64,000 bases of DNA, from contig CAJINV010000001.1 of assembly GCA_905178155.1 (NCBI GenBank), forward strand, positions 13,328,635-13,392,634. Reading direction: 5' to 3'. Both the position numbers and the translations under genes were made by a program. Origin of the DNA: Amoebophrya sp. A120 (lineage: Eukaryota > Protista > Dinoflagellata). The notes beneath the pieces were generated by a model. It had not been told where the DNA came from, searched no databases, and saw only the letters and a list, made by a program, of their open reading frames with translations. Positions 1 to 64,000 of this stretch are shown here, piece by piece; within the stretch, counting starts at the first letter, position 1; the number at the start of each line of letters is the position of its first letter.

Positions 1-2960
1 GAACGCCATAGCACGGTAAACGTCCTTTGAATACGCCGTCCAGAAACAGCGCGGGGAAACCAACTCGACACCCTTGCCCGGTATGGAACTGTCAGGATCG
101 AAATCGACAAAATCGAAAAATTTGTAATGCGTGAAATGTAGAGCACGTATGGCCTGTGTTGGGGAGCAAGCAAATGAGACCGGTGGCAAGCCTGTTTAGG
201 GGAAGGCGTTGCGCTGCCAGAGTACCATGACAGGAGCAGTCTTCTTTGCCCAAACAGCATGACAGACTGGATTTTAGTGCTTCCGAAATTTGTCATGCGC
301 CACTTGGAAACTGAGGCTCCAACTGGTATCGATTTTATGCATCACAAGTTTTTCGATTTTGTCGATTTCGATTCTGACACTTCCATACCCGGACTTGGGT
401 TGTTAAAACCAATCACATACGCCGGATCCTGCAGGAGATAAACCTCGATTTCCTCGTCCGGACAGAACTGCTTGAAAGTATGGAGTCTGCGGTTGTTCAG
501 CGACCAGAGTGATCCGTCCTTCTCGTTTCGAATCACCCAGATTTTCGGAATGTCGCGCACCTGCGTGACGCCCTGGTCCAGCTCGTTCAAAGTCTGGTAG
601 ATGGACCGCCCGTCGTGGAATCGAGTCCGGATGCTGCCCTGCGTGAAGTTGATGTTTTTCGGTTTTTCCCAAATCACCACTTTGAGAACCTTCCTAACCG
701 GCGCCTTGTAGACCGGCGTGGGACTGAGCGACGCAGCGGCGGAACGCGCTCGTGAAGTAGAACGCCGCGGAGTTTGGAGCACTTGCAGTTCGGAAGATTT
801 CTTGTCGTCTGTGAGCGTTTCGTGGCCAGAGTTTTCTGCGATGCTGGCATCGGCCTTGTTTTCCTTCTCAACACGAAGCGCGATGTCGCTTTTCGTCACG
901 CGGAGCGCGTGGTCTTGCGGATCGGCTGTCCTGTTGCTTGTTTCCGGTTTCGTTTTGCTGACACCCTGCAATCGCAGTTGGTCCAAGACAGGCACAACCG
1001 GATTTGCTCGATACTGCTGATCGTTGAAGGCTGAGTGTCCCCCCTGCGACGTGATTCGGGACGCGGCCACCGGAACTTGGGCCTCTGGGGGAATGTGCGT
1101 CTGATGCGGCTGATACACAGCCGGGAGCGGTTTCATCTCGTCGCCTGCCATCAGGCTGCTGAGCATGGTGAACTGGGCAGGCTGCAGCGCACTCATCATG
1201 ATCCGGTTTTGCGTTGCAACCACCTGCGCACTCTGCGCACGCCGCATCTGCCGCTTCTTGGCCTCGACGTCGTCCTGCATCACTACTATATCACGGTTTT
1301 CGTCCGACTGCTCTTCTTCTGACGTCGTGTTCGGCGCGGTGGTTGTGCCATTCACACCCCCTCCCGCTTGTGCTGCTGAACTCGGTCGCAATGCAGATTG
1401 CCCTTGGACGTACGTATTTTGATGCTGGCTCACCATCTTGATGTGTTTCCAAGCAGTTTTGCTCTTGTCTTCTTTGGTTTTCGAAGGTGATGGCGCTGCA
1501 CTACCAGACGCTGAACTTGACGACACCGCCCCAGCAGACTGCGGTCGTGATTTCCGACCACCAGTAGACGCTGCGGGTCTACCCGTTGTCACAGACTGCC
1601 GCTTCAAGCTAGTACCGAGAAACAGGTCCGAGCTGTATCCAAGCGCTGCAAGTTTCTCTTCGGTGAAGGCGGCGATGGAAAAGTCCTCCTGCTCTAGGCT
1701 GCTGTGCTGCCTATCCTTATCGTTATTCCTCTCTCGCGTTGTCGTAACTTTCGTACCGTCCTGCCGCTCAATGACGTACTCTTCATCGGTCGGCGTTTCA
1801 TCGCTGACGGTCACGATTTCATCCGGAACCAAATCACTGTAGTCTGACGGAGAGGAGAGTGGCTTGTCCATGTTCGCAATATGAAGCGGAGTCGTCTGCG
1901 GCAAGCGCACCGTGCGCGGAAGCGCCGGGCGGGCAGACATCGCCTTTCGCTTTGAGTCGTTTTTTTTTGACGATGTTGCTGCATTCTTTTCAGCCCCTGG
2001 AGTAGTGCCACTTTCCGGGACGTTCCCACCGTTGGTCGTCGCTGCACTGGCTCCGATTTTATGGTCGTCATCCTCATTTTGCGTGTCGTCGTGAGATCGC
2101 TCTTCCGCATGTGCAGATGCTTTTGCGTTCACATCAGTTCCTCCAGAATTCCCTTTCATCTCCGGCCGCGGTTGCCACGTATCGGGCAACACCATGAGCA
2201 CCTCCCTGCCTGCGGACAACGCCCGTGCACGCGGCTGCGATGCAGTCCGTGGTGCGAACAAGCCGGTCGAAAAGCGCTGCGGCTCCGGGGTCGAACCTAT
2301 TCCCCCGTCAACAGCGGCTTCGTTGTTAAAAGACGGTCGTCGCGAGTTCGAACTGGTACGGGGCGTGGTCGGGGTCCGTGCCCGCCAAGTCTCTGCGGAA
2401 CCAACGGGTGCGACGCTCGGGCGGGTGGTCGAAGAGGTTTGTTGTCCTGCCGCCTGCCCCCTCGGGTCGCGCACAATCAAATCAGTGGTGGGTTTGTTCT
2501 TTACATCGAAGCTGTGCGAGAAGGTTTTTGCTGAAGAAGTTGAGGAAGCTCCAGCTGACATGTTGACCAATCCGACGCTTGCCTCCTCTTTTCTTGGCTT
2601 CATCAAAGCCTGCTCCGTCGCGGCGGCCTGCTGCTGGCGACGGGATATTGCGCGCTTCAGCATGATGGCGTCGTCTTCCAAAACCAGCGGCCCACCCTCA
2701 TCGAACAATAATCCCTTGGGTGCGGTCGCCCGCGCCAACGCAGAGACTGTGACCGTCTTCTCTTTGTTCGCAATGGTTCGGCTGTACAACCGGGTCGCCG
2801 CGCTTTTGGAACGGATGAAATGCCGACTGTCGGGGGAGCGGGACGTTAGTTGCGCGGTACTACGCAGGTTCGTCGCGTTCACGTTCAGATTCACGCACGG
2901 CATCGTTGGCGCTCGGGTGCCCACAATCAAGGGCTTCTTATTGGGGCTCGAGTATACCAT
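1..2960 (-). CDS. Large low-complexity protein with a ParB/Srx-like domain (3' end runs out of window); interrupted by introner E1
   Basis: 872-aa ORF 342..2960. Motif INFTQGSI..RF.DGRSI..T...L...IPKIWV...WSLNNRRL resembles ParB-like domains. Removing E1 plus one TSD continues the frame as NPSPG|KGVELVSPRCFWTAYSKDVYRAMAF to the window edge. Confidence 0.75.
82..387. mobile_element. Introner E1: 306-bp TIR element acting as a non-canonical intron
   Basis: Left end TATGGAACTGTCAGGATCGAAATCGACAAAATCGAAAAATTTGTAATGC pairs with right end GCATCACAAGTTTTTCGATTTTGTCGATTTCGATTCTGACACTTCCATA. Direct repeat CCCGG at 77-81 and 388-392. Confidence 0.9.
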
Positions 2961-3968
2961 GGTTTGGTCGAGAAGTTGAGCAGAGTAAGTAGTAGTTGTT
3001 ATTTTAGGCGTGCATTCGCATCGCGCTCCAGCAGTATCCCAATCAGAAAGTTAAGAACTGAATCCAAACCCGTAAAACGTATTGAAAAAAATCCCCATAC
3101 TGGATTTTCAGAAGCGAAGTCTCGTTTTCCTCTGTCAAAAAACCGCAGATGGGCCCTTTCTGCTTTGATACGGCAGACGAAAAAACGAAGATGAACATTG
3201 TTGTTGCGACGATTTTCTGTGAGATCTTCCTGTGATTCCAACAAAAAGTTTACCTTTTCCAGAATCCTAGAATCTCTACGAGAAAAACAGCAGCTGAAAC
3301 TGACAGACAGAAGGGCATCTGTGAAATCTTACTTTACGAAGCCCATCCACGACATGAAAAAAATATTTTCCCGACGATTTTGCACCACGAGATGATGATG
3401 AAACGAAAAAAAAACACGAAAGTAGTTCGAGCTGATCTTCAAAATTGCGTTCATTGTGGCAGCCCCTTCTACATGTAAAACACAAAAACGTCAAATACGC
3501 CAAACTGCACTTTTCTGTCTGACGGCCCGGCTCTTCTTTGAAACCGCAGAACCTTGCGCGTCTGCAATTGGCTCCACGCAAAACTGTTGACATAAATTTC
3601 GGCGGTCTCCACGATTTCGGTGTTACAATGTCGACATAGTTTCAAGTCGTTTCGAGGTATTCATCTTCAGAGAGGTCATAGGAAATTTTCAGTCTGTGCG
3701 ACGAAGGTAGTGAACCGTTTCATTTTGAATAAGTAACCATAGTTTGTGAATCTGCCTGCTTTGTGTACACAGATTTCTAATTTTTTGCTTCTGTCTGAAG
3801 ATAACTGTATCCAAGTTCGATTCGCTCTTGTTAGTGTTAGCTTGATCAACTAACTTTCTCTGTTTGTGAGTTGTTGAATCTCGGGTCTGTTAGTTAGAGT
3901 TAGTGTTAATGAAAACTGGTATATCATTGTGACATCATAGTACAAGGCCTCTCTTCTTTTTTCAGTAC

Positions 3969-6498
3969 CTACTCGTCCGCCGGCGGCGCCGGTTGACCAC
4001 CCGCGGGTGTGGGCTCGCTGCACTCCGGTAAGTCCTCCGGTTCGTTCAACACGGCGGGGGGCGCACAGTAAAAGAAGTTCGTGCTCCTCTTCAACCCATA
4101 GCCGACGTAGCTGTTTGCAAGAATGCAGGCGTTGGGTTTCGACAAGTGTTGCATGATAGATTCTCGTTGATTTGGATGAAAATAGAAGGAAAAAACAAGT
4201 TCACTCGAGCCGAAAAAAATCTTCTATCAGTACATGTTCACAAACGCCGATCCCTTGGAGACGCAGAAGGCACCGGGAAACTTGGAGGAGCGACAGCTGA
4301 CGACTGCGCCGGCATGCGAGCGGAAGGCCCAATCCTTTGACTTGACGCCACGGAGCTGTTCCTGCACGGGGTCCGACGCTTTCTTGGCTTCCTGAGCAGC
4401 GAACGCCTCTGGCTCCGCCTCGGCATCGATCTCCATGTAGGAGCAGCGACCCGTGCGGAGGATGTGCGGCACGCCTGATTCGGTTTTTGCATTAGATCAT
4501 TCTCGCTAATTGAATAGCCTTGTGAGGTCCTCGCACGAAATTTGATGTCACGAACTGAAACGCAGAACAAGTTCGTAAACTACTACGTCAAAGGTCTTCA
4601 TCACTCAGTACAGTGCATCCAGCCCTCTGGCTTGAGCAGTGTGCTCTGATCGGGAAAGACGAACTCCTCGGCTTCTGCGATGCTGCCGTCGTCCTCGCTG
4701 ACGGTCAAGTACCCCTTTACGTTCAGGACGGTATCCGCGGTAATTCTTGCGATCTGGGCGCGCAAGAGGAGTTTTTCCGGCGCGGCGAAGTAGGGGACCG
4801 TGACGACTGGGGCTATCAAATGCAAAAATGTCTGGGTCTGGAAGATTGCGAGTTTTGTCATGCTTGTCGGGCATGACCAAAAAGTTTGTGATGCGTGTCC
4901 AAGAAGAGACCCTTTCGCCTGTCATGCAAAAACGCAGTTTGTCATGCGAAAAACGCAACACAAAGAAGCGCAGATATTTCTCATGCTTGGTGGTGCATTA
5001 CAGAGCATTCACTGTTCCCAACGCAGCATTACAAGTTTCCAGACCCAGACATTTTTGCATTGGATAGGGGCCTCGAGGTCGCCGGTGAAAATTTTCTTCA
5101 ATCCTCGTGCGGCAACGATGCTCTCCGGGGTGGCGTCGGGTAATCGCACCCAGTATCAAAGAAAAAAAGTTCGTCACGATCACTCATGCGCATTCTTGCA
5201 ATACAAAATTGTTTGTCATGCGTAAAAATGCATCACAGCCAAACTTCATTAGGGATTTCCCTAGTGTTTCTGCAATACAAGGAAAGTTTGTGATGCTGAG
5301 AAAATTTGTAATGCAAAACCTGCAAGTTAGTGACTGTGACAAACTTTTTTCTCTCCATACCCAGTTCGGCGTTGTTACTGAGTTGGTCACCTGGGGAGTG
5401 AGTTTTGGATAATTTTTTTGTGTGATTTTCTTATCCTTGCACGATCGCAATATGTATATGACTCAAGAAGTACTAGTACCTACAAATAAGACATGAACTA
5501 TGAAATGGCTCGTCAAAAGATTTTCAAACCGGAAGCTAAACTATACCCAGTATGCGAACATGTTTGACCCACTCCCGAGTGGCTCAAAGCCTGGATTTTC
5601 TGGATCCTCCTCCCCAGCGGCATCCAACTGCCCCTCTGCAATGTAGTAATCAGCGCCGGAACCGCAAATCTTACCCCAGAATCGCACCTGTAATCATTTA
5701 TCGATGCATTTTTTTTGAATTGGCACCATCCAAACATTGCGCCGCGACTTGGAATTAAAAGAGATGGATCAGGGGAAATTCGTACCTTTTTCAACCCCTC
5801 TGTTGTTGCGGCAAAGTGCCTGAGACTGTTCATAACGGCATTGGCCTTTCCTGATGAAAACCCGACTCCCGCCCATGTCAGCACGTCATTCTCCTCCAAA
5901 AAGTTTGGCAGGGCGCAGATTGCTGTAAGAATGGAAATTTGAATTTCGTTCTCGTCGAGACACCATATATATTAGACACTTCAATAAACGCTAGTACACA
6001 AAAGCAGTCTACCTATCGAACCAGGAGAAAAACCGACAACACCAAAACGCTAAATTTTGCATAATTATACGCAGAAGCGCGCCCTCATCGTCTTTCGGGT
6101 CCGAGGCGACTTTCTTGACGGAGTCAACATCTTTGAGCTTCGAGGCAATCTCCTCCTCTGTGAGGGTGTGGTCGTAAGCTGATTTGGCCTTCGGTGGCGC
6201 GAGCTTCAGATTTCTTGAGTACACCTCAAGTGCATGGAACCTGCAAGAGAAAATAGAAACGTGCAGAGGCTTAGCCTTTTTTTAGCAGGGCGAGTCCTCT
6301 ACTAAAGCCAAGAACTGAACAAGAACATCTAGTCCTTCACATTATGCAGAGCGAGAGCACGCAAAGAGACGAAACTTTATCGTACGCTTTGTCCGCCGAT
6401 GGGTGGCCTGCGATCTTCTTCAGAAGCTCCTTCAAGTGCTTGGACACCCCGGGTCCCGCTGCCTTCAGCAGCTTCTCCGCGTCTACGACGTCGGGCAT
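3969..6498 (-). CDS. RSPH4: Flagellar radial spoke head protein RSP4/6 family (multi-exon)
   Basis: Spliced product contains VRFWGKI.G..ADYYIAEG, YWVTNS....WVRLPDATPESIVAARGLKKIFTGDLEAPV, LLRAQIARITADT, VVSCRSSKFPGA and IYVGYGLK. GT-AG introns (e.g. 5391..5546) plus introners E2 and E3. Confidence 0.9.
4814..5066. mobile_element. Introner E2 (family A): 253-bp TIR element in an RSP4/6 exon
   Basis: 30-bp TIR TATCAAATGCAAAAATGTCTGGGTCTGGAA / TTCCAGACCCAGACATTTTTGCATTGGATA. TSD GGGGC at 4809-4813 and 5067-5071. Excision joins GDLEAP|VVTVPYF; the unspliced frame hits TGA. Confidence 0.93.
5154..5359. mobile_element. Introner E3: 206-bp TIR element in an RSP4/6 exon
   Basis: Imperfect TIR TATCAAAGAAAAAAAGTTCGTCAC / GTGACAAACTTTTTTCTCTCCATA. 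TSD CCCAG at 5149-5153 and 5360-5364. Excision joins TTPNW|VRLPDATPE. Confidence 0.88.
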
Positions 6499-7099
6499 GA
6501 TTCTTTTTTCGCTGAAAAAACTCGACTTTTCAACACACGTCTTCCATTTCGGCTACGAATTCATTTTGAATCGAAGCTGAGTTCTTGTTCCCAGAGCACG
6601 AGTTTGCTGTAAAGACAAAGAGCGAGACGACAAGTTTCTCTTGCCCATGAGGAGTCGCACTCGTTTGCGCAGACATGAGGAACGCGATCAAAACGTCTCT
6701 CTACTCCAGTCTCTCTCCGTGGTCACTCCAGTGATGAAGACGGACCAAGTATTATTCAACACTTCTACCCTGATTCGAAAGTGTTCCAAAGTACTTTCTC
6801 CCTTAAGCTTACCAGCAGTTAGTTTTCAGTACGACTACGAATCTCAGCCCGAAACGTAAATAAACCTTGCTTTGTGCCCCTACACGTCGAACAAAGTGAA
6901 ACTCCGTACCATCTCCGAGATACCTTGCATGCATTGCAAATCCGTTTTCTTTTCGTTTCATTTCTGCGCCTTCTCGCTCGGGGTTTGTTTCTTTCATTCA
7001 GAACCAAAGTAGATTGGAAACATTCATAATTGTACATTGAGCGCCAGAAAACGTCAGAAAATGGGTCTGGCAAGGGCCTTCGTTCGTCTGCGAGCGAGT

Positions 7100-9072
7100 T
7101 TACCTCCATCTACGTCGGAGAGAAGGTAGTACGCGGGGGGGGGGGGGGAAAGCGAAAGGGAATGCGAAAGGGTATAATAATGGAGCAGAAGGTACATCGT
7201 ACAAGTAGAACAAAAAGGCAACTTTCATACATTTTTTTTCTTACTGCTTAGCGTAATGCGTATACAGCTGATCCGTCGATCGCATTATGTCCGTTGGCTT
7301 CTTGATTGCGGACTTTTTATCACCGCTCGTCGCTTTCCGCAGTTTCGCTTCCATCTCTTTTGTGGAGGGCTTGTAGGCATCATACAGGGCCACTGGCGGC
7401 GGCGCAGATTCTCTCACAGGCTGTGGCGGCGCAACCACGACTGTTTGTACCGCACTTCTGTTTGGCTCGCGGGCCACCAGCGCCCGGGCTATTGCGCGCT
7501 GGTACATCGCTTTCAGGTAGCGGCGAGTCTCAATCTGGAGTTTTGACGTTGAAATCAAATGACGTGTGAGTTGACCGAGCATTTGGATTTGCATCAGATG
7601 TTCCAAAACTCCGACTACAAACAGGCACAAAAAACAGAATCGCCCAATCTTACTTTCTCCTTATCCACCACTGGCTGTGGCATTTGCGGCGACAGGGACT
7701 TTGTCTTATTGGCTTTTTTCGCGAATATCTTGCTCTCCTTTTTTGCAAGCGCGATCTGGTTTTCCATCGACCAGTAGTCATCAAGCTGCCCTGTTAATTG
7801 CGAGCTCCACGGATCCTCTCCGCGTGCTTGGTTTTTCAGCTTCAGGTACCATGCTGGCTTTTTGTTGGAAACCTGTGTGAGAAGATCATAGAGAAGGTGC
7901 AATACATTGCCTAGCACCAGCAATGCCGCACGTAATCGGAGTATCCAAACTGATATCTTCACGACGTGTGTACAGCGACGCGCCGTACGCGGTAGTTCTA
8001 GTTTTCAAATTGAAACGCAAATGCTCACTATACCAATAGCTGCAGATCCTCTGCTTTGAAGCCGCCGCCCTTCTCGTCGTTTCCGCCCCCGTATTCGTCC
8101 ATGAAATTTATGTAGTTGTCGATCGTATTGGTTGCGCGTGTGATGTCCCGCAGCATGTAGTGTGCAAGCATGGACTTTGGCTTCCCGAATTTCTTTTCGT
8201 GGGTCTCCTGCAAAATCCTGTCACGGACTTCCTTTCGCTTCTCCACGTCTCGCTCGAGGAACAGCTGTAATTGGTATTGGATTGTTTAACAATAAATGCG
8301 CTGAAGCTGTAACTGATGTTGATCTGCGTTTACATTAGCTTCACATTTCCACCCTCGAACAAAAACACTTATGTGAAAAACAATACCAGCTCCAGCATGG
8401 AAATGCTGCCATCCCCATTCACGTCGCAAACGGGAAACAGACGGTCAGATACTTTCTGCGGCGTGTTCAAAAATTCCGGACAGTCTGGATCGTCACAGAA
8501 GCCCTGGGACTGCATGGCCAGACCGAACTCTTCCCTATCCAGTCGCCCGTCGCGATTGTAGTCGACCTGCGCAAACATGTCAGCGGCACCGCCGAATTTG
8601 TCGCAGAAGCGCTGGCAATACTCCATCATGAGAAAGGAGTCCATGTCGACCTCGTCGAGCGTTAGAAGATTGGTGCCATCAGAGTCCAGTTTTTTCCACA
8701 GATCCACTGCGTCTTCGCCAGCGGCGCCCAGGGATGTGAGGCCCTGCGATTTAGAATTTTGTTGGAATTCTGCATCAACACAAGGAAGCACTGGGCTTTG
8801 TTTGGCTTGCATTGTCTGCGCAAGGAGAGCTACTGCATAAGCGAAACGAAAATCCAAATAGTACTTACCTTGCAAAACTTCGTGAACGTGACGTCGCCGA
8901 TGCAGTACGGATCGAAGTATTTTCGCCACGCTTTCATGATGACACCTTCCCCCTTATCCAGCAAGACGCCGCGGAGGTACTCGGTCTCCTCCGATTGCTC
9001 CTCCTCGTCTGGGGGAACCATACCCGCCTCCTCCATCAGCGCCTTGGACCGCGCTGACATCAACTTCGCCAT
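7100..9072 (-). CDS. EF-hand calcium-binding protein (multi-exon; ends approximate)
   Basis: EF-hand loops DSDGTNLLTLDE, DYNRDGRLDREE and DVNGDGSISMLE. ORF pieces 8830-9072, 8369-8929, 8028-8246, 7615-7962 and 7241-7630 are joined by GT-AG introns. Confidence 0.75.
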
Positions 9073-10109
9073 GGTGCCCGGTGGTGAGAAAGCGCGTGGT
9101 CAGGTAGCCACCAAATTGGGGTATGTACACTTTGCAAACTCCCCGGCCGTTGCCGCGGTGGGTCGCTCGTTCTTCTGCGTAAAAAATTCGTAGCGACAGG
9201 ATACTGCTCTGCGTGCTCGTCAATGCGCTTTGATGTTTCCTGGTGCTCCTCGTAGGTCTATGGTCGTCCGGTAGATCCAAAGAAAAGTTTGACTCACGTA
9301 GTTGCGCGTACGTGTGTCGGTATGAAGATAGATGTGTTTTTCACAGCAGAAACGTGCTCATTTGATATTCGTAGAAGTTTGAGAGGTTGTACACACAGAG
9401 AGCATTATCATACAGTGTGAATTTCTTGCTAGACACTACAGGTACAGCTTCCTACATTTTGCTATTCTTTGTTGACTTATGTGTGGGAATGAGCAAGAAT
9501 ATATCAGTTCTCATCGAAGAAAGGTCCTGACACGTAAGTACATGCGCAGGAACGAGTCTCGGCGATTTCAACCTCCTGCTACAACGACCACGTCTCTGGC
9601 AAACTTCCTTGTATGACGTCTTCTACTCGCTCGATTACTTTCGCTCTACCGTACATTTTTTGAAAAGCGTGTCTCGCGCGCGTGTCTCGATGAGCCTGTC
9701 AATCCAAAACGAAGACGATGCCTTTAGCATTAACGCGAATTTCTTCACATAGAGAACAGCGTGCACCTTCAGTCTTAGCCTCAGCCGGTACAAACACCAA
9801 AGTGTCTCGACTGCGAAAAGAATTGTGATTGTCTTGGTTAGATGTCGACATAAAGTGACACTTTTGACATGTATTCTCTGGGTAGTTTGTCGCTGATATA
9901 CTTGGTACTTACAGAAAAGGCAGCTTTGGCACATTTCGCCATCCCGTGGGGAACAGGAGATGTGTGATAGGACCTTAGTCGAAATCGAAAATCGTGGGTG
10001 GGTAAGTACAGGTTGGTGACACGACAATGACGAAAGGCCATAAGCCGATCGCGGTGGAGCTTTTCACGACGACCGGGCGGCCGCACACGGCCTTCGTCAA
10101 CACGCGCCG

Positions 10110-12347
10110 CTATCCCAGCGTCATCCATGGCGTCTTTTCGTTTTTCTGAACCTTTTTCAGAGCCTCTAGACTGGGTGGGGCGTTCATGTCAAGCCGTTTT
10201 ATTCGGTTTTCCTCCTCTATTCTCTGAAGCCTTCTTTCGGCGTTGCGCGCACCATGCTTCTTCCCGTGGAACTTCCAAGAGAGTTGCCTAAAGGCCTCTT
10301 TCGCCGTGTTCACGCGCCCAAACTCATCCTTATACTCGATCTTCACGTCGCCTTCGTTGGTTCCAATATCAAGCACGCCGCCCTCGGCGGTGTAGCGTTT
10401 CAGGTGTGAGCCTTGATCCTTGCCAAACCCGTCGCGCTCGCGTAAATATAGCAGGGCACTCGCCATACTGTTGTCCAAAGGCTTCTCGTGCAACTGCTCC
10501 TCCACGGCCTTCTGTTGCTGCTCTGAGACCACCGGCGCGCTGGAAGAGGAGCTGCTTTTGTGCTTCCTGGAATCGTTTATTCTCCGCTCGTTCGCGGCCT
10601 CGTCGTCGTGTAGTTTGAGCTTGTTCTCCCGCTCCTTCTTGAACCTGTGGATTGAATGTATTGCCATCAAGTTTGATCGGTAAATCGACTGAGCAGAACG
10701 CAAATCATGACAAGAAGCATAAATATGAAACGAAAGGAAAAAATCTAAAATTAATACGTTTCCATCCCCGCATAGGTTTCCTGCTTCGTCTTCTCCTCTT
10801 TCTGGTCGTGTGTCTGTACCGTGAGACAGAACTCGCTGGTCGCGCTGACCAACCGACTGTCTTTGTCCCTCGCCAGACCCGAGGATGCTACCAGAGCCTC
10901 TTCCGGTCGCAGCAGCTCCTGGACCTTTTTCAAGTCCCGTTTTGTCGTGGCGGCGGTCTTCTGCCGGCGGAGCTGCTCGTACAATTCCGGATCATCCTCG
11001 TCGCTGTCAACGTCGGCGCGGACCCTGAATTTCTGCATTTTCACCGGTGGTCGGTCAAACTCGTCCTCGTCGATGTTCAATTGCTTTCTTTTGTTTTGCT
11101 TCTTGGCCTGTTTCGCGATTTTTTTCCGGAATTTCACCTCTTCCGCCTGGTCCATGACGTCCGACTGGAATTTCAGTGTGCTGATTTCTCCGTCCGCCTG
11201 GTCGGCAAGTGCCATTTCCTTCAGTTTCTGCTCGGCCACGGCTGAGTGCGCGTCCGCCATCGTGAAACCAGTGGCGCGGGTGGGGAGCTCATCGTACTTC
11301 GCGAGGATGTCGCCGGTTTGCTGGTCACCGTGGTAGCCTCGGGAAGGGTCGTAGTTCGCTTTTTGCTTCTTCCGCTCTTCACGTTGTTTCTGTTTGGATC
11401 ATCGATCGTTTTGGAGCGCTAAAATTAATCGAGCGGCGCTGCAGAGACACAGAATTTGAGTCAATCTGTTGCTGCTGAAAAGTGCACTTTACTTTTTGTT
11501 TTTTTCACCAGGCAACCATCAAACCAAATAGAAATACCAGTTTAAACGCGTCAGTCTTGTTAATGTCTTCCAGCAGATCCATCTCGCTGTTCAGGGTGCC
11601 GTCGAGGGTTACTATCCTTTCGTCCGCAAGCGTCAGAATCGCCTGCTCGCCCTCCTGGAAATCCGCCATGTCGTGCGTCACCTGAGAATCGATCATGAAT
11701 CAACTCTAATATGCGTTGTCGTCCTTTTTCCCGTTCAGTTAAAGAAAATCGAAGAAAAACAATTCATTATCATTGTCAGAAGCAGAACGCCAAACAAAAA
11801 GCTGAAAGAAAATACCCTGAAGTTATCCAACGACGGTCCGTCTCCCGCCTCCTCTTTTTGCTTGGTCGCACGGTTCTTCGCCGCGGCGCGCTCGAGGTTC
11901 CGCGAGCTTGTCGTGTGGTGGCTGCTGGCCCATGCCTGCAAATCATCGTCATCGTCCAGGATGTCGCCGAGACCGCGACCGCTTGCAAGTTTGGCCCGCT
12001 CCCTGTTGAGAGATTTTGGTTCGCAATGAATCTTCATTTTCTACCGCAGAAAGAAATGGATTCAGTTTCGGCTCGTCACAACACGTACACAGCTAAACAA
12101 AGTAAATTCGCAAGAGCAAAAAAATGTACCTCTTCCTCTTGTCCTGCTGCTTCGCGGCGACTGCATCGTGTTTTGCGGCGTCCTTCTTCGCTTTTTCTGC
12201 CCAGTGGTCTAATGGTGCGTCCGAGGTTCCGTCTACCGCTTTGCCGTCTTCTTCTATTCGGAGAGGTTTTAGACCGAGTTTCCTACGCTCCTCGTTCCAT
12301 TCGGCAACGGTCTTGGTGACCTCCTGGGCACCGTCTGTCGATGCCAT
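10110..12347 (-). CDS. SART1: U4/U6.U5 tri-snRNP protein SART1/Snu66
   Basis: N-terminal HIND-like motif TVAEWNEERRKLGLKPL, VTHDMADFQEGEQAILTLAD, and C-terminal EYKDEFGRVNTAKEAFRQLSWKFHG. Four GT-AG introns traced. Confidence 0.9.
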
Positions 12348-13188
12348 ATTTCTTCTAAAGCACAAAATCTCCGTGCCCAGAAACGTGAGCGTGAGCGTGA
12401 CTGAATATACTTACAGATTTGAAATTTCGTGACAACGTCAGGGGCAGGTTTCTGAGTCACTACACCAACACGAATGGGGGTCAAACACGATTCATCACTT
12501 GGACTTTCTGATATTGTTCAACGCAAAAAAAATCCATACTAACTTATCGAAAAACATCAGTATTTCATTTTGAAGTAAACATACCTAGATCGACCCTGGC
12601 GGTTTCAGGTGCGGCTATCACTTTGGAATGTCATCAATACGCGTTTTATGTCCATATTCATGGTCCTTGCGCACATCATTCATACTTGAACAAGACCAAG
12701 AGCAAACCGAAATTGGCAATCCAATATTACTTCCTCGCCTACTCTTTTTGGAACTGAAAAATCATCGTGACCATGAGCAAGAACAACCAGCTTAATTATA
12801 ATTTGGAACCTCAACATCTTCCACGACTTCTTTGCTATATGACGCTTGTTTGATTTTTTTGTTTCTAGAATTTTGGTTTGCCACAGCTCTGATAAAACCT
12901 TGCGCAATTCTTGATTTCCATATTTCTTGTCTTTTGGCTTCAGAGTATGATCAACTTCGCGACACGGCATCAACCAGAAAGAGACAATATATAAGATCAG
13001 GATCTTTTTGTAAGTTCAAGAACTTGCAATCAGAATCACCTACAGTCAATTTGAGTTTTTCGCAAGTACATTGTTTCCTTGTTCGGTGCTGCGATAGTTC
13101 AGGGTTTAAGGTTTATAGGACCAGGGTCTTCTGTCGTGCACATTCATCGGTAAGTGGAAGACTGAGGTTCTTAGTTCCGTGAAATCAG

Positions 13189-14211
13189 CTACACCGACGG
13201 CGACGCAGCTGCTTGCTCCGGAGTCTGGGCGACCGGAGGCGCCGCGACCGGAGGCGGCGCGACCGGAGGCTGGTCCTGGGGGGGCACGGCCGGTTGTTCT
13301 TCTAGTTGTTGGTGATTGTCCAACCCATGCAAACGCTGGTTAAACTGATCCGCCATTTGATTCACTCCGTGGACACCGGCACCCACACCACCTGCAGCAA
13401 GATCCAATGCTCCTTTGTAGCCTGCCAATGCTCCTCCGTAGCCTGCGCTCACAGTATTTCCCACGGCAGTAGTTGCATTGTCGAAAGTATTTCCAGCACT
13501 GTTTGCAGCCCCTGCAACGGCCGCTCCCGTACGGCTAGCCGCGTTTCCAATTTCACCAGCAGCACTTGCAGCTGTCTGGCGAGGGTGCATCAACCAGCTG
13601 CCGCCTGTACCCATCGCATTGCCGAATGCTGCTGTAGATGACCCCAAAACTCCAGTTGCTTGAGTCCGCAAATCTTGAATATCATGTGCAATTCGACCTT
13701 GGGCATCTCCCAAAGCGGCTCCAATGTCCGCTGTATCTCTGCGTATCCTGTCACTGGCTTGTCTTTGCAAAACCGCGGCACTCTGTTCAGCATTCTCTAA
13801 TCCGGTTTCAACTATTTCACCGACTGCTCTGAAGGTTGTAGGTCGTGTTGTGCGACGCGTTAGGTGACTACTCGGAGATGAAGATGACACGGAGGATGAT
13901 GACAAGGATTCAACAAAAGCGGTGTTCTGCAAGGATTTCAATGGTCTTGAGAGTTCAAGCTCGCTTCCTGCTGTGCACGATGAAATCTTGCTCGACGAAG
14001 CGGCGCAGCTTTCGGTGCTAGTGCTCCCAAACTCCTCGTTTTTATGAACCAACCAATCCGTGAAGTTTTTGTGCCCGTGCTGCAGGAAGCTCGAGAAGTC
14101 CTCAACAATCTGCTGTTTGTCGTACATGATGTCGAAGAACAGAACTCGTGTCAACTCGGTACCGCAAAAGTTCGAAGTACGGATGCCACAGGTGCCGCTA
14201 GCAGAGAGCAC
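13189..14211 (-). CDS. Hypothetical protein; possible PWI-like segment followed by an Ala/Gly-rich region and a Pro-rich tail (may have upstream exons to ~14900)
   Basis: 340-aa ORF. QQIVEDFSSFLQHGHKNFTDWL loosely resembles PWI helices. A GTAAGT donor near 14425 suggests an upstream exon. Confidence 0.5.
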   Translation of the reverse strand: MLSASGTCGIRTSNFCGTELTRVLFFDIMYDKQQIVEDFSSFLQHGHKNFTDWLVHKNEEFGSTSTESCAASSSKISSCTAGSELELSRPLKSLQNTAFVESLSSSSVSSSSPSSHLTRRTTRPTTFRAVGEIVETGLENAEQSAAVLQRQASDRIRRDTADIGAALGDAQGRIAHDIQDLRTQATGVLGSSTAAFGNAMGTGGSWLMHPRQTAASAAGEIGNAASRTGAAVAGAANSAGNTFDNATTAVGNTVSAGYGGALAGYKGALDLAAGGVGAGVHGVNQMADQFNQRLHGLDNHQQLEEQPAVPPQDQPPVAPPPVAAPPVAQTPEQAAASPSV

Positions 14212-15949
14212 GGGAACTTCTACTCCTGGTCGCTCTCGAAAGCAGGAATGTAGTTGAGTTCAGAAGCCCCTGAGTTACAAAATTTTTTTCGTACATTGTG
14301 ACGTATCTATGGACCTGTCCATGTCTCCGGTTCGAGCGGCAAATGCGAATGCCAGCATCTACTTCACATTTCACAATCACAAAAAAGTCTAATATATAAG
14401 TAATAAGTTACCTATATTATACTTACGACACGACGACGATCGAGTGTCGACGATCTACCAGCTGCCTGAGCACGATCTCTTCATTCATTGCAAGCAGAGA
14501 GTACCTGTCGAGGCGTTTCCAGCGAGCCTCTTCTGCAAAAAAGTCTGACAACTCGATCCGCCTCACAGCCAATGGCGTACTTAGGTGCACTGGATTTCGC
14601 AACCCAGGTCCCGGAACAACTGCCTGCAGACCTAAATAAAGTATCACGGTCGGGCACATATACAGTTTGTGTTGAGTTAGGCATGGGCGTCCATAAAATC
14701 AATGATATCCGGACGACGCGTACCGAATCCAGCATCTATTTCAATTTCTACTGAAAACAGAAACAGAATCAAAAGCCAATACCTATTGCGGCGAACGCTC
14801 GAGCCGAAGCGGCAATCTCAATGATGAAGAGCACCAGACAGTTGCAGCACTAAACCTAAAGCCGAAGCACGGTATCCTCGGTTGCGAAATCAATCGTCCG
14901 CGGAAAGTAGCAATTGTAGTCCACGGTCGCGAACGCAATAATGTAAATTTTCTCCGAATTAGTATTTCTTGGAAAGTGGTCAATACATAGGTATTGAAAG
15001 TAGGAGTCCAGTTTTTCTGATTCTAATTCACAAAAGGAAGACGCTCAGCTGAAACGACGCGAAAGCAGGACCCAACTAAATTTTGGTTGATCTTCATGCA
15101 CATGTCGAATCGTCGTGCCTAAACGAGTTTTCATTGAGAGAGATAGCTGTAAAACTTCGATTTTAACCAAGTTGTGACGAGGTTAAGCTTTTGCATCGAT
15201 TGAACGGTCGCCGAGCTTCTACTTTAACTTTGATGACTTCGCTCGATTTTTCACCCTTCCGGTCCGGCGACGAGCCTCATGATTACACTCGTCACCGCTC
15301 GTTGCAACCCCCATCGACCCCACACGACACTTTTCTAAACGGAATCGACCTCGATCACGGATGCATTGCGATTGCCCGACTCTTTTTCATGATACATTAT
15401 CTACAAATATCTCGCAACATAGTGATTCACGAGAGCAAGCAGATGTACTTCATCTTAGCTTTGTTCACGAGATACTTTAATTGCCGCTCCGACAGTCTAG
15501 CAATTCGAACACTATTTGTTGAGCTCCATGATGCGCGCACTTACTTACTTACCGTTGAAAGTGGCGTTGCCGCTCGACTGGGATGTCCATCCTACCGAGA
15601 AGCTAGTCGCTCAAAACATCTCGAGTTGCAAGACGAAAGCACTCTGCCTCAGGCAGCAACCGGGCCAAAGAGTGTCGTGCAACCGCTGAAGATTGATTCC
15701 TTTTTTATTGCGAATTAATGCTTGTAGGCACGCTCACGCAGGGACGATATCACAATTCACAATTATTACAGTGTACGTTGCCAAAATCCGCGGCGACGTG
15801 CCCGCCTCGAAATCTTGATTTTGACTATGCTGCAACACACCGACATATTGCGGCGCACCGCGACAACGCCGCGCAACCAGGGAGGTGCGAAGACACACAT
15901 TCTTGTGCGCGCCAGCCGTCGTCACCGGAGCGAACAAGTAGCTTGTGCC

Positions 15950-18900
15950 TTATGTGCTAGCCTGATGCACTACAACCTTCACTTCCTTATCGTACGGCTC
16001 CTCCCTCTGGTGCACGTCCAGCAAGCTCAAGTACTTTGTCAACACCTGAAAATTTACCCGCAAACCCTCCGGGTTGTCTATCACGGAGCTACTGCTCGTT
16101 TCTATGAAACCGATCACTTGCACGTCGTGCCCGAATTCCTGTAGCATCCGCACGTACCGGATACTCCCGCCAATCGCGTGGGGATGTGACGCACCATACA
16201 GCTCCCTCGTCGCCTGTATCAAACCGCGATGCGGAGCACTTCGCGGATTACAGACAAAACCCTCGTACACGTCCGCTTCTCTCCGGTCGAAGATCCAGTG
16301 GAAATCCAAGCGGCCGAGTTTATTTGCCAGAGGTGCCGTGTCGGCGGTGCCATAAAGGGAGTATTTGGAATACGGACCGCGGGCGGGAAGCCGGTCCACG
16401 TGCTCGTTGAGGAGAGCGACCGCGCTTTCGAGCTGTTTTTTTTGTACATGAAAGGCACTCTACTCGCAGTCGCATCTTCAAAATGCCATGCATAGATATA
16501 ATTGACTTTGAATGCATGCCGATTGTATCAAACATGTGCAGTACTGTACCTTTCTCCTCGCTTCCTCTGGCCTTACGAACGGAGACAACCGAACGTCCCC
16601 AACCGCCGTGCAGTGCCCTGGTATCGTGTCACCACCTCCGTCGCAGCTGATTTGTGTAGGCTTCATGGTGCTCGAAACTTCAAACCCGTGCCGCCTGTCC
16701 TGCACCTGCGTTCCCTGCGTCATTTCGCGGTAGAACGTCCCTTGCAACCGGTCGAGCGCCGCCGTCAGCAACTCGAGCGCGTTGATACCCTGCTGCGGCT
16801 GCCCAGAGCCCGCGAGCTGCCCGAAAACCCCAAGTTTCCAGAACAGCGCAGACGTGGAGCCGCAAACTGGATGGCCGCCGGACCCTTGGAGGTAGAGAAC
16901 AGAACGGAGGTCGGAAAGGAGGCCGTCTGGGGGGTTTGTTGATTTTGAATGTGATCTTCAGACAACTTCGTCATCTTTTCATTCTCCTCACGACGGAGTG
17001 CAATTACCTCTTTTCCTTTTGGTGCAAGAAAAACCAAGCTAAGAATCATACCTTCCAGCATCCTGTCCACGCCAACGTCTCTACTGGCACTGTCCGGACT
17101 AAAAACCACTACGACGTCGCTTTGCAGAGCGGGTTTTTCCGCTGCGAACACTTCTAAAAGGCCAACCAGCAGTGCAACATGGAGCAGCTCAGGCGGAATC
17201 GCGGAGTGCTTGTCGTCGCTATGGGAGGATGAAGAGCCTCCGCTACTTCGTTGTAGTTTATCCACCGCTTCCCGCAGACTCTCGCCGATAGGGAAAAGAG
17301 TGAGAAATCCGACCGGCGCAAGCTTCTTGCTGGTCGTTGTGGAGCTCGTGGAGTAGGTTATTCGCAAATTTGCGAGTGGGCTTATTGGCTGGTCAGAAGT
17401 AGACTGATGTGCTGGCACCGCTTTATCAGTGCTTCTACCGTTTCCGTAGTCGAGAACATCAACCGTCAACCGGCGGGAGTACAGCTTCTCGACGTAGGAC
17501 TTGATCACGGTAGGTAGTGCTGGCAGGGCAGCAGCTGCAAGCTGCGCTGCTGGTGGCGCTGCCGCGCCGGAAGAAGCAGCCGCACTGCCCGAGCTCGTTG
17601 TCGCGGCGTCAGTGGGCTGCTCTACTGCACTTGCACTAGCGGCAGGACTATCCGAAGCATCTGCTATTCTGGATGCTAGATTAGTTTCTATCGCTTCCAA
17701 GAAATTTTGTGCGGATTTGAGAATCGAAAACCTTCTTGCTCGCACGCTATCCATCGGTGACGGGTGTAGAGAAGCGTAATCTGGAACGAGTGAAAGGCTC
17801 CCGTCGAGTAGAGGCTTGACTGGCTTCAATGGTTTCGAAGCGACCGGCTCTTGCTCCTCCTAATGTGAATGTTGAGTATCTATGTACTTAAATGCTTTTT
17901 TTTCCCTTTGCTTTACATGCCTCATCTTCGTGTCGTGTACCAACCAAACAAAAAATCATGTGCGCAGCATCAGCATGCTCGCTTACCTCCTGGTCCCACA
18001 GTTGAAATCGCTGCTCCCCTGCGTTTGTCAACTGTAAAAATGTCTGTGTCTGGAATCAATGTCATGCTGATTTTGAATTGTAAAAAAAATCTGTATTGCT
18101 TGAGCAGCAAAGAGAGTCCAAGTTTTGCTACACGGAAAGAGCATTTGTCATGCAGTATAGGCATCAGGAAGCCCTCACAAAATCTGTGATGCTAGGGCAT
18201 GCATCACAGACATCAGGAGTCATGCAAAATGTGCATGACAAACCTAGGGCCATCAGGAGTCATGCAAAATGTGCATGACAAACCTTCGTCGATCGATTGT
18301 GCCACTAGGGCCTTGTGTTCTGGCTACTCCGGATCGCAATCGATGGAGGGCGGGACCTGCACCGGCGACAGGCGCTACCCAACCAACCAACCAACCAAGC
18401 CTGGCAATCTTCCAGACCCAGACATTTTTACATTTGATAGCGTTTGTCTGGTGGTATAACGACGGACGGTTCCCTCCAAACGCAGACCCGGAAGACTTGA
18501 AAATATGCGGCAGCCCGATCGTCGACCCATCGGATCGGTAGGAGGATTTCTTCCGCGGCTGCTTCGTTGGGGAGTGTTCCTCCTGCCAGTACTCCACAAG
18601 CAAGACCAGCAGCGCAAACGCGATCGCTATGACCAAAAACGATACGAGCAGGCATCGCCAGGAGCAAAAACAATAGTTGCCGTCCGCCCGTCTGTCACCC
18701 CGGCGCGAGAACCCCGACCGCGGCCCGGATCTGCTTTCCGTCCCAGGCCGCCCGCCGGGGTCGTCGACCGTGACGGAGCGGTTCTGCTTGTTTCCGTCTA
18801 TCCCAGTTAGTTGCGTGTCCAAGCCGATCAGCTCCTGCGTGAAAACCGGTTCTTGCCGCTGTAGTTGTTGACCCCCACTGATTACACTGTCCTCAGGGGG

Positions 18901-19098
18901 CGCGCTTCTGGCGGACTGCGGCGCACTAGTCCGTTTGGAAGACGAAGAGGACGGCCACATGGGCGGCTGCGGGTCTGGGTTCTTGTATTGCGGGTAATTT
19001 GGACCTGGAGGTAGTGCCCCTGCAGCGACCCCTTTCTGTTTGGCCACTCGCCCCTTCGATTTGATTCGCTCAGTTTTATCGGATCCAAAAAAACCCAT
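15950..19098 (-). CDS. Type II membrane protein with a degenerate M20/acetylornithine-deacetylase-like domain; contains introner E4
   Basis: TM segment CLLVSFLVIAIAFALLVLLV. After E4 removal the frame reads HQTNA|GEQRFQLWDQE, then an intron, then EEQEPVASKPLKP. Later motifs INALEL, GFEVSSTMKPTQ, IPGHCTAVGDVRLSPF and IGGSIRYVRMLQEFGHDVQVIGF match plant-type acetylornithine deacetylase as recalled. Confidence 0.75.
18026..18439. mobile_element. Introner E4 (family A): 414-bp TIR element
   Basis: TIR TGTCAACTGTAAAAATGTCTGTGTCTGGAA / TTCCAGACCCAGACATTTTTACATTTGATA. TSD GCGTT at 18021-18025 and 18440-18444. Excision restores the frame. Confidence 0.9.
18211..18285. repeat. Perfect 35-bp tandem duplication (period 40) inside E4
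   Basis: CATCAGGAGTCATGCAAAATGTGCATGACAAACCT at 18211-18245 and 18251-18285. Confidence 0.95.
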
Positions 19099-19580
19099 GA
19101 TCGCATTGATTGCCTACGTGGCGTCGTGCTCGTCTTTCTTTGTGTGCTTGTCTTCTCGAGCTATCGCACTAAACCAAGATCATATTCAAAAACAATCGGT
19201 AAGGCCGCGATACCAAGACAGATCTACTTGTACTTCTATGTACGAGACAAAAAAAAATTACGAAGCGTGCTTATGAAATAAAGCGAAAGAAACAGAAAGC
19301 AAGATAGTGCCGCACGACAGCAACACGGTCACGGCACTACAGATTGCATGAGGCACGAGACAAAGAGTCGCATCGAACAGATCCCGCATCTCCACTATCC
19401 CGAAAACCGTGCGTGGCGCCGACAACTGAACTGTGTCATGATGTGCAGCACCGAATCGGTGCGATGAGTATTTGTGTGAAACAGGGAACCACGTGACACG
19501 TGTAGTCCCGTGGTTTTTGTGTGCATTCGGTTGTAAAAGGATGAAACTGCGAGGTCGTGAAGCATTTCTGCCATGTTCAT

Positions 19581-20204
19581 TCAAACTTGTGTTGCGAGGA
19601 CGGTAGCGTCGGGCGCGGGTGGATACAACAGGTCCAGCACCTTGCCCTCGTACTGCTCTTGTTTCTCCGTATCTCGAACCACGACAACGTCGGCTTCTAT
19701 CCCTTCTTTTCGCAACTCGCTTTTTAGTGTCGAAGGAAACGCTGCTGCCATGGCTGTGGAGAGAATCGGTGATGTGTGAGTTTACGAACATCAACATGTC
19801 TAGAGCATTATAGAATTCGAGCAGAATTCAAATTCTCGTTGCTCCGAAACTCACTGTATGTAGTAGCTGCAACAGATCAAAGTGAAAGTACCTTTTTCGA
19901 CGATGATAACAGCTGCGGACTGGGTTTCGCAGCAGGCATTAAAGATGTTGAAGACGCTGACCGGCGCTTTTTTGATGCTTATTTCCAGCACGCAGTACAA
20001 CGAATGTGATTCCCGTACTCGTATCTCCACGTCGAAGCCTCGTTCTCGCATGTCCTGTTCCGCCTTTCGCCTTATCACCTCTGCGATGGTGGCGGTAAGG
20101 GTATCGTGGTCTACCATCGTCTTTGCGAACAGGGAAAACCGCCCCGCCTGCTTTTCGAGCGCCGCATCAGGATTCAGAATCAAGATGTTGATGTAAAGCA
20201 CCAT
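19581..20204 (-). CDS. Small hypothetical protein (probably spliced)
   Basis: ORF MVLYINILILNPDAALEKQ...RERGFDVEIRV and a plausible last exon LKSELRKEGIEADVVVV...ATQV*. Junction not resolved. Confidence 0.4.
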
Positions 20205-20985
20205 GGTCTTTATCGCAACTGAACTCAAAAGAACCAGTGGGCGGGTAAACTAGTGTATAGAATCCTCCGTCGCCGCGGTAAACGACTGTAATATTCTGAC
20301 CTTAAGTTGCTGTATAAGCAGCAGAAAACATAGTTCTCGTCCTGCGCAACATACTGACTATCACTATGCACGCGGAGTGCTACGTTTGGTATCCTTCGCT
20401 CCGTGGACATGGATCTGGATGCTGTATTGGAAAGTAAAACAAGAACTCTGTATATCATTCGTTGTCTTTGTTTCCTTGGTTTTGAAGATAAGCAGCGTTA
20501 CCACCACTCGTCGTGAAGTGCGCTCTATACCTGTATCTCTCCTCTAAAGAAGAAGCCGTTTATTTCTCTCGTAATGTGTCGCTCCTGTTTCCTGGTTGAT
20601 ACAGTAGGCCGTATTGCGACAAGACAACACAAATAACACTTGGTCAGTTGCAGATACATAGGCATTTCCAGATGAATGCGACCTCAGTTGTGTGTAAGGA
20701 TAAACCTCCAGGACAAAAAGTTCGTCTACCTATGCCCAAAATATTCCGTTCCACGCTTTTGTTTACACTGCATTTTTACATAGTGGAGTTCGGCATCATC
20801 TTCCGTACGAAACTCAAACCAGAACCGTCTTCTAATTACTACCGTCATTTTACCAGAAACAAAGACTATCGCATTGTGCATTTTGTACGAAACATAAGAC
20901 GAGAATCGAATGAAAGTGAAGAGAAAAATGACTTGCGTCTAAATCGTCTTTCTCTTTCGTTCAAAATTTTGTATGACATTGACCG

Positions 20986-23100
20986 CTAGTCCACACGACC
21001 CTCAGCGTCAACGGGCACCTTTTTGCTGGTCGGGTTGTTTGCCGTCGCCCTTGAAGCAGGACCCGCGGCGGCAGACGGGGCGTCGCCCTCCGCCGGGGCA
21101 GATGAGGAGGAAACTGCGTTATTTCTCGTATTTGCATTGAACTGCTCCGCAGCGCTGTCGTCGTCAAAAAGTTCCTCGATATCGGTTTTTGCCGTTGCGG
21201 AAGATGCCCTGGTTTTGCTCTTCGCAGATGTGCCAGCCACTGGTCCTGTCTCGGTATCATTCACCCTGGGACTACTTCGCGTGCTTTTCGCTACGGGTGG
21301 GTTCTCGCTTGCGTTTGGGATGTCCCGGTAGAGATTGTCGAGATCCGGATCGCGTGGCGCGATGGCTCGCAGGTCGTCAACGACGTCAATCATGCCCTTG
21401 CGATCCTCCCGCACTTGGTGCAAGCGAAACAGGGTTTGCAGGCTGGGAAAGTGCCGCCTCTCAATCTTCAGGATTTGCTTCAAATCCTCCTCGCATGCCG
21501 GGTAGTTTCCGTCCATGAAAAATAGCAGCGCCCGGGTATGCAGCGTCTCCACATGAAGCGGGTCGACCTGTAGTGTGTTAGTGTTTTCATTTTTTCATCT
21601 TGTATCGATTGCAATGGGAATGGCTATTCACCACAATCACAATGAAAGAACAAAAAGAAAAACGCTCAAGATCAAACCGCAAAATCAGTAAGCAACAAAT
21701 TTTACGCTGAGAATATCGTCCAACTCGAGCAGGCACTGGCGTTTTGTGGCGTCATCTATCTTCGCGGAAGATTCCAAGTCCTCTACCGCCTTTCCCCGAC
21801 GCGGCGTGGTGGTCAAAAAATCGAGATCCCCTACCAGGTTGCAGACGGAAAACAGGCGATCACGGATTTCTCTGTCCGGATGGTTTAGCCACAGCTCCTT
21901 GATGCGCTCCTTCGCTTGACGCATGCGGGCCCGGTTTTTCGGCGCTCTCTTGTGCGACAGCACCTCGAACTCCCGATCGATCTGTCGCTTCTGCAGCCGC
22001 TTCTGCCGGGCGACGAACCGCGAGCTGCGACGAAACTCAGCAATTAGCTCCAGAAGTTCAAAACCAAGGTCGAGCACTGCTTCCCGTTTGAAGGAGACGG
22101 GACCTGAGTGCTCTCCCGCTTCTGCGGGATCTACTTCTACCTGTACATGGGAAAGTTCCGAAACCTCTGTCCGACATTAAACATGGGTGGCATTTGTTCG
22201 TGCAGTTTGATAAACTACAGCAGAGGGTGATTTTTCGCATCGGGGCAGAAAAGATTATACCTGAAGCTTCTTGGCCAAGAGTTGCCGGATTAGTGCTCGC
22301 AGGTTACAGAATTGCGGATCCTCCGCATTAATAGACTCAGCTTCGTCTGCGCCCGTGCATCTTATGTAGGTCCGGTCTTGCAGCATCAGGGTGTCGTAGG
22401 ATAGCATCACTGGCTTCGTGTTGAGATAATCGCCGTTGTCTTCGACAAGATGGTACCTGTGTGTCGTGTGAGCAATGAGTGATTACATCGTTTCGCGGTC
22501 AGTATTTTTCAACTGCAGTCCGCACATTCACGCAAGAAGCGAGAAACAAACGAATCGAAAGAATCCTTACTTCCCTCCTTGCCGCTCCGGCGTGAGAATG
22601 GTCAACTCGTAGCCGTGTTGCACGTCCGAAAATGGATTGCGACAGGCCAACGCCTGTGCGATCCAGCGCTTGTTGCTCTCTGTGATTTTGAAGTCCGTAT
22701 TTACCCCGTAGCGACTAGCTATGGTGCGAAGCAGCCCACCAAGTTCGAAATTTGAAGAAGCGGGAAGTTCGTCCTCGTCCTTAATACGATAAAGCGACCG
22801 CACGAGCAGCCTGTGCATTGAAACTGCCACCGCGCGGGCCGCAACGCTGTCTGCGTCAAGTTGCTTTTCGCTTTGTTTTGGCGCTGAGCTGGAAGAGGAG
22901 GACGATGACGCGGAAGTAGCAAAACTCCGCAAATGCTGCTGCTGCGCGGAGGTAGAAGGACGGAAATGAACGGGAAGCGGACTGCAGTCCCCTTGTCGGT
23001 ACGCGCCACCCGCACTGGGAGTGACTAGGCGGCATCTCCACACAGCTCCGCTACGAGAAGCGGCGGTAGCTCCACATCTAGCGACGGCAGAAACGACCAT
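20986..23100 (-). CDS. TPR-containing protein with a possible mitochondrial presequence (multi-exon)
   Basis: Arg/Ser/Ala-rich N-terminus ending LRSFATSA. TPR-like VDPLHVETLHTRALLFFMDGNYPACEEDLKQILKIERRHFPSL. GT-AG introns. Confidence 0.6.
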
Positions 23101-23507
23101 GGTGCCAAATACGCTGCAACTGGGCCGATGGTGTGTTTGCCAGTGAGATACCGACAAAAAAATTAAGACAGATACGGCTGCCGAGGAAACAGCAGCCAAA
23201 CAACTGGAGGAAAGGTGGTTTTTCGAAATTTCGATTAACGAATATCAAGACTTCGACGAAGCATGGGGGTGAGGTCTGTCAGTCTGCATGAAACCTCTCC
23301 ATATCTCCTACGAAATTGGTCGCGGGCACTCACTCTCGATTCATTTGGAAACATCTCATTCCTGCGAGGACCGGAAACGCGAAACAAGGAAAACATCAAC
23401 ACAGTCACACACACGCTGCAGCACGCCTGAATCAGGCCTTGCCTCCATGCGGCTCGTAGACGCGTGACACGCAATTTTTATGCCACAGAGCCTGTTTGCA
23501 ATCAAAT

Positions 23508-25490
23508 TCATGCGCGTTGTCTACCGACTCCACCAGCAGCCGCCACAGATCCGTACACTTTCTGGATGATGATGCTGTCGAATGGTAGGTCGTATGTGCT
23601 TTGCCCGAAAATACACCTCTCCGGCATGCACACCTCAACGACGCCGTAGTACAGGCCTCGTGTTTTCAACCTCAACATCTCGAGACACCGCTCCCAACCC
23701 GGGCAGGTCGCGGAGGCGTATGTCGTCGGGGAAGCCACATGCCAGCCAATGACCACCTTCTCCCGCGCAACCCGGACCATCTGGTGCAGAATGTCGCACT
23801 GCGCTGTCGGTTCAAAGTGATACAATGCGCCGTAGCTCAGCACGTGAGTAAAGCTGTTCGATGGTAGGTGGCTCAGATCCGCGCCGTTGTCTTGGCAGAA
23901 CCGAACGGTCGCAGCAGTCTCGGCTGGCGGGTTCGTTGCCGTCGAAAGCAAAGGTTGCTTGAAGAACTGCTGTTCGGCCCAAACCGTGCGGTCCGAAGGA
24001 TCATTAACCCCTTCCGCAGACACTGCAGTTGCTGCTTTTCCTTTCACCCATCGTCCCTCGTAGTGCTTCTGCGCACTAGTCGCCGCCCCGAGCACGGGCT
24101 CGATCCCCAGACCGGAAACGCCGTAGCTTCCAGCCAAGTATGCCAACTGGTGACCGCACCCGCTGCCCCAATCCAGCACACTCGTCGTTTCGTCCATGTG
24201 CAGAAATTCCGCAAGCGAGTCCAGAACGCAGCGCACCACTGGTCGGGTGTCGTGGCTCCACAGTCCCAAAGGCGTGTCGCAGCCCATCGTGGAGTTCAAC
24301 TTTAGTTGAATACTGCTTCCGTTGAACCGATGTTCGTACGTGTCGTGCGGTAGATAAATCGTGTAGTTGCCGGAACTCGCGGAGCGGTCGTGTAGGACGA
24401 AAAACGACCTGAACCGACCGGCTTGCATGTCGTAATCGTAGTTGACGTTTTTGGTTTTGTCACTGGCTCCGAGGCTGTCAAGTTGAATCGCCGCAGAAGT
24501 TGAACGACCAGCAAGAATTTGCCCGTTCTCATCATCTTCGTTCCCGTCCGTTCTTGCAACGACGCGGTATATCGGCAGTTCGCGCGGGAGCCCCGTGGCC
24601 ATCGACACTTCTATCGTTTTCGTCACTTTGGAGCGTATCGGATTAATCACCGCGTAAATATCCGCCTCGACAGAAACGTCAATGTGGTCTTCTGGGCGGT
24701 GATTCCAAGGTCTACAGCGGTAGTTGTCCAAATCCATGTTTACGACCGGATGCTTTTGCTGCGCAATCGAGCTGCGTAGAGGCAGATACGTCTTGCTCTG
24801 CGGAGGGAAGTAGTTGGGTGGAGATATGCGCGGACGGTGGCGCTGACTTGCCTTGGTTTGAGACACCGATGGGTGAGTCAGAGTGGTAGCGCGCTCGTGC
24901 GACGCCGCGCAAGCCGACTTAAGCGCCGCCGTCTCCCTCTGGACCAAGTCTTTTCCATATTCCGGCTGCAGAGTCTCCAGTGTCCTTCCCGCATCAAGCA
25001 TGTCTGAAGACATCGTCTGTTCCAGGCCTCTTCTTGGAAGGACATACTCCATGCGGAAGGGCCAGGTGAACTGCTTTTCGTACAGGGCCGGGTCTTGACA
25101 GAGGTTTTCCATACCCGCGCCATCCCGTAGGTAGCTTCGCTTTACAAAGCGGTCGAACGCGAAAACGCGCATTGAGGACGTGGCGTTCTCATAGTAGACT
25201 GGCACTTTGTTATGCGACCTACTGCACTCCCGCCGAAACCAATCCTGCCACACCAGGGGGGTGCGATCGAAAAACTGCCACGGTCGGCGGCACGACGTCG
25301 GTGTTTCCACCCCGTGCCAGTGCGATACCTCCTCCGCATCGTATTCCTTGAGTCTTTCCAGCACGCGCGCAATCTTCTCAGCGTCATCTTCATCTGCACA
25401 GACCGGTAAGAGCAGTCTGCTCACGAAAACGAGCAGTGCAGACAAAAGGGCAAAGCCTGAAGAGTGACGGTGGCATGGTGAGGCCAACAT
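23508..25490 (-). CDS. Class I SAM-dependent methyltransferase with an N-terminal signal/anchor
   Basis: Motif I VLDWGSGCG, then GLGIEP and FTHVLSYGALYH. Hydrophobic FALLSALLVFVSRLLLPVCA near the chosen start. The ORF is open to 25802. Confidence 0.75.
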   Translation of the reverse strand: MLASPCHRHSSGFALLSALLVFVSRLLLPVCADEDDAEKIARVLERLKEYDAEEVSHWHGVETPTSCRRPWQFFDRTPLVWQDWFRRECSRSHNKVPVYYENATSSMRVFAFDRFVKRSYLRDGAGMENLCQDPALYEKQFTWPFRMEYVLPRRGLEQTMSSDMLDAGRTLETLQPEYGKDLVQRETAALKSACAASHERATTLTHPSVSQTKASQRHRPRISPPNYFPPQSKTYLPLRSSIAQQKHPVVNMDLDNYRCRPWNHRPEDHIDVSVEADIYAVINPIRSKVTKTIEVSMATGLPRELPIYRVVARTDGNEDDENGQILAGRSTSAAIQLDSLGASDKTKNVNYDYDMQAGRFRSFFVLHDRSASSGNYTIYLPHDTYEHRFNGSSIQLKLNSTMGCDTPLGLWSHDTRPVVRCVLDSLAEFLHMDETTSVLDWGSGCGHQLAYLAGSYGVSGLGIEPVLGAATSAQKHYEGRWVKGKAATAVSAEGVNDPSDRTVWAEQQFFKQPLLSTATNPPAETAATVRFCQDNGADLSHLPSNSFTHVLSYGALYHFEPTAQCDILHQMVRVAREKVVIGWHVASPTTYASATCPGWERCLEMLRLKTRGLYYGVVEVCMPERCIFGQSTYDLPFDSIIIQKVYGSVAAAGGVGRQRA

Positions 25491-26386
25491 TTGTTTTGAT
25501 TGTTGATTTGGAGCGGCACCGGGCGCATTTTTTTCCAGAGCGTGCGATAGCGCAAATGCTGTGTCGAGATCTCTCAAGGAACCGCCCGTAGCCTGATCCT
25601 TGCGCTTTGTCGGCGAAAAGATTCTTGACGCAACAAAAATTCCGAGTTCGCCACAAAGTGGCACGAGGGACTGGTTCCCGCTGGTAAGATTCTTGCTTTT
25701 GATCTTTAAAACTCTCTGATCAGCATGGCATTGCATGTTCGTGGTGGGTGTCACCCACGACGAACATGCAACCTGTTTTCTGAACGCTTGCAAGTGCAAC
25801 AAGTAGGATGCAGCGTTTTAGGTATCGCGTCACGGAGGAGGAGGCACAGAGGAGGAGGACAGGGATGAGAACCCTGATACGTGCAAGATTACGTATGGTG
25901 ATAGGCAGCGGCTGCTGTTTTGTGTTTCTTTGTCATGTTTGACAATGAATTTCCCTTGGTCTCAACCACGTCCGCGGGGTACATTGAAGCGAATGAAAAT
26001 GTGTGCGGAATACGACATAGAGAAGATTGCAGCGAGTGTACAAGTAAACCAACTGAATGGGGTACCGCTCCCGCGGATACGCTTTTACATGGACTTTTGC
26101 ACCTGCACGCAGCGCCAAGAAGGGCAGATGAAAAGGATTATGCAAGGCAGAAATAGGTGTGACAACGAGTTGTTTCATTCAGATTTATGGGTCATTATTT
26201 CGTAGGCGTAGTTGCAAGCTGATAGTAGGGAAAATTTCAGCTAGTGGAAGTGCAGATAATTGTCAACCAACAAGTATTTTCACAAATTATGGAATTCTTC
26301 CTCCAGCAGCTTTGTTGAGTCATGGGGGTGTAGTTGATGATCAAAAACTAGTATTGGCTTCCTAACTAACCGGACTTGCCATCCAG

Positions 26387-27374
26387 TCAATCACCGCCCT
26401 CAAGCTGGTAGCGAGGACTTGGAAAAAGATCTTGTCTCCTATGGCTCCTCCTGTGGCTGCGGGCTGGTCGACCCGCTGTGATTACTGTGCGTACCCCCCT
26501 TCGCAGAGGCGGTATCAACGACAATTCCTGGTGAAGGAGCCGCTGTAAACTGCTGCGTTTGCTGCAGCTTATCGACGGTCTGTAGCGAGAATGATGTAAA
26601 ACCATCGTTTTATGTCTGATATGCAAATGCAAGCAGAAAGAAAACGAAATCCAAATGCACTGAACAACTTAACTATCGACAAGGAGCAACGAAAATCTTA
26701 CCCGCTCGTGCTGGTCCAGCAGTACTGAGTACATCGATTCCATTTCTTTCAGGTCGTTTCGGTGCTTCGTCCGCTCCTGTTCCAAGATTCGCTGAAGTTG
26801 TAGGGCTTCCGCCTTCGCTTCGTCTAGTGCCGTGCGTAAACGCGCGTTCTCCTCCTCTAACCGATGCTCGCGGGACCCTGGACGAATGCGAGTGATTGTA
26901 GGATTCTTTGGCTGCAGAAACGGGTGCGACTTTTTTCCCATGACATACCGCAAACAAAGTATTTTCTAGAAGTAAGCAACTATTCTTTATACTTGAATGC
27001 CGGATGGATTTCTGTACGGCGGGCACGGCTTGGCTGAGCATTGTGGCGATGTTCTGTAAGCGTTCGCAGTTTTCGAAGTCCTGTGCTCCTCCGTCCCCCG
27101 GATCGGAAGCACGATCGTCCGACTGACCCAATATCAGCGGGAGAACAACCGGCGCCTGGATTCTGGTGTCTCCGTCTGGTCTCTTGTCTTCTGTCCGATG
27201 CTGGAGAAAGCCGCCCTGAATCGTGCAGCTGTCATCGACATCTTGTGGTGGGGCAGCCTTCCAAATCGGTCCGTCGTCCTCGGCGCGGTAGCGTGAGCTC
27301 CGACTGTTTCCATGCTCCTCCGACGTGCCTCCTCCCAATGTGAAGGATATGCGCGGCTCGTTGGTAGTTCTCAT
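26387..27374 (-). CDS. Hypothetical coiled-coil protein (multi-exon, approximate)
   Basis: ORF pieces 27374-27020 and 26953-26700 (LEEENARLRTALDEAKAEALQLQRILEQER), each followed by a GT donor. Confidence 0.5.
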
Positions 27375-28185
27375 GTTGTGTTCGAGCGCAAATACACTGA
27401 GTGACGAAGGAAAGGTTTAAGCCAAACTCCACAAAACCTGTTTCTAGTACATACTTACTCTAGGCACCCGGCTGCAGTGGCAGCAACGAGAAAACTTTGC
27501 TGTTGCTTGTCATCATTCTTGTTCCTGAAATACTCCTTCTCTCACTGCATCGAAAAGCGCTTCACTACGGTTACCACTCAGAAAGAGTCAACAAACACGA
27601 TAAGGCCACCGCTCTTCTAGAAGGCGTACATCTCAACATAACGCTCTCTTCGCACTCTTTCGTCTTGTACACAAGAACAAACACAACGGGAACATTCTCC
27701 AACAAGCAGCGAGTTCAGTTGTCGTAAATCTGTTTATCTAGTTGCTCATGCTTTTCCATACACGCGATCTATTATTTTGGTTCTGCTCGTCTGCCGTGCT
27801 TGTCCAAGTGATTGAGAATCGAAGAGGACTAGCGAACCGGCACATCATTCAAGAGTAGCAAAACCAAATTGCAAATCATCATGCTCTTGGTTGATCGATG
27901 CGCCAAATCAAATGGGCACTTTTCTAGTTGTGATTGGCGTCGAAGAATCCAAAGCAAAACAAGACAAGCAAAACATAAACGCTTGGATTAGGTACATCAT
28001 ACATACAGTCGGTAGATTGCTAGTAATACCGTACACTGGCTCCTTGATATGAATCTGGATATGAAACATCTTCTGCATGTTCGTACTATCACTATCAGTA
28101 TCAACATTGGTCGAATAATATTACACATCAGCAGGACGGCGAAACTCATGTTTTTTCTTTTCCACAAGCAGCTGCTTACTATCGC

Positions 28186-29592
28186 TTAAAGAGCCTCACT
28201 TTGGTTCATCTGCTTGAAAACGATTTCGTCCCAGCCCTTCGCATTTCCGAAAAATGACCTCATGTGTGAGATCCGACGCTTCCCGACACTGTAGCAGATC
28301 ATGTCGTGATGCTCTACTTCGGTCTTCTCTGCTCCTTCAGCTGTAGTCGAATCCGAATTTGCATTGTTGGTGCTTCGCACGACATATTTCCAGTCGAAGT
28401 ACACCTTTCCACTGTCGGGTGGTCCGGGGAAGAGCTGCGATTGCCGAATAGAGATCGCCTGCCCACTTAAAAATTGCAACCAGGAAGCGCTTTCGTCCAG
28501 GCCCTCGTATTCACGAAAGACGGAACCACGGGGTCCCCGGCAATCGCACGAAAAATCGTCCTCGAAGAAATTTTTCAAAACATTCCGAACATCAGCAGGT
28601 AAGGGTGGCCTCGGATCTTGCGGTTCAGGGATGGGATTTTGTTCCGACAGTTCGTCCTGCACTTCGTCATCCTGGTCCTGCGTGGACTTTTTAATTACAC
28701 GAACGGAGGACTCCTCCGGTTCGATATCGCAGCTGCCGACGGACGCGCGCTGCATCTTGGAATAGCGATTACTCTTTCGTCTGGACGATTCGCGGCTCGA
28801 AGAGCGATCTGCTACGGCATTTGTTGTTCCTTCCTTCTCTTCCTCTCTCCGCTCCGCTTCTGTCATTTCCTGAAACACCAAGCTGAGCTCGTCGCAGTTT
28901 TCTGGATCGCTACTGGCCGCGGAGTCCGTTAAGGCTGGAGAGCAGTAGGCTGTGGATCGCGGACTTGAGGCCTGGTCGCTCTCCAACTTCAGTTTTTCAA
29001 ATGCCTCGCGACTCCCGTTCTTGCTAATTTCGCTCAGCAGGCTTACCGGTTGCTCAAGGTCTGCGGCCGTTGCACTGATCAGGGTCGGGGTCGCAGTCAC
29101 GATGAAGCTAGGTTGTGTTAGAAGCTTGTTGTCTTCATCGGATCGTTGTTTAAGCAGTATTGTTGTTGTCGCCACGACACTGTCAATCGATCGCGAATCG
29201 TGTTCCTTTTTCGCACCCTGTGCTCTCGAATCATCCGGCGTCACGGTTCTGGCAGGCGGCTCAAAGGGTCGGTGCGGCGATGAATGGGAATCCACGCTAG
29301 CCGGTCCTCTTTGAGGATCGCCCGACTCTCTTTTCTCGTTCGTTCTTCCTTTCATCATCGACTTTCGCGTCCCCGCGACCGCCAAAGGAACGAGAGACAC
29401 CTCTGCAAGGGGCGGGAGTTTCGCCAAGTGCGGATGAAACGCCCCGGAGACCCAGCTGTCCAGCATGCGGCTGACAATCGCCATGTTCTTTGCCTGATCG
29501 GGCGTCAGCTGGCCGCTGCAGCGGTCTGCTTCCGCCGGATCCTCAGACACCTGAGCTGCAGTGTCCGCGAATGCAATAAAACGGTCGGCCAT
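28186..29592 (-). CDS. Hypothetical protein, disordered centre, globular C-terminus
   Basis: Uninterrupted 468-aa ORF in the co-oriented gene array. Confidence 0.65.
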   Translation of the reverse strand: MADRFIAFADTAAQVSEDPAEADRCSGQLTPDQAKNMAIVSRMLDSWVSGAFHPHLAKLPPLAEVSLVPLAVAGTRKSMMKGRTNEKRESGDPQRGPASVDSHSSPHRPFEPPARTVTPDDSRAQGAKKEHDSRSIDSVVATTTILLKQRSDEDNKLLTQPSFIVTATPTLISATAADLEQPVSLLSEISKNGSREAFEKLKLESDQASSPRSTAYCSPALTDSAASSDPENCDELSLVFQEMTEAERREEEKEGTTNAVADRSSSRESSRRKSNRYSKMQRASVGSCDIEPEESSVRVIKKSTQDQDDEVQDELSEQNPIPEPQDPRPPLPADVRNVLKNFFEDDFSCDCRGPRGSVFREYEGLDESASWLQFLSGQAISIRQSQLFPGPPDSGKVYFDWKYVVRSTNNANSDSTTAEGAEKTEVEHHDMICYSVGKRRISHMRSFFGNAKGWDEIVFKQMNQSEAL

Positions 29593-30484
29593 ATTTTGGA
29601 CGCGAGAAGCAGAAGTATAATAGAGCTAGTAGTTATCAAAAAACTCTGAAAGGCACCGACTATTGCCAGTCAATGGATAAAACGATTTCATTCCCTTCGA
29701 AATTTTTATGGTTTGTTTCAGTTGAAGATTGCTACGAAAAACAAACTGCACACCATGTTGCTGATCTTCAGTACTCTAGTGAAACGAAGTGGCTGTGCTA
29801 CACTGATAGGCGACAACGCTCAAACCAAAAGGGTTTTCGCATTGCGCTAGGAACAAAGAAATGTGAACCATACAAGGTTCTAGAACAACTTGAGCTACAC
29901 AAATTAATCCAAGCTAGTGAATGAAAGTTCCTTGCAAAAAAAAAATCGAGGCATGCATCAAAGAAAGAGACAAAACTTTCAAAACAAAGCCGAAAATTGT
30001 TCTTTGAAAGAATTACTTTTTAGAATGTCGGGCTAAAAATATCGTGGGCACTAACAAAAAAATCAAGGAGCCTGGAAAATTGAATATGATCACGCTGCAT
30101 TTCGAGCAAGAAAACCGAAAGAAAATGATCCAAACTTTTCTGAGTCTCTCACACACAAAACTCATTGAAATCACTCGAGGTTTCCTAACTTGCTTCTCGT
30201 ACTACCAGAACGAGCTTTCGAAAACTCGAACTCCTCAGAACACCGCCACTTATTATAGGACGTTTCATCGCTGCGCTCTGAATATTCCTACAGCATTCGG
30301 AGACAGAAAATTTTTTTTCGTTGATCGTACTCACTGCGCGTGTGGGTATGCTGATATGAACTTGTAGCGTCGATGAACTGCGTTTGTTGCACTTGCAATT
30401 CTAAATGAGTACACAAAGCGTTTAAGCTTACAGAGAACCATGAGGTGGGGACAGTGCTAGGTAGACTAACTTGGGCTAGCCTTC

Positions 30485-33364
30485 TCAATCGAATAGATCC
30501 CAGGCCTCGTTGCTTTGATCGAGTGTTTCGGGTAACGCAGTGAATTTCCCTGCTTGGACTTCGTTGCTCTGCCAGAGAATGCGGAGGCAGTGCGAGCTGC
30601 TTTCCTCGGTCTGCTCCTGCTCCGAGACATTGCCCAAGCGCATTGGCAAGGGTAAGCAGGCGGAGACGTCTACTTGCCCTTCCATCTGCAACTCATTCCG
30701 CTTTTTTTCCGCAGTCTTGGGAGTAGGGGGCGGTTGCTTTTCATCATTTTTCTCTACTGACGCTTCCCCTGCGACGTGCTTGATCTCTTCTAGCGGACAA
30801 CTCCTCCGTGCCGCCACCTCGCACCTGTGTCCGCAACTCCTCGTCGGCCAACGCCAGAACTCGATGACCAGCACCCGGCGCTCCCCCGCAGTTACCGGCT
30901 GCACACAGTGGTACTTGTGGGACACGAACAGCAGAGCGTCACCTTGGCTTTCGAAGTTGTGTTTTTCCAAATCACCATTCTTTTCCAGCGTCCCAAAGTC
31001 CCCACCAGAAAAGGAGGAAACACTTTCGGAGAGCAAAATGTCCAATGTGAGCAAGGAATCCTGGTCGTAGTGCCAGGGATCGGGTAACCCGGGCGACGGC
31101 GCAACCTGTCTGTGATACTCGATTACCCGCATGTTGAAGTTGCCGTCCTGAATCAGGTCCCAGTTTTCTTTGTCTGCTTTCTTCACTCGTTGCAAAATTT
31201 TCTCGCAAATCTCGGGAAATTCCGTCTGAAAGCGTAGCCCCTGCTGCAAAAACAGCACCTTCCAGGCCTTCCTCTTGTCGTGCGACCGTACCTCGGACCC
31301 GATCCTCTCGTCCGCACAGTCTTGCGCGAGTCGTTCGATTTGCGAAATTTCATCCGCTGTGAGAACATTGCGTAATTTCACAACAGGCATTTGCTGGGCG
31401 TCGCGCAAGGTGGGAAGTGGGGGCTGCTTGCTCTCTTTCTCGTCCGCCTGTTCCCTTGGGGTTTCCAGATCCGCGTCGTCTTTTTGGCCGAAGGAAAAAT
31501 TCGGCTTTTGCAAAATCGCCCGATCTTCGGCCTCGACCACCTGTTCGTCCCACTCATGCAGACTAAGTTCCAGACTCTCAGCGCCTCGTCTCGCAAACAC
31601 GACAACGTCTTCTTGATCCGTGCACCAGGTTTTGCTCAACTTGTCGTTGTCATCCGCGGGGGATCCATGTTCCTCCTCCTGCGCTCCACGCAACTGGAAC
31701 TCCGCAACCTGGAGCACGGATTCCATCTTGTTCTCAGCTTTCTGACGCTGCTTCGCAATATTCCCGCCGGTACAGCCATGCTCACGAAGAATCAGTGTGC
31801 CGAGATTTTCATTCCGCAGACAAGCGTTGAGCTGGGAGAGAGTACTAGAAGAGCCTGCCTCGTTGTTTTCCTTGCTGGTCACTTGAAGGAGCGTCGAAGC
31901 AGGCTCCTCACCTACGACGACAATGTCGTAGGCTCCAACATTTTCCTCGCGCGCGGCGAAGCTTTCCAACGTCTCTGGGAAAACACGAGCGGAAATCACC
32001 TCTGGGAGGGCACGCAAATTCGCCACTGATTTCTTCTTTTTCGCGGCACGCGGCTTCGCGTTTTGTTCTTCCGTGTCGTCGCGCAACGCGCCTTCTTTAC
32101 CTGGTCCTTGGTACGTCGCAATGCTAAACGCATCTTCTTCCGCAACTTCGTCCGTAGGTGCACCGTCCTGTGCAAGATGAACCGCTTTTGTACCAGCGAA
32201 GCCAAAAAACGTCTTTGCGTATTCGAAAACTTGATTATTGGGCTCCACTACGTCCAGTTGCAGCAAATCACCGTTGAGTCGCGCATTATCCCGGTAAAAA
32301 TATCGGGCGATCGCAGAGACTAATTGACCGCAGCCTAAGCCAACGAAAAGAATCTTGATTTTCGGGCTGCTTTGGTGCTCGCCTTTCTGTATCTTGTTCA
32401 TTAGTGTGCGAATGGTCAGAGCGGTTAAACCAAACATGGTCGAGGTCAGCCAGGAGTCTTGCGGTGCCATGCCTGGCAGCTGTGCCATGTCCATCTGCCC
32501 AAAATGCCGATCTTGGTTGGCCGAAGAAGGAACCGCCCGCTCTTGTATTTTACCACTTTTTCCTGTCTCGTCTTCGTGTCCGATCGGTCCGCTAGCGGGC
32601 GATTCGCTACTCTTCACCACAGCCGGCCGCCAGAAGTCCACGTCAATTCCGCGCCACGCGCCCTGCACGAGATTCCGCATTACTGCGTAAGACTCCCCGT
32701 CTTCGTCCACGCACAAAATGTCCAGCACGGCAAGAGGCTGGCTCACATAGCTTGGATTGAAATGCACCACTTCCACCGGCCAGCGGAGGCGCCCAGCGAA
32801 CACGTTCGCCGTGGTGAGCATCGGGACACACTGCATCAGATACAGCTGCCACGTTTCGTCTTCCAAGTGCACATCTAAAACTGACACATTTTCGCTTCGG
32901 ACACCGTTTTTGACACAGTAAAACTCTGTGTCGCGGGAAGACTGGAATCGCACGTGATTTTTCATTTTCTTCTTCTCGTCTGCGCTCGTGCAGCCTTCCT
33001 TGTCGTCTTCGATTATGCGTAGATGGTTTATGGCCTGCTGGGGATCCCCAGCACACGTCCAGCCAGAACGGTGGAGGCGCATCACAGCCGTGAGCCACAG
33101 ACACTCCATCATTTTGCCAACGTTGGGCATGATGATCTTCTCCGGGTGTTGCAGCTGGTAGAGCATGAGCAGGAACACGTTCGGGTCGGAGAGTAGCGCG
33201 CTTGCATTGTCCACATTTGCCACCTGCGGCGCGCTCGTCGTTTTCGTTGTACTCGCAGAAGCTACCGCAGGAGCAGCATCAGCAACCTCGTCGGGTGCTT
33301 CTTTTTCATTCGCGCCACGACGGCGGCGCGGCTTTTGCTTGTTTCTTGTGCCTTTGGGTGGCAT
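30485..33364 (-). CDS. Spermidine-synthase-like methyltransferase fused to an Fe(II)/2-oxoglutarate dioxygenase domain
   Basis: KILFVGLGCG...LDVVEPN (SAM-binding fold). WHYDQDSLLTLDILLS...FSGGDF...HCVQPVTAGERRVLVIEFW (HxD...H...R). Single exon. Confidence 0.8.
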   Translation of the reverse strand: MPPKGTRNKQKPRRRRGANEKEAPDEVADAAPAVASASTTKTTSAPQVANVDNASALLSDPNVFLLMLYQLQHPEKIIMPNVGKMMECLWLTAVMRLHRSGWTCAGDPQQAINHLRIIEDDKEGCTSADEKKKMKNHVRFQSSRDTEFYCVKNGVRSENVSVLDVHLEDETWQLYLMQCVPMLTTANVFAGRLRWPVEVVHFNPSYVSQPLAVLDILCVDEDGESYAVMRNLVQGAWRGIDVDFWRPAVVKSSESPASGPIGHEDETGKSGKIQERAVPSSANQDRHFGQMDMAQLPGMAPQDSWLTSTMFGLTALTIRTLMNKIQKGEHQSSPKIKILFVGLGCGQLVSAIARYFYRDNARLNGDLLQLDVVEPNNQVFEYAKTFFGFAGTKAVHLAQDGAPTDEVAEEDAFSIATYQGPGKEGALRDDTEEQNAKPRAAKKKKSVANLRALPEVISARVFPETLESFAAREENVGAYDIVVVGEEPASTLLQVTSKENNEAGSSSTLSQLNACLRNENLGTLILREHGCTGGNIAKQRQKAENKMESVLQVAEFQLRGAQEEEHGSPADDNDKLSKTWCTDQEDVVVFARRGAESLELSLHEWDEQVVEAEDRAILQKPNFSFGQKDDADLETPREQADEKESKQPPLPTLRDAQQMPVVKLRNVLTADEISQIERLAQDCADERIGSEVRSHDKRKAWKVLFLQQGLRFQTEFPEICEKILQRVKKADKENWDLIQDGNFNMRVIEYHRQVAPSPGLPDPWHYDQDSLLTLDILLSESVSSFSGGDFGTLEKNGDLEKHNFESQGDALLFVSHKYHCVQPVTAGERRVLVIEFWRWPTRSCGHRCEVAARRSCPLEEIKHVAGEASVEKNDEKQPPPTPKTAEKKRNELQMEGQVDVSACLPLPMRLGNVSEQEQTEESSSHCLRILWQSNEVQAGKFTALPETLDQSNEAWDLFD

Positions 33365-34129
33365 GGTTTCGTCGCGGGAAAAAATAGGTAATGGTAATGA
33401 AAGAGATGAAACAACTAGGGGAAATAGATTAAACAAGTAAGACGTCTTCACTGGGATCAGCGTTCTTGTAGTGTACTATCTTCAAATTACTAAAATCAAT
33501 CGGCTGAACTCCATACTTACGCGACGTTGTCGTCAGACCTGTTGATCATCACCAGCGTATGAAAAAGATCGTAAAAGCGTACAGCGTACAGCGCTCCGTA
33601 GCGATTGCGATCATCTGGATCGTATTTCAATCACATTAGAGTTCATCAAGCGGATCTTTCTTGTTTAGCATCACGCGCTTCCAACGAATCATTCCGGATC
33701 GTTTCAATCTATCGGGCGGATCCGATCCTCCGTTCATCATCAGCGATGGATTGCTCAGATCATTTTTGGAACCAAGGCAAACCACGTCACAATGGCACCA
33801 GAACCTTGAAGATCTGTGCACACGAACTTCTGCATCATTTGTTGATTAGGACATCAAACCCAGGCCTTTTTCTCTGGGCGTTGTCGCTTCTTTCGTCGGG
33901 CTTTTAAAACCGTGAATCGCTCGTAGAAGAATGAGAAACTGCCGATCTTTATCGATCATCATACATACATTCAACTTCATCCTGCTCAGCGTTTCGGTTG
34001 CACTGCGTTTTGATCTACAAGCAACTTCGACTGTATCGATTCAAGCAAATTTATTTTTTTTTTTGTATGAGATCCGCTATAAACCATAAGCAAAGAGAAG
34101 TAGTGCAGATCCTAGTGTTCAAGGAGGAT

Positions 34130-36410
34130 TAAGATAGGTCTCTGCTCATCTCCTCCTCCGCCGCGGTTCAATGTGATCAGCAAATTTATTCGGTAAAATG
34201 TGTTCAGCAAGCGTGCTGCTGGATATATCAGCCAGCACCTTGGATTTTTTGTGAAATTAGATTACTCAAGCAGATTACTACAACAGGAGGCGAAGGGAAG
34301 ATTACAAGGAAACCTCTGCAGAAACCATCGGATCGTACTCGGAACAATTTGAAGTTTAGCAAGTGAGAAGTGAACTTGCTTCACTCACCCTTTCGCAACC
34401 TCTTCGACCCATTTGTAGTCCTCGGGTGGCGCTCCCTCGGCCTCTCCTTGTTTTGGCGTTGGTGGCCGGTCCGGGAACGACTTCTCGTACAGTAATTGCA
34501 CGACGCGCTGCTGCGACAGCAAAAGCTCCAACACCCTTTCGCGCGCGGGCTGCCCCAGTTCGTGCAGAGAAACATCGCTAGCCTGCGGCTCACCGAGGGG
34601 TTCTGTCGTGAAATTCACATGGCAGTTGTTTACGAGTCCTTATCTAAGGCTCGATGACGATGGAAGGGTCGACGAAGAAATCCTTCGAGTCAGAAATTGG
34701 CAAAATCTAAATCAAGAATGAAGTCGCAGCACATTTCGAAAAAAAATCATACTCCTCCCTGCTGCTTGCGAGTCTAGCTGCTTCTTCGCTACTTCGAGCT
34801 TCACGTCGTCGAGGCATTGCCGCAACAGCATTTCCAATTCCGTTCTTGAGTGCAACAGCTCATTCTGCGTATCTCGCATCATCCTGACCTGTAGCCTTTC
34901 GGAATCCAACATGCGCTGCAGTTTGTTTATCGCCTCCCGGTGAGCCAGCTCACGTTCGTACCTGTTGTACATGCAGATTGATCGGCACTCGTCACTCTCT
35001 TTCGCGCACCGCGAGATTTCTTCTAATTCTACTGTGGACGAATATCACTTGGCGTTGGTTTTCAACACAATCACAGAGAAACACTAATTTCAACAAACAA
35101 TTAGAATACGCCTTGTTCTTCGTGCTCGCGAGGAATTTACTGCGGTCATTTTTCGTATGTGCGCTACTCGCGCTGGCCCCGGGGACGGCGTTGCTCGCTA
35201 TTGCGTTCTGCAGGTCCTTCACTTTCTCATCCTTCTGCTGTATTTCTACGGTGAGTTTCGTATTCTCTTTTTTTGCGTTCACCAGCTCCTTCAGCAAAGC
35301 GTGCCGGTCGTCCTGCGTGTTTTGGAGATCGAGAACTTTTTTTCATCTGTGTTCTGTCCTCTGAACAAAACTTGCAATGCTTGCAAGTTGCGAAAAGAAC
35401 ACTCAAAAGTTAGTACGCAAACGCTTTCAAAAATACCTCGCGGGTCTTTATTATGTCCTGCAGTTTCTGGTTTTCCGCGATGAATTGCTGGTTTTTTTTG
35501 TCAAAGACGGCTGCTAGCTCCTGTGACGACTGCAGTTCTTGCAGCACCCGCTGATGCCTAGCCTGCAGCTCGGCGGAATAGTTGCCCTGAGGTACGATTT
35601 TGATGAAGTATGTCGATTCATGTGAAGAGTCTTTTTCGTTTTTTTATTGACGTGGAAAAACTTGATCAAAAACACACAAGATTCATTAGAAATTTCCTAC
35701 CTTCGCTGCTTTCTGATTTTCCAGCTCCTTGGAAAGATCCTGTAACCTGGCTCGAAAACTTCTCATGAGGTCCTTTTCCTGTTCCTGTAACACTTTAGCA
35801 GTGTTGTTTTGTATCCCGTCGAGCCCTTGTATGACGCTATCCTGCATGTTGCGGATTACATTCATGCGCTGGTAATGCTCCTCATCGGTGCGATCCTGTA
35901 GCTGCCTCTCCAGCGCTTCTATTGTCTTCTTCGCCTGAGTCTCTCGCTTTACGAAGGAACCAACCCGGTACCTGATATCGAAAATGAAAAGCGCCGTTGC
36001 TCGGGAGAAAAGAATTTAAGTACATCTTCTCTACGTGCCTCGCCTTGCAGAACGCGATGGTGAGTTTCGTCTATCAGCACACAAAAAACTGTACTTGAAC
36101 TGTGCTTCGAGCTGCCGATTTTTGTTGATCTCGTCATCGAGCTGCGCCTGGAGATCTCGTATGACATTGTCCTTGTCGCCGGCCGGAACCCGGCTTACGT
36201 CTATTTCGCGCTGCAGTGGTGGCTGGGCGAGCCGATCCGCTAGGCCGGGTGTCGTGTGGAGTAACTGGAGGTTTAGTGAAGGTGCGGCTTCAACAAGAAG
36301 AATTTTGCTTTTCGAGAGGAGAGGAAAAAAATAAAAAAACATGATTCAATGCAATGAAGAAAGAGCGATACCCGCCCAGCGGTATTCTGCGAGTTGATTA
36401 TGTCCGTCAT
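34130..36410 (-). CDS. Coiled-coil protein, BBOF1/CCDC176-like C-terminus (multi-exon, ends approximate)
   Basis: RTELEMLLRQCLDDVKLEV and RERVLELLLSQQRVVQLLYEKSFP. Many short heptad-rich exons with GT-AG borders. Confidence 0.6.
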
Positions 36411-37641
36411 GTTGAGCGAATGCTTGCACCAATCGCCCTATCCAGTGGTATCACTTCACCTAGTTCTCCAAAGCGCCTGACCTGCGCAGAAAGCTGTTCT
36501 TGGCCTAGCTTTGCTGGTCGAATGCCTCCGGGAAACTCGCTACGTCAGCCCGACGCCGGCGAGCAGCTTCTCCGTCCTGCCACTGTTTGTCAAATTTATC
36601 TTCGCACCCTTATTGCACCGAGTCAACTCTGGGTCTCCTCTACGAATTGCCAAAAAGTTTTCCAGACCCCTTATTTTCAGAAGCAAAAATTGGTCGCGGC
36701 TTCTGTTTGACGCGACACGTGAAGCAGTAGCTGGGAGCGCCTTCTGTTCATTGTATCTCCTTCGAATCTCCCCTCGAAAGTGCACTTTCGGATCGTTCGG
36801 TGGTGTCTCGTCCGCTAAGGTTGGCGAAGGAACTGAAGACAGTTTCCGGAAAGCAGCTAATTAAAACTGAATTCTACTCAGTTGGTTCTAGGTACGGTCG
36901 TTGGGGTAGCGTGTCGAGTGGATGCAGGAGGAGACACGCCTGGGACGAGAAGCCGCCACGTCGGTCTGACCTCTCGGCGATGCGTCTTCAGATGTTAATT
37001 ACTTCGTACAAAGAGAACTGAAATTGAGAACTTCAACAATTATGAGGAAAAGCTACAACTTCTACCCGCTAGCTGCCGTTGGGCTCACGACTTGTTTGAT
37101 GCCACAGGGTACGTTAATGCTCGGCGATACATTTGTTCAATACTCGAGTGCACCGCAAAAACCAGCGAAAAGACCTCTCCTCACAAATCAATGAGCCTTA
37201 GTGTGTTCGACAAGACAGCTCCTTCACCCGACCATACCTGTTGCTCTGGAAAGTTACTCACAAAACGACGACGACGACGACGGCTTCATCGATATTCTTT
37301 ATTGGCGATTAGACGATTGTTCTGTAGCTGTTCTCCTTTCTGCCAAACCAGGGCGGCCACTAACAGCTCAAGTGGAAGCGACATCGTCAAACGACAAAGT
37401 CGCATCAAACTGCGCCAGCTCACTAGACAGATCACAGCACCGAGGGGCACTGGTGGGCTTTTGTTTCATGATACTCGTACATAGATTTAATCGATGTTGA
37501 AGTTCACCAGGTTCGGGTAATTCCTTCAGAGCATTCATTGTACACGAGCGAAACAGAGGGTACACAACAAGGAAGTAGCGCTAGCGGTCAAAACCAACGT
37601 TATTGACCATTAGAAACATCTTGCTGTTGTTATACATTTAT

Positions 37642-39404
37642 TTAAGAATTTTCCAAATCGCTCGGTCGATCATCCGGGTCCGCAGCTTGTCCCCGGCCGA
37701 CGAACGGTTGCCCTGGAGCCCAATCACGCCGCGCCTCCGCTTTGTCGACGTCGTCAAACAGCATGCACAGCAGTCCCTCCCCCTTCCGCTCCGCCCAGTC
37801 GCGCGCCGTCATGTCGTAGGAGGATTGGGAAATCAGGCTGTGTTCGCGCAGGTTCCGGTTTGCGCCGTGCTCAATCAACCACAAAACCGCCTGCCTGTTC
37901 CCATTCATCGCGGCCCACATCAGCGCTGTGCGCCCGTGGTCGGTTTGCGCGTCCAAATCACAGTTAAATTCGAACAACACATCCATTACGGGAGACCGGG
38001 TGTCCCGTGTTGTACCGAGAGGAACCGGCCGTACGTCTTCGCCGGAATTCATGGCGGCGTAGTGCAACGCCACGTACCCGGAGTTGTTCTTCGCATCTAC
38101 TTTCGCTCCCTTCTCCAGCAACAGACGGATGAAATCGGTGGACATGCCGTTCCGCACAGCGAGATGGAGCGGGCGCAGACCTGTTGTGTTAGAAAGACGC
38201 GGTTTCTTTTTGTTGTCCAATCATCGATCAAAATTCATTTTTTAGTACAGCCGGATAAAACCCTACAACTTCTCACGCGCAGATGTTGTTTTTTCAACAT
38301 TTTTGATACACAGAGGCTGTTTTTACCTTCCACCGGCTCCGCAAAATCCAGATCCTCCTCGGAGCACAGCTCCACATACGGCACAGCCAGCTCCTCATTC
38401 GGGCTGGAGAGCAACACTCGCATCAGTTGCCAGCCCTTGTCGCTCAAATCGGGCGTGATGTGCTTGGGACAGTCAAATGCCGCCAGCGTGCAGTCTTTCG
38501 AGCAGAACACCACGTCGCCCTTGAAACAGTCACGGTAGAGTTTCCAGAAGTTCATGGGCCGCTGCTTTAAATGCATGGCGCTTACCTCGTTGAGAAACAG
38601 CGACGCGGGTTTCAGCCGGTCGAGGTGCAGATTTGGGTCGCTCTTCTTGATGCAGTAGGGCGTGTCCGGGTTGGGGTGAAAGTGCTCCACGTCTAGAACT
38701 CGCCCCGTCTCGCCGACAACGATGTGCTTGACCTGGGGTCGGTTCTGCTGCGGGCCAAAACGACGTGGGTTGGGCCAGTAGATACATTTGTTGCAATTCA
38801 CGTACGCGCATTCGGTTTTCGCACTGGGCTCCGGTTTCACGATGCTGAAGAAGTTCCATGGGCCGGCTGGGGAATCCGGTGCTTCCTCCTCCTCCGCGGA
38901 AACTTTCTTCTTCGGCGACTGCGCCCCACTGGGCGTGGCCCCGTCGGCGCCACCGACTGTCGTGTCTTTTGTCTTTTCGTCTGGTCTTTTCTTGCGTTGC
39001 GCAGCGAGTGCGGTTTCGCGCTTGAGCTTGTTCGCGACCTTCTGGTCCTTGGGCGACAGGCCGCCGACATTCTTGGGCGAGGAAGAGGCTTTTGACGTTG
39101 AGGCAGCTAGAGTGGGGCGTTTTCCGAACACCTCAGAGGGCGAACCGGAGATTAATGAGAGATCTGGGGGAGGATCTACGGAAGGAGGGGGTGCGTCGTT
39201 CTTTTCGCCTCCACCTCCTTGCAGCTGCGAGAGAGGGTCTACATTCGTGTCGTCGGAAAAGCAGAAAGGAGCTGCGGTTCCCGCATCAGTGCCGAGTGTC
39301 TTTTGCAGAGTATCGTTTCCGCTCGGCAGCGTGTTCGATAAGCTCGTAACATTCTTCTTAGTGAGCCGTGCAAGCGGTCGGCTACTTGTTCGGCGATTGT
39401 ACAT
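37642..39404 (-). CDS. Ankyrin-repeat protein
   Basis: Intron 38181..38326 (GT-AG) joins EPVE|GLRPLHLAVRNG. Further repeats SGYVALHYAAMN and HGRTALMWAAMNG. Confidence 0.85.
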
Positions 39405-39824
39405 TTTTGGATTCGTCTAGCCCAAGCTTCTGCGACAAAGCTTACTTCTCCTTTACATCACCGCTTGGTTTCAGTGGTACAAGGGCGCGGACGTCATCGA
39501 CTACTTGACAATCTAGACAAGTTGTGATACTATGCCTGTACTGACTCACTCACAACTCCGTGACCGGTCCTCTCAAAATTCATCTCTCTAGCATCTTTGA
39601 CTTTGTCTCGCTTTGAGCGCTCGCAAAATTCCGATACCGCTCGGCATGACAATCGAACAGTCTCATCAGAGCGTGGAGACGACACTAAAACAATAACAAA
39701 TGATTCGCATGAACATCACAGTGGCACAAAAAGCAGAATGGTGAGTGTGACAAGGCTGCGCAAGGAATAAAAGTTTCACTATAGTGTCATTCTTTGTTCA
39801 AGTCACGCTGCAATTACAACTTTC

Positions 39825-41516
39825 TCAAAATCCTTCCTCTTCTTCGTTAGTGTGATTCGACCCGCCGTGATCGTGCAATCGTGTACGCCCTCTCCTGTGC
39901 TGCCCTGGCGCCGTGACGCTGCTTTCGGGGGAAAACCCGCGCGTCTTTTTCCACAGATTCATCGCTTGCTCCAGCCGAAAAATGAACTCCCAGATGTGTT
40001 TCGCGCCCCGGTTACAGCTGCTGTAGTTTTCCACCCGCGGTCGCGCGCGCTCCCCCTGGAATTTCTTCTTGGCGCGGAGCCACCGGGTCGGACAGAGTCC
40101 GTGGCCGTCGCGCGCCCAGACGCGGTACACGTCGAGAACGGCACCGAGCTCTTCGTACTCCAACCGATCCAGATCTACATCCAACACCTGCATGAACGCC
40201 AAGTGCAGCAAGGGCGAGCAGTTAATACCGCTTCGTCCAAACACCTCGATCAGACGCACAGTGTACTTCGCCTTCGGGGGCTTTCCCTGCACCGCGTCCG
40301 ACTCCAGGTCGATTTCAATACCCCGCGCCTGCAGGTCGAGAAACTGCTCTTTCTTCTCTTTTAGCAATACTAATATCCGCGGGGCGCATTTTTCCAGTAA
40401 CTGCAAAAACGATTTTGGGAATAAGTCTGGGTCGTCGGGCGCGTGCTGGCCGCCGAAGTGGAGACGGACCAAACCATGGAGAAGGTGGTACATGTGGGTA
40501 AACTTCAAGAGCTCGACGTCGACGTCCTTCACAAACCCAGTAACGTCGGAAACGTCGAGCTTCGCCCGTGAGACGAGGCTGACGTGCCACAAAACTTCCG
40601 TTTTCTGCGTCGTCTCGAAGTCGTCCTTCATACGGACGCAAAGCGGCCAGATAGCGAGCACTCCCGGTTTGCTCTTCAACGTGGACAGTTTCAACAGTAC
40701 CCGACGAAGCGTGTCCGCGGGCCAGCGGTTTTGCTTTGCGAGAAGTGCCAAAGCGTCAAGAAACTGCTTGAACTCGTCCGATGCGCGGTTGAAATCAATG
40801 TTCTTCGTCAAATAGTGAAGCACCGCCAGCGCTTCCACGGGTCTGAGTGGGGGAGGTTTGTTGTAGTTTTCTTGTTCGTCATCTGCTGTTCGTGCAACAT
40901 CAAGGGCCGCGTTCTTCTGGCTTCTACTGCTTTCATCCCGTTTCTTGCCCTTCTCATAGCGATCCAAGAAAAGCCGTAGCGCGTCCCTAGGTTCGCGACA
41001 TTTCTCTAATGCAGCGTGCAGTTCGCATCTCCCCACGCTCACGTGCAAAGGAGACTCGATCATCGGTTGCGGTGGGCGATCCTGCAGAGCTACTTGCATG
41101 AGGTTCTTATCGGCCTTCTTCGGTGTCGGAGCTCCTGCGCGCGCCGGAGTTTGGTGTCTCTGATTTGAACCCGTTTTACCAGTCATCGTCAGAGACAGAG
41201 TCGCCCGTGTCTCTGCGGAATAAGCTGGCGGAGCGCGACCACCGACACCCGTGGCAGATTTCGCAAGCTTCTTCAATGCGTCCGTTGACGCGAACACGCC
41301 AGCGCCGTCGAGTTTTCTCGCTTTTCCCACATTGAGCCACGGCTTCGTTTGTTGCTCTTTCTGTTGTAATTGCCGCTTTTGCCTGGAGTATCGCATGTCT
41401 GCGATGGCGGAGGCGAGCTCGCGACTGCTGCAGCTTGGAGACGATCCAGTCAGCGGGGCCGGAGCAATGCCGGCATGTCTTGGACCACTTGTACGCAATA
41501 CCACTTGCAGTGCCAT
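39825..41516 (-). CDS. Hypothetical alpha-helical protein, possibly organelle-targeted
   Basis: Uninterrupted 563-aa ORF with a basic N-terminus and a Leu-rich helical body. Confidence 0.65.
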   Translation of the reverse strand: MALQVVLRTSGPRHAGIAPAPLTGSSPSCSSRELASAIADMRYSRQKRQLQQKEQQTKPWLNVGKARKLDGAGVFASTDALKKLAKSATGVGGRAPPAYSAETRATLSLTMTGKTGSNQRHQTPARAGAPTPKKADKNLMQVALQDRPPQPMIESPLHVSVGRCELHAALEKCREPRDALRLFLDRYEKGKKRDESSRSQKNAALDVARTADDEQENYNKPPPLRPVEALAVLHYLTKNIDFNRASDEFKQFLDALALLAKQNRWPADTLRRVLLKLSTLKSKPGVLAIWPLCVRMKDDFETTQKTEVLWHVSLVSRAKLDVSDVTGFVKDVDVELLKFTHMYHLLHGLVRLHFGGQHAPDDPDLFPKSFLQLLEKCAPRILVLLKEKKEQFLDLQARGIEIDLESDAVQGKPPKAKYTVRLIEVFGRSGINCSPLLHLAFMQVLDVDLDRLEYEELGAVLDVYRVWARDGHGLCPTRWLRAKKKFQGERARPRVENYSSCNRGAKHIWEFIFRLEQAMNLWKKTRGFSPESSVTAPGQHRRGRTRLHDHGGSNHTNEEEEGF

Positions 41517-41753
41517 TCTTCTACTCTTGGGCTTTCTTCAAGAAGGATTTGGTTCTTCTACCTCGCTAGGCCTAATGCTTGGAACCTCGAGGCGCCCTTC
41601 ACAAGAGAACTTCTGTGGTAGTAGAGTACCTTCAGAGAAAACGGCTTTAGTACCAACTGCCACCAAGCAACGCATTAGTAGCTACACGACGCCTCCAAAC
41701 CGCGCCAGATGAACACCATCGCAGCTTCTTTCCGCCATATAATTAGATCTTCC

Positions 41754-43109
41754 TCATCTTTTGTTGAGTCGCTGCCGCTGTGCGTTCGTCAGCTTTTCGC
41801 TCTTTCTATCATTGGTAAAGAGGGGCGACGATGGCGCTCCCACATCTCGTCTCGTACCTGGCAAAAGAACATTTTTCCAGCGTGCCACTAGCCCTCGATC
41901 GCGTGTACGGATGGAGTGCGCTCCACCATGTGAGAGAATGGTGGAACGAGAGGTGTCCGCCACAGGAGAACTCGAAACCAAACCTCCATCGGAGATGCTG
42001 GGTGGAGCTGTGTCCGCGTCATTCGCAGTTCCTTCGAATTTGTTCAAGGTCTCAAAGGCTGCTACTGGTGGTCGCGCATCACTTCTAGTACTCTTCAGCC
42101 CGTCCTGATTTGGAGGCAGCTCTCGTGGCTCGTCCGCAACAGCACCAGCCGCAAATTCGTGTGCTCGTTCACTATTCCGACGGAGCAGGCGAAACTTCCA
42201 GAGCAGGAATTTCTGCCGCACGTCTTCCCAAGTCGAAACCGCGGATTTCCGCAAGCCCCGAAGGTCAAGGAGTGGTAGCAATTCTAGCAGCATGTTGCTG
42301 GACTGGGAAAACAACAGCATGAGACACATGTGTTCCTGCGCCATGAGCCGCTTTGCGCCCACCTGCAGGGGCACGAAGGAGATCCGCAGTATTGCGTGCG
42401 CCGGCGTTACATACTTGACGAGGTTCGCAACAAACAGCCAGGAGTAGACAAAAGAAGCCGCCTCTGCCCAGTCCTTGAGTTTGGACACCAACATGCGTCG
42501 CTGAAACTCCCGCTCTTCTTCATCCTCAATCTCGGGAAGAGCAACCGTTTCCTCTGTCGATTCGTTCGCAAATTCCACATGCTCCTCATCATCGCCTTCC
42601 GGGGCCTTTTCTGCTCGTGGTCCGCCAGTCAGCATTCTCTTAAGAGATCGATAGCGCATCAAAACCTCACTCCAAACCGCCTTGCGCTGCAGCGAATAGA
42701 AAACTTTCGTCCCGATGTCAAGCAGAGTTTCCACAGGAAGCAGCGTCAGCAGCAAAAACGCAACGCGTTGCGGTTTCGTCAGGTCTAATGAATTGGGTGC
42801 GTCGACGCCTTTCATCCGTAGCGAAGGGCCTTCGTCTGTTTCGCTCGGCGGTAAGGAAAGCAATTTTCTCACGAATCGCTCCCTTGCCGCCAGCGCGCGT
42901 CCGTCCGCGTGCACCAGATTTTGCAACCGCATGCCGGGTGTGGGCTTCCCACGCCACACAGTGAGATACCAGATGATAAAGCGCACAAGCGTCAGACCCC
43001 AGGTTTCATCGATCGGAGCCCGTAGCAAGTCTTGGCAGCTCCGGAATATGATGCGGGCGATGTTGGCCTCCATCTGGAGACTGTCCAGCTGCGAGGCACG
43101 AAGCACCAT
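41754..43109 (-). CDS. PEX2: Peroxin-2-like protein (Pex2/Pex12 N-terminal domain)
   Basis: VLRASQLDSLQME and TVWRGKPTPGMRLQNL match PEX2 signatures (RVxQLD; TxGxxLQNL). No RING finger seen. Confidence 0.7.
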   Translation of the reverse strand: MVLRASQLDSLQMEANIARIIFRSCQDLLRAPIDETWGLTLVRFIIWYLTVWRGKPTPGMRLQNLVHADGRALAARERFVRKLLSLPPSETDEGPSLRMKGVDAPNSLDLTKPQRVAFLLLTLLPVETLLDIGTKVFYSLQRKAVWSEVLMRYRSLKRMLTGGPRAEKAPEGDDEEHVEFANESTEETVALPEIEDEEEREFQRRMLVSKLKDWAEAASFVYSWLFVANLVKYVTPAHAILRISFVPLQVGAKRLMAQEHMCLMLLFSQSSNMLLELLPLLDLRGLRKSAVSTWEDVRQKFLLWKFRLLRRNSERAHEFAAGAVADEPRELPPNQDGLKSTRSDARPPVAAFETLNKFEGTANDADTAPPSISDGGLVSSSPVADTSRSTILSHGGAHSIRTRDRGLVARWKNVLLPGTRRDVGAPSSPLFTNDRKSEKLTNAQRQRLNKR

Positions 43110-44349
43110 GGTTTTCAAAAAAATATTGACGTACAAATAAGTATCTTCGTTGGGGTGCTGTCCGGGTCCGAAACGATCTGCATACTAAGTGGATTTGTAG
43201 TCTTTTCGACACACTAAAACCAAGATGGAAGACACGGCGTCGACACCTGATCCAAAAAAGGATCCGAAGGACAAAAATCGCGAATCGCAAACAACTTACT
43301 AAAGTTAGTACTTACTGCTTGAGCACATGAGATCCAATGCTGCGCCGCCGGTGCTGCGTCGATCTTCCGGGAGTAAGGTCAGAAAGCCCGAACCTGTTGT
43401 ACAAAGCTGGAACAGAGGGACAGGGCGGGCGCTTAATGGCCTGCTCTAATGCCAACGAATCGGGTCTAGATGTGTTTTCTCTTTTTGCAGTTTTGTTTCG
43501 CCGCTGTCTCATGCGTCAGTTCCTTGTGCAAAAGGTCCAAATCTTTTCAGAGTCGCGATAAGGGATCTAACGCGGAGGTTTGAACTACAAAGCAAAAGAC
43601 ACAGCTCGCCGTCAGGGGAAAGAAAAAAAAGTCCGCTCAGTAAAAATACGGAGTAAAAACAGGTGCCTATTGTGACTAGAGGTACTTACATCGTGGGGTG
43701 CAGTTTCTACAGCTACAAGGGAGCCCGATTTCACTACAAGTTTTACTTGGGGTCGTTTTTACAAAGACGAAAAGATTCAGCTGAAGAAGATGGCTTTATC
43801 CTGAGCGCGTCTTCTGGTTTTGTTTTTGTTCGGGAAGGGTCAATAATAAATTCGAGTTCTGGAGGCCTTGGAAGGCAGTAAAAGTGTGGTATCATGTGAC
43901 AGTTCTGCAAGAACTAGTTTGTCATCGTTGCAATCCACAAAGCGAAATCGTATTCATAGGTGTGTGTATAGACAAGCGCACGACGCTTGTCTTGGGAATG
44001 CACAGGATAAAGTTCGAAAAGATTTGCTGCCAGGTCGTCGCAAAGACAACCCAAATCTAGTACGCAGAGCGCATCTGAAGTGCAGCTGCAGCGTAGTACT
44101 GTAGGTGTACGAAAGACGAGATGATGAAGCTTGAGAATCAACACGATTCACTGCGTCTCCTGGCATGCAGGGCAGTAAGGACATGGAATCCGTGCTGTTG
44201 TCTAGTGTCACAAAAGTTCAAATCATGTACAGGTGCATATCTTTTACCGAGTTTCGGTATGTGAATCTTCTTCCACCGGAAGTTAGTGCGTTAGCGTTGG
44301 CGCGTCACCCCATGATTAGCACTGCATTTTGTTTCTTACTCCTGGTTCG

Positions 44350-47300
44350 CTACTTTTTCGGCTTCTTCGACTTTGGCGGTGCCACCGCGATTGCCTCGTC
44401 AATAGGCGCAGACCCGGGCGCGACCTTGGTGACGCGTGCTCTTCCTGCAGCATTGAATCCGGGATTGTTGTTTCGCTGCTTCGCTGCTACATCAGCAGAC
44501 AATGCCATGCCGTTCGCTCCAAACGGATTCATGGTGTCCTGAGATGGTGGCGGGAATATGAACCCCGCAGTGCGCGTCGACGTCGCCGCGGGCGGGTACT
44601 GTGAAACGGACGCTCCGCCAGTAGCCGTTGTGCAGCTAGATATGGATTGGCTCGCATCGTCCTGGGCGGGAAAGAAGCTGCAGGAATTCGTAAATGCAAC
44701 TTCTGCTCTGGTGTTCGTGGCAAGTCTTTTTCCACTCATCAAACACCCCTGCTCGGGCTCGTGCAGCTCCAAACGGCCGCGCTTCAAGTTGTTTCCCGCG
44801 GACGATGCTGCGTTGATATTGTAATTCGGATGGCAATTGCTCACCGTTGTCGTGCGCGAAAAATCGTCGTCCTGAAAAGCCAGCCGCTGCTGCAACATGG
44901 CGGTCGTGCCGGGCTGACTGTCAACATTCTTCGCGGCCGCAGCGGTTCGTGCGGAATGGATGAAGCTAGAGGATGCGCTCGAAGTAGGAGGAGCATTCGC
45001 AGCTCTACTTGGCCACCGCGTCGCGGTACTCGGATTCGGATTCCGGGTGCAGGCGGGGGACTTGAGGTTGTTGATGTTCGCACTCGCGTTCGCAAAAGAA
45101 CCACCTGTGTTACTTTGCTGGTCTCCAAAGAGCCGTGGGTACTGCTTTTGCTTGGATGTCAACGCGTTGCCGGGATTAAGCAGCATGTTCTCTTCTGGAT
45201 TGATCATTTGAGAAGTTGAAGTTGTGCTCGCAACTACAGTATTCGACGGAAAAGAGCAACTCGCTGGATTCGGTGCGACGGTTTTGTGCAGGAGCTTCTT
45301 GGCCTGCTGTGTGCTCGAACCTCTCGGAGTGGTCGTCGCGCAAGAGCTCGCAGATGCAGCACCGTTCCGGGCAGCCTCCAAAATCTTGACTGTCGCGTGC
45401 ACTTGCTTCGCTGCAACTGATTTTTCTAGCGGGTTCCTGATGCCGCTCGGAAGTGGTACGGGCCGGTCCGCGACCAGATCCAGCATCCATTCCCTGTTGT
45501 GATTTGATTTGACAAATTTTTTGGTATCAGCACATTCTCGTCCACAAGTGCAAAAAGCTGAAAGCAGCAGTCCATCAACATTATACCGAATCTTCAATAA
45601 TCTTGCGGTGTCATGATCCAATTCACGGAGCGCCAGGTCGTAGGCTTCAAAGGCTTTCGTGTTCACGTCAACTGGGTACTCTTCCTCAACCTCGGACTGC
45701 GAGACCTGGGACGGACACTGGCTATCTTCCTCGCCAAACCTGGAAAAAAAGAAATGCGGGATGATGTCACCAACAACGACTGTTGAAACAAGTGAAACAA
45801 AACGAATTTTGGTTGACGGGTATGTGATTTGAAACTGCTCCTGGTGGAGATGATGCGACCTTTAAAGAATTCTCCTGCTCTTACCATTCGTGCTGCAGCA
45901 GCTGCTCCGCCGTCCATCGCTTCTTCGGATCGTATGCCAGGGAGTGCAGCACGATTTCGGAGATAGCCTCGACGTGATTTCCCGCGCGCGCTCGCAAGGC
46001 CCGCCACCGGTTTTCGCACCATTTTTGATTCTTCTTACTCTTCTCGATTACTTCGGGTTCGGCCTTGCAACCCTTCCCGGCGAGCCCGTAAAGCCGTGCA
46101 CGATGGTCTAGCGTACCCGCAATGGACATGGGAATCAAACTGTGCTCGTGCGAGAGCCCCACGAGTTCAAACCTAAAAATAATTGGCAGTTCCGACGACG
46201 TGCTTTGAAACTGCAGATTTTCTGCGGCGTGCATATGATATTTGTTCGACTAAAGCACTTCATTAAGTACACTCTTGTCCTCTCCTTAATGTAGTTTTAA
46301 TCAGCTACAACATGATCTTGAAGCTTCCATGATTTTCATCAGCAACATCAAGCATATTCAGTACAGCACGCATCCCAAGCCGAAGACGTCGACTTTCGCG
46401 TCGTAATCCTCGACGGCCGCAAGCATTTCCGGCGCCAGGTAGCACCGGGTACCGACCCCGCGCTTCGTGGTCATCTTGTTTACCATGCTCCGGGCCATGC
46501 CCATGTCGGCTAATACTGCTTCCCGCTTGTTCCGGTCGAAAAAAATATTTTCCCGCTTCACATCGCGATGCAGCACCTCGTGTTGGTGCATCCAATCCAA
46601 GGCGCGGAGAATTCCCGCACATATCCGGCGCACCATCGAGATTTCGTTCACTGCAAACCTGCGATCGAAGGGACAGCGAGAGATAATTGTCATGTTTGCC
46701 ACTACATTGCAAATTGGGTGGACGCAGAACCTTGTATGAAGGAGAAATTCTGCGCACTAGAAGCCTCATAGATTCTATGCGAAGAAAAAGAGAGAAAGGC
46801 CGATGCAAAATACTCGTCGAGACTGCCAGGCCGGTAGCAGGGCATTACGAGGTAGACGTAGTCGAACTTGCTCGCATCCGTCCCGAGTCTATGAAATGGA
46901 AAAACAGCTGCTTTGCGCAATGACAAGTCCGTATTACTCGTCAGTTTTGCCGTGGAATCATAATATTCCGAACTCATATGCTGTGCAGACAGCAGTAGCG
47001 GGATATCTATGTATCTTTGTGAGCTGGAAGCGCATTAAACGAGCAGCACATGCATTTTTTTCTTTCGCTGGAACTGTAACTGAGACGAACTTGTCAGGCA
47101 CAACAAGAGTGCTTTCTTCGATCCGTACTCTGTGTAGAGATGCAGAAGCGGGGAGATGTTCGGGTGTCGCAAGTACTTGAGGAAGTGAACCTTTGTTTGT
47201 TCCAGTTCCATGTATGATGACTATCTGTAAGATGACAATCATTTTTGATCACGTCAATTACTCAGTAAAATTACGGTGCGTTCCCATACCATACGCAGCA

Positions 47301-47873
47301 GAATGAACTAAAGTACCTCGCGGAGCAGCCTCAATGTGTCTTCCCAGTCGTCCGCGCTCTTCGTTATTTTTATGCGCTTGACCGCGACGCAATCGTAGGT
47401 AGCAAGCGATGGGTTTTTCCCTCCCGGAAGGACCTGGGCCCGCGCCACCGTTCCAAAGCCGCCCTCTGCAAGAAACTCGGGTTTACTCAACATGCCCTGC
47501 GGCAGCTCGAAAACCCCGTGTTTCTGCAGGTCGTACTTTTGCATTGGCTGTGGGTTCAGCGTCTTTGGGCACAACACCCCCGTCTGAACGGCCCGTTTCA
47601 CAACTTTGCGCAATGCTCCTTCGTCCAAAACATCGGAGAGCTGAGAGGAGGCTGTTTTGTTGATACAGTTTGCCGTTGGAGAAAGCAAAAACAGTTTCAT
47701 CGTCTTCAGCAGCTGAAAAACAGTTCCGCAAGGCACGATCCTGGTAGTAAGACCAGGCAAATTCGAAAGAGGCAGCTGTATCATAGCTAAAGGATTTACT
47801 TGTTACCTGGTGGCATCGGCTGGGTGCTTTGCGTGTTAGCAGGCACCCCCTGGAGTCGTGCTCCGGCGACCAT
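44350..47873 (-). CDS. CMGC/MAPK-like Ser/Thr protein kinase with a long disordered tail (multi-exon)
   Basis: LAEGGFGTV, VAVKRI, LRLLREVHFLKYLRHPNI, DYVYLVMP, HRDVKRENI, LADMGMAR, GTRCYLAPEML, DVFGLGCVL and YDPKKRWTAEQLLQHEW. GT-AG introns. Confidence 0.88.
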
Positions 47874-49147
47874 TTTCTTAGTTTTGGATGCTATAGCTTT
47901 TGACGGGTCAACTTTTGTTTTGATTTCGGTACTTTACAGGTTTATGTCTTCGCGATGCATATTTGAGGCCTCAGGAGGTCGCCGCAACACAATTTGTCAC
48001 GCGGCAATGACTGAGGTACAGACGAAGCAGCAACAGGCCGTGCGTATTGGTATTACTAACTTAATTTTGGGGATAAGAACAAAAGCAGCTCCTCAACAAA
48101 CACACTATGATTGATTCATGTGAAAGCACATAATTAATGTAGAATCGATGCCTTGTGGCGACCAGCATTCATCAAAAAAATCAGTTCACAAACTTGCGTA
48201 CTCAAGTTCAACTACACGGAAGGCACAAACAAAAGTAGTCCGTCTGTCAACAACTTGTTGCATTAAGTAGTTTGCATTTTTATCGAGGTTGCGAGTCAGC
48301 AGTTTTGAAATAAAGAAGCATCCGCTTCTTCACCTTTGCAGCCACTTTGACAAGAATCGAGACGACAACGAACAGAGGTTCAAGACGCTTATGGAACTTC
48401 CTTTCACGAAAAACACATTTTCCAACCGTTTTGTTTGTCATCTCATCACGAAGAAGTGTATAGAATGCTCCATCTGTCTACCAACACAGCAGCTGTCGTT
48501 GACAATCAGATTTTTTTCTTGCGAAAAAAAATGAACATCAAATCGCTCCTTGTTCTATTGTGGTAAGTACTATGCCAGACCTCAGAATGCGGGTGAACAT
48601 ATTTTCTTTGCTCACGGTTTCTTTGTCAATCTGCATGGCGCTTCTTCCATCACGCTTTCACGTGCTCCTTGCAAACCAACTTCGAACCAAAGAAACGAAC
48701 CACGACAACATGCACCACATACTTCATCAAAAAAGGCAAAGCAGGAGCTTGCACGAGAAAAAGCAAGACAGAAGGAAGAACTTTCCTGGATCAGTCAGAA
48801 ACTCACACGCTTTGAAGACCACATCTATGCGCTCCACATTAAGGCCAGGTGAAGGGCGAGAGCTGCATCTAATTGACACTGTTGTTTCTCGTCTTCTTGA
48901 TCTTCTTTCGCGCAGACACAAACGCGCTGACTTTCTTTGGGCTTCTCTCCTGATCTTTCAAACGGTTGCGTCAACGCCTCTGCGCGCGTACAGTAGGTAC
49001 GCGCTTTCTGTCGCACATCACAATAACAGGCTGGCTCTTGTTCATTTTTGTGCCGCCTCTACTCGCTAGGTTGCGAGGAACAATAGTTCGGCAATCACTA
49101 AATCGTATGCTTCGAGGTACAACCTCTGCACTAGATGTCTATGTCAT

Positions 49148-51763
49148 TTATGGTTTTGGCTTTTTTGGGGGCCTTTGGAGTATCGTCTCGTCAACCTTCT
49201 TCACACTGCGTTCGGCGTCTCTTTTGAAAACAAAGACATCCTCTCCTATGCACGGTCCTGAGCCAGCTTGGTTTGAGATACACTCCGCAGTCCGTCGGTC
49301 GCGCGTGTCTTCGAGCGCGGCGCGCAGGACAGGAATCGCGCCGATGCGTCCTTCCCGAACGGCAAAAAACCGCGCGAAACGAAACATTCCGGAAATAGCG
49401 GCGGAGAACATACCGAAGATTCTACCCGACATCAGATACCCTGCAGCTTCTGCGAGCGCCGCACGCGTGAAGCTGGTGACGCCTTGCTGTTGACTGTCAT
49501 CGAGACCGCCGCCCTCCGCTACGAAATGGAGAAGCGCTCCAATCTCTCCGTATCCTGGTTTCACAGCGACCTGCTGCCAAAAAGTAGCCTGCAAAAAATC
49601 CCAGGCGGGAATGCCCAAAGGCTTCCCGTCCGACAGGCTGCACACCGCCCTGGGCTGCATTTCCTGTTTCCTTGTTATCGTCCCGTTTTTCGCGGTCGTT
49701 TCGGTCGTCACCCGCAGAGCGGGGCTGACGAAGCCCGGACCGGAGCTGAGTTCCATCCAAACGGACCGCCGGTAGTCCCAGCTCTGAAAGAGCTCGTCCA
49801 GAATGTAGCAGGTGTCCAGTGCGTGATCCGGGACGATCTGGTAGCGCCCATTTTTCCCCGTCTGCCCGGCGTTGTACTCTTTCTTCTCGAAGAGCATGTA
49901 GCCGAACCAGGAGTGGAACAGCTGCTCCAGATCGACGTCCGTCGGCCCCCGCGAGACTTTTCGGCCAGGCTCCCCCAGTAACGGACACACTTGTGCCGCG
50001 TGCGAAGTGACCACAACAGTGTGGAGTTTCGCATTGTGGTTTTTCTCAATGTACCGCTGCAGGTACCGCTCCGCACCGTAGGTCCTCTGGAAGGTTTCGC
50101 CAGGGTTACGGAAAAAGGATGTGGAGGAATCTTCGTGGCGTGGGCCCAGCGGGTAATTTTGGAACACCGCGGTCTTGATCAGAATGTCCACACGGAAATC
50201 GTCCATGCTTTTCACCACGTCGCTAATCTGAAGATTTTTACTTTGGCTTCGATTTTTCTCAACGGGCTATGAAAACCGGTCACCAGGATCAGTTGTACTG
50301 CTACAAAGACAATGAATGAAATGAATTCATTAGCTTTAAACGAGGTAGCTCGGAGCATCAGGTTTTCTGCTACTAAGCATGTACTCGCTGGTAATCTTCC
50401 TCTGCTCCAAAATCGTAGATAAAGCACTTCAGGCGTGTGAAATCGGGGCGAAGAATTGTGTGGATAATGGAGTCACACGCCGTCATCGAAGGCACGCCAA
50501 GGTAGAGCATTTTTGCACGCCCCCACTCAGATAACCATTTGGCCGTGTGGTAGCCCACACCGTGCGTTGCGTCAGTGACCAAGATATTGCGGCCCTGTAG
50601 TTGTTCGATAAATTCTTCTCGAACGATCATGCCGATTCTAAAAATCTTCTTGACATTTTCTGATTTGACAGAGAGGGATTCCATAGTGTAACGAAAAACA
50701 ACATACAACAGTACAACTTACGCCGAATTTCTGGTGCGTTTCATCGTAGGTTTCCAGAAACGCTTCTTCCAACGGCCTGTCCAGCACGGTTTGGGCAGCA
50801 AAGGTGAGCGCGATGGGTACCACTACAGCCGTCCAGTAGAGGAATCCTATGACGAACGAGCCCCGACACGCGATGTTTTTGACCGTCAGCTTTTTCTCAT
50901 TGGGCACGAGGTCCTGTGGCCGCAAAAGCAACGCCTTCACGTTGTGCGTTTTGGACATGTAAATTTCCGCTTCGAGTTCGCCCTTCCACCAACAATAGCT
51001 GGAGTAGTAATTCCACATGAAGGACACAACCACGACCGCGACGATAACACCGAGAGTACCCTGTGCCGTTTTGTCGACCGCCAGCGCATCGTCCGGGCGA
51101 CCAACTTGCACGTCCCGATTCCCGAAGTAGTGCTGGACAATGGCCACGTAGTAGTCAGGTCCGCGGAGAAACACAAAATACCCGACGGAGGCGAACAGCA
51201 ACGCGAGGTGCCGGGAGAGCCAAATCAGGTCGAAAAAGCACCGGAAATGACCGTCGCCAACGAGCACGAGGAAAAACGTGAAAAACAGCGTGAACAGGAA
51301 GCCAAGCATGAAATCGCCGAACCCCTACCAAATGCAAAAATGTCTGGGTCTGGAAAAATTCACGTTTGTCATGCTTGTCTGGCGTGACTCTTAAATCTGT
51401 CATGCACGTTCCCAAGAGCTCCGTTTTTCTGTGATGCAGAGGCACAGTTTGTCATGCAGAATAGGCAACACCTAGGAGCTCAGAAACTTGTCGTGCTGAG
51501 CCAGCATTCGTAGCCTCATCATGAGACGCTACCCAGCATCACAAGTTTCCAGACCCAGACATTTTTACTTTTGATAACCCCACACGCCAGACGAAATCCG
51601 GAGTAGCGTCCAGGACTGCCGCCGCCGCCGGCTGCCTTTTCGCCTGCGCAAGTAGGGAGTCCACCTGCTCTGGTAACGCGGAGAGCCGCTCGAGCAGCTG
51701 CTCCGACAAACCATTCAGGCTCAGCATCGGCGGCGCGCTGTTGGAACCGGTATCCAGTCCCAT
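49148..51763 (-). CDS. Multi-pass membrane protein with an SDR/Rossmann-like domain; contains introner E5
   Basis: Several hydrophobic helices in 50750-51309. GRNILVTDATHGVGYHTAKWL resembles the SDR Gly motif. E5 removal joins FVWRVG|FGDFMLGFLF. Confidence 0.65.
51326..51576. mobile_element. Introner E5 (family A): 251-bp TIR element
   Basis: TIR TACCAAATGCAAAAATGTCTGGGTCTGGAAA / TTTCCAGACCCAGACATTTTTACTTTTGATA. TSD ACCCC at 51321-51325 and 51577-51581. Colinear with E2. Confidence 0.93.
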
Positions 51764-52156
51764 GCTCCGCGGCACTCGTGGCTTCCTACGAGCGACGTTG
51801 AGGCAATTGCATTTTGACTTTCGTTGATACACCGTCAACACGAGGGTGATTCAAAAGCAAATCTAGAAGTAGAAACACACCAGAATACGCAGCAAAAATC
51901 TTGAACGAAATCGCTCTGAAATTACTCTCCGCAAGAAAACGAGTTGCACTTACACTTACTCACGACCGGTAGCACGGTCAACAAAAGAAAAGCACAATCT
52001 ATCAAAAGAAAATTTGTCAATATGCGTACAAGCCAGCTCCATCGAACAAAGCAGCGAAAGTAGTGGTGATTTGTAAGTATTTGATTCCTTATTTTTCATT
52101 TGTTTTTTTTTTCGTGTCGCCAATTAGTTGTGAGTATGACAAGTCAACAGAGTTTT

Positions 52157-53933
52157 TCACAGTTCCAAGCTGGCCACTTGTTCTCTAACATTTTGAACTA
52201 CGGCAAGGGCGGTTATTTCGTTCCTCAAAAGTTTGCCGAGCCAGTCGTACTTTTTGAAATTCTCCTCTCCTACAGAAGAAAACTCGATTTCCGCCTCAAT
52301 GCCTGCGTGTTGCTGTGGCCTACTTCTACCACCCAGCGGCGTAGGCTTGCCGACGTTGTCCCTCTGATAGGCGTACGCGCACAATCCCACGGTGGCCTGC
52401 TCCTGGTGATGACTATTTGCCCCCTCCTCATGCTGCAAACGAAAGCGGAGCGAGACTTCTTTGCGCTCCGGGCCCCGGATAGACACGCACACCTGCACGT
52501 TGTCGCGAATCAGGACGACGTCGCGGCGCTCCTTTTTGGTCGGCTCGGCGGAGTCCCGTGGCGCGATCACCGCCTCCTCCACGCTCTGCAGCACCGAGCA
52601 GTCGATATCCGGGTCGTATCCCTGTTCTGGTAGGATGGCGAACCGACTACGAATCGCTTCCAGCGGGGCCGGCAGGATGGTCTGGTGCGGTGGCAGTTCG
52701 TGGTCACCGGGGAGGTGCTGCTGCTGCTCGAGAATAGTACCCGCATCCAGCATCTCCACGTCACCTGTGTTGTGCTCCATACCCTGCAGCACGACGGCGC
52801 TGCTCTTTCGGCTGCCCGGTTCATTCGAGGGCTGCAGTCCGGGACTAGCGGCGGGACCGCCCTGGTCCGCTGTCTTACGCTGCTCCAGGATCTTCCTAAT
52901 GGAGGCCTGGGCCTTCTCTACCTCCAGCGTTTTCGCTTCGCCCTGCTCCTTCCATTTGGAAAGCTCCTCCGCCGCTTTGTTGCGGACATCCTGTGGTGGT
53001 ACGTCATTACGAATTCGTCATTGGTACGTGGTACGTGATAGTGTATCGAATTCGTCATTGCGTCGTTTGTCGTCTAAGAACATATTTTGTTACCAGGTCA
53101 AGATTCTGTAGCGCACTCTTCACAGAGATAGAAACTTTTGTCGAGATAAATGCACTATAAAAAAATGTACCTTCTTTCCTTTCAACTGCGCCTCGAGTAT
53201 CGTTCGCTGGTCGTGCTCATAGGCCATGTGGTGGAGCCGGTACAGGGTGGAGTTCGGATCCAGTCCTCGGTCCAGCAACTCCTGCCGCTGCGGCCACTCG
53301 TCTTCCGGAATCAAATCCACCGGCGTTTCCGGGTCGGGCACCCCGGCGTGAAGGATTTGCTGCATAAACAGACCCTCCTCATACAAGTCGTTCTCGTGCT
53401 GTTTTTATGTTCGATTTTGACGACTTTGCAGAAGAAGTTGCGAGAGTGCATACAGTGTTGATAGATGTTGACCAAATTCTACATAGACTACAAAATTCGC
53501 TCCCTTTCGCTGCATCAAGTGATCAGTTCCTCAAAAAGAAAAACTCAAATTTATTCACAAATCCGAAATAAAACTGTACCCTTCTCCTCAATTCGTGCAC
53601 CGGGTCCTTTGTGGTTAGTTCTGTTTTGATGTCGTCGATTTGTTTTCGCATGAAGGAGTTTGCTTGCCGGAGCCGACTCAGCTGGAACTGGAGTTCCTCG
53701 TACTTGTCGGCAAAAGCCTCTGCCTCATCTTCCAACACGTGCTTCCCGCACAAATCTCGCAGCTCTTTCACCGCGTCCCGGGCGTGCGCCTGGGCAGAGG
53801 CGAACCGGGCGCAGAGCGTTTCCGCGTCCTCGAGCTCCTCGACTTGGAGTCGTTGCTTTAAATCCTGCTCATATTGGTCGAGCGTCATGGGCATGCCGGC
53901 GGCATTGAACTGCCCACCACCGTTGCCCCACAT
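52157..53933 (-). CDS. Hypothetical coiled-coil protein (about three exons)
   Basis: GC-rich ORF pieces 53523-53933, 53120-53386 and 52157-52990, separated by AT-rich intron-like gaps with GT donors. Confidence 0.6.
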
Positions 53934-54937
53934 GGCTTGTTGTATATTGGTGCGTGTGGTGCTGGTGTCGTGCGTGTCTTACAAAATACGGCGGAGCACA
54001 ATGTGAAATGGAATCTGTGTCATTCTTACTTTTCTGCGAGCGTGGTACTGCTACGTACTAGTTGTACATCGCTGACGAGAGGGCTGCTCCTTATTTGTAG
54101 GTTGTCCATCGTATAAAAAAAATAGAATGTTGTTGTTTTTGTCGCTGTAAAGGTAAACGAAGAGAGAAGTAAAGGAGAAGTCTTCCAGTAGTTATTCGGC
54201 GTCTTTACACGGGGGTGGAATTTTGTGGAAACCATGTTGATCTTGTCAACCCATGTTGATCTTGCGCACAGGTGGAAATGTTATCATGATCTTCTCTGTT
54301 CAGAAGCATCTGAGTGCCAAGAGCAGGAGAAGGAGATGGATCCTCGCATATGCATCATGAATATGCAAAATCCATAGAGTCGGAGCTACGAGCAAAATCA
54401 GGATCTTCCGCGTTTTCGCGTTCGTTGGTAGATTCCTCACAACATTCAGTGAACAAACATGAGCGTCAGCAACACCAGAAATAGTGCGATGGCCTCGGAA
54501 GACAAATACTTCGTGTTGAATCTACTTGCTTCTTAACCGTCATTTCTCCGAGTCGGTGAGCTCTCGTGGCAAAAAAAAACCGGCGCAGATGAGATAGAGA
54601 TACCATGTACTTACACCACTGGAAAAAATGCTGTCTTACAAATAGAAACATAATCGTCCGGAAGAAAACGAACTAGATGCTGTATATGGGTCGAAATGCA
54701 ACTCAAGATTGATTGATACTAGTTCGAAGGGCGGGAAACAGGATCGTATGAAAATGCCATAGTACATGAATGAAAAACTTCTTCTTATCCCTATGTGTGG
54801 TTGGTACAGATACAGATACGAACGAGGTGTGCATGATTTGGCAAGAGTCACGGCGAAGGACGAGCAGGGGAGGCATCAGCTCGTTCAATCTACCGATCCG
54901 GGTGTCGTGCAAAGCAACTCCCGTCAGTGCCAGAGTT

Positions 54938-55714
54938 TCATGCTTTTGTGTGTCTCCGGCCGGAAGACCGGGCAGAGGTCGAGTCGCTCCGGGCGCTGAT
55001 CATTGCAGGTTCTTTGTGCGTCAGTGTTGTAATCGTTTCTCCGTTTTCCATGAGCTCTCGCCCCACGTGTGGTCGCATGTCAGTTGGCATGGTGCCCCGA
55101 CCTGACAGCGCGCGCATCCCGCCCAACTCTGTAAAGCGCACCTGCCGCCACTCCTGCCTGTAGATTTTTTGCGATTACTACATCCTTGCAAATGTCGCTA
55201 CGTGCCGAATTTTCATTTAAGATGAGACAGCAAAAGACGCACATAGATATATCATCGTCGTGGGATTATCCATCATAGGCTGAAGAAAACTGAATATAGA
55301 ATACTCGTTCGAGTAGCATCCTCGCTCCTTCTGCACATTTTGCAACTTAGACGCGCGCTCGTAGCGTCGGTTGTGGTGGTTGATTCGGTCCCCCCGCCCT
55401 GCGATGGTGGGCCAGGAGGGCAGGCCGGCCACGCGGATGCAGTTTTGCAACCGCGGCCCGTTGTAGGCGCGCCACCGGGCCTCGTCGTTGTAGCCGAGGT
55501 GGTCCCGGTACTCCGTGCTGACGTGAAAAGCGCGGTACCGCGGAGCGTAGTCCAGTACGCGCATGTCACACCCGTCGATCCCGCTGGTCACCGTGCGGAA
55601 ATCGTGTCTGCACGGGTGCGCCGGGTGATCCCGCATCTCCTGCTTCGTAACCTCCCGACGCAGGTTCAAGTACTGCACAGGGCTGTGCCCCGACATGTAC
55701 GGAAGTTCGGCCAT
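54938..55714 (-). CDS. Hypothetical two-exon protein
   Basis: GC-rich exon 1 (MAELPYMSGHSPVQY...CYSNE) spliced GT-AG to QEWRQVRFTELGGMR...HTKA*. Confidence 0.6.
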
Positions 55715-57507
55715 GTTAACAGGGAAAGATGGGAAGTAGATGAAGAAAGAACAAAAACGCGAATCGACTCGAAACTCTGTTAGTGTCTGCTAGAAAGATA
55801 GTATTGAAAAAAAGTAGGGATAAACTTAATATTTTTGGGTGTTTTTTTTGGGGTTCGTTAGTTTTGGAGGCGACGAAACGATTCGCCGTTTTCTCCTTGG
55901 CGTGAAGCCACTGTTGTTGGAAATGGAATAGTCATTTGATGTGCAAAGAAATTGTATGCAGTCTTAAAAGCAGCAGAAATGATGTCGACAAGACGAGATA
56001 AACAACGACGACGAATCACTGGAAATTCACCATGACCGTACTCAATTGAAGCACCGAGACTTCGCCTCACAAAACCGACACAACCAAGCGAGAGGTCGGC
56101 TATTGACAGACCTAAATGCAAACCGATATGGAAATTTAAATCAAACCGAATTCTCAATACACGCCAAGGCCAGGCCTCTACCGACTACGATGCGAGAATC
56201 ACAAGTACCGAAAATGCAAGAACTAATCTATCTGGAACGAAAAGAACCGAGGTTAGAGTACTCACATACCGATGGATTTTGACAAATTCGGGAACTGTAC
56301 GCGACAAAGCAAGTGGCACGGTCATTAGCGGCAGCCATCATCAGAGTATCTTTCCGGAACGCAAAAATGCTAGCCCCCTGCTGCATATTCACAATGAATA
56401 TGCTGCTGCTGCTACTGCATGGAGCACGACAAGGTATTCTGTTTACCAAGCTCAGGAAATTTTTACTGAAACGGCTGCAGGTCATGTCATAGCTGGAAAT
56501 CTCCGCGCGTGGGTCTGAACGAAACAAACAAAGCCCATATGGTAGATACTCATAAACCGCATATATTCCATTTTCTGGCGCATGTATTTCGCTTGCGTAT
56601 ATCATCACGTAGTTGTTGTATTGCTGTGAACTAGTAACATTTTTGGTTTATTCCGTAATCAAATTACTTTTTTTGGTGGTGTCACGAGTGCAAGTGCAGG
56701 ACGAAAAGAAGCAAGTACACGAAAATGTAGGGTGTCACGAAAAAAAGGTGGATCACATACTTCGGAAAGTAAGTTGTACATCAAGTAGAAGCGATGGATA
56801 ACAATCGTCTAGCTACATATTTCAAACTCTCCTCTGCCACATTTATTACCACTAAATTAAAGTACACGTTACTCTGTCTTTAGCATTTGCTATGCGCAAA
56901 ACGATGCAAGACCATCGGAGCGCGCGGACGCGACTCTGATAATGTGAGCCGAGTCCTGCGCTTAGACACGCCTTGGGTGGAAAATCTGTAGTGACAGCTA
57001 GACACACTATTGGTTTCATCTGCACAAGCTGTTTGATGGCACATTGTTTTTTCTCTCCCCTCAGTCACACATCCGTACCGCTCATTAGACACTGTGGGCG
57101 TCGTTTGCAGTACTTGTTCAGGTATAGTTTGTTCTATCTCCGAGATACAACTCAGATCATGTGAGCATCATAAATTGTGATGGTGGAAAATAGTTCCAGC
57201 GAGAAGCACTGCAACTGACGACATGATAGTAATTACTAGTACTGCCCTATCTTACACTAGTTCGGCACACCAAAAGAGGTGTGCTTTCATGCGTTTTGTC
57301 AAGTCAAAAATGTCCGTACCTGTGCTAGCTCAAGATATGTGCTCGGGAAGAAACACAATAAGTAGCTGCATAGATAGGCATAGAGTGGCGCTTCTTAAAA
57401 TTTACAAAGTGAGAGTGTAGGATATTCAAGCCGCTGTTCGTTTTTGTGGCGAACTTGTCGTCATTGTTGGCAATGACATGATGATGACGATCCATGGCAG
57501 TACTGTG

Positions 57508-59570
57508 TCAGAATTGCTTTTCGGTAACTCCGGCGCCCATGATTGAAGTTGAGCTCTTGCCCGCGGTGACGGCGCCCAGCTGCGCATCGATCAGCTCTGA
57601 ACCGGACCACTTCTGGTGGGTCAGCGTGCTAACCCCCTCCTTGCGCTCGGAGCGCTGGATCTGCGTCACGTATGCCAGCATCTCGTCCTCCTTGTAGGCG
57701 CGGGCGAATCGGGTAATTCCCAGCGCGTCTGAGTGAAACCCGGCCAGGGTGATGAACTGCCAGCAGAAACCCATCTTGGCCAGGGCGGAAATGTACGTAC
57801 GCATCTCCTCGTCTGACAACCCAGAGGCGTCCCAGTTGAAGCTCGGACTTTGGTTGTACGCCTGTAGAAATGAAGTTAAACATGAGGAAAATCCTCATTG
57901 AATTTCCATTTGTTGTGATTCTGCTCTCGGTATGCGCAGCAATCCCGAACAAGAATATCAACGACTTGCAATGAAAATTGTTCCTATCTATACCAGCATG
58001 AGATGCGGGAGGGTGGCAGACACGTCGGCCGCGAAATCCTTTGCCTGCTGCACGCCAGGCTTTGCGGTTTCCATCCACACGATGTCTGCAACTTTTCCGA
58101 AGGCCTTCGCGCGCTCGGAGCACATCTTGGTACCGCCCTGGATCTGGTAGTAACCTGGAAAAATTTTGTCCGCAGAAATCATTATAGAGCAATGGAAAAT
58201 CTTCGTTCTCATCCCCTCAATGCGACTAGAAACATAAAATCCCGTCCGTATCATGAGTTCTTGCAAGCCTCCCCGTCACAGTACCTTCCACCACCCTCGG
58301 CGCCTCCCAATCGAAGAACGGATCCCCCGCCCCGAGTTTCTTTGCCAGCGCTTTCAAGTCCGGGAGCGAGAGCTGGTAGCACTTGCTGTCCCACTCCTTC
58401 ACCTTGTTTGCATCCCCAGCGAGTTTTTCGCGGATCAGCGTCGGGTAGGTCTTCGCCTGCGCGCGCTTCATCCAGTCCTTGTCCGTACCCTTGGCCGTGG
58501 CCTCCCGCAAGGACTCCACATTCGACACCGTCGCGCCGAGGATGAAGGGGTGGTCGCGCCCGTCCACGTTGGAGTCCAGTAATGTCGCGGCGTCCGCGTC
58601 CGTGCGGGCGACGATTAGCAGTGGGCACCGCATCACGTCGGCCTGCAGCCGGGCCGCGATTACCCGCTGGCAGTGCTCCGACACGGGGACAAGTACTTTG
58701 CCGCCCATGTGCCCGCACTTTTTCGTGCCCGGCTTCTGGTCCTCGAGGTGGATCCCTGCCGCGCCATTCTCGATGAACATCTTGGTTAGCTTCATGACCG
58801 CCGTCAGGCCCCCGTGCCCGGTGTCCGCGTCCGCGATGATGGGCAGCATGTAGTCCACCGCCGGGTTCTTCGCGCGCCACTCCGGCGTCTGGCGCATGCG
58901 GAACTCGAACTGCTTCCGGTCGTGAAACACCTGTGCCTTGTACAGCTGATCCACTTTGTTCGGCACCGTGTCCATGGGGTAGTCCGCGAGATCCGGGCCT
59001 GGTTCGTTGCTCGTGCTCGCGGTGGAGGAACTCTGCCAGCCGCTTACGTAGACCGAACTGAGCCCGGCCTCCGCCATCTGCACCACCTGCACCGGGTCCA
59101 GCGCCCCAAACGTGTGCGACATCTTGCCCTTCTCCCGGTGGTCGCGCAGCAGCGTGTACAGCTTCGCGGCACTGGTGGCAGAAGGGTAGTTGGGGAGTTC
59201 CTGTCGGGTACCCTGAAACCGGGTCACTTCCGCGGGACCAAACCTGGTTATTAGAAGAGCTGGGATTTCGTATCTTTACTTTTAATGGCGACAACTGGGG
59301 TGATGCGCTTGTAGTTGCGAACAAAACTACAGAAAAGTTCATGACTAGTATGCATCAATTCCGCGGTCCAATTTCCATCACTAACTGTAACTACCCACCA
59401 AGTAATGCAAATGTAAGAAAGTAGTACGGTCTTTCCACGTATTGGAAGCGTTTGGATGACATGAAGGCCTCATTCTTCGCTTTTCGCTGTTCGAAAAAGG
59501 CCATCTCCGAGTCGCCCGACTTCCCCGCATTGACATGCGAGGCGATTGTGGCCGCACGGTTTTCTGCCAT
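57508..59570 (-). CDS. ICL: Isocitrate lyase (long, eukaryotic type), four exons
   Basis: Catalytic KKCGHMGGK, plus [59 protein letters not shown] and THQKWSG. Three GT-AG introns. Confidence 0.97.
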
Positions 59571-60765
59571 CCTCGGTTTTTACAAATTAGACTGTGTCTT
59601 ATCTTGCTGCTCGTCGGTCATAGGAATTTTATGTTCCAAATTTACCTGCTGCTTCATGAGGTTGTTGTTGGCGTTTTTTGACAAGTGCAATTGCAATAGC
59701 AGTTACAAGAGAAAAATAGATAACGTGTAGTCAATAAAGACGGTCGGAGGACTCCTCCGAGAAAAAAGGCAGCAGACGCCTTAGATGCAGAAGAAGAAGC
59801 AACTACGCGCTCTTTGAAAAGTAGAGTGCGAACGGTATAGCTACAAGTTGCCGTTTGTCTTCGTTCCCTCAAAGTATAGTGACTCACTCGAAGTTTCAGT
59901 CCGCTAGCGAACGTATAGACTGCTCACTAGAAGACACTGAAGGGAGGATGTTGTCTGAAGTTCAAAAAAGTAAGATAGCAGTAGTGGTAAGAGTTGTATG
60001 TCGCAACTACGAGCGAGCAGCAGCACGGTAAGTGATTCTGAAACAGAACCACTGTGTTAATATTTTCCTGGAATAACAATGAGGGGGGAACTCTACGGCC
60101 CCACGCTGCTCTCTCCAAAACTTAAACTGCAAATGCTAATGCTTGAATGAGAAGGAGAACTCCGGTCATTAAACTTGTAGTTTACGATGTCAAAATTGCC
60201 TGCAATTGCACGAAGGAGCGCAGCACCAAAACACAAAAGGATTTTTTCAACTAAAAGCCGACAAGAAGCACTTGCTTTAGCGAAACGACAATGTTTGACA
60301 TTTCGCGGCGAACCAAAAACCGATGCGGTACGAATTACCGAGAATATGTTCGCGCTTTCGAGAGCGTCAATACCGAAGTGGGACAGCACGCAGGTTCAAA
60401 CAACCAAGATGAAGATATAAGAACAACCACACTCGTTGACAACGCCGCTAGGTCCTTCCTCGTGCGTCCGTGGCGAAGTGCAAATTGTTTTTCGCTTTCC
60501 TAACTTCTATCTCGCGTGGAGTTGCCAAAAAAAAACCATTCACATCGGAGATCGAAACAAGGGGAATTCAAAACACAATGAAGCGCAAGCGAAGCTTGAA
60601 TTTTCAAAACATAAACAAGAGCTTTCTCTTATGAATTGTTCTTCGCTAAGAATGGAGAGACACGATCTGGCAGCGGAATAGGGAAGGTCAAATAGAGAAC
60701 AAAATCAAACAGTGGGTGCTTTAGGAATGTAATCACGAACGCGAGGAAGTGCCATAAATTTCTTA

Positions 60766-61399
60766 TCATGACCTCTTATCCGTGTCCATGCCTTGCTTCA
60801 TACGGTTGATTTGGTCGGCCAAAAAATCTTCGATTTTCCGCATCCGCATCTCGTGGTCGGTGGCTACCATGCTGGTTTCGCGGGCTAACCCGTCGACCAC
60901 ATCCTCCACGCGATTGAGCCTTTGGTGGTGGACCTCGATTGCAATCATCTCGCGCTGTTCATCGGCCTGCTGAGACAGTGCAGCCTGCAGCAAAGCCTGC
61001 CCCATGCCGGCAGGTGCTGTTGTATCGTTGGGTAAAAATAAAATTCTTGCAGCACCGAGCTGATTTCACAAACGGATTTGTTGCTGCAACGGGAATCAAA
61101 ACGAGAAACCATAACCGAAAGGCGAAAGCTAAAGACAGGATCAGGACCTCCTGGAAGCAAAAATATAATTGGAAACACAAGCAAAAAAGTATTATACTTG
61201 GTGGCGCCATTGCGAGGTTTGCGGGCAAGGGTGAGGCGTAGGCGGCTGGCGAGTTCACGAAGGGCTGCGGCGAAAGAGGATAGTTCGCTTGCGGAACCGT
61301 CAATGCGTTGCCGAATGCCGTGTTCCCGAAACCTGGCATGTTGGTCCGCATGGGGGAACCTCCGACAAGCGGGTCGTAGCTGCCAAAAGGCGAGGACAT
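60766..61399 (-). CDS. Small hypothetical protein (Pro-rich N-terminus, coiled-coil C-terminus; two exons)
   Basis: MSSPFGSYDPLVGG...AMAPP, then an AT-rich intron, then MGQALLQAALSQQ...HEMRMRKIEDFL. Confidence 0.55.
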
Positions 61400-62149
61400 T
61401 TTGCTCGTAGGAAGATGGTATGAAAAACCAAAGTTTCGTATTTGTACAGATACAGGGACAGAAGCAGGTGGGGAATAGAGATGCACCACCACACGCGAGG
61501 ATAGTAAAGTGAGAAAAATCAAAGTGACAAAATACAATCTCCAGAGGGCAGTAGAGATGCTGTGTTTTATTTTGCCAGTGCACTGGTGACGTCGTTCTAT
61601 GTAAGTCTTGCTTTGTACGACCAGCCTAGCGACAAGAAAAAGTACGAAGCACGTGAGTAAGTACGCAGAGAGGCACGACCGAAGCACTTTGCACTGCGTC
61701 ATGGTGCACGATAAATCGATGCAGAACGACATACCACCGAAGAGTTGTAGAGATGCCGCACGGAGTCAAAGACGCGCAAAACACTTTCATAATTAGACAG
61801 AAGGTGAGATAACTGACCGATGAGAATGTTTTTTTCTGTTTTTCCAATGTACAGACGCAATGGCAGGAGGTGTAGTGAATGCATCTGCATCCGTGTGGAA
61901 CGATACCGAGCTCTACCATTGTTGTGACCGAATCAGGATCGATACAAAACGCACTTGAGTACAACACAATGGAGCTATTTCATGGCATACGGAACAAAAC
62001 TTTCTGTCTGCAAAAAAGGAGGTGTGCGCCTACCGCTGCCTTGATGGTGGTGCGACAAATTAGTAGAAGTCATGGCTCCTAAGTAGAGCCGGCAAATTTA
62101 AAAAAATAGCGTCGCGTTTATGTCGTCTACATAACTTCATGTGTGGGAA

Positions 62150-63529
62150 CTAACTGTGCACTGTTCTTGCGAAAATTGCCTCGAACTTTTGCTGCACTAG
62201 AGAACTGAGTTTCTCAGTATCAACTTCTACATCAGCACTTTCCCCAACGTCGAAAACCGGCGGTAGCAGCCCCCGCTCTTTCAACACTTCATGGTTCCAG
62301 AAGCGGTTCCTGTACCTCTCCCCACTATCGCACAACACCGTGCAAATCACCGCATTTTCTGGTAGTTGTGCGGCGGCGTGCAAACAGGCCACGAGGTGCG
62401 CGCCCGAACTGCTCCCGCAGAAATGGTTCTCGACGTATCGCAGGTAGTGGCAGAGCAAGACCGCGTCTTCGTCGGACACCGAGACCGCATCGTCCACGAA
62501 CGGTAATGCCTTCTGAAAGTTCTTGGTGATGCGATTCAGCCCAAAGCCCTCCATGATGGTGTCGTCTATCCTTTGCTGCCGGTGGCCCTCCCTCTCCACC
62601 TCTGGGTTGTAGCACAGATTCGTCTGCACTTTGAATTGCAGTGAGCTGCCCGGGGGGTCGGCGAGTATGACTTTTGTTTGGTTGTTGCTCTGCTCCTTAA
62701 AATATCTGCCACAGCCCGCAATGGTCCCTCCAGTGCCCGCGGACATGACGAAGGCGTCGAAAGGAATGGCGATCCGATTTTCATCTCTCTCTCGTCGCAC
62801 CAAATTTTTCGCCTGCTCCCAGATTTCTGGCCCGGTCTCTGTGTAATGGTCGCGCCAATTCACTTCGTTCTCGAACTGATCGCAAAAGTAGGCCCCCGCT
62901 TTTTTGCACGCCCGCATGCAGACTTGCGAATACTGCTCCGGACTGGAATAGCTGGTCGGCTTGCACAAGTGCACCGTGGCGTTGTACTGTCTCATCAAGT
63001 TCAGCTTCTCTTTCTCGCAGTCATCCGGTACGTACAGGTGACATTCGAGGTTTTTCTCGTGACACAGCTTCGCTAGTGAAACCCCCGTGCTGCCAGAAGT
63101 ACCCTCGTACAAACTTGTCTTCCCTTTGCGCAAGCACTCCGCGACCAGACGATTGGCGACCCGATCTTTCAGGGACTCACCTGGGTTCTCGTACTCGCAC
63201 TTCGCAAAAATGCGTCGACCGGTCAGGGCGGAAAGGTGTGAGAGCTCGACAAGAGACGTCTGAAATTCTTTTACTGGTCGCTCCTTGCGGTCTTCAGGTT
63301 TTTCATCGTTCCGATCGAGTACGTCGCCCTGGGTGACATGATCATCTTCCGACGTCCTGGTTCGGGTTGTAGGAGAAGAATCCCCGCCTTTAATATTTCG
63401 TCGACTCTCCAGCGCGAGTACAAGCTCTGCACGATTGACAAGAAAGTCCAGCAACACTGCAATGGCGACGGTAGTCAACAAGAGAGTCGAGTACGCTCCC
63501 GAATCCAGAATGTCAAGAACCATGTTCAT
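62150..63529 (-). CDS. cysK: Cysteine synthase family PLP enzyme with an N-terminal membrane anchor
   Basis: KCEYENPGESLKDRVA (PLP lysine), EGTSGSTG, DQFEN..N...HY..TGPEIW, SAGTGGT, GSSSG and LCDSGERY. Hydrophobic LLLTTVAIAVLLDFLV. Confidence 0.92.
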   Translation of the reverse strand: MNMVLDILDSGAYSTLLLTTVAIAVLLDFLVNRAELVLALESRRNIKGGDSSPTTRTRTSEDDHVTQGDVLDRNDEKPEDRKERPVKEFQTSLVELSHLSALTGRRIFAKCEYENPGESLKDRVANRLVAECLRKGKTSLYEGTSGSTGVSLAKLCHEKNLECHLYVPDDCEKEKLNLMRQYNATVHLCKPTSYSSPEQYSQVCMRACKKAGAYFCDQFENEVNWRDHYTETGPEIWEQAKNLVRRERDENRIAIPFDAFVMSAGTGGTIAGCGRYFKEQSNNQTKVILADPPGSSLQFKVQTNLCYNPEVEREGHRQQRIDDTIMEGFGLNRITKNFQKALPFVDDAVSVSDEDAVLLCHYLRYVENHFCGSSSGAHLVACLHAAAQLPENAVICTVLCDSGERYRNRFWNHEVLKERGLLPPVFDVGESADVEVDTEKLSSLVQQKFEAIFARTVHS

Positions 63530-64000
63530 TCTGAAAGTTTACATAATTACGCCAGCCTTTCTTGTTCTAGTGATTGTTAAGGTTTCAAAAAGGTCAGCCA
63601 CTACGGAACAAGTCTAGGGGGGGCTTGCAAAACAGTGGGCGGGGCAGAACCTGAGTCAATCATTCAGACACAGTGCCGCATCACTTTTAGAGCCTATGGG
63701 ATTTTGGTCGAGATCAACCATCGATGTGTCGTGTGTATGATCAATCTCTTCTTTTCGCTCTATTTGATCAGCACGTGATCCCAGACACGGTCTTTTTTTT
63801 GACACGGTTACGATCGCTTTTTCGAACAAGGCATAGCTATTTTCAAGATCATCACCTGGTAGTAAAGTTTTACGCTTTTGTCTACAAAATCCGCTTGCCT
63901 GACGTGAAACGATTTCATCTTCACATTGATCTAGAATTGGTAACGGATACTGGTGTTCACACTGATGATCCACTTTTCCTACAGAGAAAATCACGAAGCT

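What the first reader, a model, noticed from the sequence alone, without database searches (positions are those of the whole stretch)
77..51581. Five TIR/TSD transposon-like insertions in exons that must be removed without canonical splice sites
Seen: E1 (82-387), E2 (4814-5066), E3 (5154-5359), E4 (18026-18439) and E5 (51326-51576) each have TIRs and an exact 5-bp duplication. Removing element plus one copy (311, 258, 211, 419, 256 nt) restores the frame, in RSP4/6 through conserved motifs. Sliding the junction across the duplication on the coding strand gives at best GT..GG (E1, E3), CC..AG or GC..TA (E2), GC..AC (E4), GG..AG or GT..GG (E5), never GT-AG, GC-AG or AT-AC. Neighbouring introns in the same genes are normal GT-AG. 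Established: inverted-repeat introners and abundant non-canonical introns are reported in Amoebophrya, and to my knowledge their excision mechanism is unresolved. Inference: a second, structure-guided RNA excision route in which the TIR stem juxtaposes the two duplications and one copy is removed.
Basis: partly seen in the sequence, partly recalled or inferred. Interest (0 to 1): 0.9.

Follow-up and report, generated by a model that had tools for sequence, protein, structure and literature searches.

The report
Hairpin transposon introns lacking splice signals
Five small hairpin-shaped mobile elements sit inside protein-coding exons of a marine parasite, and three are missing to the base from spliced transcript assemblies although they lack normal splice signals; they belong to an already published class that is likely cut out by hairpin-guided splicing whose machinery is still unknown.

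Summary
The window is Amoebophrya sp. A120 (two proteins 100% identical). E1-E5 have TAT...ATA inverted ends and a 5-bp duplication, and no slide gives GT-AG, GC-AG or AT-AC. RNA-like contigs skip exactly 311, 258 and 211 nt (E1-E3) in 4 of 4 runs (2 samples, 1 study). E4 and E5 rest on annotated proteins only. These are the introner elements of Farhat et al. 2021 (PMC7789003), same strain, where hairpin and alternative splicing were already proposed. Added here: a close relative carries the same families (182 copies in 128 loci). Among 107 oriented copies, 3 allow GT-AG/GC-AG against 4 on the opposite strand, so no selection for splice signals shows. Mutated duplications bracket the cut: 3 of 4 informative sites fit a cut at or one base before the hairpin, which would give an N|UAY donor like the local GUAY; one disagrees. 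Best reading: hairpin-guided, relaxed U2-type splicing (0.5); a separate Euglena-like route 0.33. The scan noted similar introns on other DNA before.

The parts
82..387 (-). E1, 306-bp element, arms about 84 nt; 5-bp duplication at 77-81 and 388-392; own family
   Evidence: RNA joint 76->388, 311 nt, 4 of 4 runs; family copies in L026, L047
393..3047 (-). long exon of the E1 host gene; no Pfam family
   Evidence: covered by RNA-like contigs
4814..5066 (-). E2, 253-bp element; duplication 4809-4813 and 5067-5071; family shared with E5 (73% over full length) and, by arms, E4
   Evidence: RNA joint 4808->5067, 258 nt
5154..5359 (-). E3, 206-bp element; duplication 5149-5153 and 5360-5364
   Evidence: RNA joint 5147->5359, 211 nt; family copies in L014, L027, L109
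3567..6498 (-). radial spoke head (RSP4/6-like) gene hosting E2 and E3, with six canonical GT-AG introns; 417 codons when spliced
18026..18439 (-). E4, 414-bp element; duplication 18021-18025 and 18440-18444; inner 40-nt duplication near 18219-18279
   Evidence: annotated protein P0002 fits only 419-nt removal; no RNA joint seen
15953..19098 (-). E4 host gene, 786 aa, peptidase M20 dimerisation domain (P0002)
51326..51576 (-). E5, 251-bp element; duplication 51321-51325 and 51577-51581
49151..51763 (-). E5 host gene, 691 aa, no Pfam family (P0001)

Best explanation
These are short, high-copy elements with TAT...ATA inverted ends and a 5-bp duplication, likely non-autonomous DNA transposons, that are missing to the base from spliced transcript assemblies (E1-E3) and are likely removed from pre-mRNA by a relaxed U2-type spliceosome guided by the hairpin rather than by GT-AG. 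Shown: insertion anatomy, exact loss of element plus 5 nt, need for that loss to keep the frame, and indifference to duplication sequence and orientation. Predicted: the arms pair into a stem that brings the two duplication copies together. Inferred: the 5' cut would fall one base before the stem, so that the element's own end gives an N|UAY donor (local canonical donors are GUAY), and the 3' cut would be set by distance, four bases past the stem, with no AG needed.
For: Exact joints in 4 of 4 runs, E2 and E3 in one contig with six canonical introns. Frame lost if kept. In a close relative, 91 of 106 complete E2-family copies have a perfect 5-bp duplication and 12 have 4 of 5. Of 107 oriented perfect copies, GT-AG 2, GC-AG 1, AT-AC 5, against 3, 1, 2 on the opposite strand; 22 allow neither a GY start nor an AG end; random insertion gives a canonical pair in 8.6%. 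Both orientations occur (41 and 31 of 72). Local donors: 6 of 6 begin GTAC or GTAT; a cut one base before the stem gives N-TAY in 112 of 112 (this follows from the conserved end). First two bases of the arm deviate in 0 of 74 free 5' arms and 4 of 94 free 3' arms (p = 0.13). Mutated duplications: left copy carries the conserved residue at L070 (position 1), L076 (position 2; 17 of 17 motif matches) and L067 (positions 3 and 4). Codon-phase excess (56 of 123, p = 0.016) would be phase 0 at this register. PMC7789003 (section 10) finds U2, U4, U5, U6 and 83 of 89 spliceosomal proteins in A120 but no U1 snRNA; PMC13326754 (introduction) states that the U2 spliceosome removes non-canonical introns in Fritillaria.
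Against: No lariat, branch point or factor was observed. L080 points the other way: the right copy matches the A120 orthologue at position 3, with 115 of 115 flanking residues identical. With free +1 and free 3' dinucleotide, the first-last base pair that splicing needs (PMC13326754, section 30) would be random: G..G or A..C ends were possible in only 33 of 65 copies, against 29 on the opposite strand. A long stem over both intron ends is usually inhibitory to spliceosomes (own knowledge). A cut four bases before the stem gives a YA-N acceptor in 111 of 112 and the same phase excess, so end motifs cannot decide. The 5'/3' asymmetry is not significant. The relative's copies have no RNA support, and their strand was called by a codon model (128 of 182 passed).
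Confidence: 0.5

Rival explanations
1. A dedicated, non-spliceosomal (or separate-spliceosome) route, as proposed for Euglena nonconventional introns: a nuclease would cut both strands at fixed distances from the stem base and a ligase would join the exons.
For: No GT or AG bias at any register; both orientations work; all families share the TAT end and most an A-tract at positions 11-15; U1 snRNA not detected (PMC7789003). PMC12501133 (discussion) argues for distinct factors and circular products in Euglena.
Against: No such enzyme was looked for or is known here. The Euglena signature is met by 0 of 112 elements at any register. Weak hints that the 5' end is read as a UAY donor. A U1-70K homologue is reported in strain A25 (PMC12787238, passage). 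Shared ends are also what a transposase needs.
Confidence: 0.33
2. U2-type splicing in the Fritillaria manner, with the 3' site taken one base past the stem (YA-N) and a free 5' dinucleotide, or a register that varies from site to site.
For: YA-N in 111 of 112 at this register; L080 fits it; 12 of 20 single mismatches are synonymous, as if both copies were sometimes exonic.
Against: L076 and L067 need the left copy at positions 2-4; RNA contigs show one junction sequence per site, but perfect duplications hide the register.
Confidence: 0.08
3. The transcripts come from DNA without the elements (empty allele in the RNA strain, or programmed DNA excision), which would look identical to splicing.
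For: Removal equals the pre-insertion allele by construction; RNA runs (P1) and DNA-like runs (P2) are different studies; the tool gave no look-up of the joined form in DNA.
Against: Exon pieces match with 0 other letters; three insertions of different families would all have to be absent; X5 contigs run unbroken from exon into the arms (366-4836, 5039-5180, 7153-18123); PMC7789003 reports over 60% non-canonical introns from its own RNA and DNA.
Confidence: 0.05
4. Reverse-transcriptase jumping across a hairpin between short direct repeats (falsitron), with the element kept in the real mRNA.
For: The anatomy is the one that produces such artefacts (PMC8240250, abstract; details from own knowledge); all RNA evidence here is contigs of unrecorded library type.
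Against: Keeping E2 or E3 truncates a conserved flagellar protein; the skipped form is one unbroken contig at depth 63-237 in all four runs; tens of thousands of such introns could not be retained.
Confidence: 0.03
5. Nearby cryptic GT-AG pairs are used.
For: In-frame GT-AG options exist near E1 (73-380), E3 and E5 (51325-51583).
Against: RNA joints and annotated proteins fit the exact removals only.
Confidence: 0.01

Closest known systems
Introner elements (IR + DR non-canonical introns) of Amoebophrya sp. A120 and A25 (Farhat et al. 2021, PMC7789003)
   Same: Same strain; inverted repeats, 3-5 nt direct repeats (Fig. S19 legend: 5 bp), TAT + 7 nt + AAA motif, about 240 nt, RNA-supported, hairpin model, alternate splicing proposed, border called unknown.
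   Different: Nothing in kind. E1's arm lacks the AAA. The paper calls families strain-specific (A25 versus A120); here the same families occur in a close relative of A120, and imperfect duplications are used to bracket the cut.
Euglena nonconventional introns (PMC12501133; circles cited via PMC11282704)
   Same: Paired ends, duplication-like repeats, proposed MITE origin, coexistence with GT-AG introns in one gene.
   Different: Signature N3CDG...CHG N5-6|R met by 0 of 112; no purine rule at the exon start; excised form untested here.
Fritillaria borealis non-canonical introns (PMC13326754, PMC11282704)
   Same: TIR + TSD transposon-derived introns removed by a U2-type spliceosome.
   Different: Fritillaria keeps preferred ends (AG-AC, AG-AT) and has U1; here no preferred dinucleotide pair exists at one register and U1 snRNA was not detected.
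Canonical introners of Micromonas, Aureococcus, Polarella (via PMC7789003, PMC11282704)
   Same: DNA-transposon origin, one duplication copy removed with the intron.
   Different: Those take GT/GC and AG from the element or the target; these do not.
MITEs / integrase-like TIR elements of A120 (PMC12130899, family 38)
   Same: Short TIR elements with fixed duplication; a 5-bp stagger would suit an integrase-like transposase (own knowledge).
   Different: No transposase was identified here; superfamily unassigned.

Membership tests
Amoebophrya introner elements (PMC7789003) | Host is Amoebophrya A120 or A25 | tested here: met
   P0001 and P0002, named A120, 100% identical to window exons
Amoebophrya introner elements (PMC7789003) | RNA-supported intron without GT-AG | tested here: met
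   E1-E3 joints; E4, E5 by annotated protein only
Amoebophrya introner elements (PMC7789003) | Inverted repeat at intron ends, hairpin | tested here: met
Amoebophrya introner elements (PMC7789003) | 3-5 nt direct repeat over the exon/intron border | tested here: met
   5 of 5
Amoebophrya introner elements (PMC7789003) | A120 family motif TAT + 7 nt + AAA | tested here: met
   4 of 5 (E2-E5); E1 has TAT but not the AAA
Amoebophrya introner elements (PMC7789003) | Repeated in the genome | tested here: met
   X5 summed depth 5,700-166,000 in element bins against 24-34 elsewhere (not a copy number); E2-E5 73% alike
MITE (non-autonomous TIR transposon) | TIRs, fixed-length TSD, short, no transposase | tested here: met
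   91 of 106 perfect 5-bp, median 262 bp
MITE (non-autonomous TIR transposon) | Cognate autonomous transposase | not testable with these tools
   no genome held
Canonical U2 intron | GT/GC-AG ends | tested here: not met
   0 of 5; 3 of 107 in the relative
Canonical U2 intron | Lariat and branch point | not testable with these tools
   only contigs held the locus
U12 intron | AT-AC ends with minor spliceosome | tested here: not met
   0 of 5; PMC7789003 reports U11/U12 absent
Euglena nonconventional intron | N3CDG...CHG N5-6|R signature | tested here: not met
   0 of 112
Euglena nonconventional intron | Excised as full-length circle | not testable with these tools
   no raw reads on the locus
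Fritillaria-type non-canonical intron | Preferred AG-A(N) ends | tested here: inconclusive
   3' YA-N possible at one register in 111 of 112, but the 5' dinucleotide is then unbiased duplication letters

The most novel reading that the evidence does not exclude
Amoebophrya A120 and its close relatives run a splicing reaction that needs no particular base at either end of the intron: the transposon's TAT...ATA stem acts as a ruler, with one fixed cut register, so any insertion in either orientation is harmless. The register can be read from public RNA reads at mutated duplications, and the enzyme is not the standard spliceosome.
Probability: 0.3. Interest if true: 0.85.

Novelty: already known. 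Interest (0 to 1): 0.42.

Why it matters
The class is published for this very strain, so the five elements are examples, not a discovery. The open question they touch is real: how tens of thousands of introns are cut exactly with no GT-AG. This work adds a control (no selection for splice signals in 107 copies) and a cheap test: copies whose two duplications differ by one base show in ordinary RNA reads which copy is kept, which fixes the cut site without lariat sequencing. A fixed register with free ends would point to a splicing chemistry that makes transposon insertion neutral and could serve as a drop-in intron.

Tried and rejected
No whole genome was held and the relative's record is not held, so no snRNA, transposase or empty-site search was possible. 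No listed holder was on record as RNA. Including DNA-like run X5 swamped the joint table (15 of 208 shown), so E4's joint could not be seen. Viral contigs: 0 matches to the arm. Rfam: 0 families in the window. A relaxed scan found no further convincing element in the window. Bias toward GT or AG on the coding strand: none (p = 0.27 and 0.17). Polarising mismatches by transition direction gave contradictory answers and was dropped. P0003 is a gene call that reads into the element and says nothing on the cut. Of 20 frame-confident single mismatches, 8 change a residue; 3 could be polarised (L070, L076, L080), and Pfam found no family for L015, L042, L107, L110, L118. L067 came from a second set of 15 hand-picked sites, of which L071 (syntaxin) was uninformative and the rest had no family. 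The protein atlas did not answer. Table S4's N-T starts were not used as evidence for the cut, since an aligner placed those borders.
Full report
Observation. All five elements are at the stated coordinates, with inverted arms of 22-84 nt and an exact 5-bp duplication. All host genes read on the minus strand. Sliding the junction over every equivalent position gives no GT-AG, GC-AG or AT-AC, also where the identical stretch is 6, 7 or 9 nt long. The scan found 8 hits against 2-6 in five shuffles, so E3 needs other support, which it has; three long hits are probably chance.

Organism. Exons next to E5 and E4 are 100% identical to NCBI proteins named Amoebophrya sp. A120. The E2/E3 host is a radial spoke head gene (Pfam PF04712, E 4e-9), the E4 host has a peptidase M20 dimerisation domain, and the E1 exon and E5 protein have no Pfam family.

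Removal. Four RNA-like contig sets (2 samples, 1 study; RNA status guessed by the tool) all show joints 76->388, 4808->5067 and 5147->5359, that is 311, 258 and 211 nt. One contig per run carries E2, E3 and six canonical introns together, and its coordinates leave no extra letters. The spliced frame is 417 codons; keeping E2 or E3 stops it at codon 244 or 256. For E4 and E5 I have only the annotated proteins, built from transcript alignments (PMC7789003, section 25); of all placements tried, only 419 and 256 nt reproduce them, and the neighbouring GT-AG option at E5 does not. In DNA-like run X5 the contigs run from exons into the arms, and element bins have summed depth of 5,700-166,000 against 24-34 elsewhere, so the families are highly repeated; the figure is no copy number.

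More copies. A 30-base arm of E2 matched 128 loci of one public assembly (JACKZZ01; scan stopped at its limit) and nothing in viral contigs. One exon there is 87% identical to an A120 protein, so this is a close relative, not A120. Of 136 arm matches, 106 distinct complete elements were recovered: 91 with a perfect 5-bp duplication, 12 with 4 of 5, 3 with fewer (two of these were mis-paired ends). Other families in the flanks, including those of E1 and E3, raised the set to 182; all start TA (a filter required this for the added ones). A codon model trained on the window called the strand for 128 of 182; at its middle window size it got the five window elements right.

Test for splice signals. 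Because the ends are symmetric, the non-coding strand is a built-in control. Among 107 oriented perfect copies GT-AG was possible in 2, GC-AG in 1, AT-AC in 5; on the other strand 3, 1 and 2. A GT start was possible in 44 versus 53 and an AG end in 55 versus 44 (p = 0.27, 0.17); 22 allow neither GY nor AG. Simulated random insertion gives a canonical pair in 8.6%. Both orientations are used (41 and 31 of 72). So, if these copies are spliced like E1-E3, removal does not depend on the duplication's letters. In predicted folds 8-20 of the first 20 arm bases pair in register in the 45 of 112 elements folded (17-19 for E1-E5).

Where is the cut? Perfect duplications hide it. Let k be the number of left-copy bases kept in the upstream exon. 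At k = 4 every intron starts N-TAY (112 of 112), like the local donors GTAC/GTAT (6 of 6); at k = 1 nearly every intron ends YA-N (111 of 112). Both follow from the conserved ends. Mutated duplications in the relative give indirect hints, assuming the exonic copy keeps the conserved residue. L070 (kinase): left copy Phe, Tyr in 5 of 5 shown structures, k at least 1. L076 (aldo-keto reductase): left copy Ala, Ala in 17 of 17 motif matches in 8 of 11 hits, k at least 2. L067 (electron transfer flavoprotein beta): left copy Val as in 1efp_B, right copy with two changes, k at least 4 (one weak homologue, E 0.03). L080: right copy Thr as in the A120 orthologue with 115 of 115 flanking residues identical, k at most 2. 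Three of four fit k = 4 or 5, one does not. The first two arm bases deviate in 0 of 74 free 5' arms and 4 of 94 free 3' arms (p = 0.13); E4's variant end and two weakly oriented copies are also 3'. The first duplication base is a third codon position in 56 of 123 (p = 0.016), which is phase 0 at k = 4 or k = 1. These are leads, not proof.

Mechanism. Shown: anatomy, exact loss, need for loss. Inferred: transposon origin, stem-guided choice of sites. I favour a relaxed U2-type spliceosome (0.5), because most of its parts are present (PMC7789003, section 10), there is a precedent in Fritillaria (PMC13326754, abstract and sections 4, 30), and the 5' end can be read as a donor. Against it, terminal bases would be random and the stem covers both ends. 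A separate Euglena-like route (PMC12501133, abstract and discussion) gets 0.33, although its signature is met by 0 of 112. Empty alleles, reverse-transcriptase jumps (PMC8240250, abstract) and cryptic sites are unlikely.

What is known. PMC7789003 (read: abstract, sections 10-12, 16, 25, 32, supplement passages for Tables S4, S7 and legends; figures not seen) reports over 60% non-canonical introns, 29,850 repeated elements in A120 with IR motif TAT + 7 nt + AAA and 3-5 nt direct repeats, a hairpin model, no U1 snRNA, and an unknown border. PMC11282704 (passages, section 6) reviews it as spliceosome adaptation. PMC12005148 (passages) finds canonical introns and U1 in another Amoebophrya. PMC12130899 (passages) lists diverse A120 introners. 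PMC12621601 (abstract, section 10) reports paired non-canonical introns in diplonemids; PMC12787238 (passages) notes U1-70K in A25. Henriet 2019, Guminska 2021 and Roy 2023 were seen only as cited. Searches listed no paper that fixes the cut site or the machinery in Amoebophrya; subscription journals are not covered.

Verdict. Real, confirmed for three of five by RNA-like contigs, and already described in this strain. The unresolved mechanism and the imperfect-duplication test keep the interest moderate (0.42). Earlier scan notes describe similar hairpin introns in other genomes; I did not check them.

Noticed in passing
window 18406-18439 (right arm of E4), runs X9 and X2: Raw RNA run X9 has about 96 reads that carry this arm with one constant sequence on each side, from another locus, while it covers none of the window's genes; X2 has a contig with the same inner flank. 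An abundant RNA may keep an arm unspliced.
   Followed up: no
L044:701-955 (reverse strand): One element has a 4- or 7-nt repeat instead of 5; frame tests were inconclusive because an intron seems to follow. Such copies would test ruler versus repeat guidance.
   Followed up: partly
loci L001-L128: Many families share TAT ends and an A-tract at positions 11-15; median 262 bp; often two or three elements within 1.4 kb. The same families occur in A120 and in this relative.
   Followed up: partly
loci L001-L128: First duplication base falls on the third codon position in 56 of 123 sites (p = 0.016); cause unknown.
   Followed up: partly
window 18219-18279 and 18375-18400: E4 holds an inner 40-nt duplication and a short CCAA-type repeat, which explain part of its extra length.
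   Followed up: no
window 4111-6385: Canonical introns here start GTAC or GTAT with no conserved +5 G and weak pyrimidine tracts, which fits relaxed 5' site recognition.
   Followed up: partly
window 1-64000: The genes examined and nearly all long ORFs lie on the minus strand, as in the unidirectional clusters reported for Amoebophrya. No Rfam family.
   Followed up: no
L080 / P0003: An automatic gene call reads into the element and ends the protein early: such genomes will be mis-annotated without RNA.
   Followed up: yes

Follow-up and report, generated by a model that had tools for sequence, protein, structure and literature searches.

A conserved box shared by unlike introner families of Amoebophrya is a candidate DNA site for their mobilisation

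Results

On the sequence evidence, a short box with the consensus RAAYYTGT(C/G/A)ATGC is a conserved motif of nearly all introners with TA(T/C)...ATA ends and a 5-bp duplication in this Amoebophrya lineage, and it is probably a double-stranded DNA site for a transposase, or for a dedicated cofactor, that likely mobilises otherwise unlike families. The elements belong to the non-canonical introners already known from Amoebophrya, A120 type (PMC7789003; families tabulated in PMC12130899, supplementary file 8), with which they share inverted repeats of TAT, seven bases and an A-run, short direct repeats, lengths of 200-400 bp and non-GT-AG removal from transcripts. Subfamily lengths also match listed A120 families (149, 208-214, 252-260, 278-279, 305 and 321 bp). 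The elements are thus already published, but the box itself was not found in the texts searched: PMC7789003 and PMC12130899, as far as consulted, describe the ends only and mention neither a shared internal motif nor fixed offsets nor a 31-33 bp spacing, and literature and term searches turned up no account of the box.

In the window, meaning the whole 64,000-nt stretch analysed, 25 of the 27 copies of the core TGT(A/C/G)ATGC lie inside five elements (E1 to E5) that total 1,430 bp (Table 1). The remaining 62.6 kb hold two copies, against a whole-window expectation of 6.3 from Markov shuffles, and the 10 RNA-supported GT-AG introns of the window (1,314 bp) hold none, which bears out the near-absence from ordinary introns and intergenic DNA that had been noticed. 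The full 10-mer TTTGT(C/G/A)ATGC occurs 13 times (0.5 expected from Markov shuffles). All 11 plus-strand 10-mers of the preliminary description were recovered at their positions, as were its inverted copies (257, 339, 5026, 5230, 18233, 18273 and 51536); its list was nevertheless incomplete and missed seven core copies (4920, 4995, 18060, 18185, 18201, 51398 and 51430), as the core is preceded by two pyrimidines that are not always TT. Its claim of an internal box in all five elements holds as far as the presence of boxes goes, but the E1 copies at 121 and 339 sit in long inverted arms (77-160 and 309-392), and are therefore partly the terminal inverted repeat (TIR) itself and no independent internal copies.

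Table 1. Introner elements of the window, their box cores and the host gene of two of them
Feature	Position	Strand	Description	Core copies
Example box	121..130	+	consensus RAAYYTGT(C/G/A)ATGC	
E1	82..387		306-bp TAT..ATA element; target duplication CCCGG (77-81, 388-392)	123+, 257-, 291+, 339-; outermost pair each 42 bp from its end
E2	4814..5066		253-bp family-A element; duplication GGGGC	4856+, 4887+, 4920+, 4940+, 4995-, 5026-; offsets 43, 74, 107 (31/33-bp steps)
E3	5154..5359		206 bp, TIR group other than family A; duplication CCCAG	5214+, 5230-, 5289+, 5307+; 5214/5230 an inverted pair with 8-bp spacer
E4	18026..18439		414-bp family-A element, left end TGT; duplication GCGTT	18060+, 18146+, 18185+, 18201-, 18233-, 18273-
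E5	51326..51576		251-bp family-A element; duplication ACCCC	51367+, 51398+, 51430+, 51450+, 51536-; offsets 42, 73, 105
Host gene of E2 and E3	3714..6384	-	extent is the part in the transcript contig	

A 5-bp duplication flanks all five window elements, and it was exact in 191 of 246 elements that had been found without using it. The TIR begins with TAT, followed by seven looser bases and at least three A, and the termini are TA..TA; in the TIR group of E1, TCAGG replaces the A-run, and E4 and E5 have one altered end each (TGT and TAC, respectively). To follow the box beyond the window, 216 elements of a second assembly were picked by their ends and duplication, with the box playing no part in selection. 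It was present in 213 of them, spread over all 17 end-sequence groups, in agreement with the suggestion that the same box recurs despite unlike TIRs. Its density there was 12.8/kb within elements and 0.26/kb outside, and the motif is hence not equally frequent in background sequence. The TAT and A-run end is common to all families, which makes a single ancestor probable, so that the A120-type families probably descend from one element as judged by their ends. Summed DNA contig depth was 8,800-250,000 over elements and ~45 elsewhere, a depth that is not a copy number. The best named relative of a protein encoded in the window comes from Amoebophrya sp. A25 (50% identity).

The position of the box is tied to the element ends. 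It adjoins the inverted repeats on their inner side, and first boxes fall into two start classes, 33-34 and 41-45 bp from an end (~33 and ~43 bp), which differ by one helical turn. Among boxes at most 60 nt from an end, 276 are directed inward and 63 outward. Neighbouring boxes are 31-33 bp apart, or three turns, in 39 of 121 pairs (4.3 on average under the null, and at most 14 in 5,000), and this spacing was seen in 11 of 12 multi-member subfamilies with unrelated spacer sequence. A spacing of three turns across unconstrained spacer sequence fits B-DNA, which has about 10.5 bp per turn. A weaker inverted half-site often follows 6-8 bp downstream. In being repeated, conserved and set at a constant position and direction close to the ends, the motif resembles subterminal transposase-binding repeats.

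Within subfamilies, the box is far more conserved than its flanks, as had been set out as a check. In split-half comparisons of the six largest subfamilies, departure from consensus was 3.8-5.5% in the box, 24-28% in the interior and 12-37% at the degenerate position, while the two smallest aligned subfamilies (n=5) showed weaker box conservation (8.7 and 11.4%); interiors with the boxes masked were almost unalignable. The box could instead be neutral, left over from a shared ancestor or spread by copying from one element to another, and the TAT and A-run end of all families would fit this. I regard it as very unlikely, since box divergence is five- to six-fold below that of the flanks within families while one position varies freely, and spacing is kept where spacer sequence is not; a neutral relic is refuted by this conservation unless sampling was badly biased. 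Changes on terminal and internal branches numbered 117:24 in boxes and 1628:854 in the interior (p 9e-6), and the evidence leans towards a box that was selected during spread and is neutral after insertion. The terminal rate of the box was 2.4% and the divergence of paired duplications 4.07%, half of it near the box rate, which bounds the neutral rate only at about 2-4%. Since each duplication has one of its copies in an exon, the true neutral rate may lie closer to 4% and leave room for host selection; weak host selection on the box would likewise skew changes toward terminal branches.

An RNA-binding protein that marks these introns for excision had been offered as another option, with strand bias relative to transcription as its check. 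In its single-stranded form, with a protein reading the box on pre-mRNA, this option fails the check and is largely refuted, leaving it an extremely small chance: elements were oriented 61:59 and boxes 210:185 in the second assembly, and 16 of 120 elements lacked an exact box on the transcribed strand, with the same number, 16, lacking an antisense copy. The initial strand classifier was ~85-90% right on long chunks and was replaced for the 61:59 count; same-locus pairs of one subfamily, which involve no classifier, showed the same orientation in 8 cases and the opposite in 7. A lean to the sense strand in one small high-confidence subset (16:8), and the lean to one strand of all three asymmetric window elements, are what such a protein would predict. 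An RBFOX-like GCAUG reading of the box was considered as well, but the degenerate position breaks GCATG in 44% of boxes.

Removal of E2, E3 and E4 from RNA is precise. In transcript-type contigs of one presumed RNA sample, E2 is removed exactly as 258 nt (253+5) and E3 as 211 nt (206+5) in one run, and E4 as 419 nt (414+5) in all four runs. A transcript-type contig piece begins at 388, just past E1. The introns leave as the element plus one duplication, and a GT-AG reading is absent for all five window elements; the host gene of E2 and E3 also has six ordinary GT-AG introns, all without a box. Raw RNA from two runs gave 101 and 3 partial reads, every one on elements and silent on splicing, and an open-frame test across junctions did not discriminate between shifts 0, 1 and 2 (72, 66 and 63 of 157). 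An Rfam search of the window returned no matches.

A splicing signal that acts within double-stranded RNA stems or small hairpins would work in both orientations and thus escape the strand-bias check. The missing GT-AG reading fits such a signal, as does strong folding of the elements (z -6.2 and -7.7, the former for E5, which folds as one long hairpin). Box bases were also more often paired than the interior in predicted folds (0.75-0.82 vs 0.60), 153 of 383 boxes paired with an opposite copy, and the inverted half-sites, with their 6-8 nt spacer, could make small hairpins. I still consider this quite unlikely. Pairing of boxes with an exact opposite copy is absent from three subfamilies (0/37, 0/8 and 0/5), and the largest of these keeps its boxes all the same (5.2% vs 24.4%). 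The degenerate letter agreed between the two terminal boxes at chance level (32 of 104, null 30.9), in what is a weak test given that only 1 of 6 TIR columns agreed, and the three-turn spacing with free spacer sequence points to B-DNA rather than RNA.

Pfam searches of 20 window ORFs, and of 150 out of 202 locus ORFs, detected no transposase, viral contigs gave no match to the TIR and none to the three-box pattern, and ORFs within a 972-bp and a 631-bp element were short and not recognisable by eye. PMC7789003 reports no transposase in A120, argues against transposase-mediated spread, and did not detect U1 snRNA. Both reports would suit a host DNA-binding protein that binds the box in place of a transposase, and that aids transposition, marks the DNA so that the hairpin intron is removed co-transcriptionally, or both. 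A single motif across unlike TIRs would be expected of it too, and the signs of action at the DNA level (geometry and unbiased orientation) fit equally. I nevertheless hold a host protein to be unlikely, as host DNA shows no enrichment of the motif, whose count there falls below the whole-window expectation, its decay on terminal branches is near the duplication-derived rate, and box position is tied to the cut ends.

Discussion

The preliminary description proposed an iterated site for one trans-acting factor, either a transposase or an RNA-binding protein. Sharing, conservation and fixed geometry support the iterated site for one factor, and a transposase-type DNA site is favoured between the two. 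Several protein subunits would load along one helix face and pair both element ends, and a catalytic core would cut at the shared TAT end. Spread would be limited to copies with intact boxes, which may drift once inserted, and the terminal hairpin, rather than the box, would guide splicing. The enzyme may be an integrase-like DDE transposase, e.g. that reported in A120 family 38; PMC12130899 classes this family as Ginger-like, notes '5-bp TSD, TA/TA Termini' and gives it an integrase-like ORF. A bolder proposal, in my view rather improbable, is that all A120-type introner families are one transposition system in which a single integrase-like protein reads a helically phased box array, and that this factor, while bound to the DNA, may also mark the element so that the hairpin guides its removal from nascent RNA. 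If true, jumping and splicing would share one DNA code, in an organism in which no U1 snRNA was detected.

How A120 introners spread and are spliced were left as open questions by PMC7789003. These introners reportedly make up 17% of the assembly (29,850 copies in 1,954 families), and a near-universal motif of constant geometry is an argument for treating the families as a single mobilisation system. Being short and specific, and having a built-in control position, the box could serve as bait for the missing protein, and it provides a signature for locating autonomous elements and diverged introners. For splicing, attention turns from a mark in the sequence to the terminal hairpin.

Mu and Tn7 have multi-site ends, and such bacterial ends belong to autonomous elements and have longer, abutting repeats. 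The Arabidopsis MITE Emigrant is similar in being a non-autonomous TIR element with repeated internal motifs beside its ends, which are bound cooperatively by Lemi1 proteins according to the consulted portion of PMC1636448; there, however, one pogo-like family is involved and binding was shown, whereas here a single motif recurs in many TIR groups of elements that are introns, and the site is putative. IS3EU/GingerRoot elements have TA..TA termini as here, and their integrase-like enzymes are the candidate class, but their duplications are usually 6 bp in the portions of PMC10045372 and PMC6839031 consulted, as opposed to 5 bp here with RNA removing the element plus 5; a term search gave no mention of subterminal repeats in the GingerRoot paper. 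IS21, in the sections of PMC11208146 consulted, likewise combines a 5-bp duplication with several direct repeats per end, which load extra transposase subunits. Unlike in IS21, the core here is 8-10 bp, is spaced by three turns and also occurs deep inside the element. A large number of boxes sit 100-200 bp from the ends, and in several families they face one direction only, an arrangement less symmetric than that of typical transposon ends.

A conserved box in introners of many families

Every box copy named for the five introners of the window (E1 to E5) in the preliminary description is present. Its core, TGT(C/G/A)ATGC, is invariant, with two pyrimidines before it and mostly purine-AA ahead of those (734 instances). 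The five elements (1,430 bp in total) hold 25 of the 27 core copies in the window, where Markov shuffles predict 6.3, and the earlier impression that ordinary introns rarely carry the box agrees with its absence from ten RNA-supported GT-AG introns of the window. In E1, the outer two copies are part of long inverted arms.

Scanning one public assembly with the inverted-repeat end (TIR) of family A, the group of E2, E4 and E5, yielded at least 151 loci (256 kb), and among those listed similarity to the window is confined to elements. A detector using ends and flanking duplications, and not the box, called 222 elements, with four weak calls in a Markov control; 220 were kept, four from the window and 216 from the loci listed; family A accounts for 132 of these because its TIR was the seed, the remainder being bystanders in the flanks. 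The core was found in 213 of the 216 non-window elements among the matches listed and in 17 of 17 TIR groups among the elements listed, with 715 copies in 55.8 kb of elements versus 42 in the masked background (160.6 kb) at the loci listed. Once ends were trimmed and boxes masked, the sequence common to the 12 multi-member subfamilies amounted to five matches of 14-26 nt.

In split-half alignments of the six largest subfamilies, departure from consensus is 3.8-5.5% at the seven fixed positions of the box, whereas the interior shows 24-28%, the TIR 6-15% and the degenerate position 12-37%; two subfamilies of n=5 gave 11.4% and 8.7% for the box versus 18% and 23% for the interior. The box thus stands out from its flanks, as the preliminary description had expected of a functional site. 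It is a real motif under selection, and a neutral relic is highly improbable.

Geometry and candidate enzymes

Among boxes up to 60 nt from an element end, 276 point inward versus 63 outward, and first sites are bunched at 33-34 and 41-45 bp from the end. A spacing of 31-33 bp separates 39 of 121 neighbouring same-strand pairs in 36 subfamily representatives, including some singletons derived from family A (null mean 4.3, maximum 14 in 5,000), and this unit recurs with unrelated spacers in 11 of the 12 multi-member subfamilies. Opposite-strand boxes peak at +47/48, and weaker inverted half-sites at a spacer of 6-8 bp (11 subfamilies at 7 bp). DNA makes one turn per ~10.5 bp, so the box offsets correspond to one and three turns, which suggests that proteins sit on a single face of duplex DNA. 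Mu, Tn7 and RBFOX are further comparison systems.

The box is probably a subterminal, iterated DNA site for a shared transposase or its cofactor, and it may work like the subterminal repeats of MITEs (PMC1636448) or the multi-site ends of IS21 (PMC11208146), as far as the available parts of these papers describe them. Pfam found no transposase in 20 window ORFs or in 150 of 202 locus ORFs, and the available text of PMC7789003 likewise reports none found in A120. PMC12130899 (supplementary file 8, in part) gives A120 family 38 an integrase-like ORF and describes the family as Ginger-like, '5-bp TSD, TA/TA Termini'; judged by this description, its type is the best candidate enzyme class. According to the accessible text, IS3EU/GingerRoot shares the TA..TA termini but usually makes a 6-bp duplication, unlike the 5-bp one here, and the elements were therefore not assigned to it (PMC10045372, PMC6839031).

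DNA or RNA

The preliminary description had also considered an RNA-level mark, for which a strand bias would speak; none was found. A codon-aware strand classifier made no wrong calls in window cross-validation (e.g. 36 of 40 1.5-kb chunks right, 4 uncalled) and its strand matched that of the Pfam hits at 8 of the 9 loci that had any, locus L062 being discordant. It called 120 of 216 elements, 61 sense and 59 antisense, holding 210 sense and 185 antisense boxes; 16 of the 120 lack an exact sense-strand copy. Same-subfamily pairs within one locus, which need no classifier, split 8 same to 7 opposite (L062 excluded). One 24-element subset leans the other way (16:8), and a single-strand RNA mark is the least credible reading.

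A splicing signal within RNA duplexes is a somewhat better, still doubtful alternative: box bases are more often paired in predicted folds (0.75-0.82 vs 0.60) and 153 of 383 boxes pair with an opposite copy, but no such pairing occurs in three subfamilies. On the favoured reading, that of a DNA site, intron removal would be guided by the terminal hairpin; element folds reach z -6.2 and -7.7.

Timing of selection

Paired duplications diverge by 4.07% in 231 elements (of 246 found without using the duplication, 15 with more than two mismatches were dropped). Rare alleles of the two largest subfamilies are equally common in the box (1.7%) and the interior (1.5-1.9%), whereas common alleles stand at 2-3% versus 22%; in smaller subfamilies the rate in the box is lower. 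Trees built for four subfamilies (159 elements) place 117 box changes on terminal and 24 on internal branches, versus 1628 and 854 for the interior (p 9e-6); the terminal-branch rate of the box is 2.4%. The pattern leans towards a box selected while elements spread and drifting once they are inserted. Weak host selection would resemble it. A host DNA-binding factor bound to the box is unlikely, if less so than the RNA readings.

Terminal TAT departs by 0.7-1.5% per position at the loci, less than half the duplication divergence; selection by the host at the extreme termini, or else ascertainment, may account for this. Read on the inferred sense strand, duplications contain little T at positions 2-5, which may simply reflect exon composition.

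Elements and other features of the window

Introners and Pfam-supported coding regions in the window
Feature	Position	Ends or basis	Flanks
E1	82-387	TA(T/C)...ATA	exact 5-bp duplications
E2	4814-5066	TA(T/C)...ATA	exact 5-bp duplications
E3	5154-5359	TA(T/C)...ATA	exact 5-bp duplications
E4	18026-18439	left TGT, right ATA	exact 5-bp duplications
E5	51326-51576	TA(T/C)...ATA	exact 5-bp duplications
SART-1	10110-10991	Pfam hit	
Methyltransferase	23508-25817	Pfam hit	
Pex2/Pex12	41754-43184	Pfam hit	
PALP-family enzyme	62150-63538	Pfam hit	

A120 introners are described with inverted repeats that open with TAT and continue with seven looser bases and an A-run, and with 3-5 nt direct repeats (PMC7789003, in part). 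The end logo obtained here matches, so the window elements are introners already known, and their host is probably A120 or a closely related strain. Introners themselves are published; the available literature text mentions no shared box or spacing, a term search of PMC13149111 gave 0 hits, and the accessible part of PMC11282704 is silent on the box. Figures of PMC7789003 and PMC12130899, or Roy et al. 2023, may show it.

Splicing was read from contigs of presumed-RNA runs, all from a single sample, in which ordinary GT-AG introns are also absent. Pre-insertion sequence is restored where E2 (258 = 253+5 nt) and E3 (211 = 206+5 nt) are skipped in contigs of run X3, and where E4 (419 = 414+5 nt) is skipped in 4 of 4 runs. 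Sliding the cut gave a GT-AG reading for 0 of the 5 elements. E4 is irregular yet skipped exactly: its TGT end leaves the terminal RNA stem with a mismatch, and it includes an internal duplication of 40 bp and a ~140-bp stretch of unrelated DNA with a CCAA run. At 18406-18439, raw RNA run X9 matches element ends only, flanks and interior differing, so family-A ends are also present in a different strain, or a different copy, filed under this species name. Summed depth in DNA run X1 is ~45 on unique DNA versus 8,800-250,000 on element bins.

In silico element removal restores conserved RNA polymerase II motifs (L074-L076). This largest-subunit gene carries elements of 262 bp and 972 bp, the latter with an unrecognised interior of ~700 bp.

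All of the longest window ORFs are on the minus strand. Among named relatives of the window's cysteine synthase, the top match comes from Amoebophrya sp. A25 (50%). An inverted repeat at 25731-25771 (20 bp, 95%), with a loop of 1 nt, lies close to where a long ORF has its 5' end; it has no box and is not a TAT element. At 19441, transcript contigs carry an untemplated T run, consistent with polyadenylation of the gene above it.
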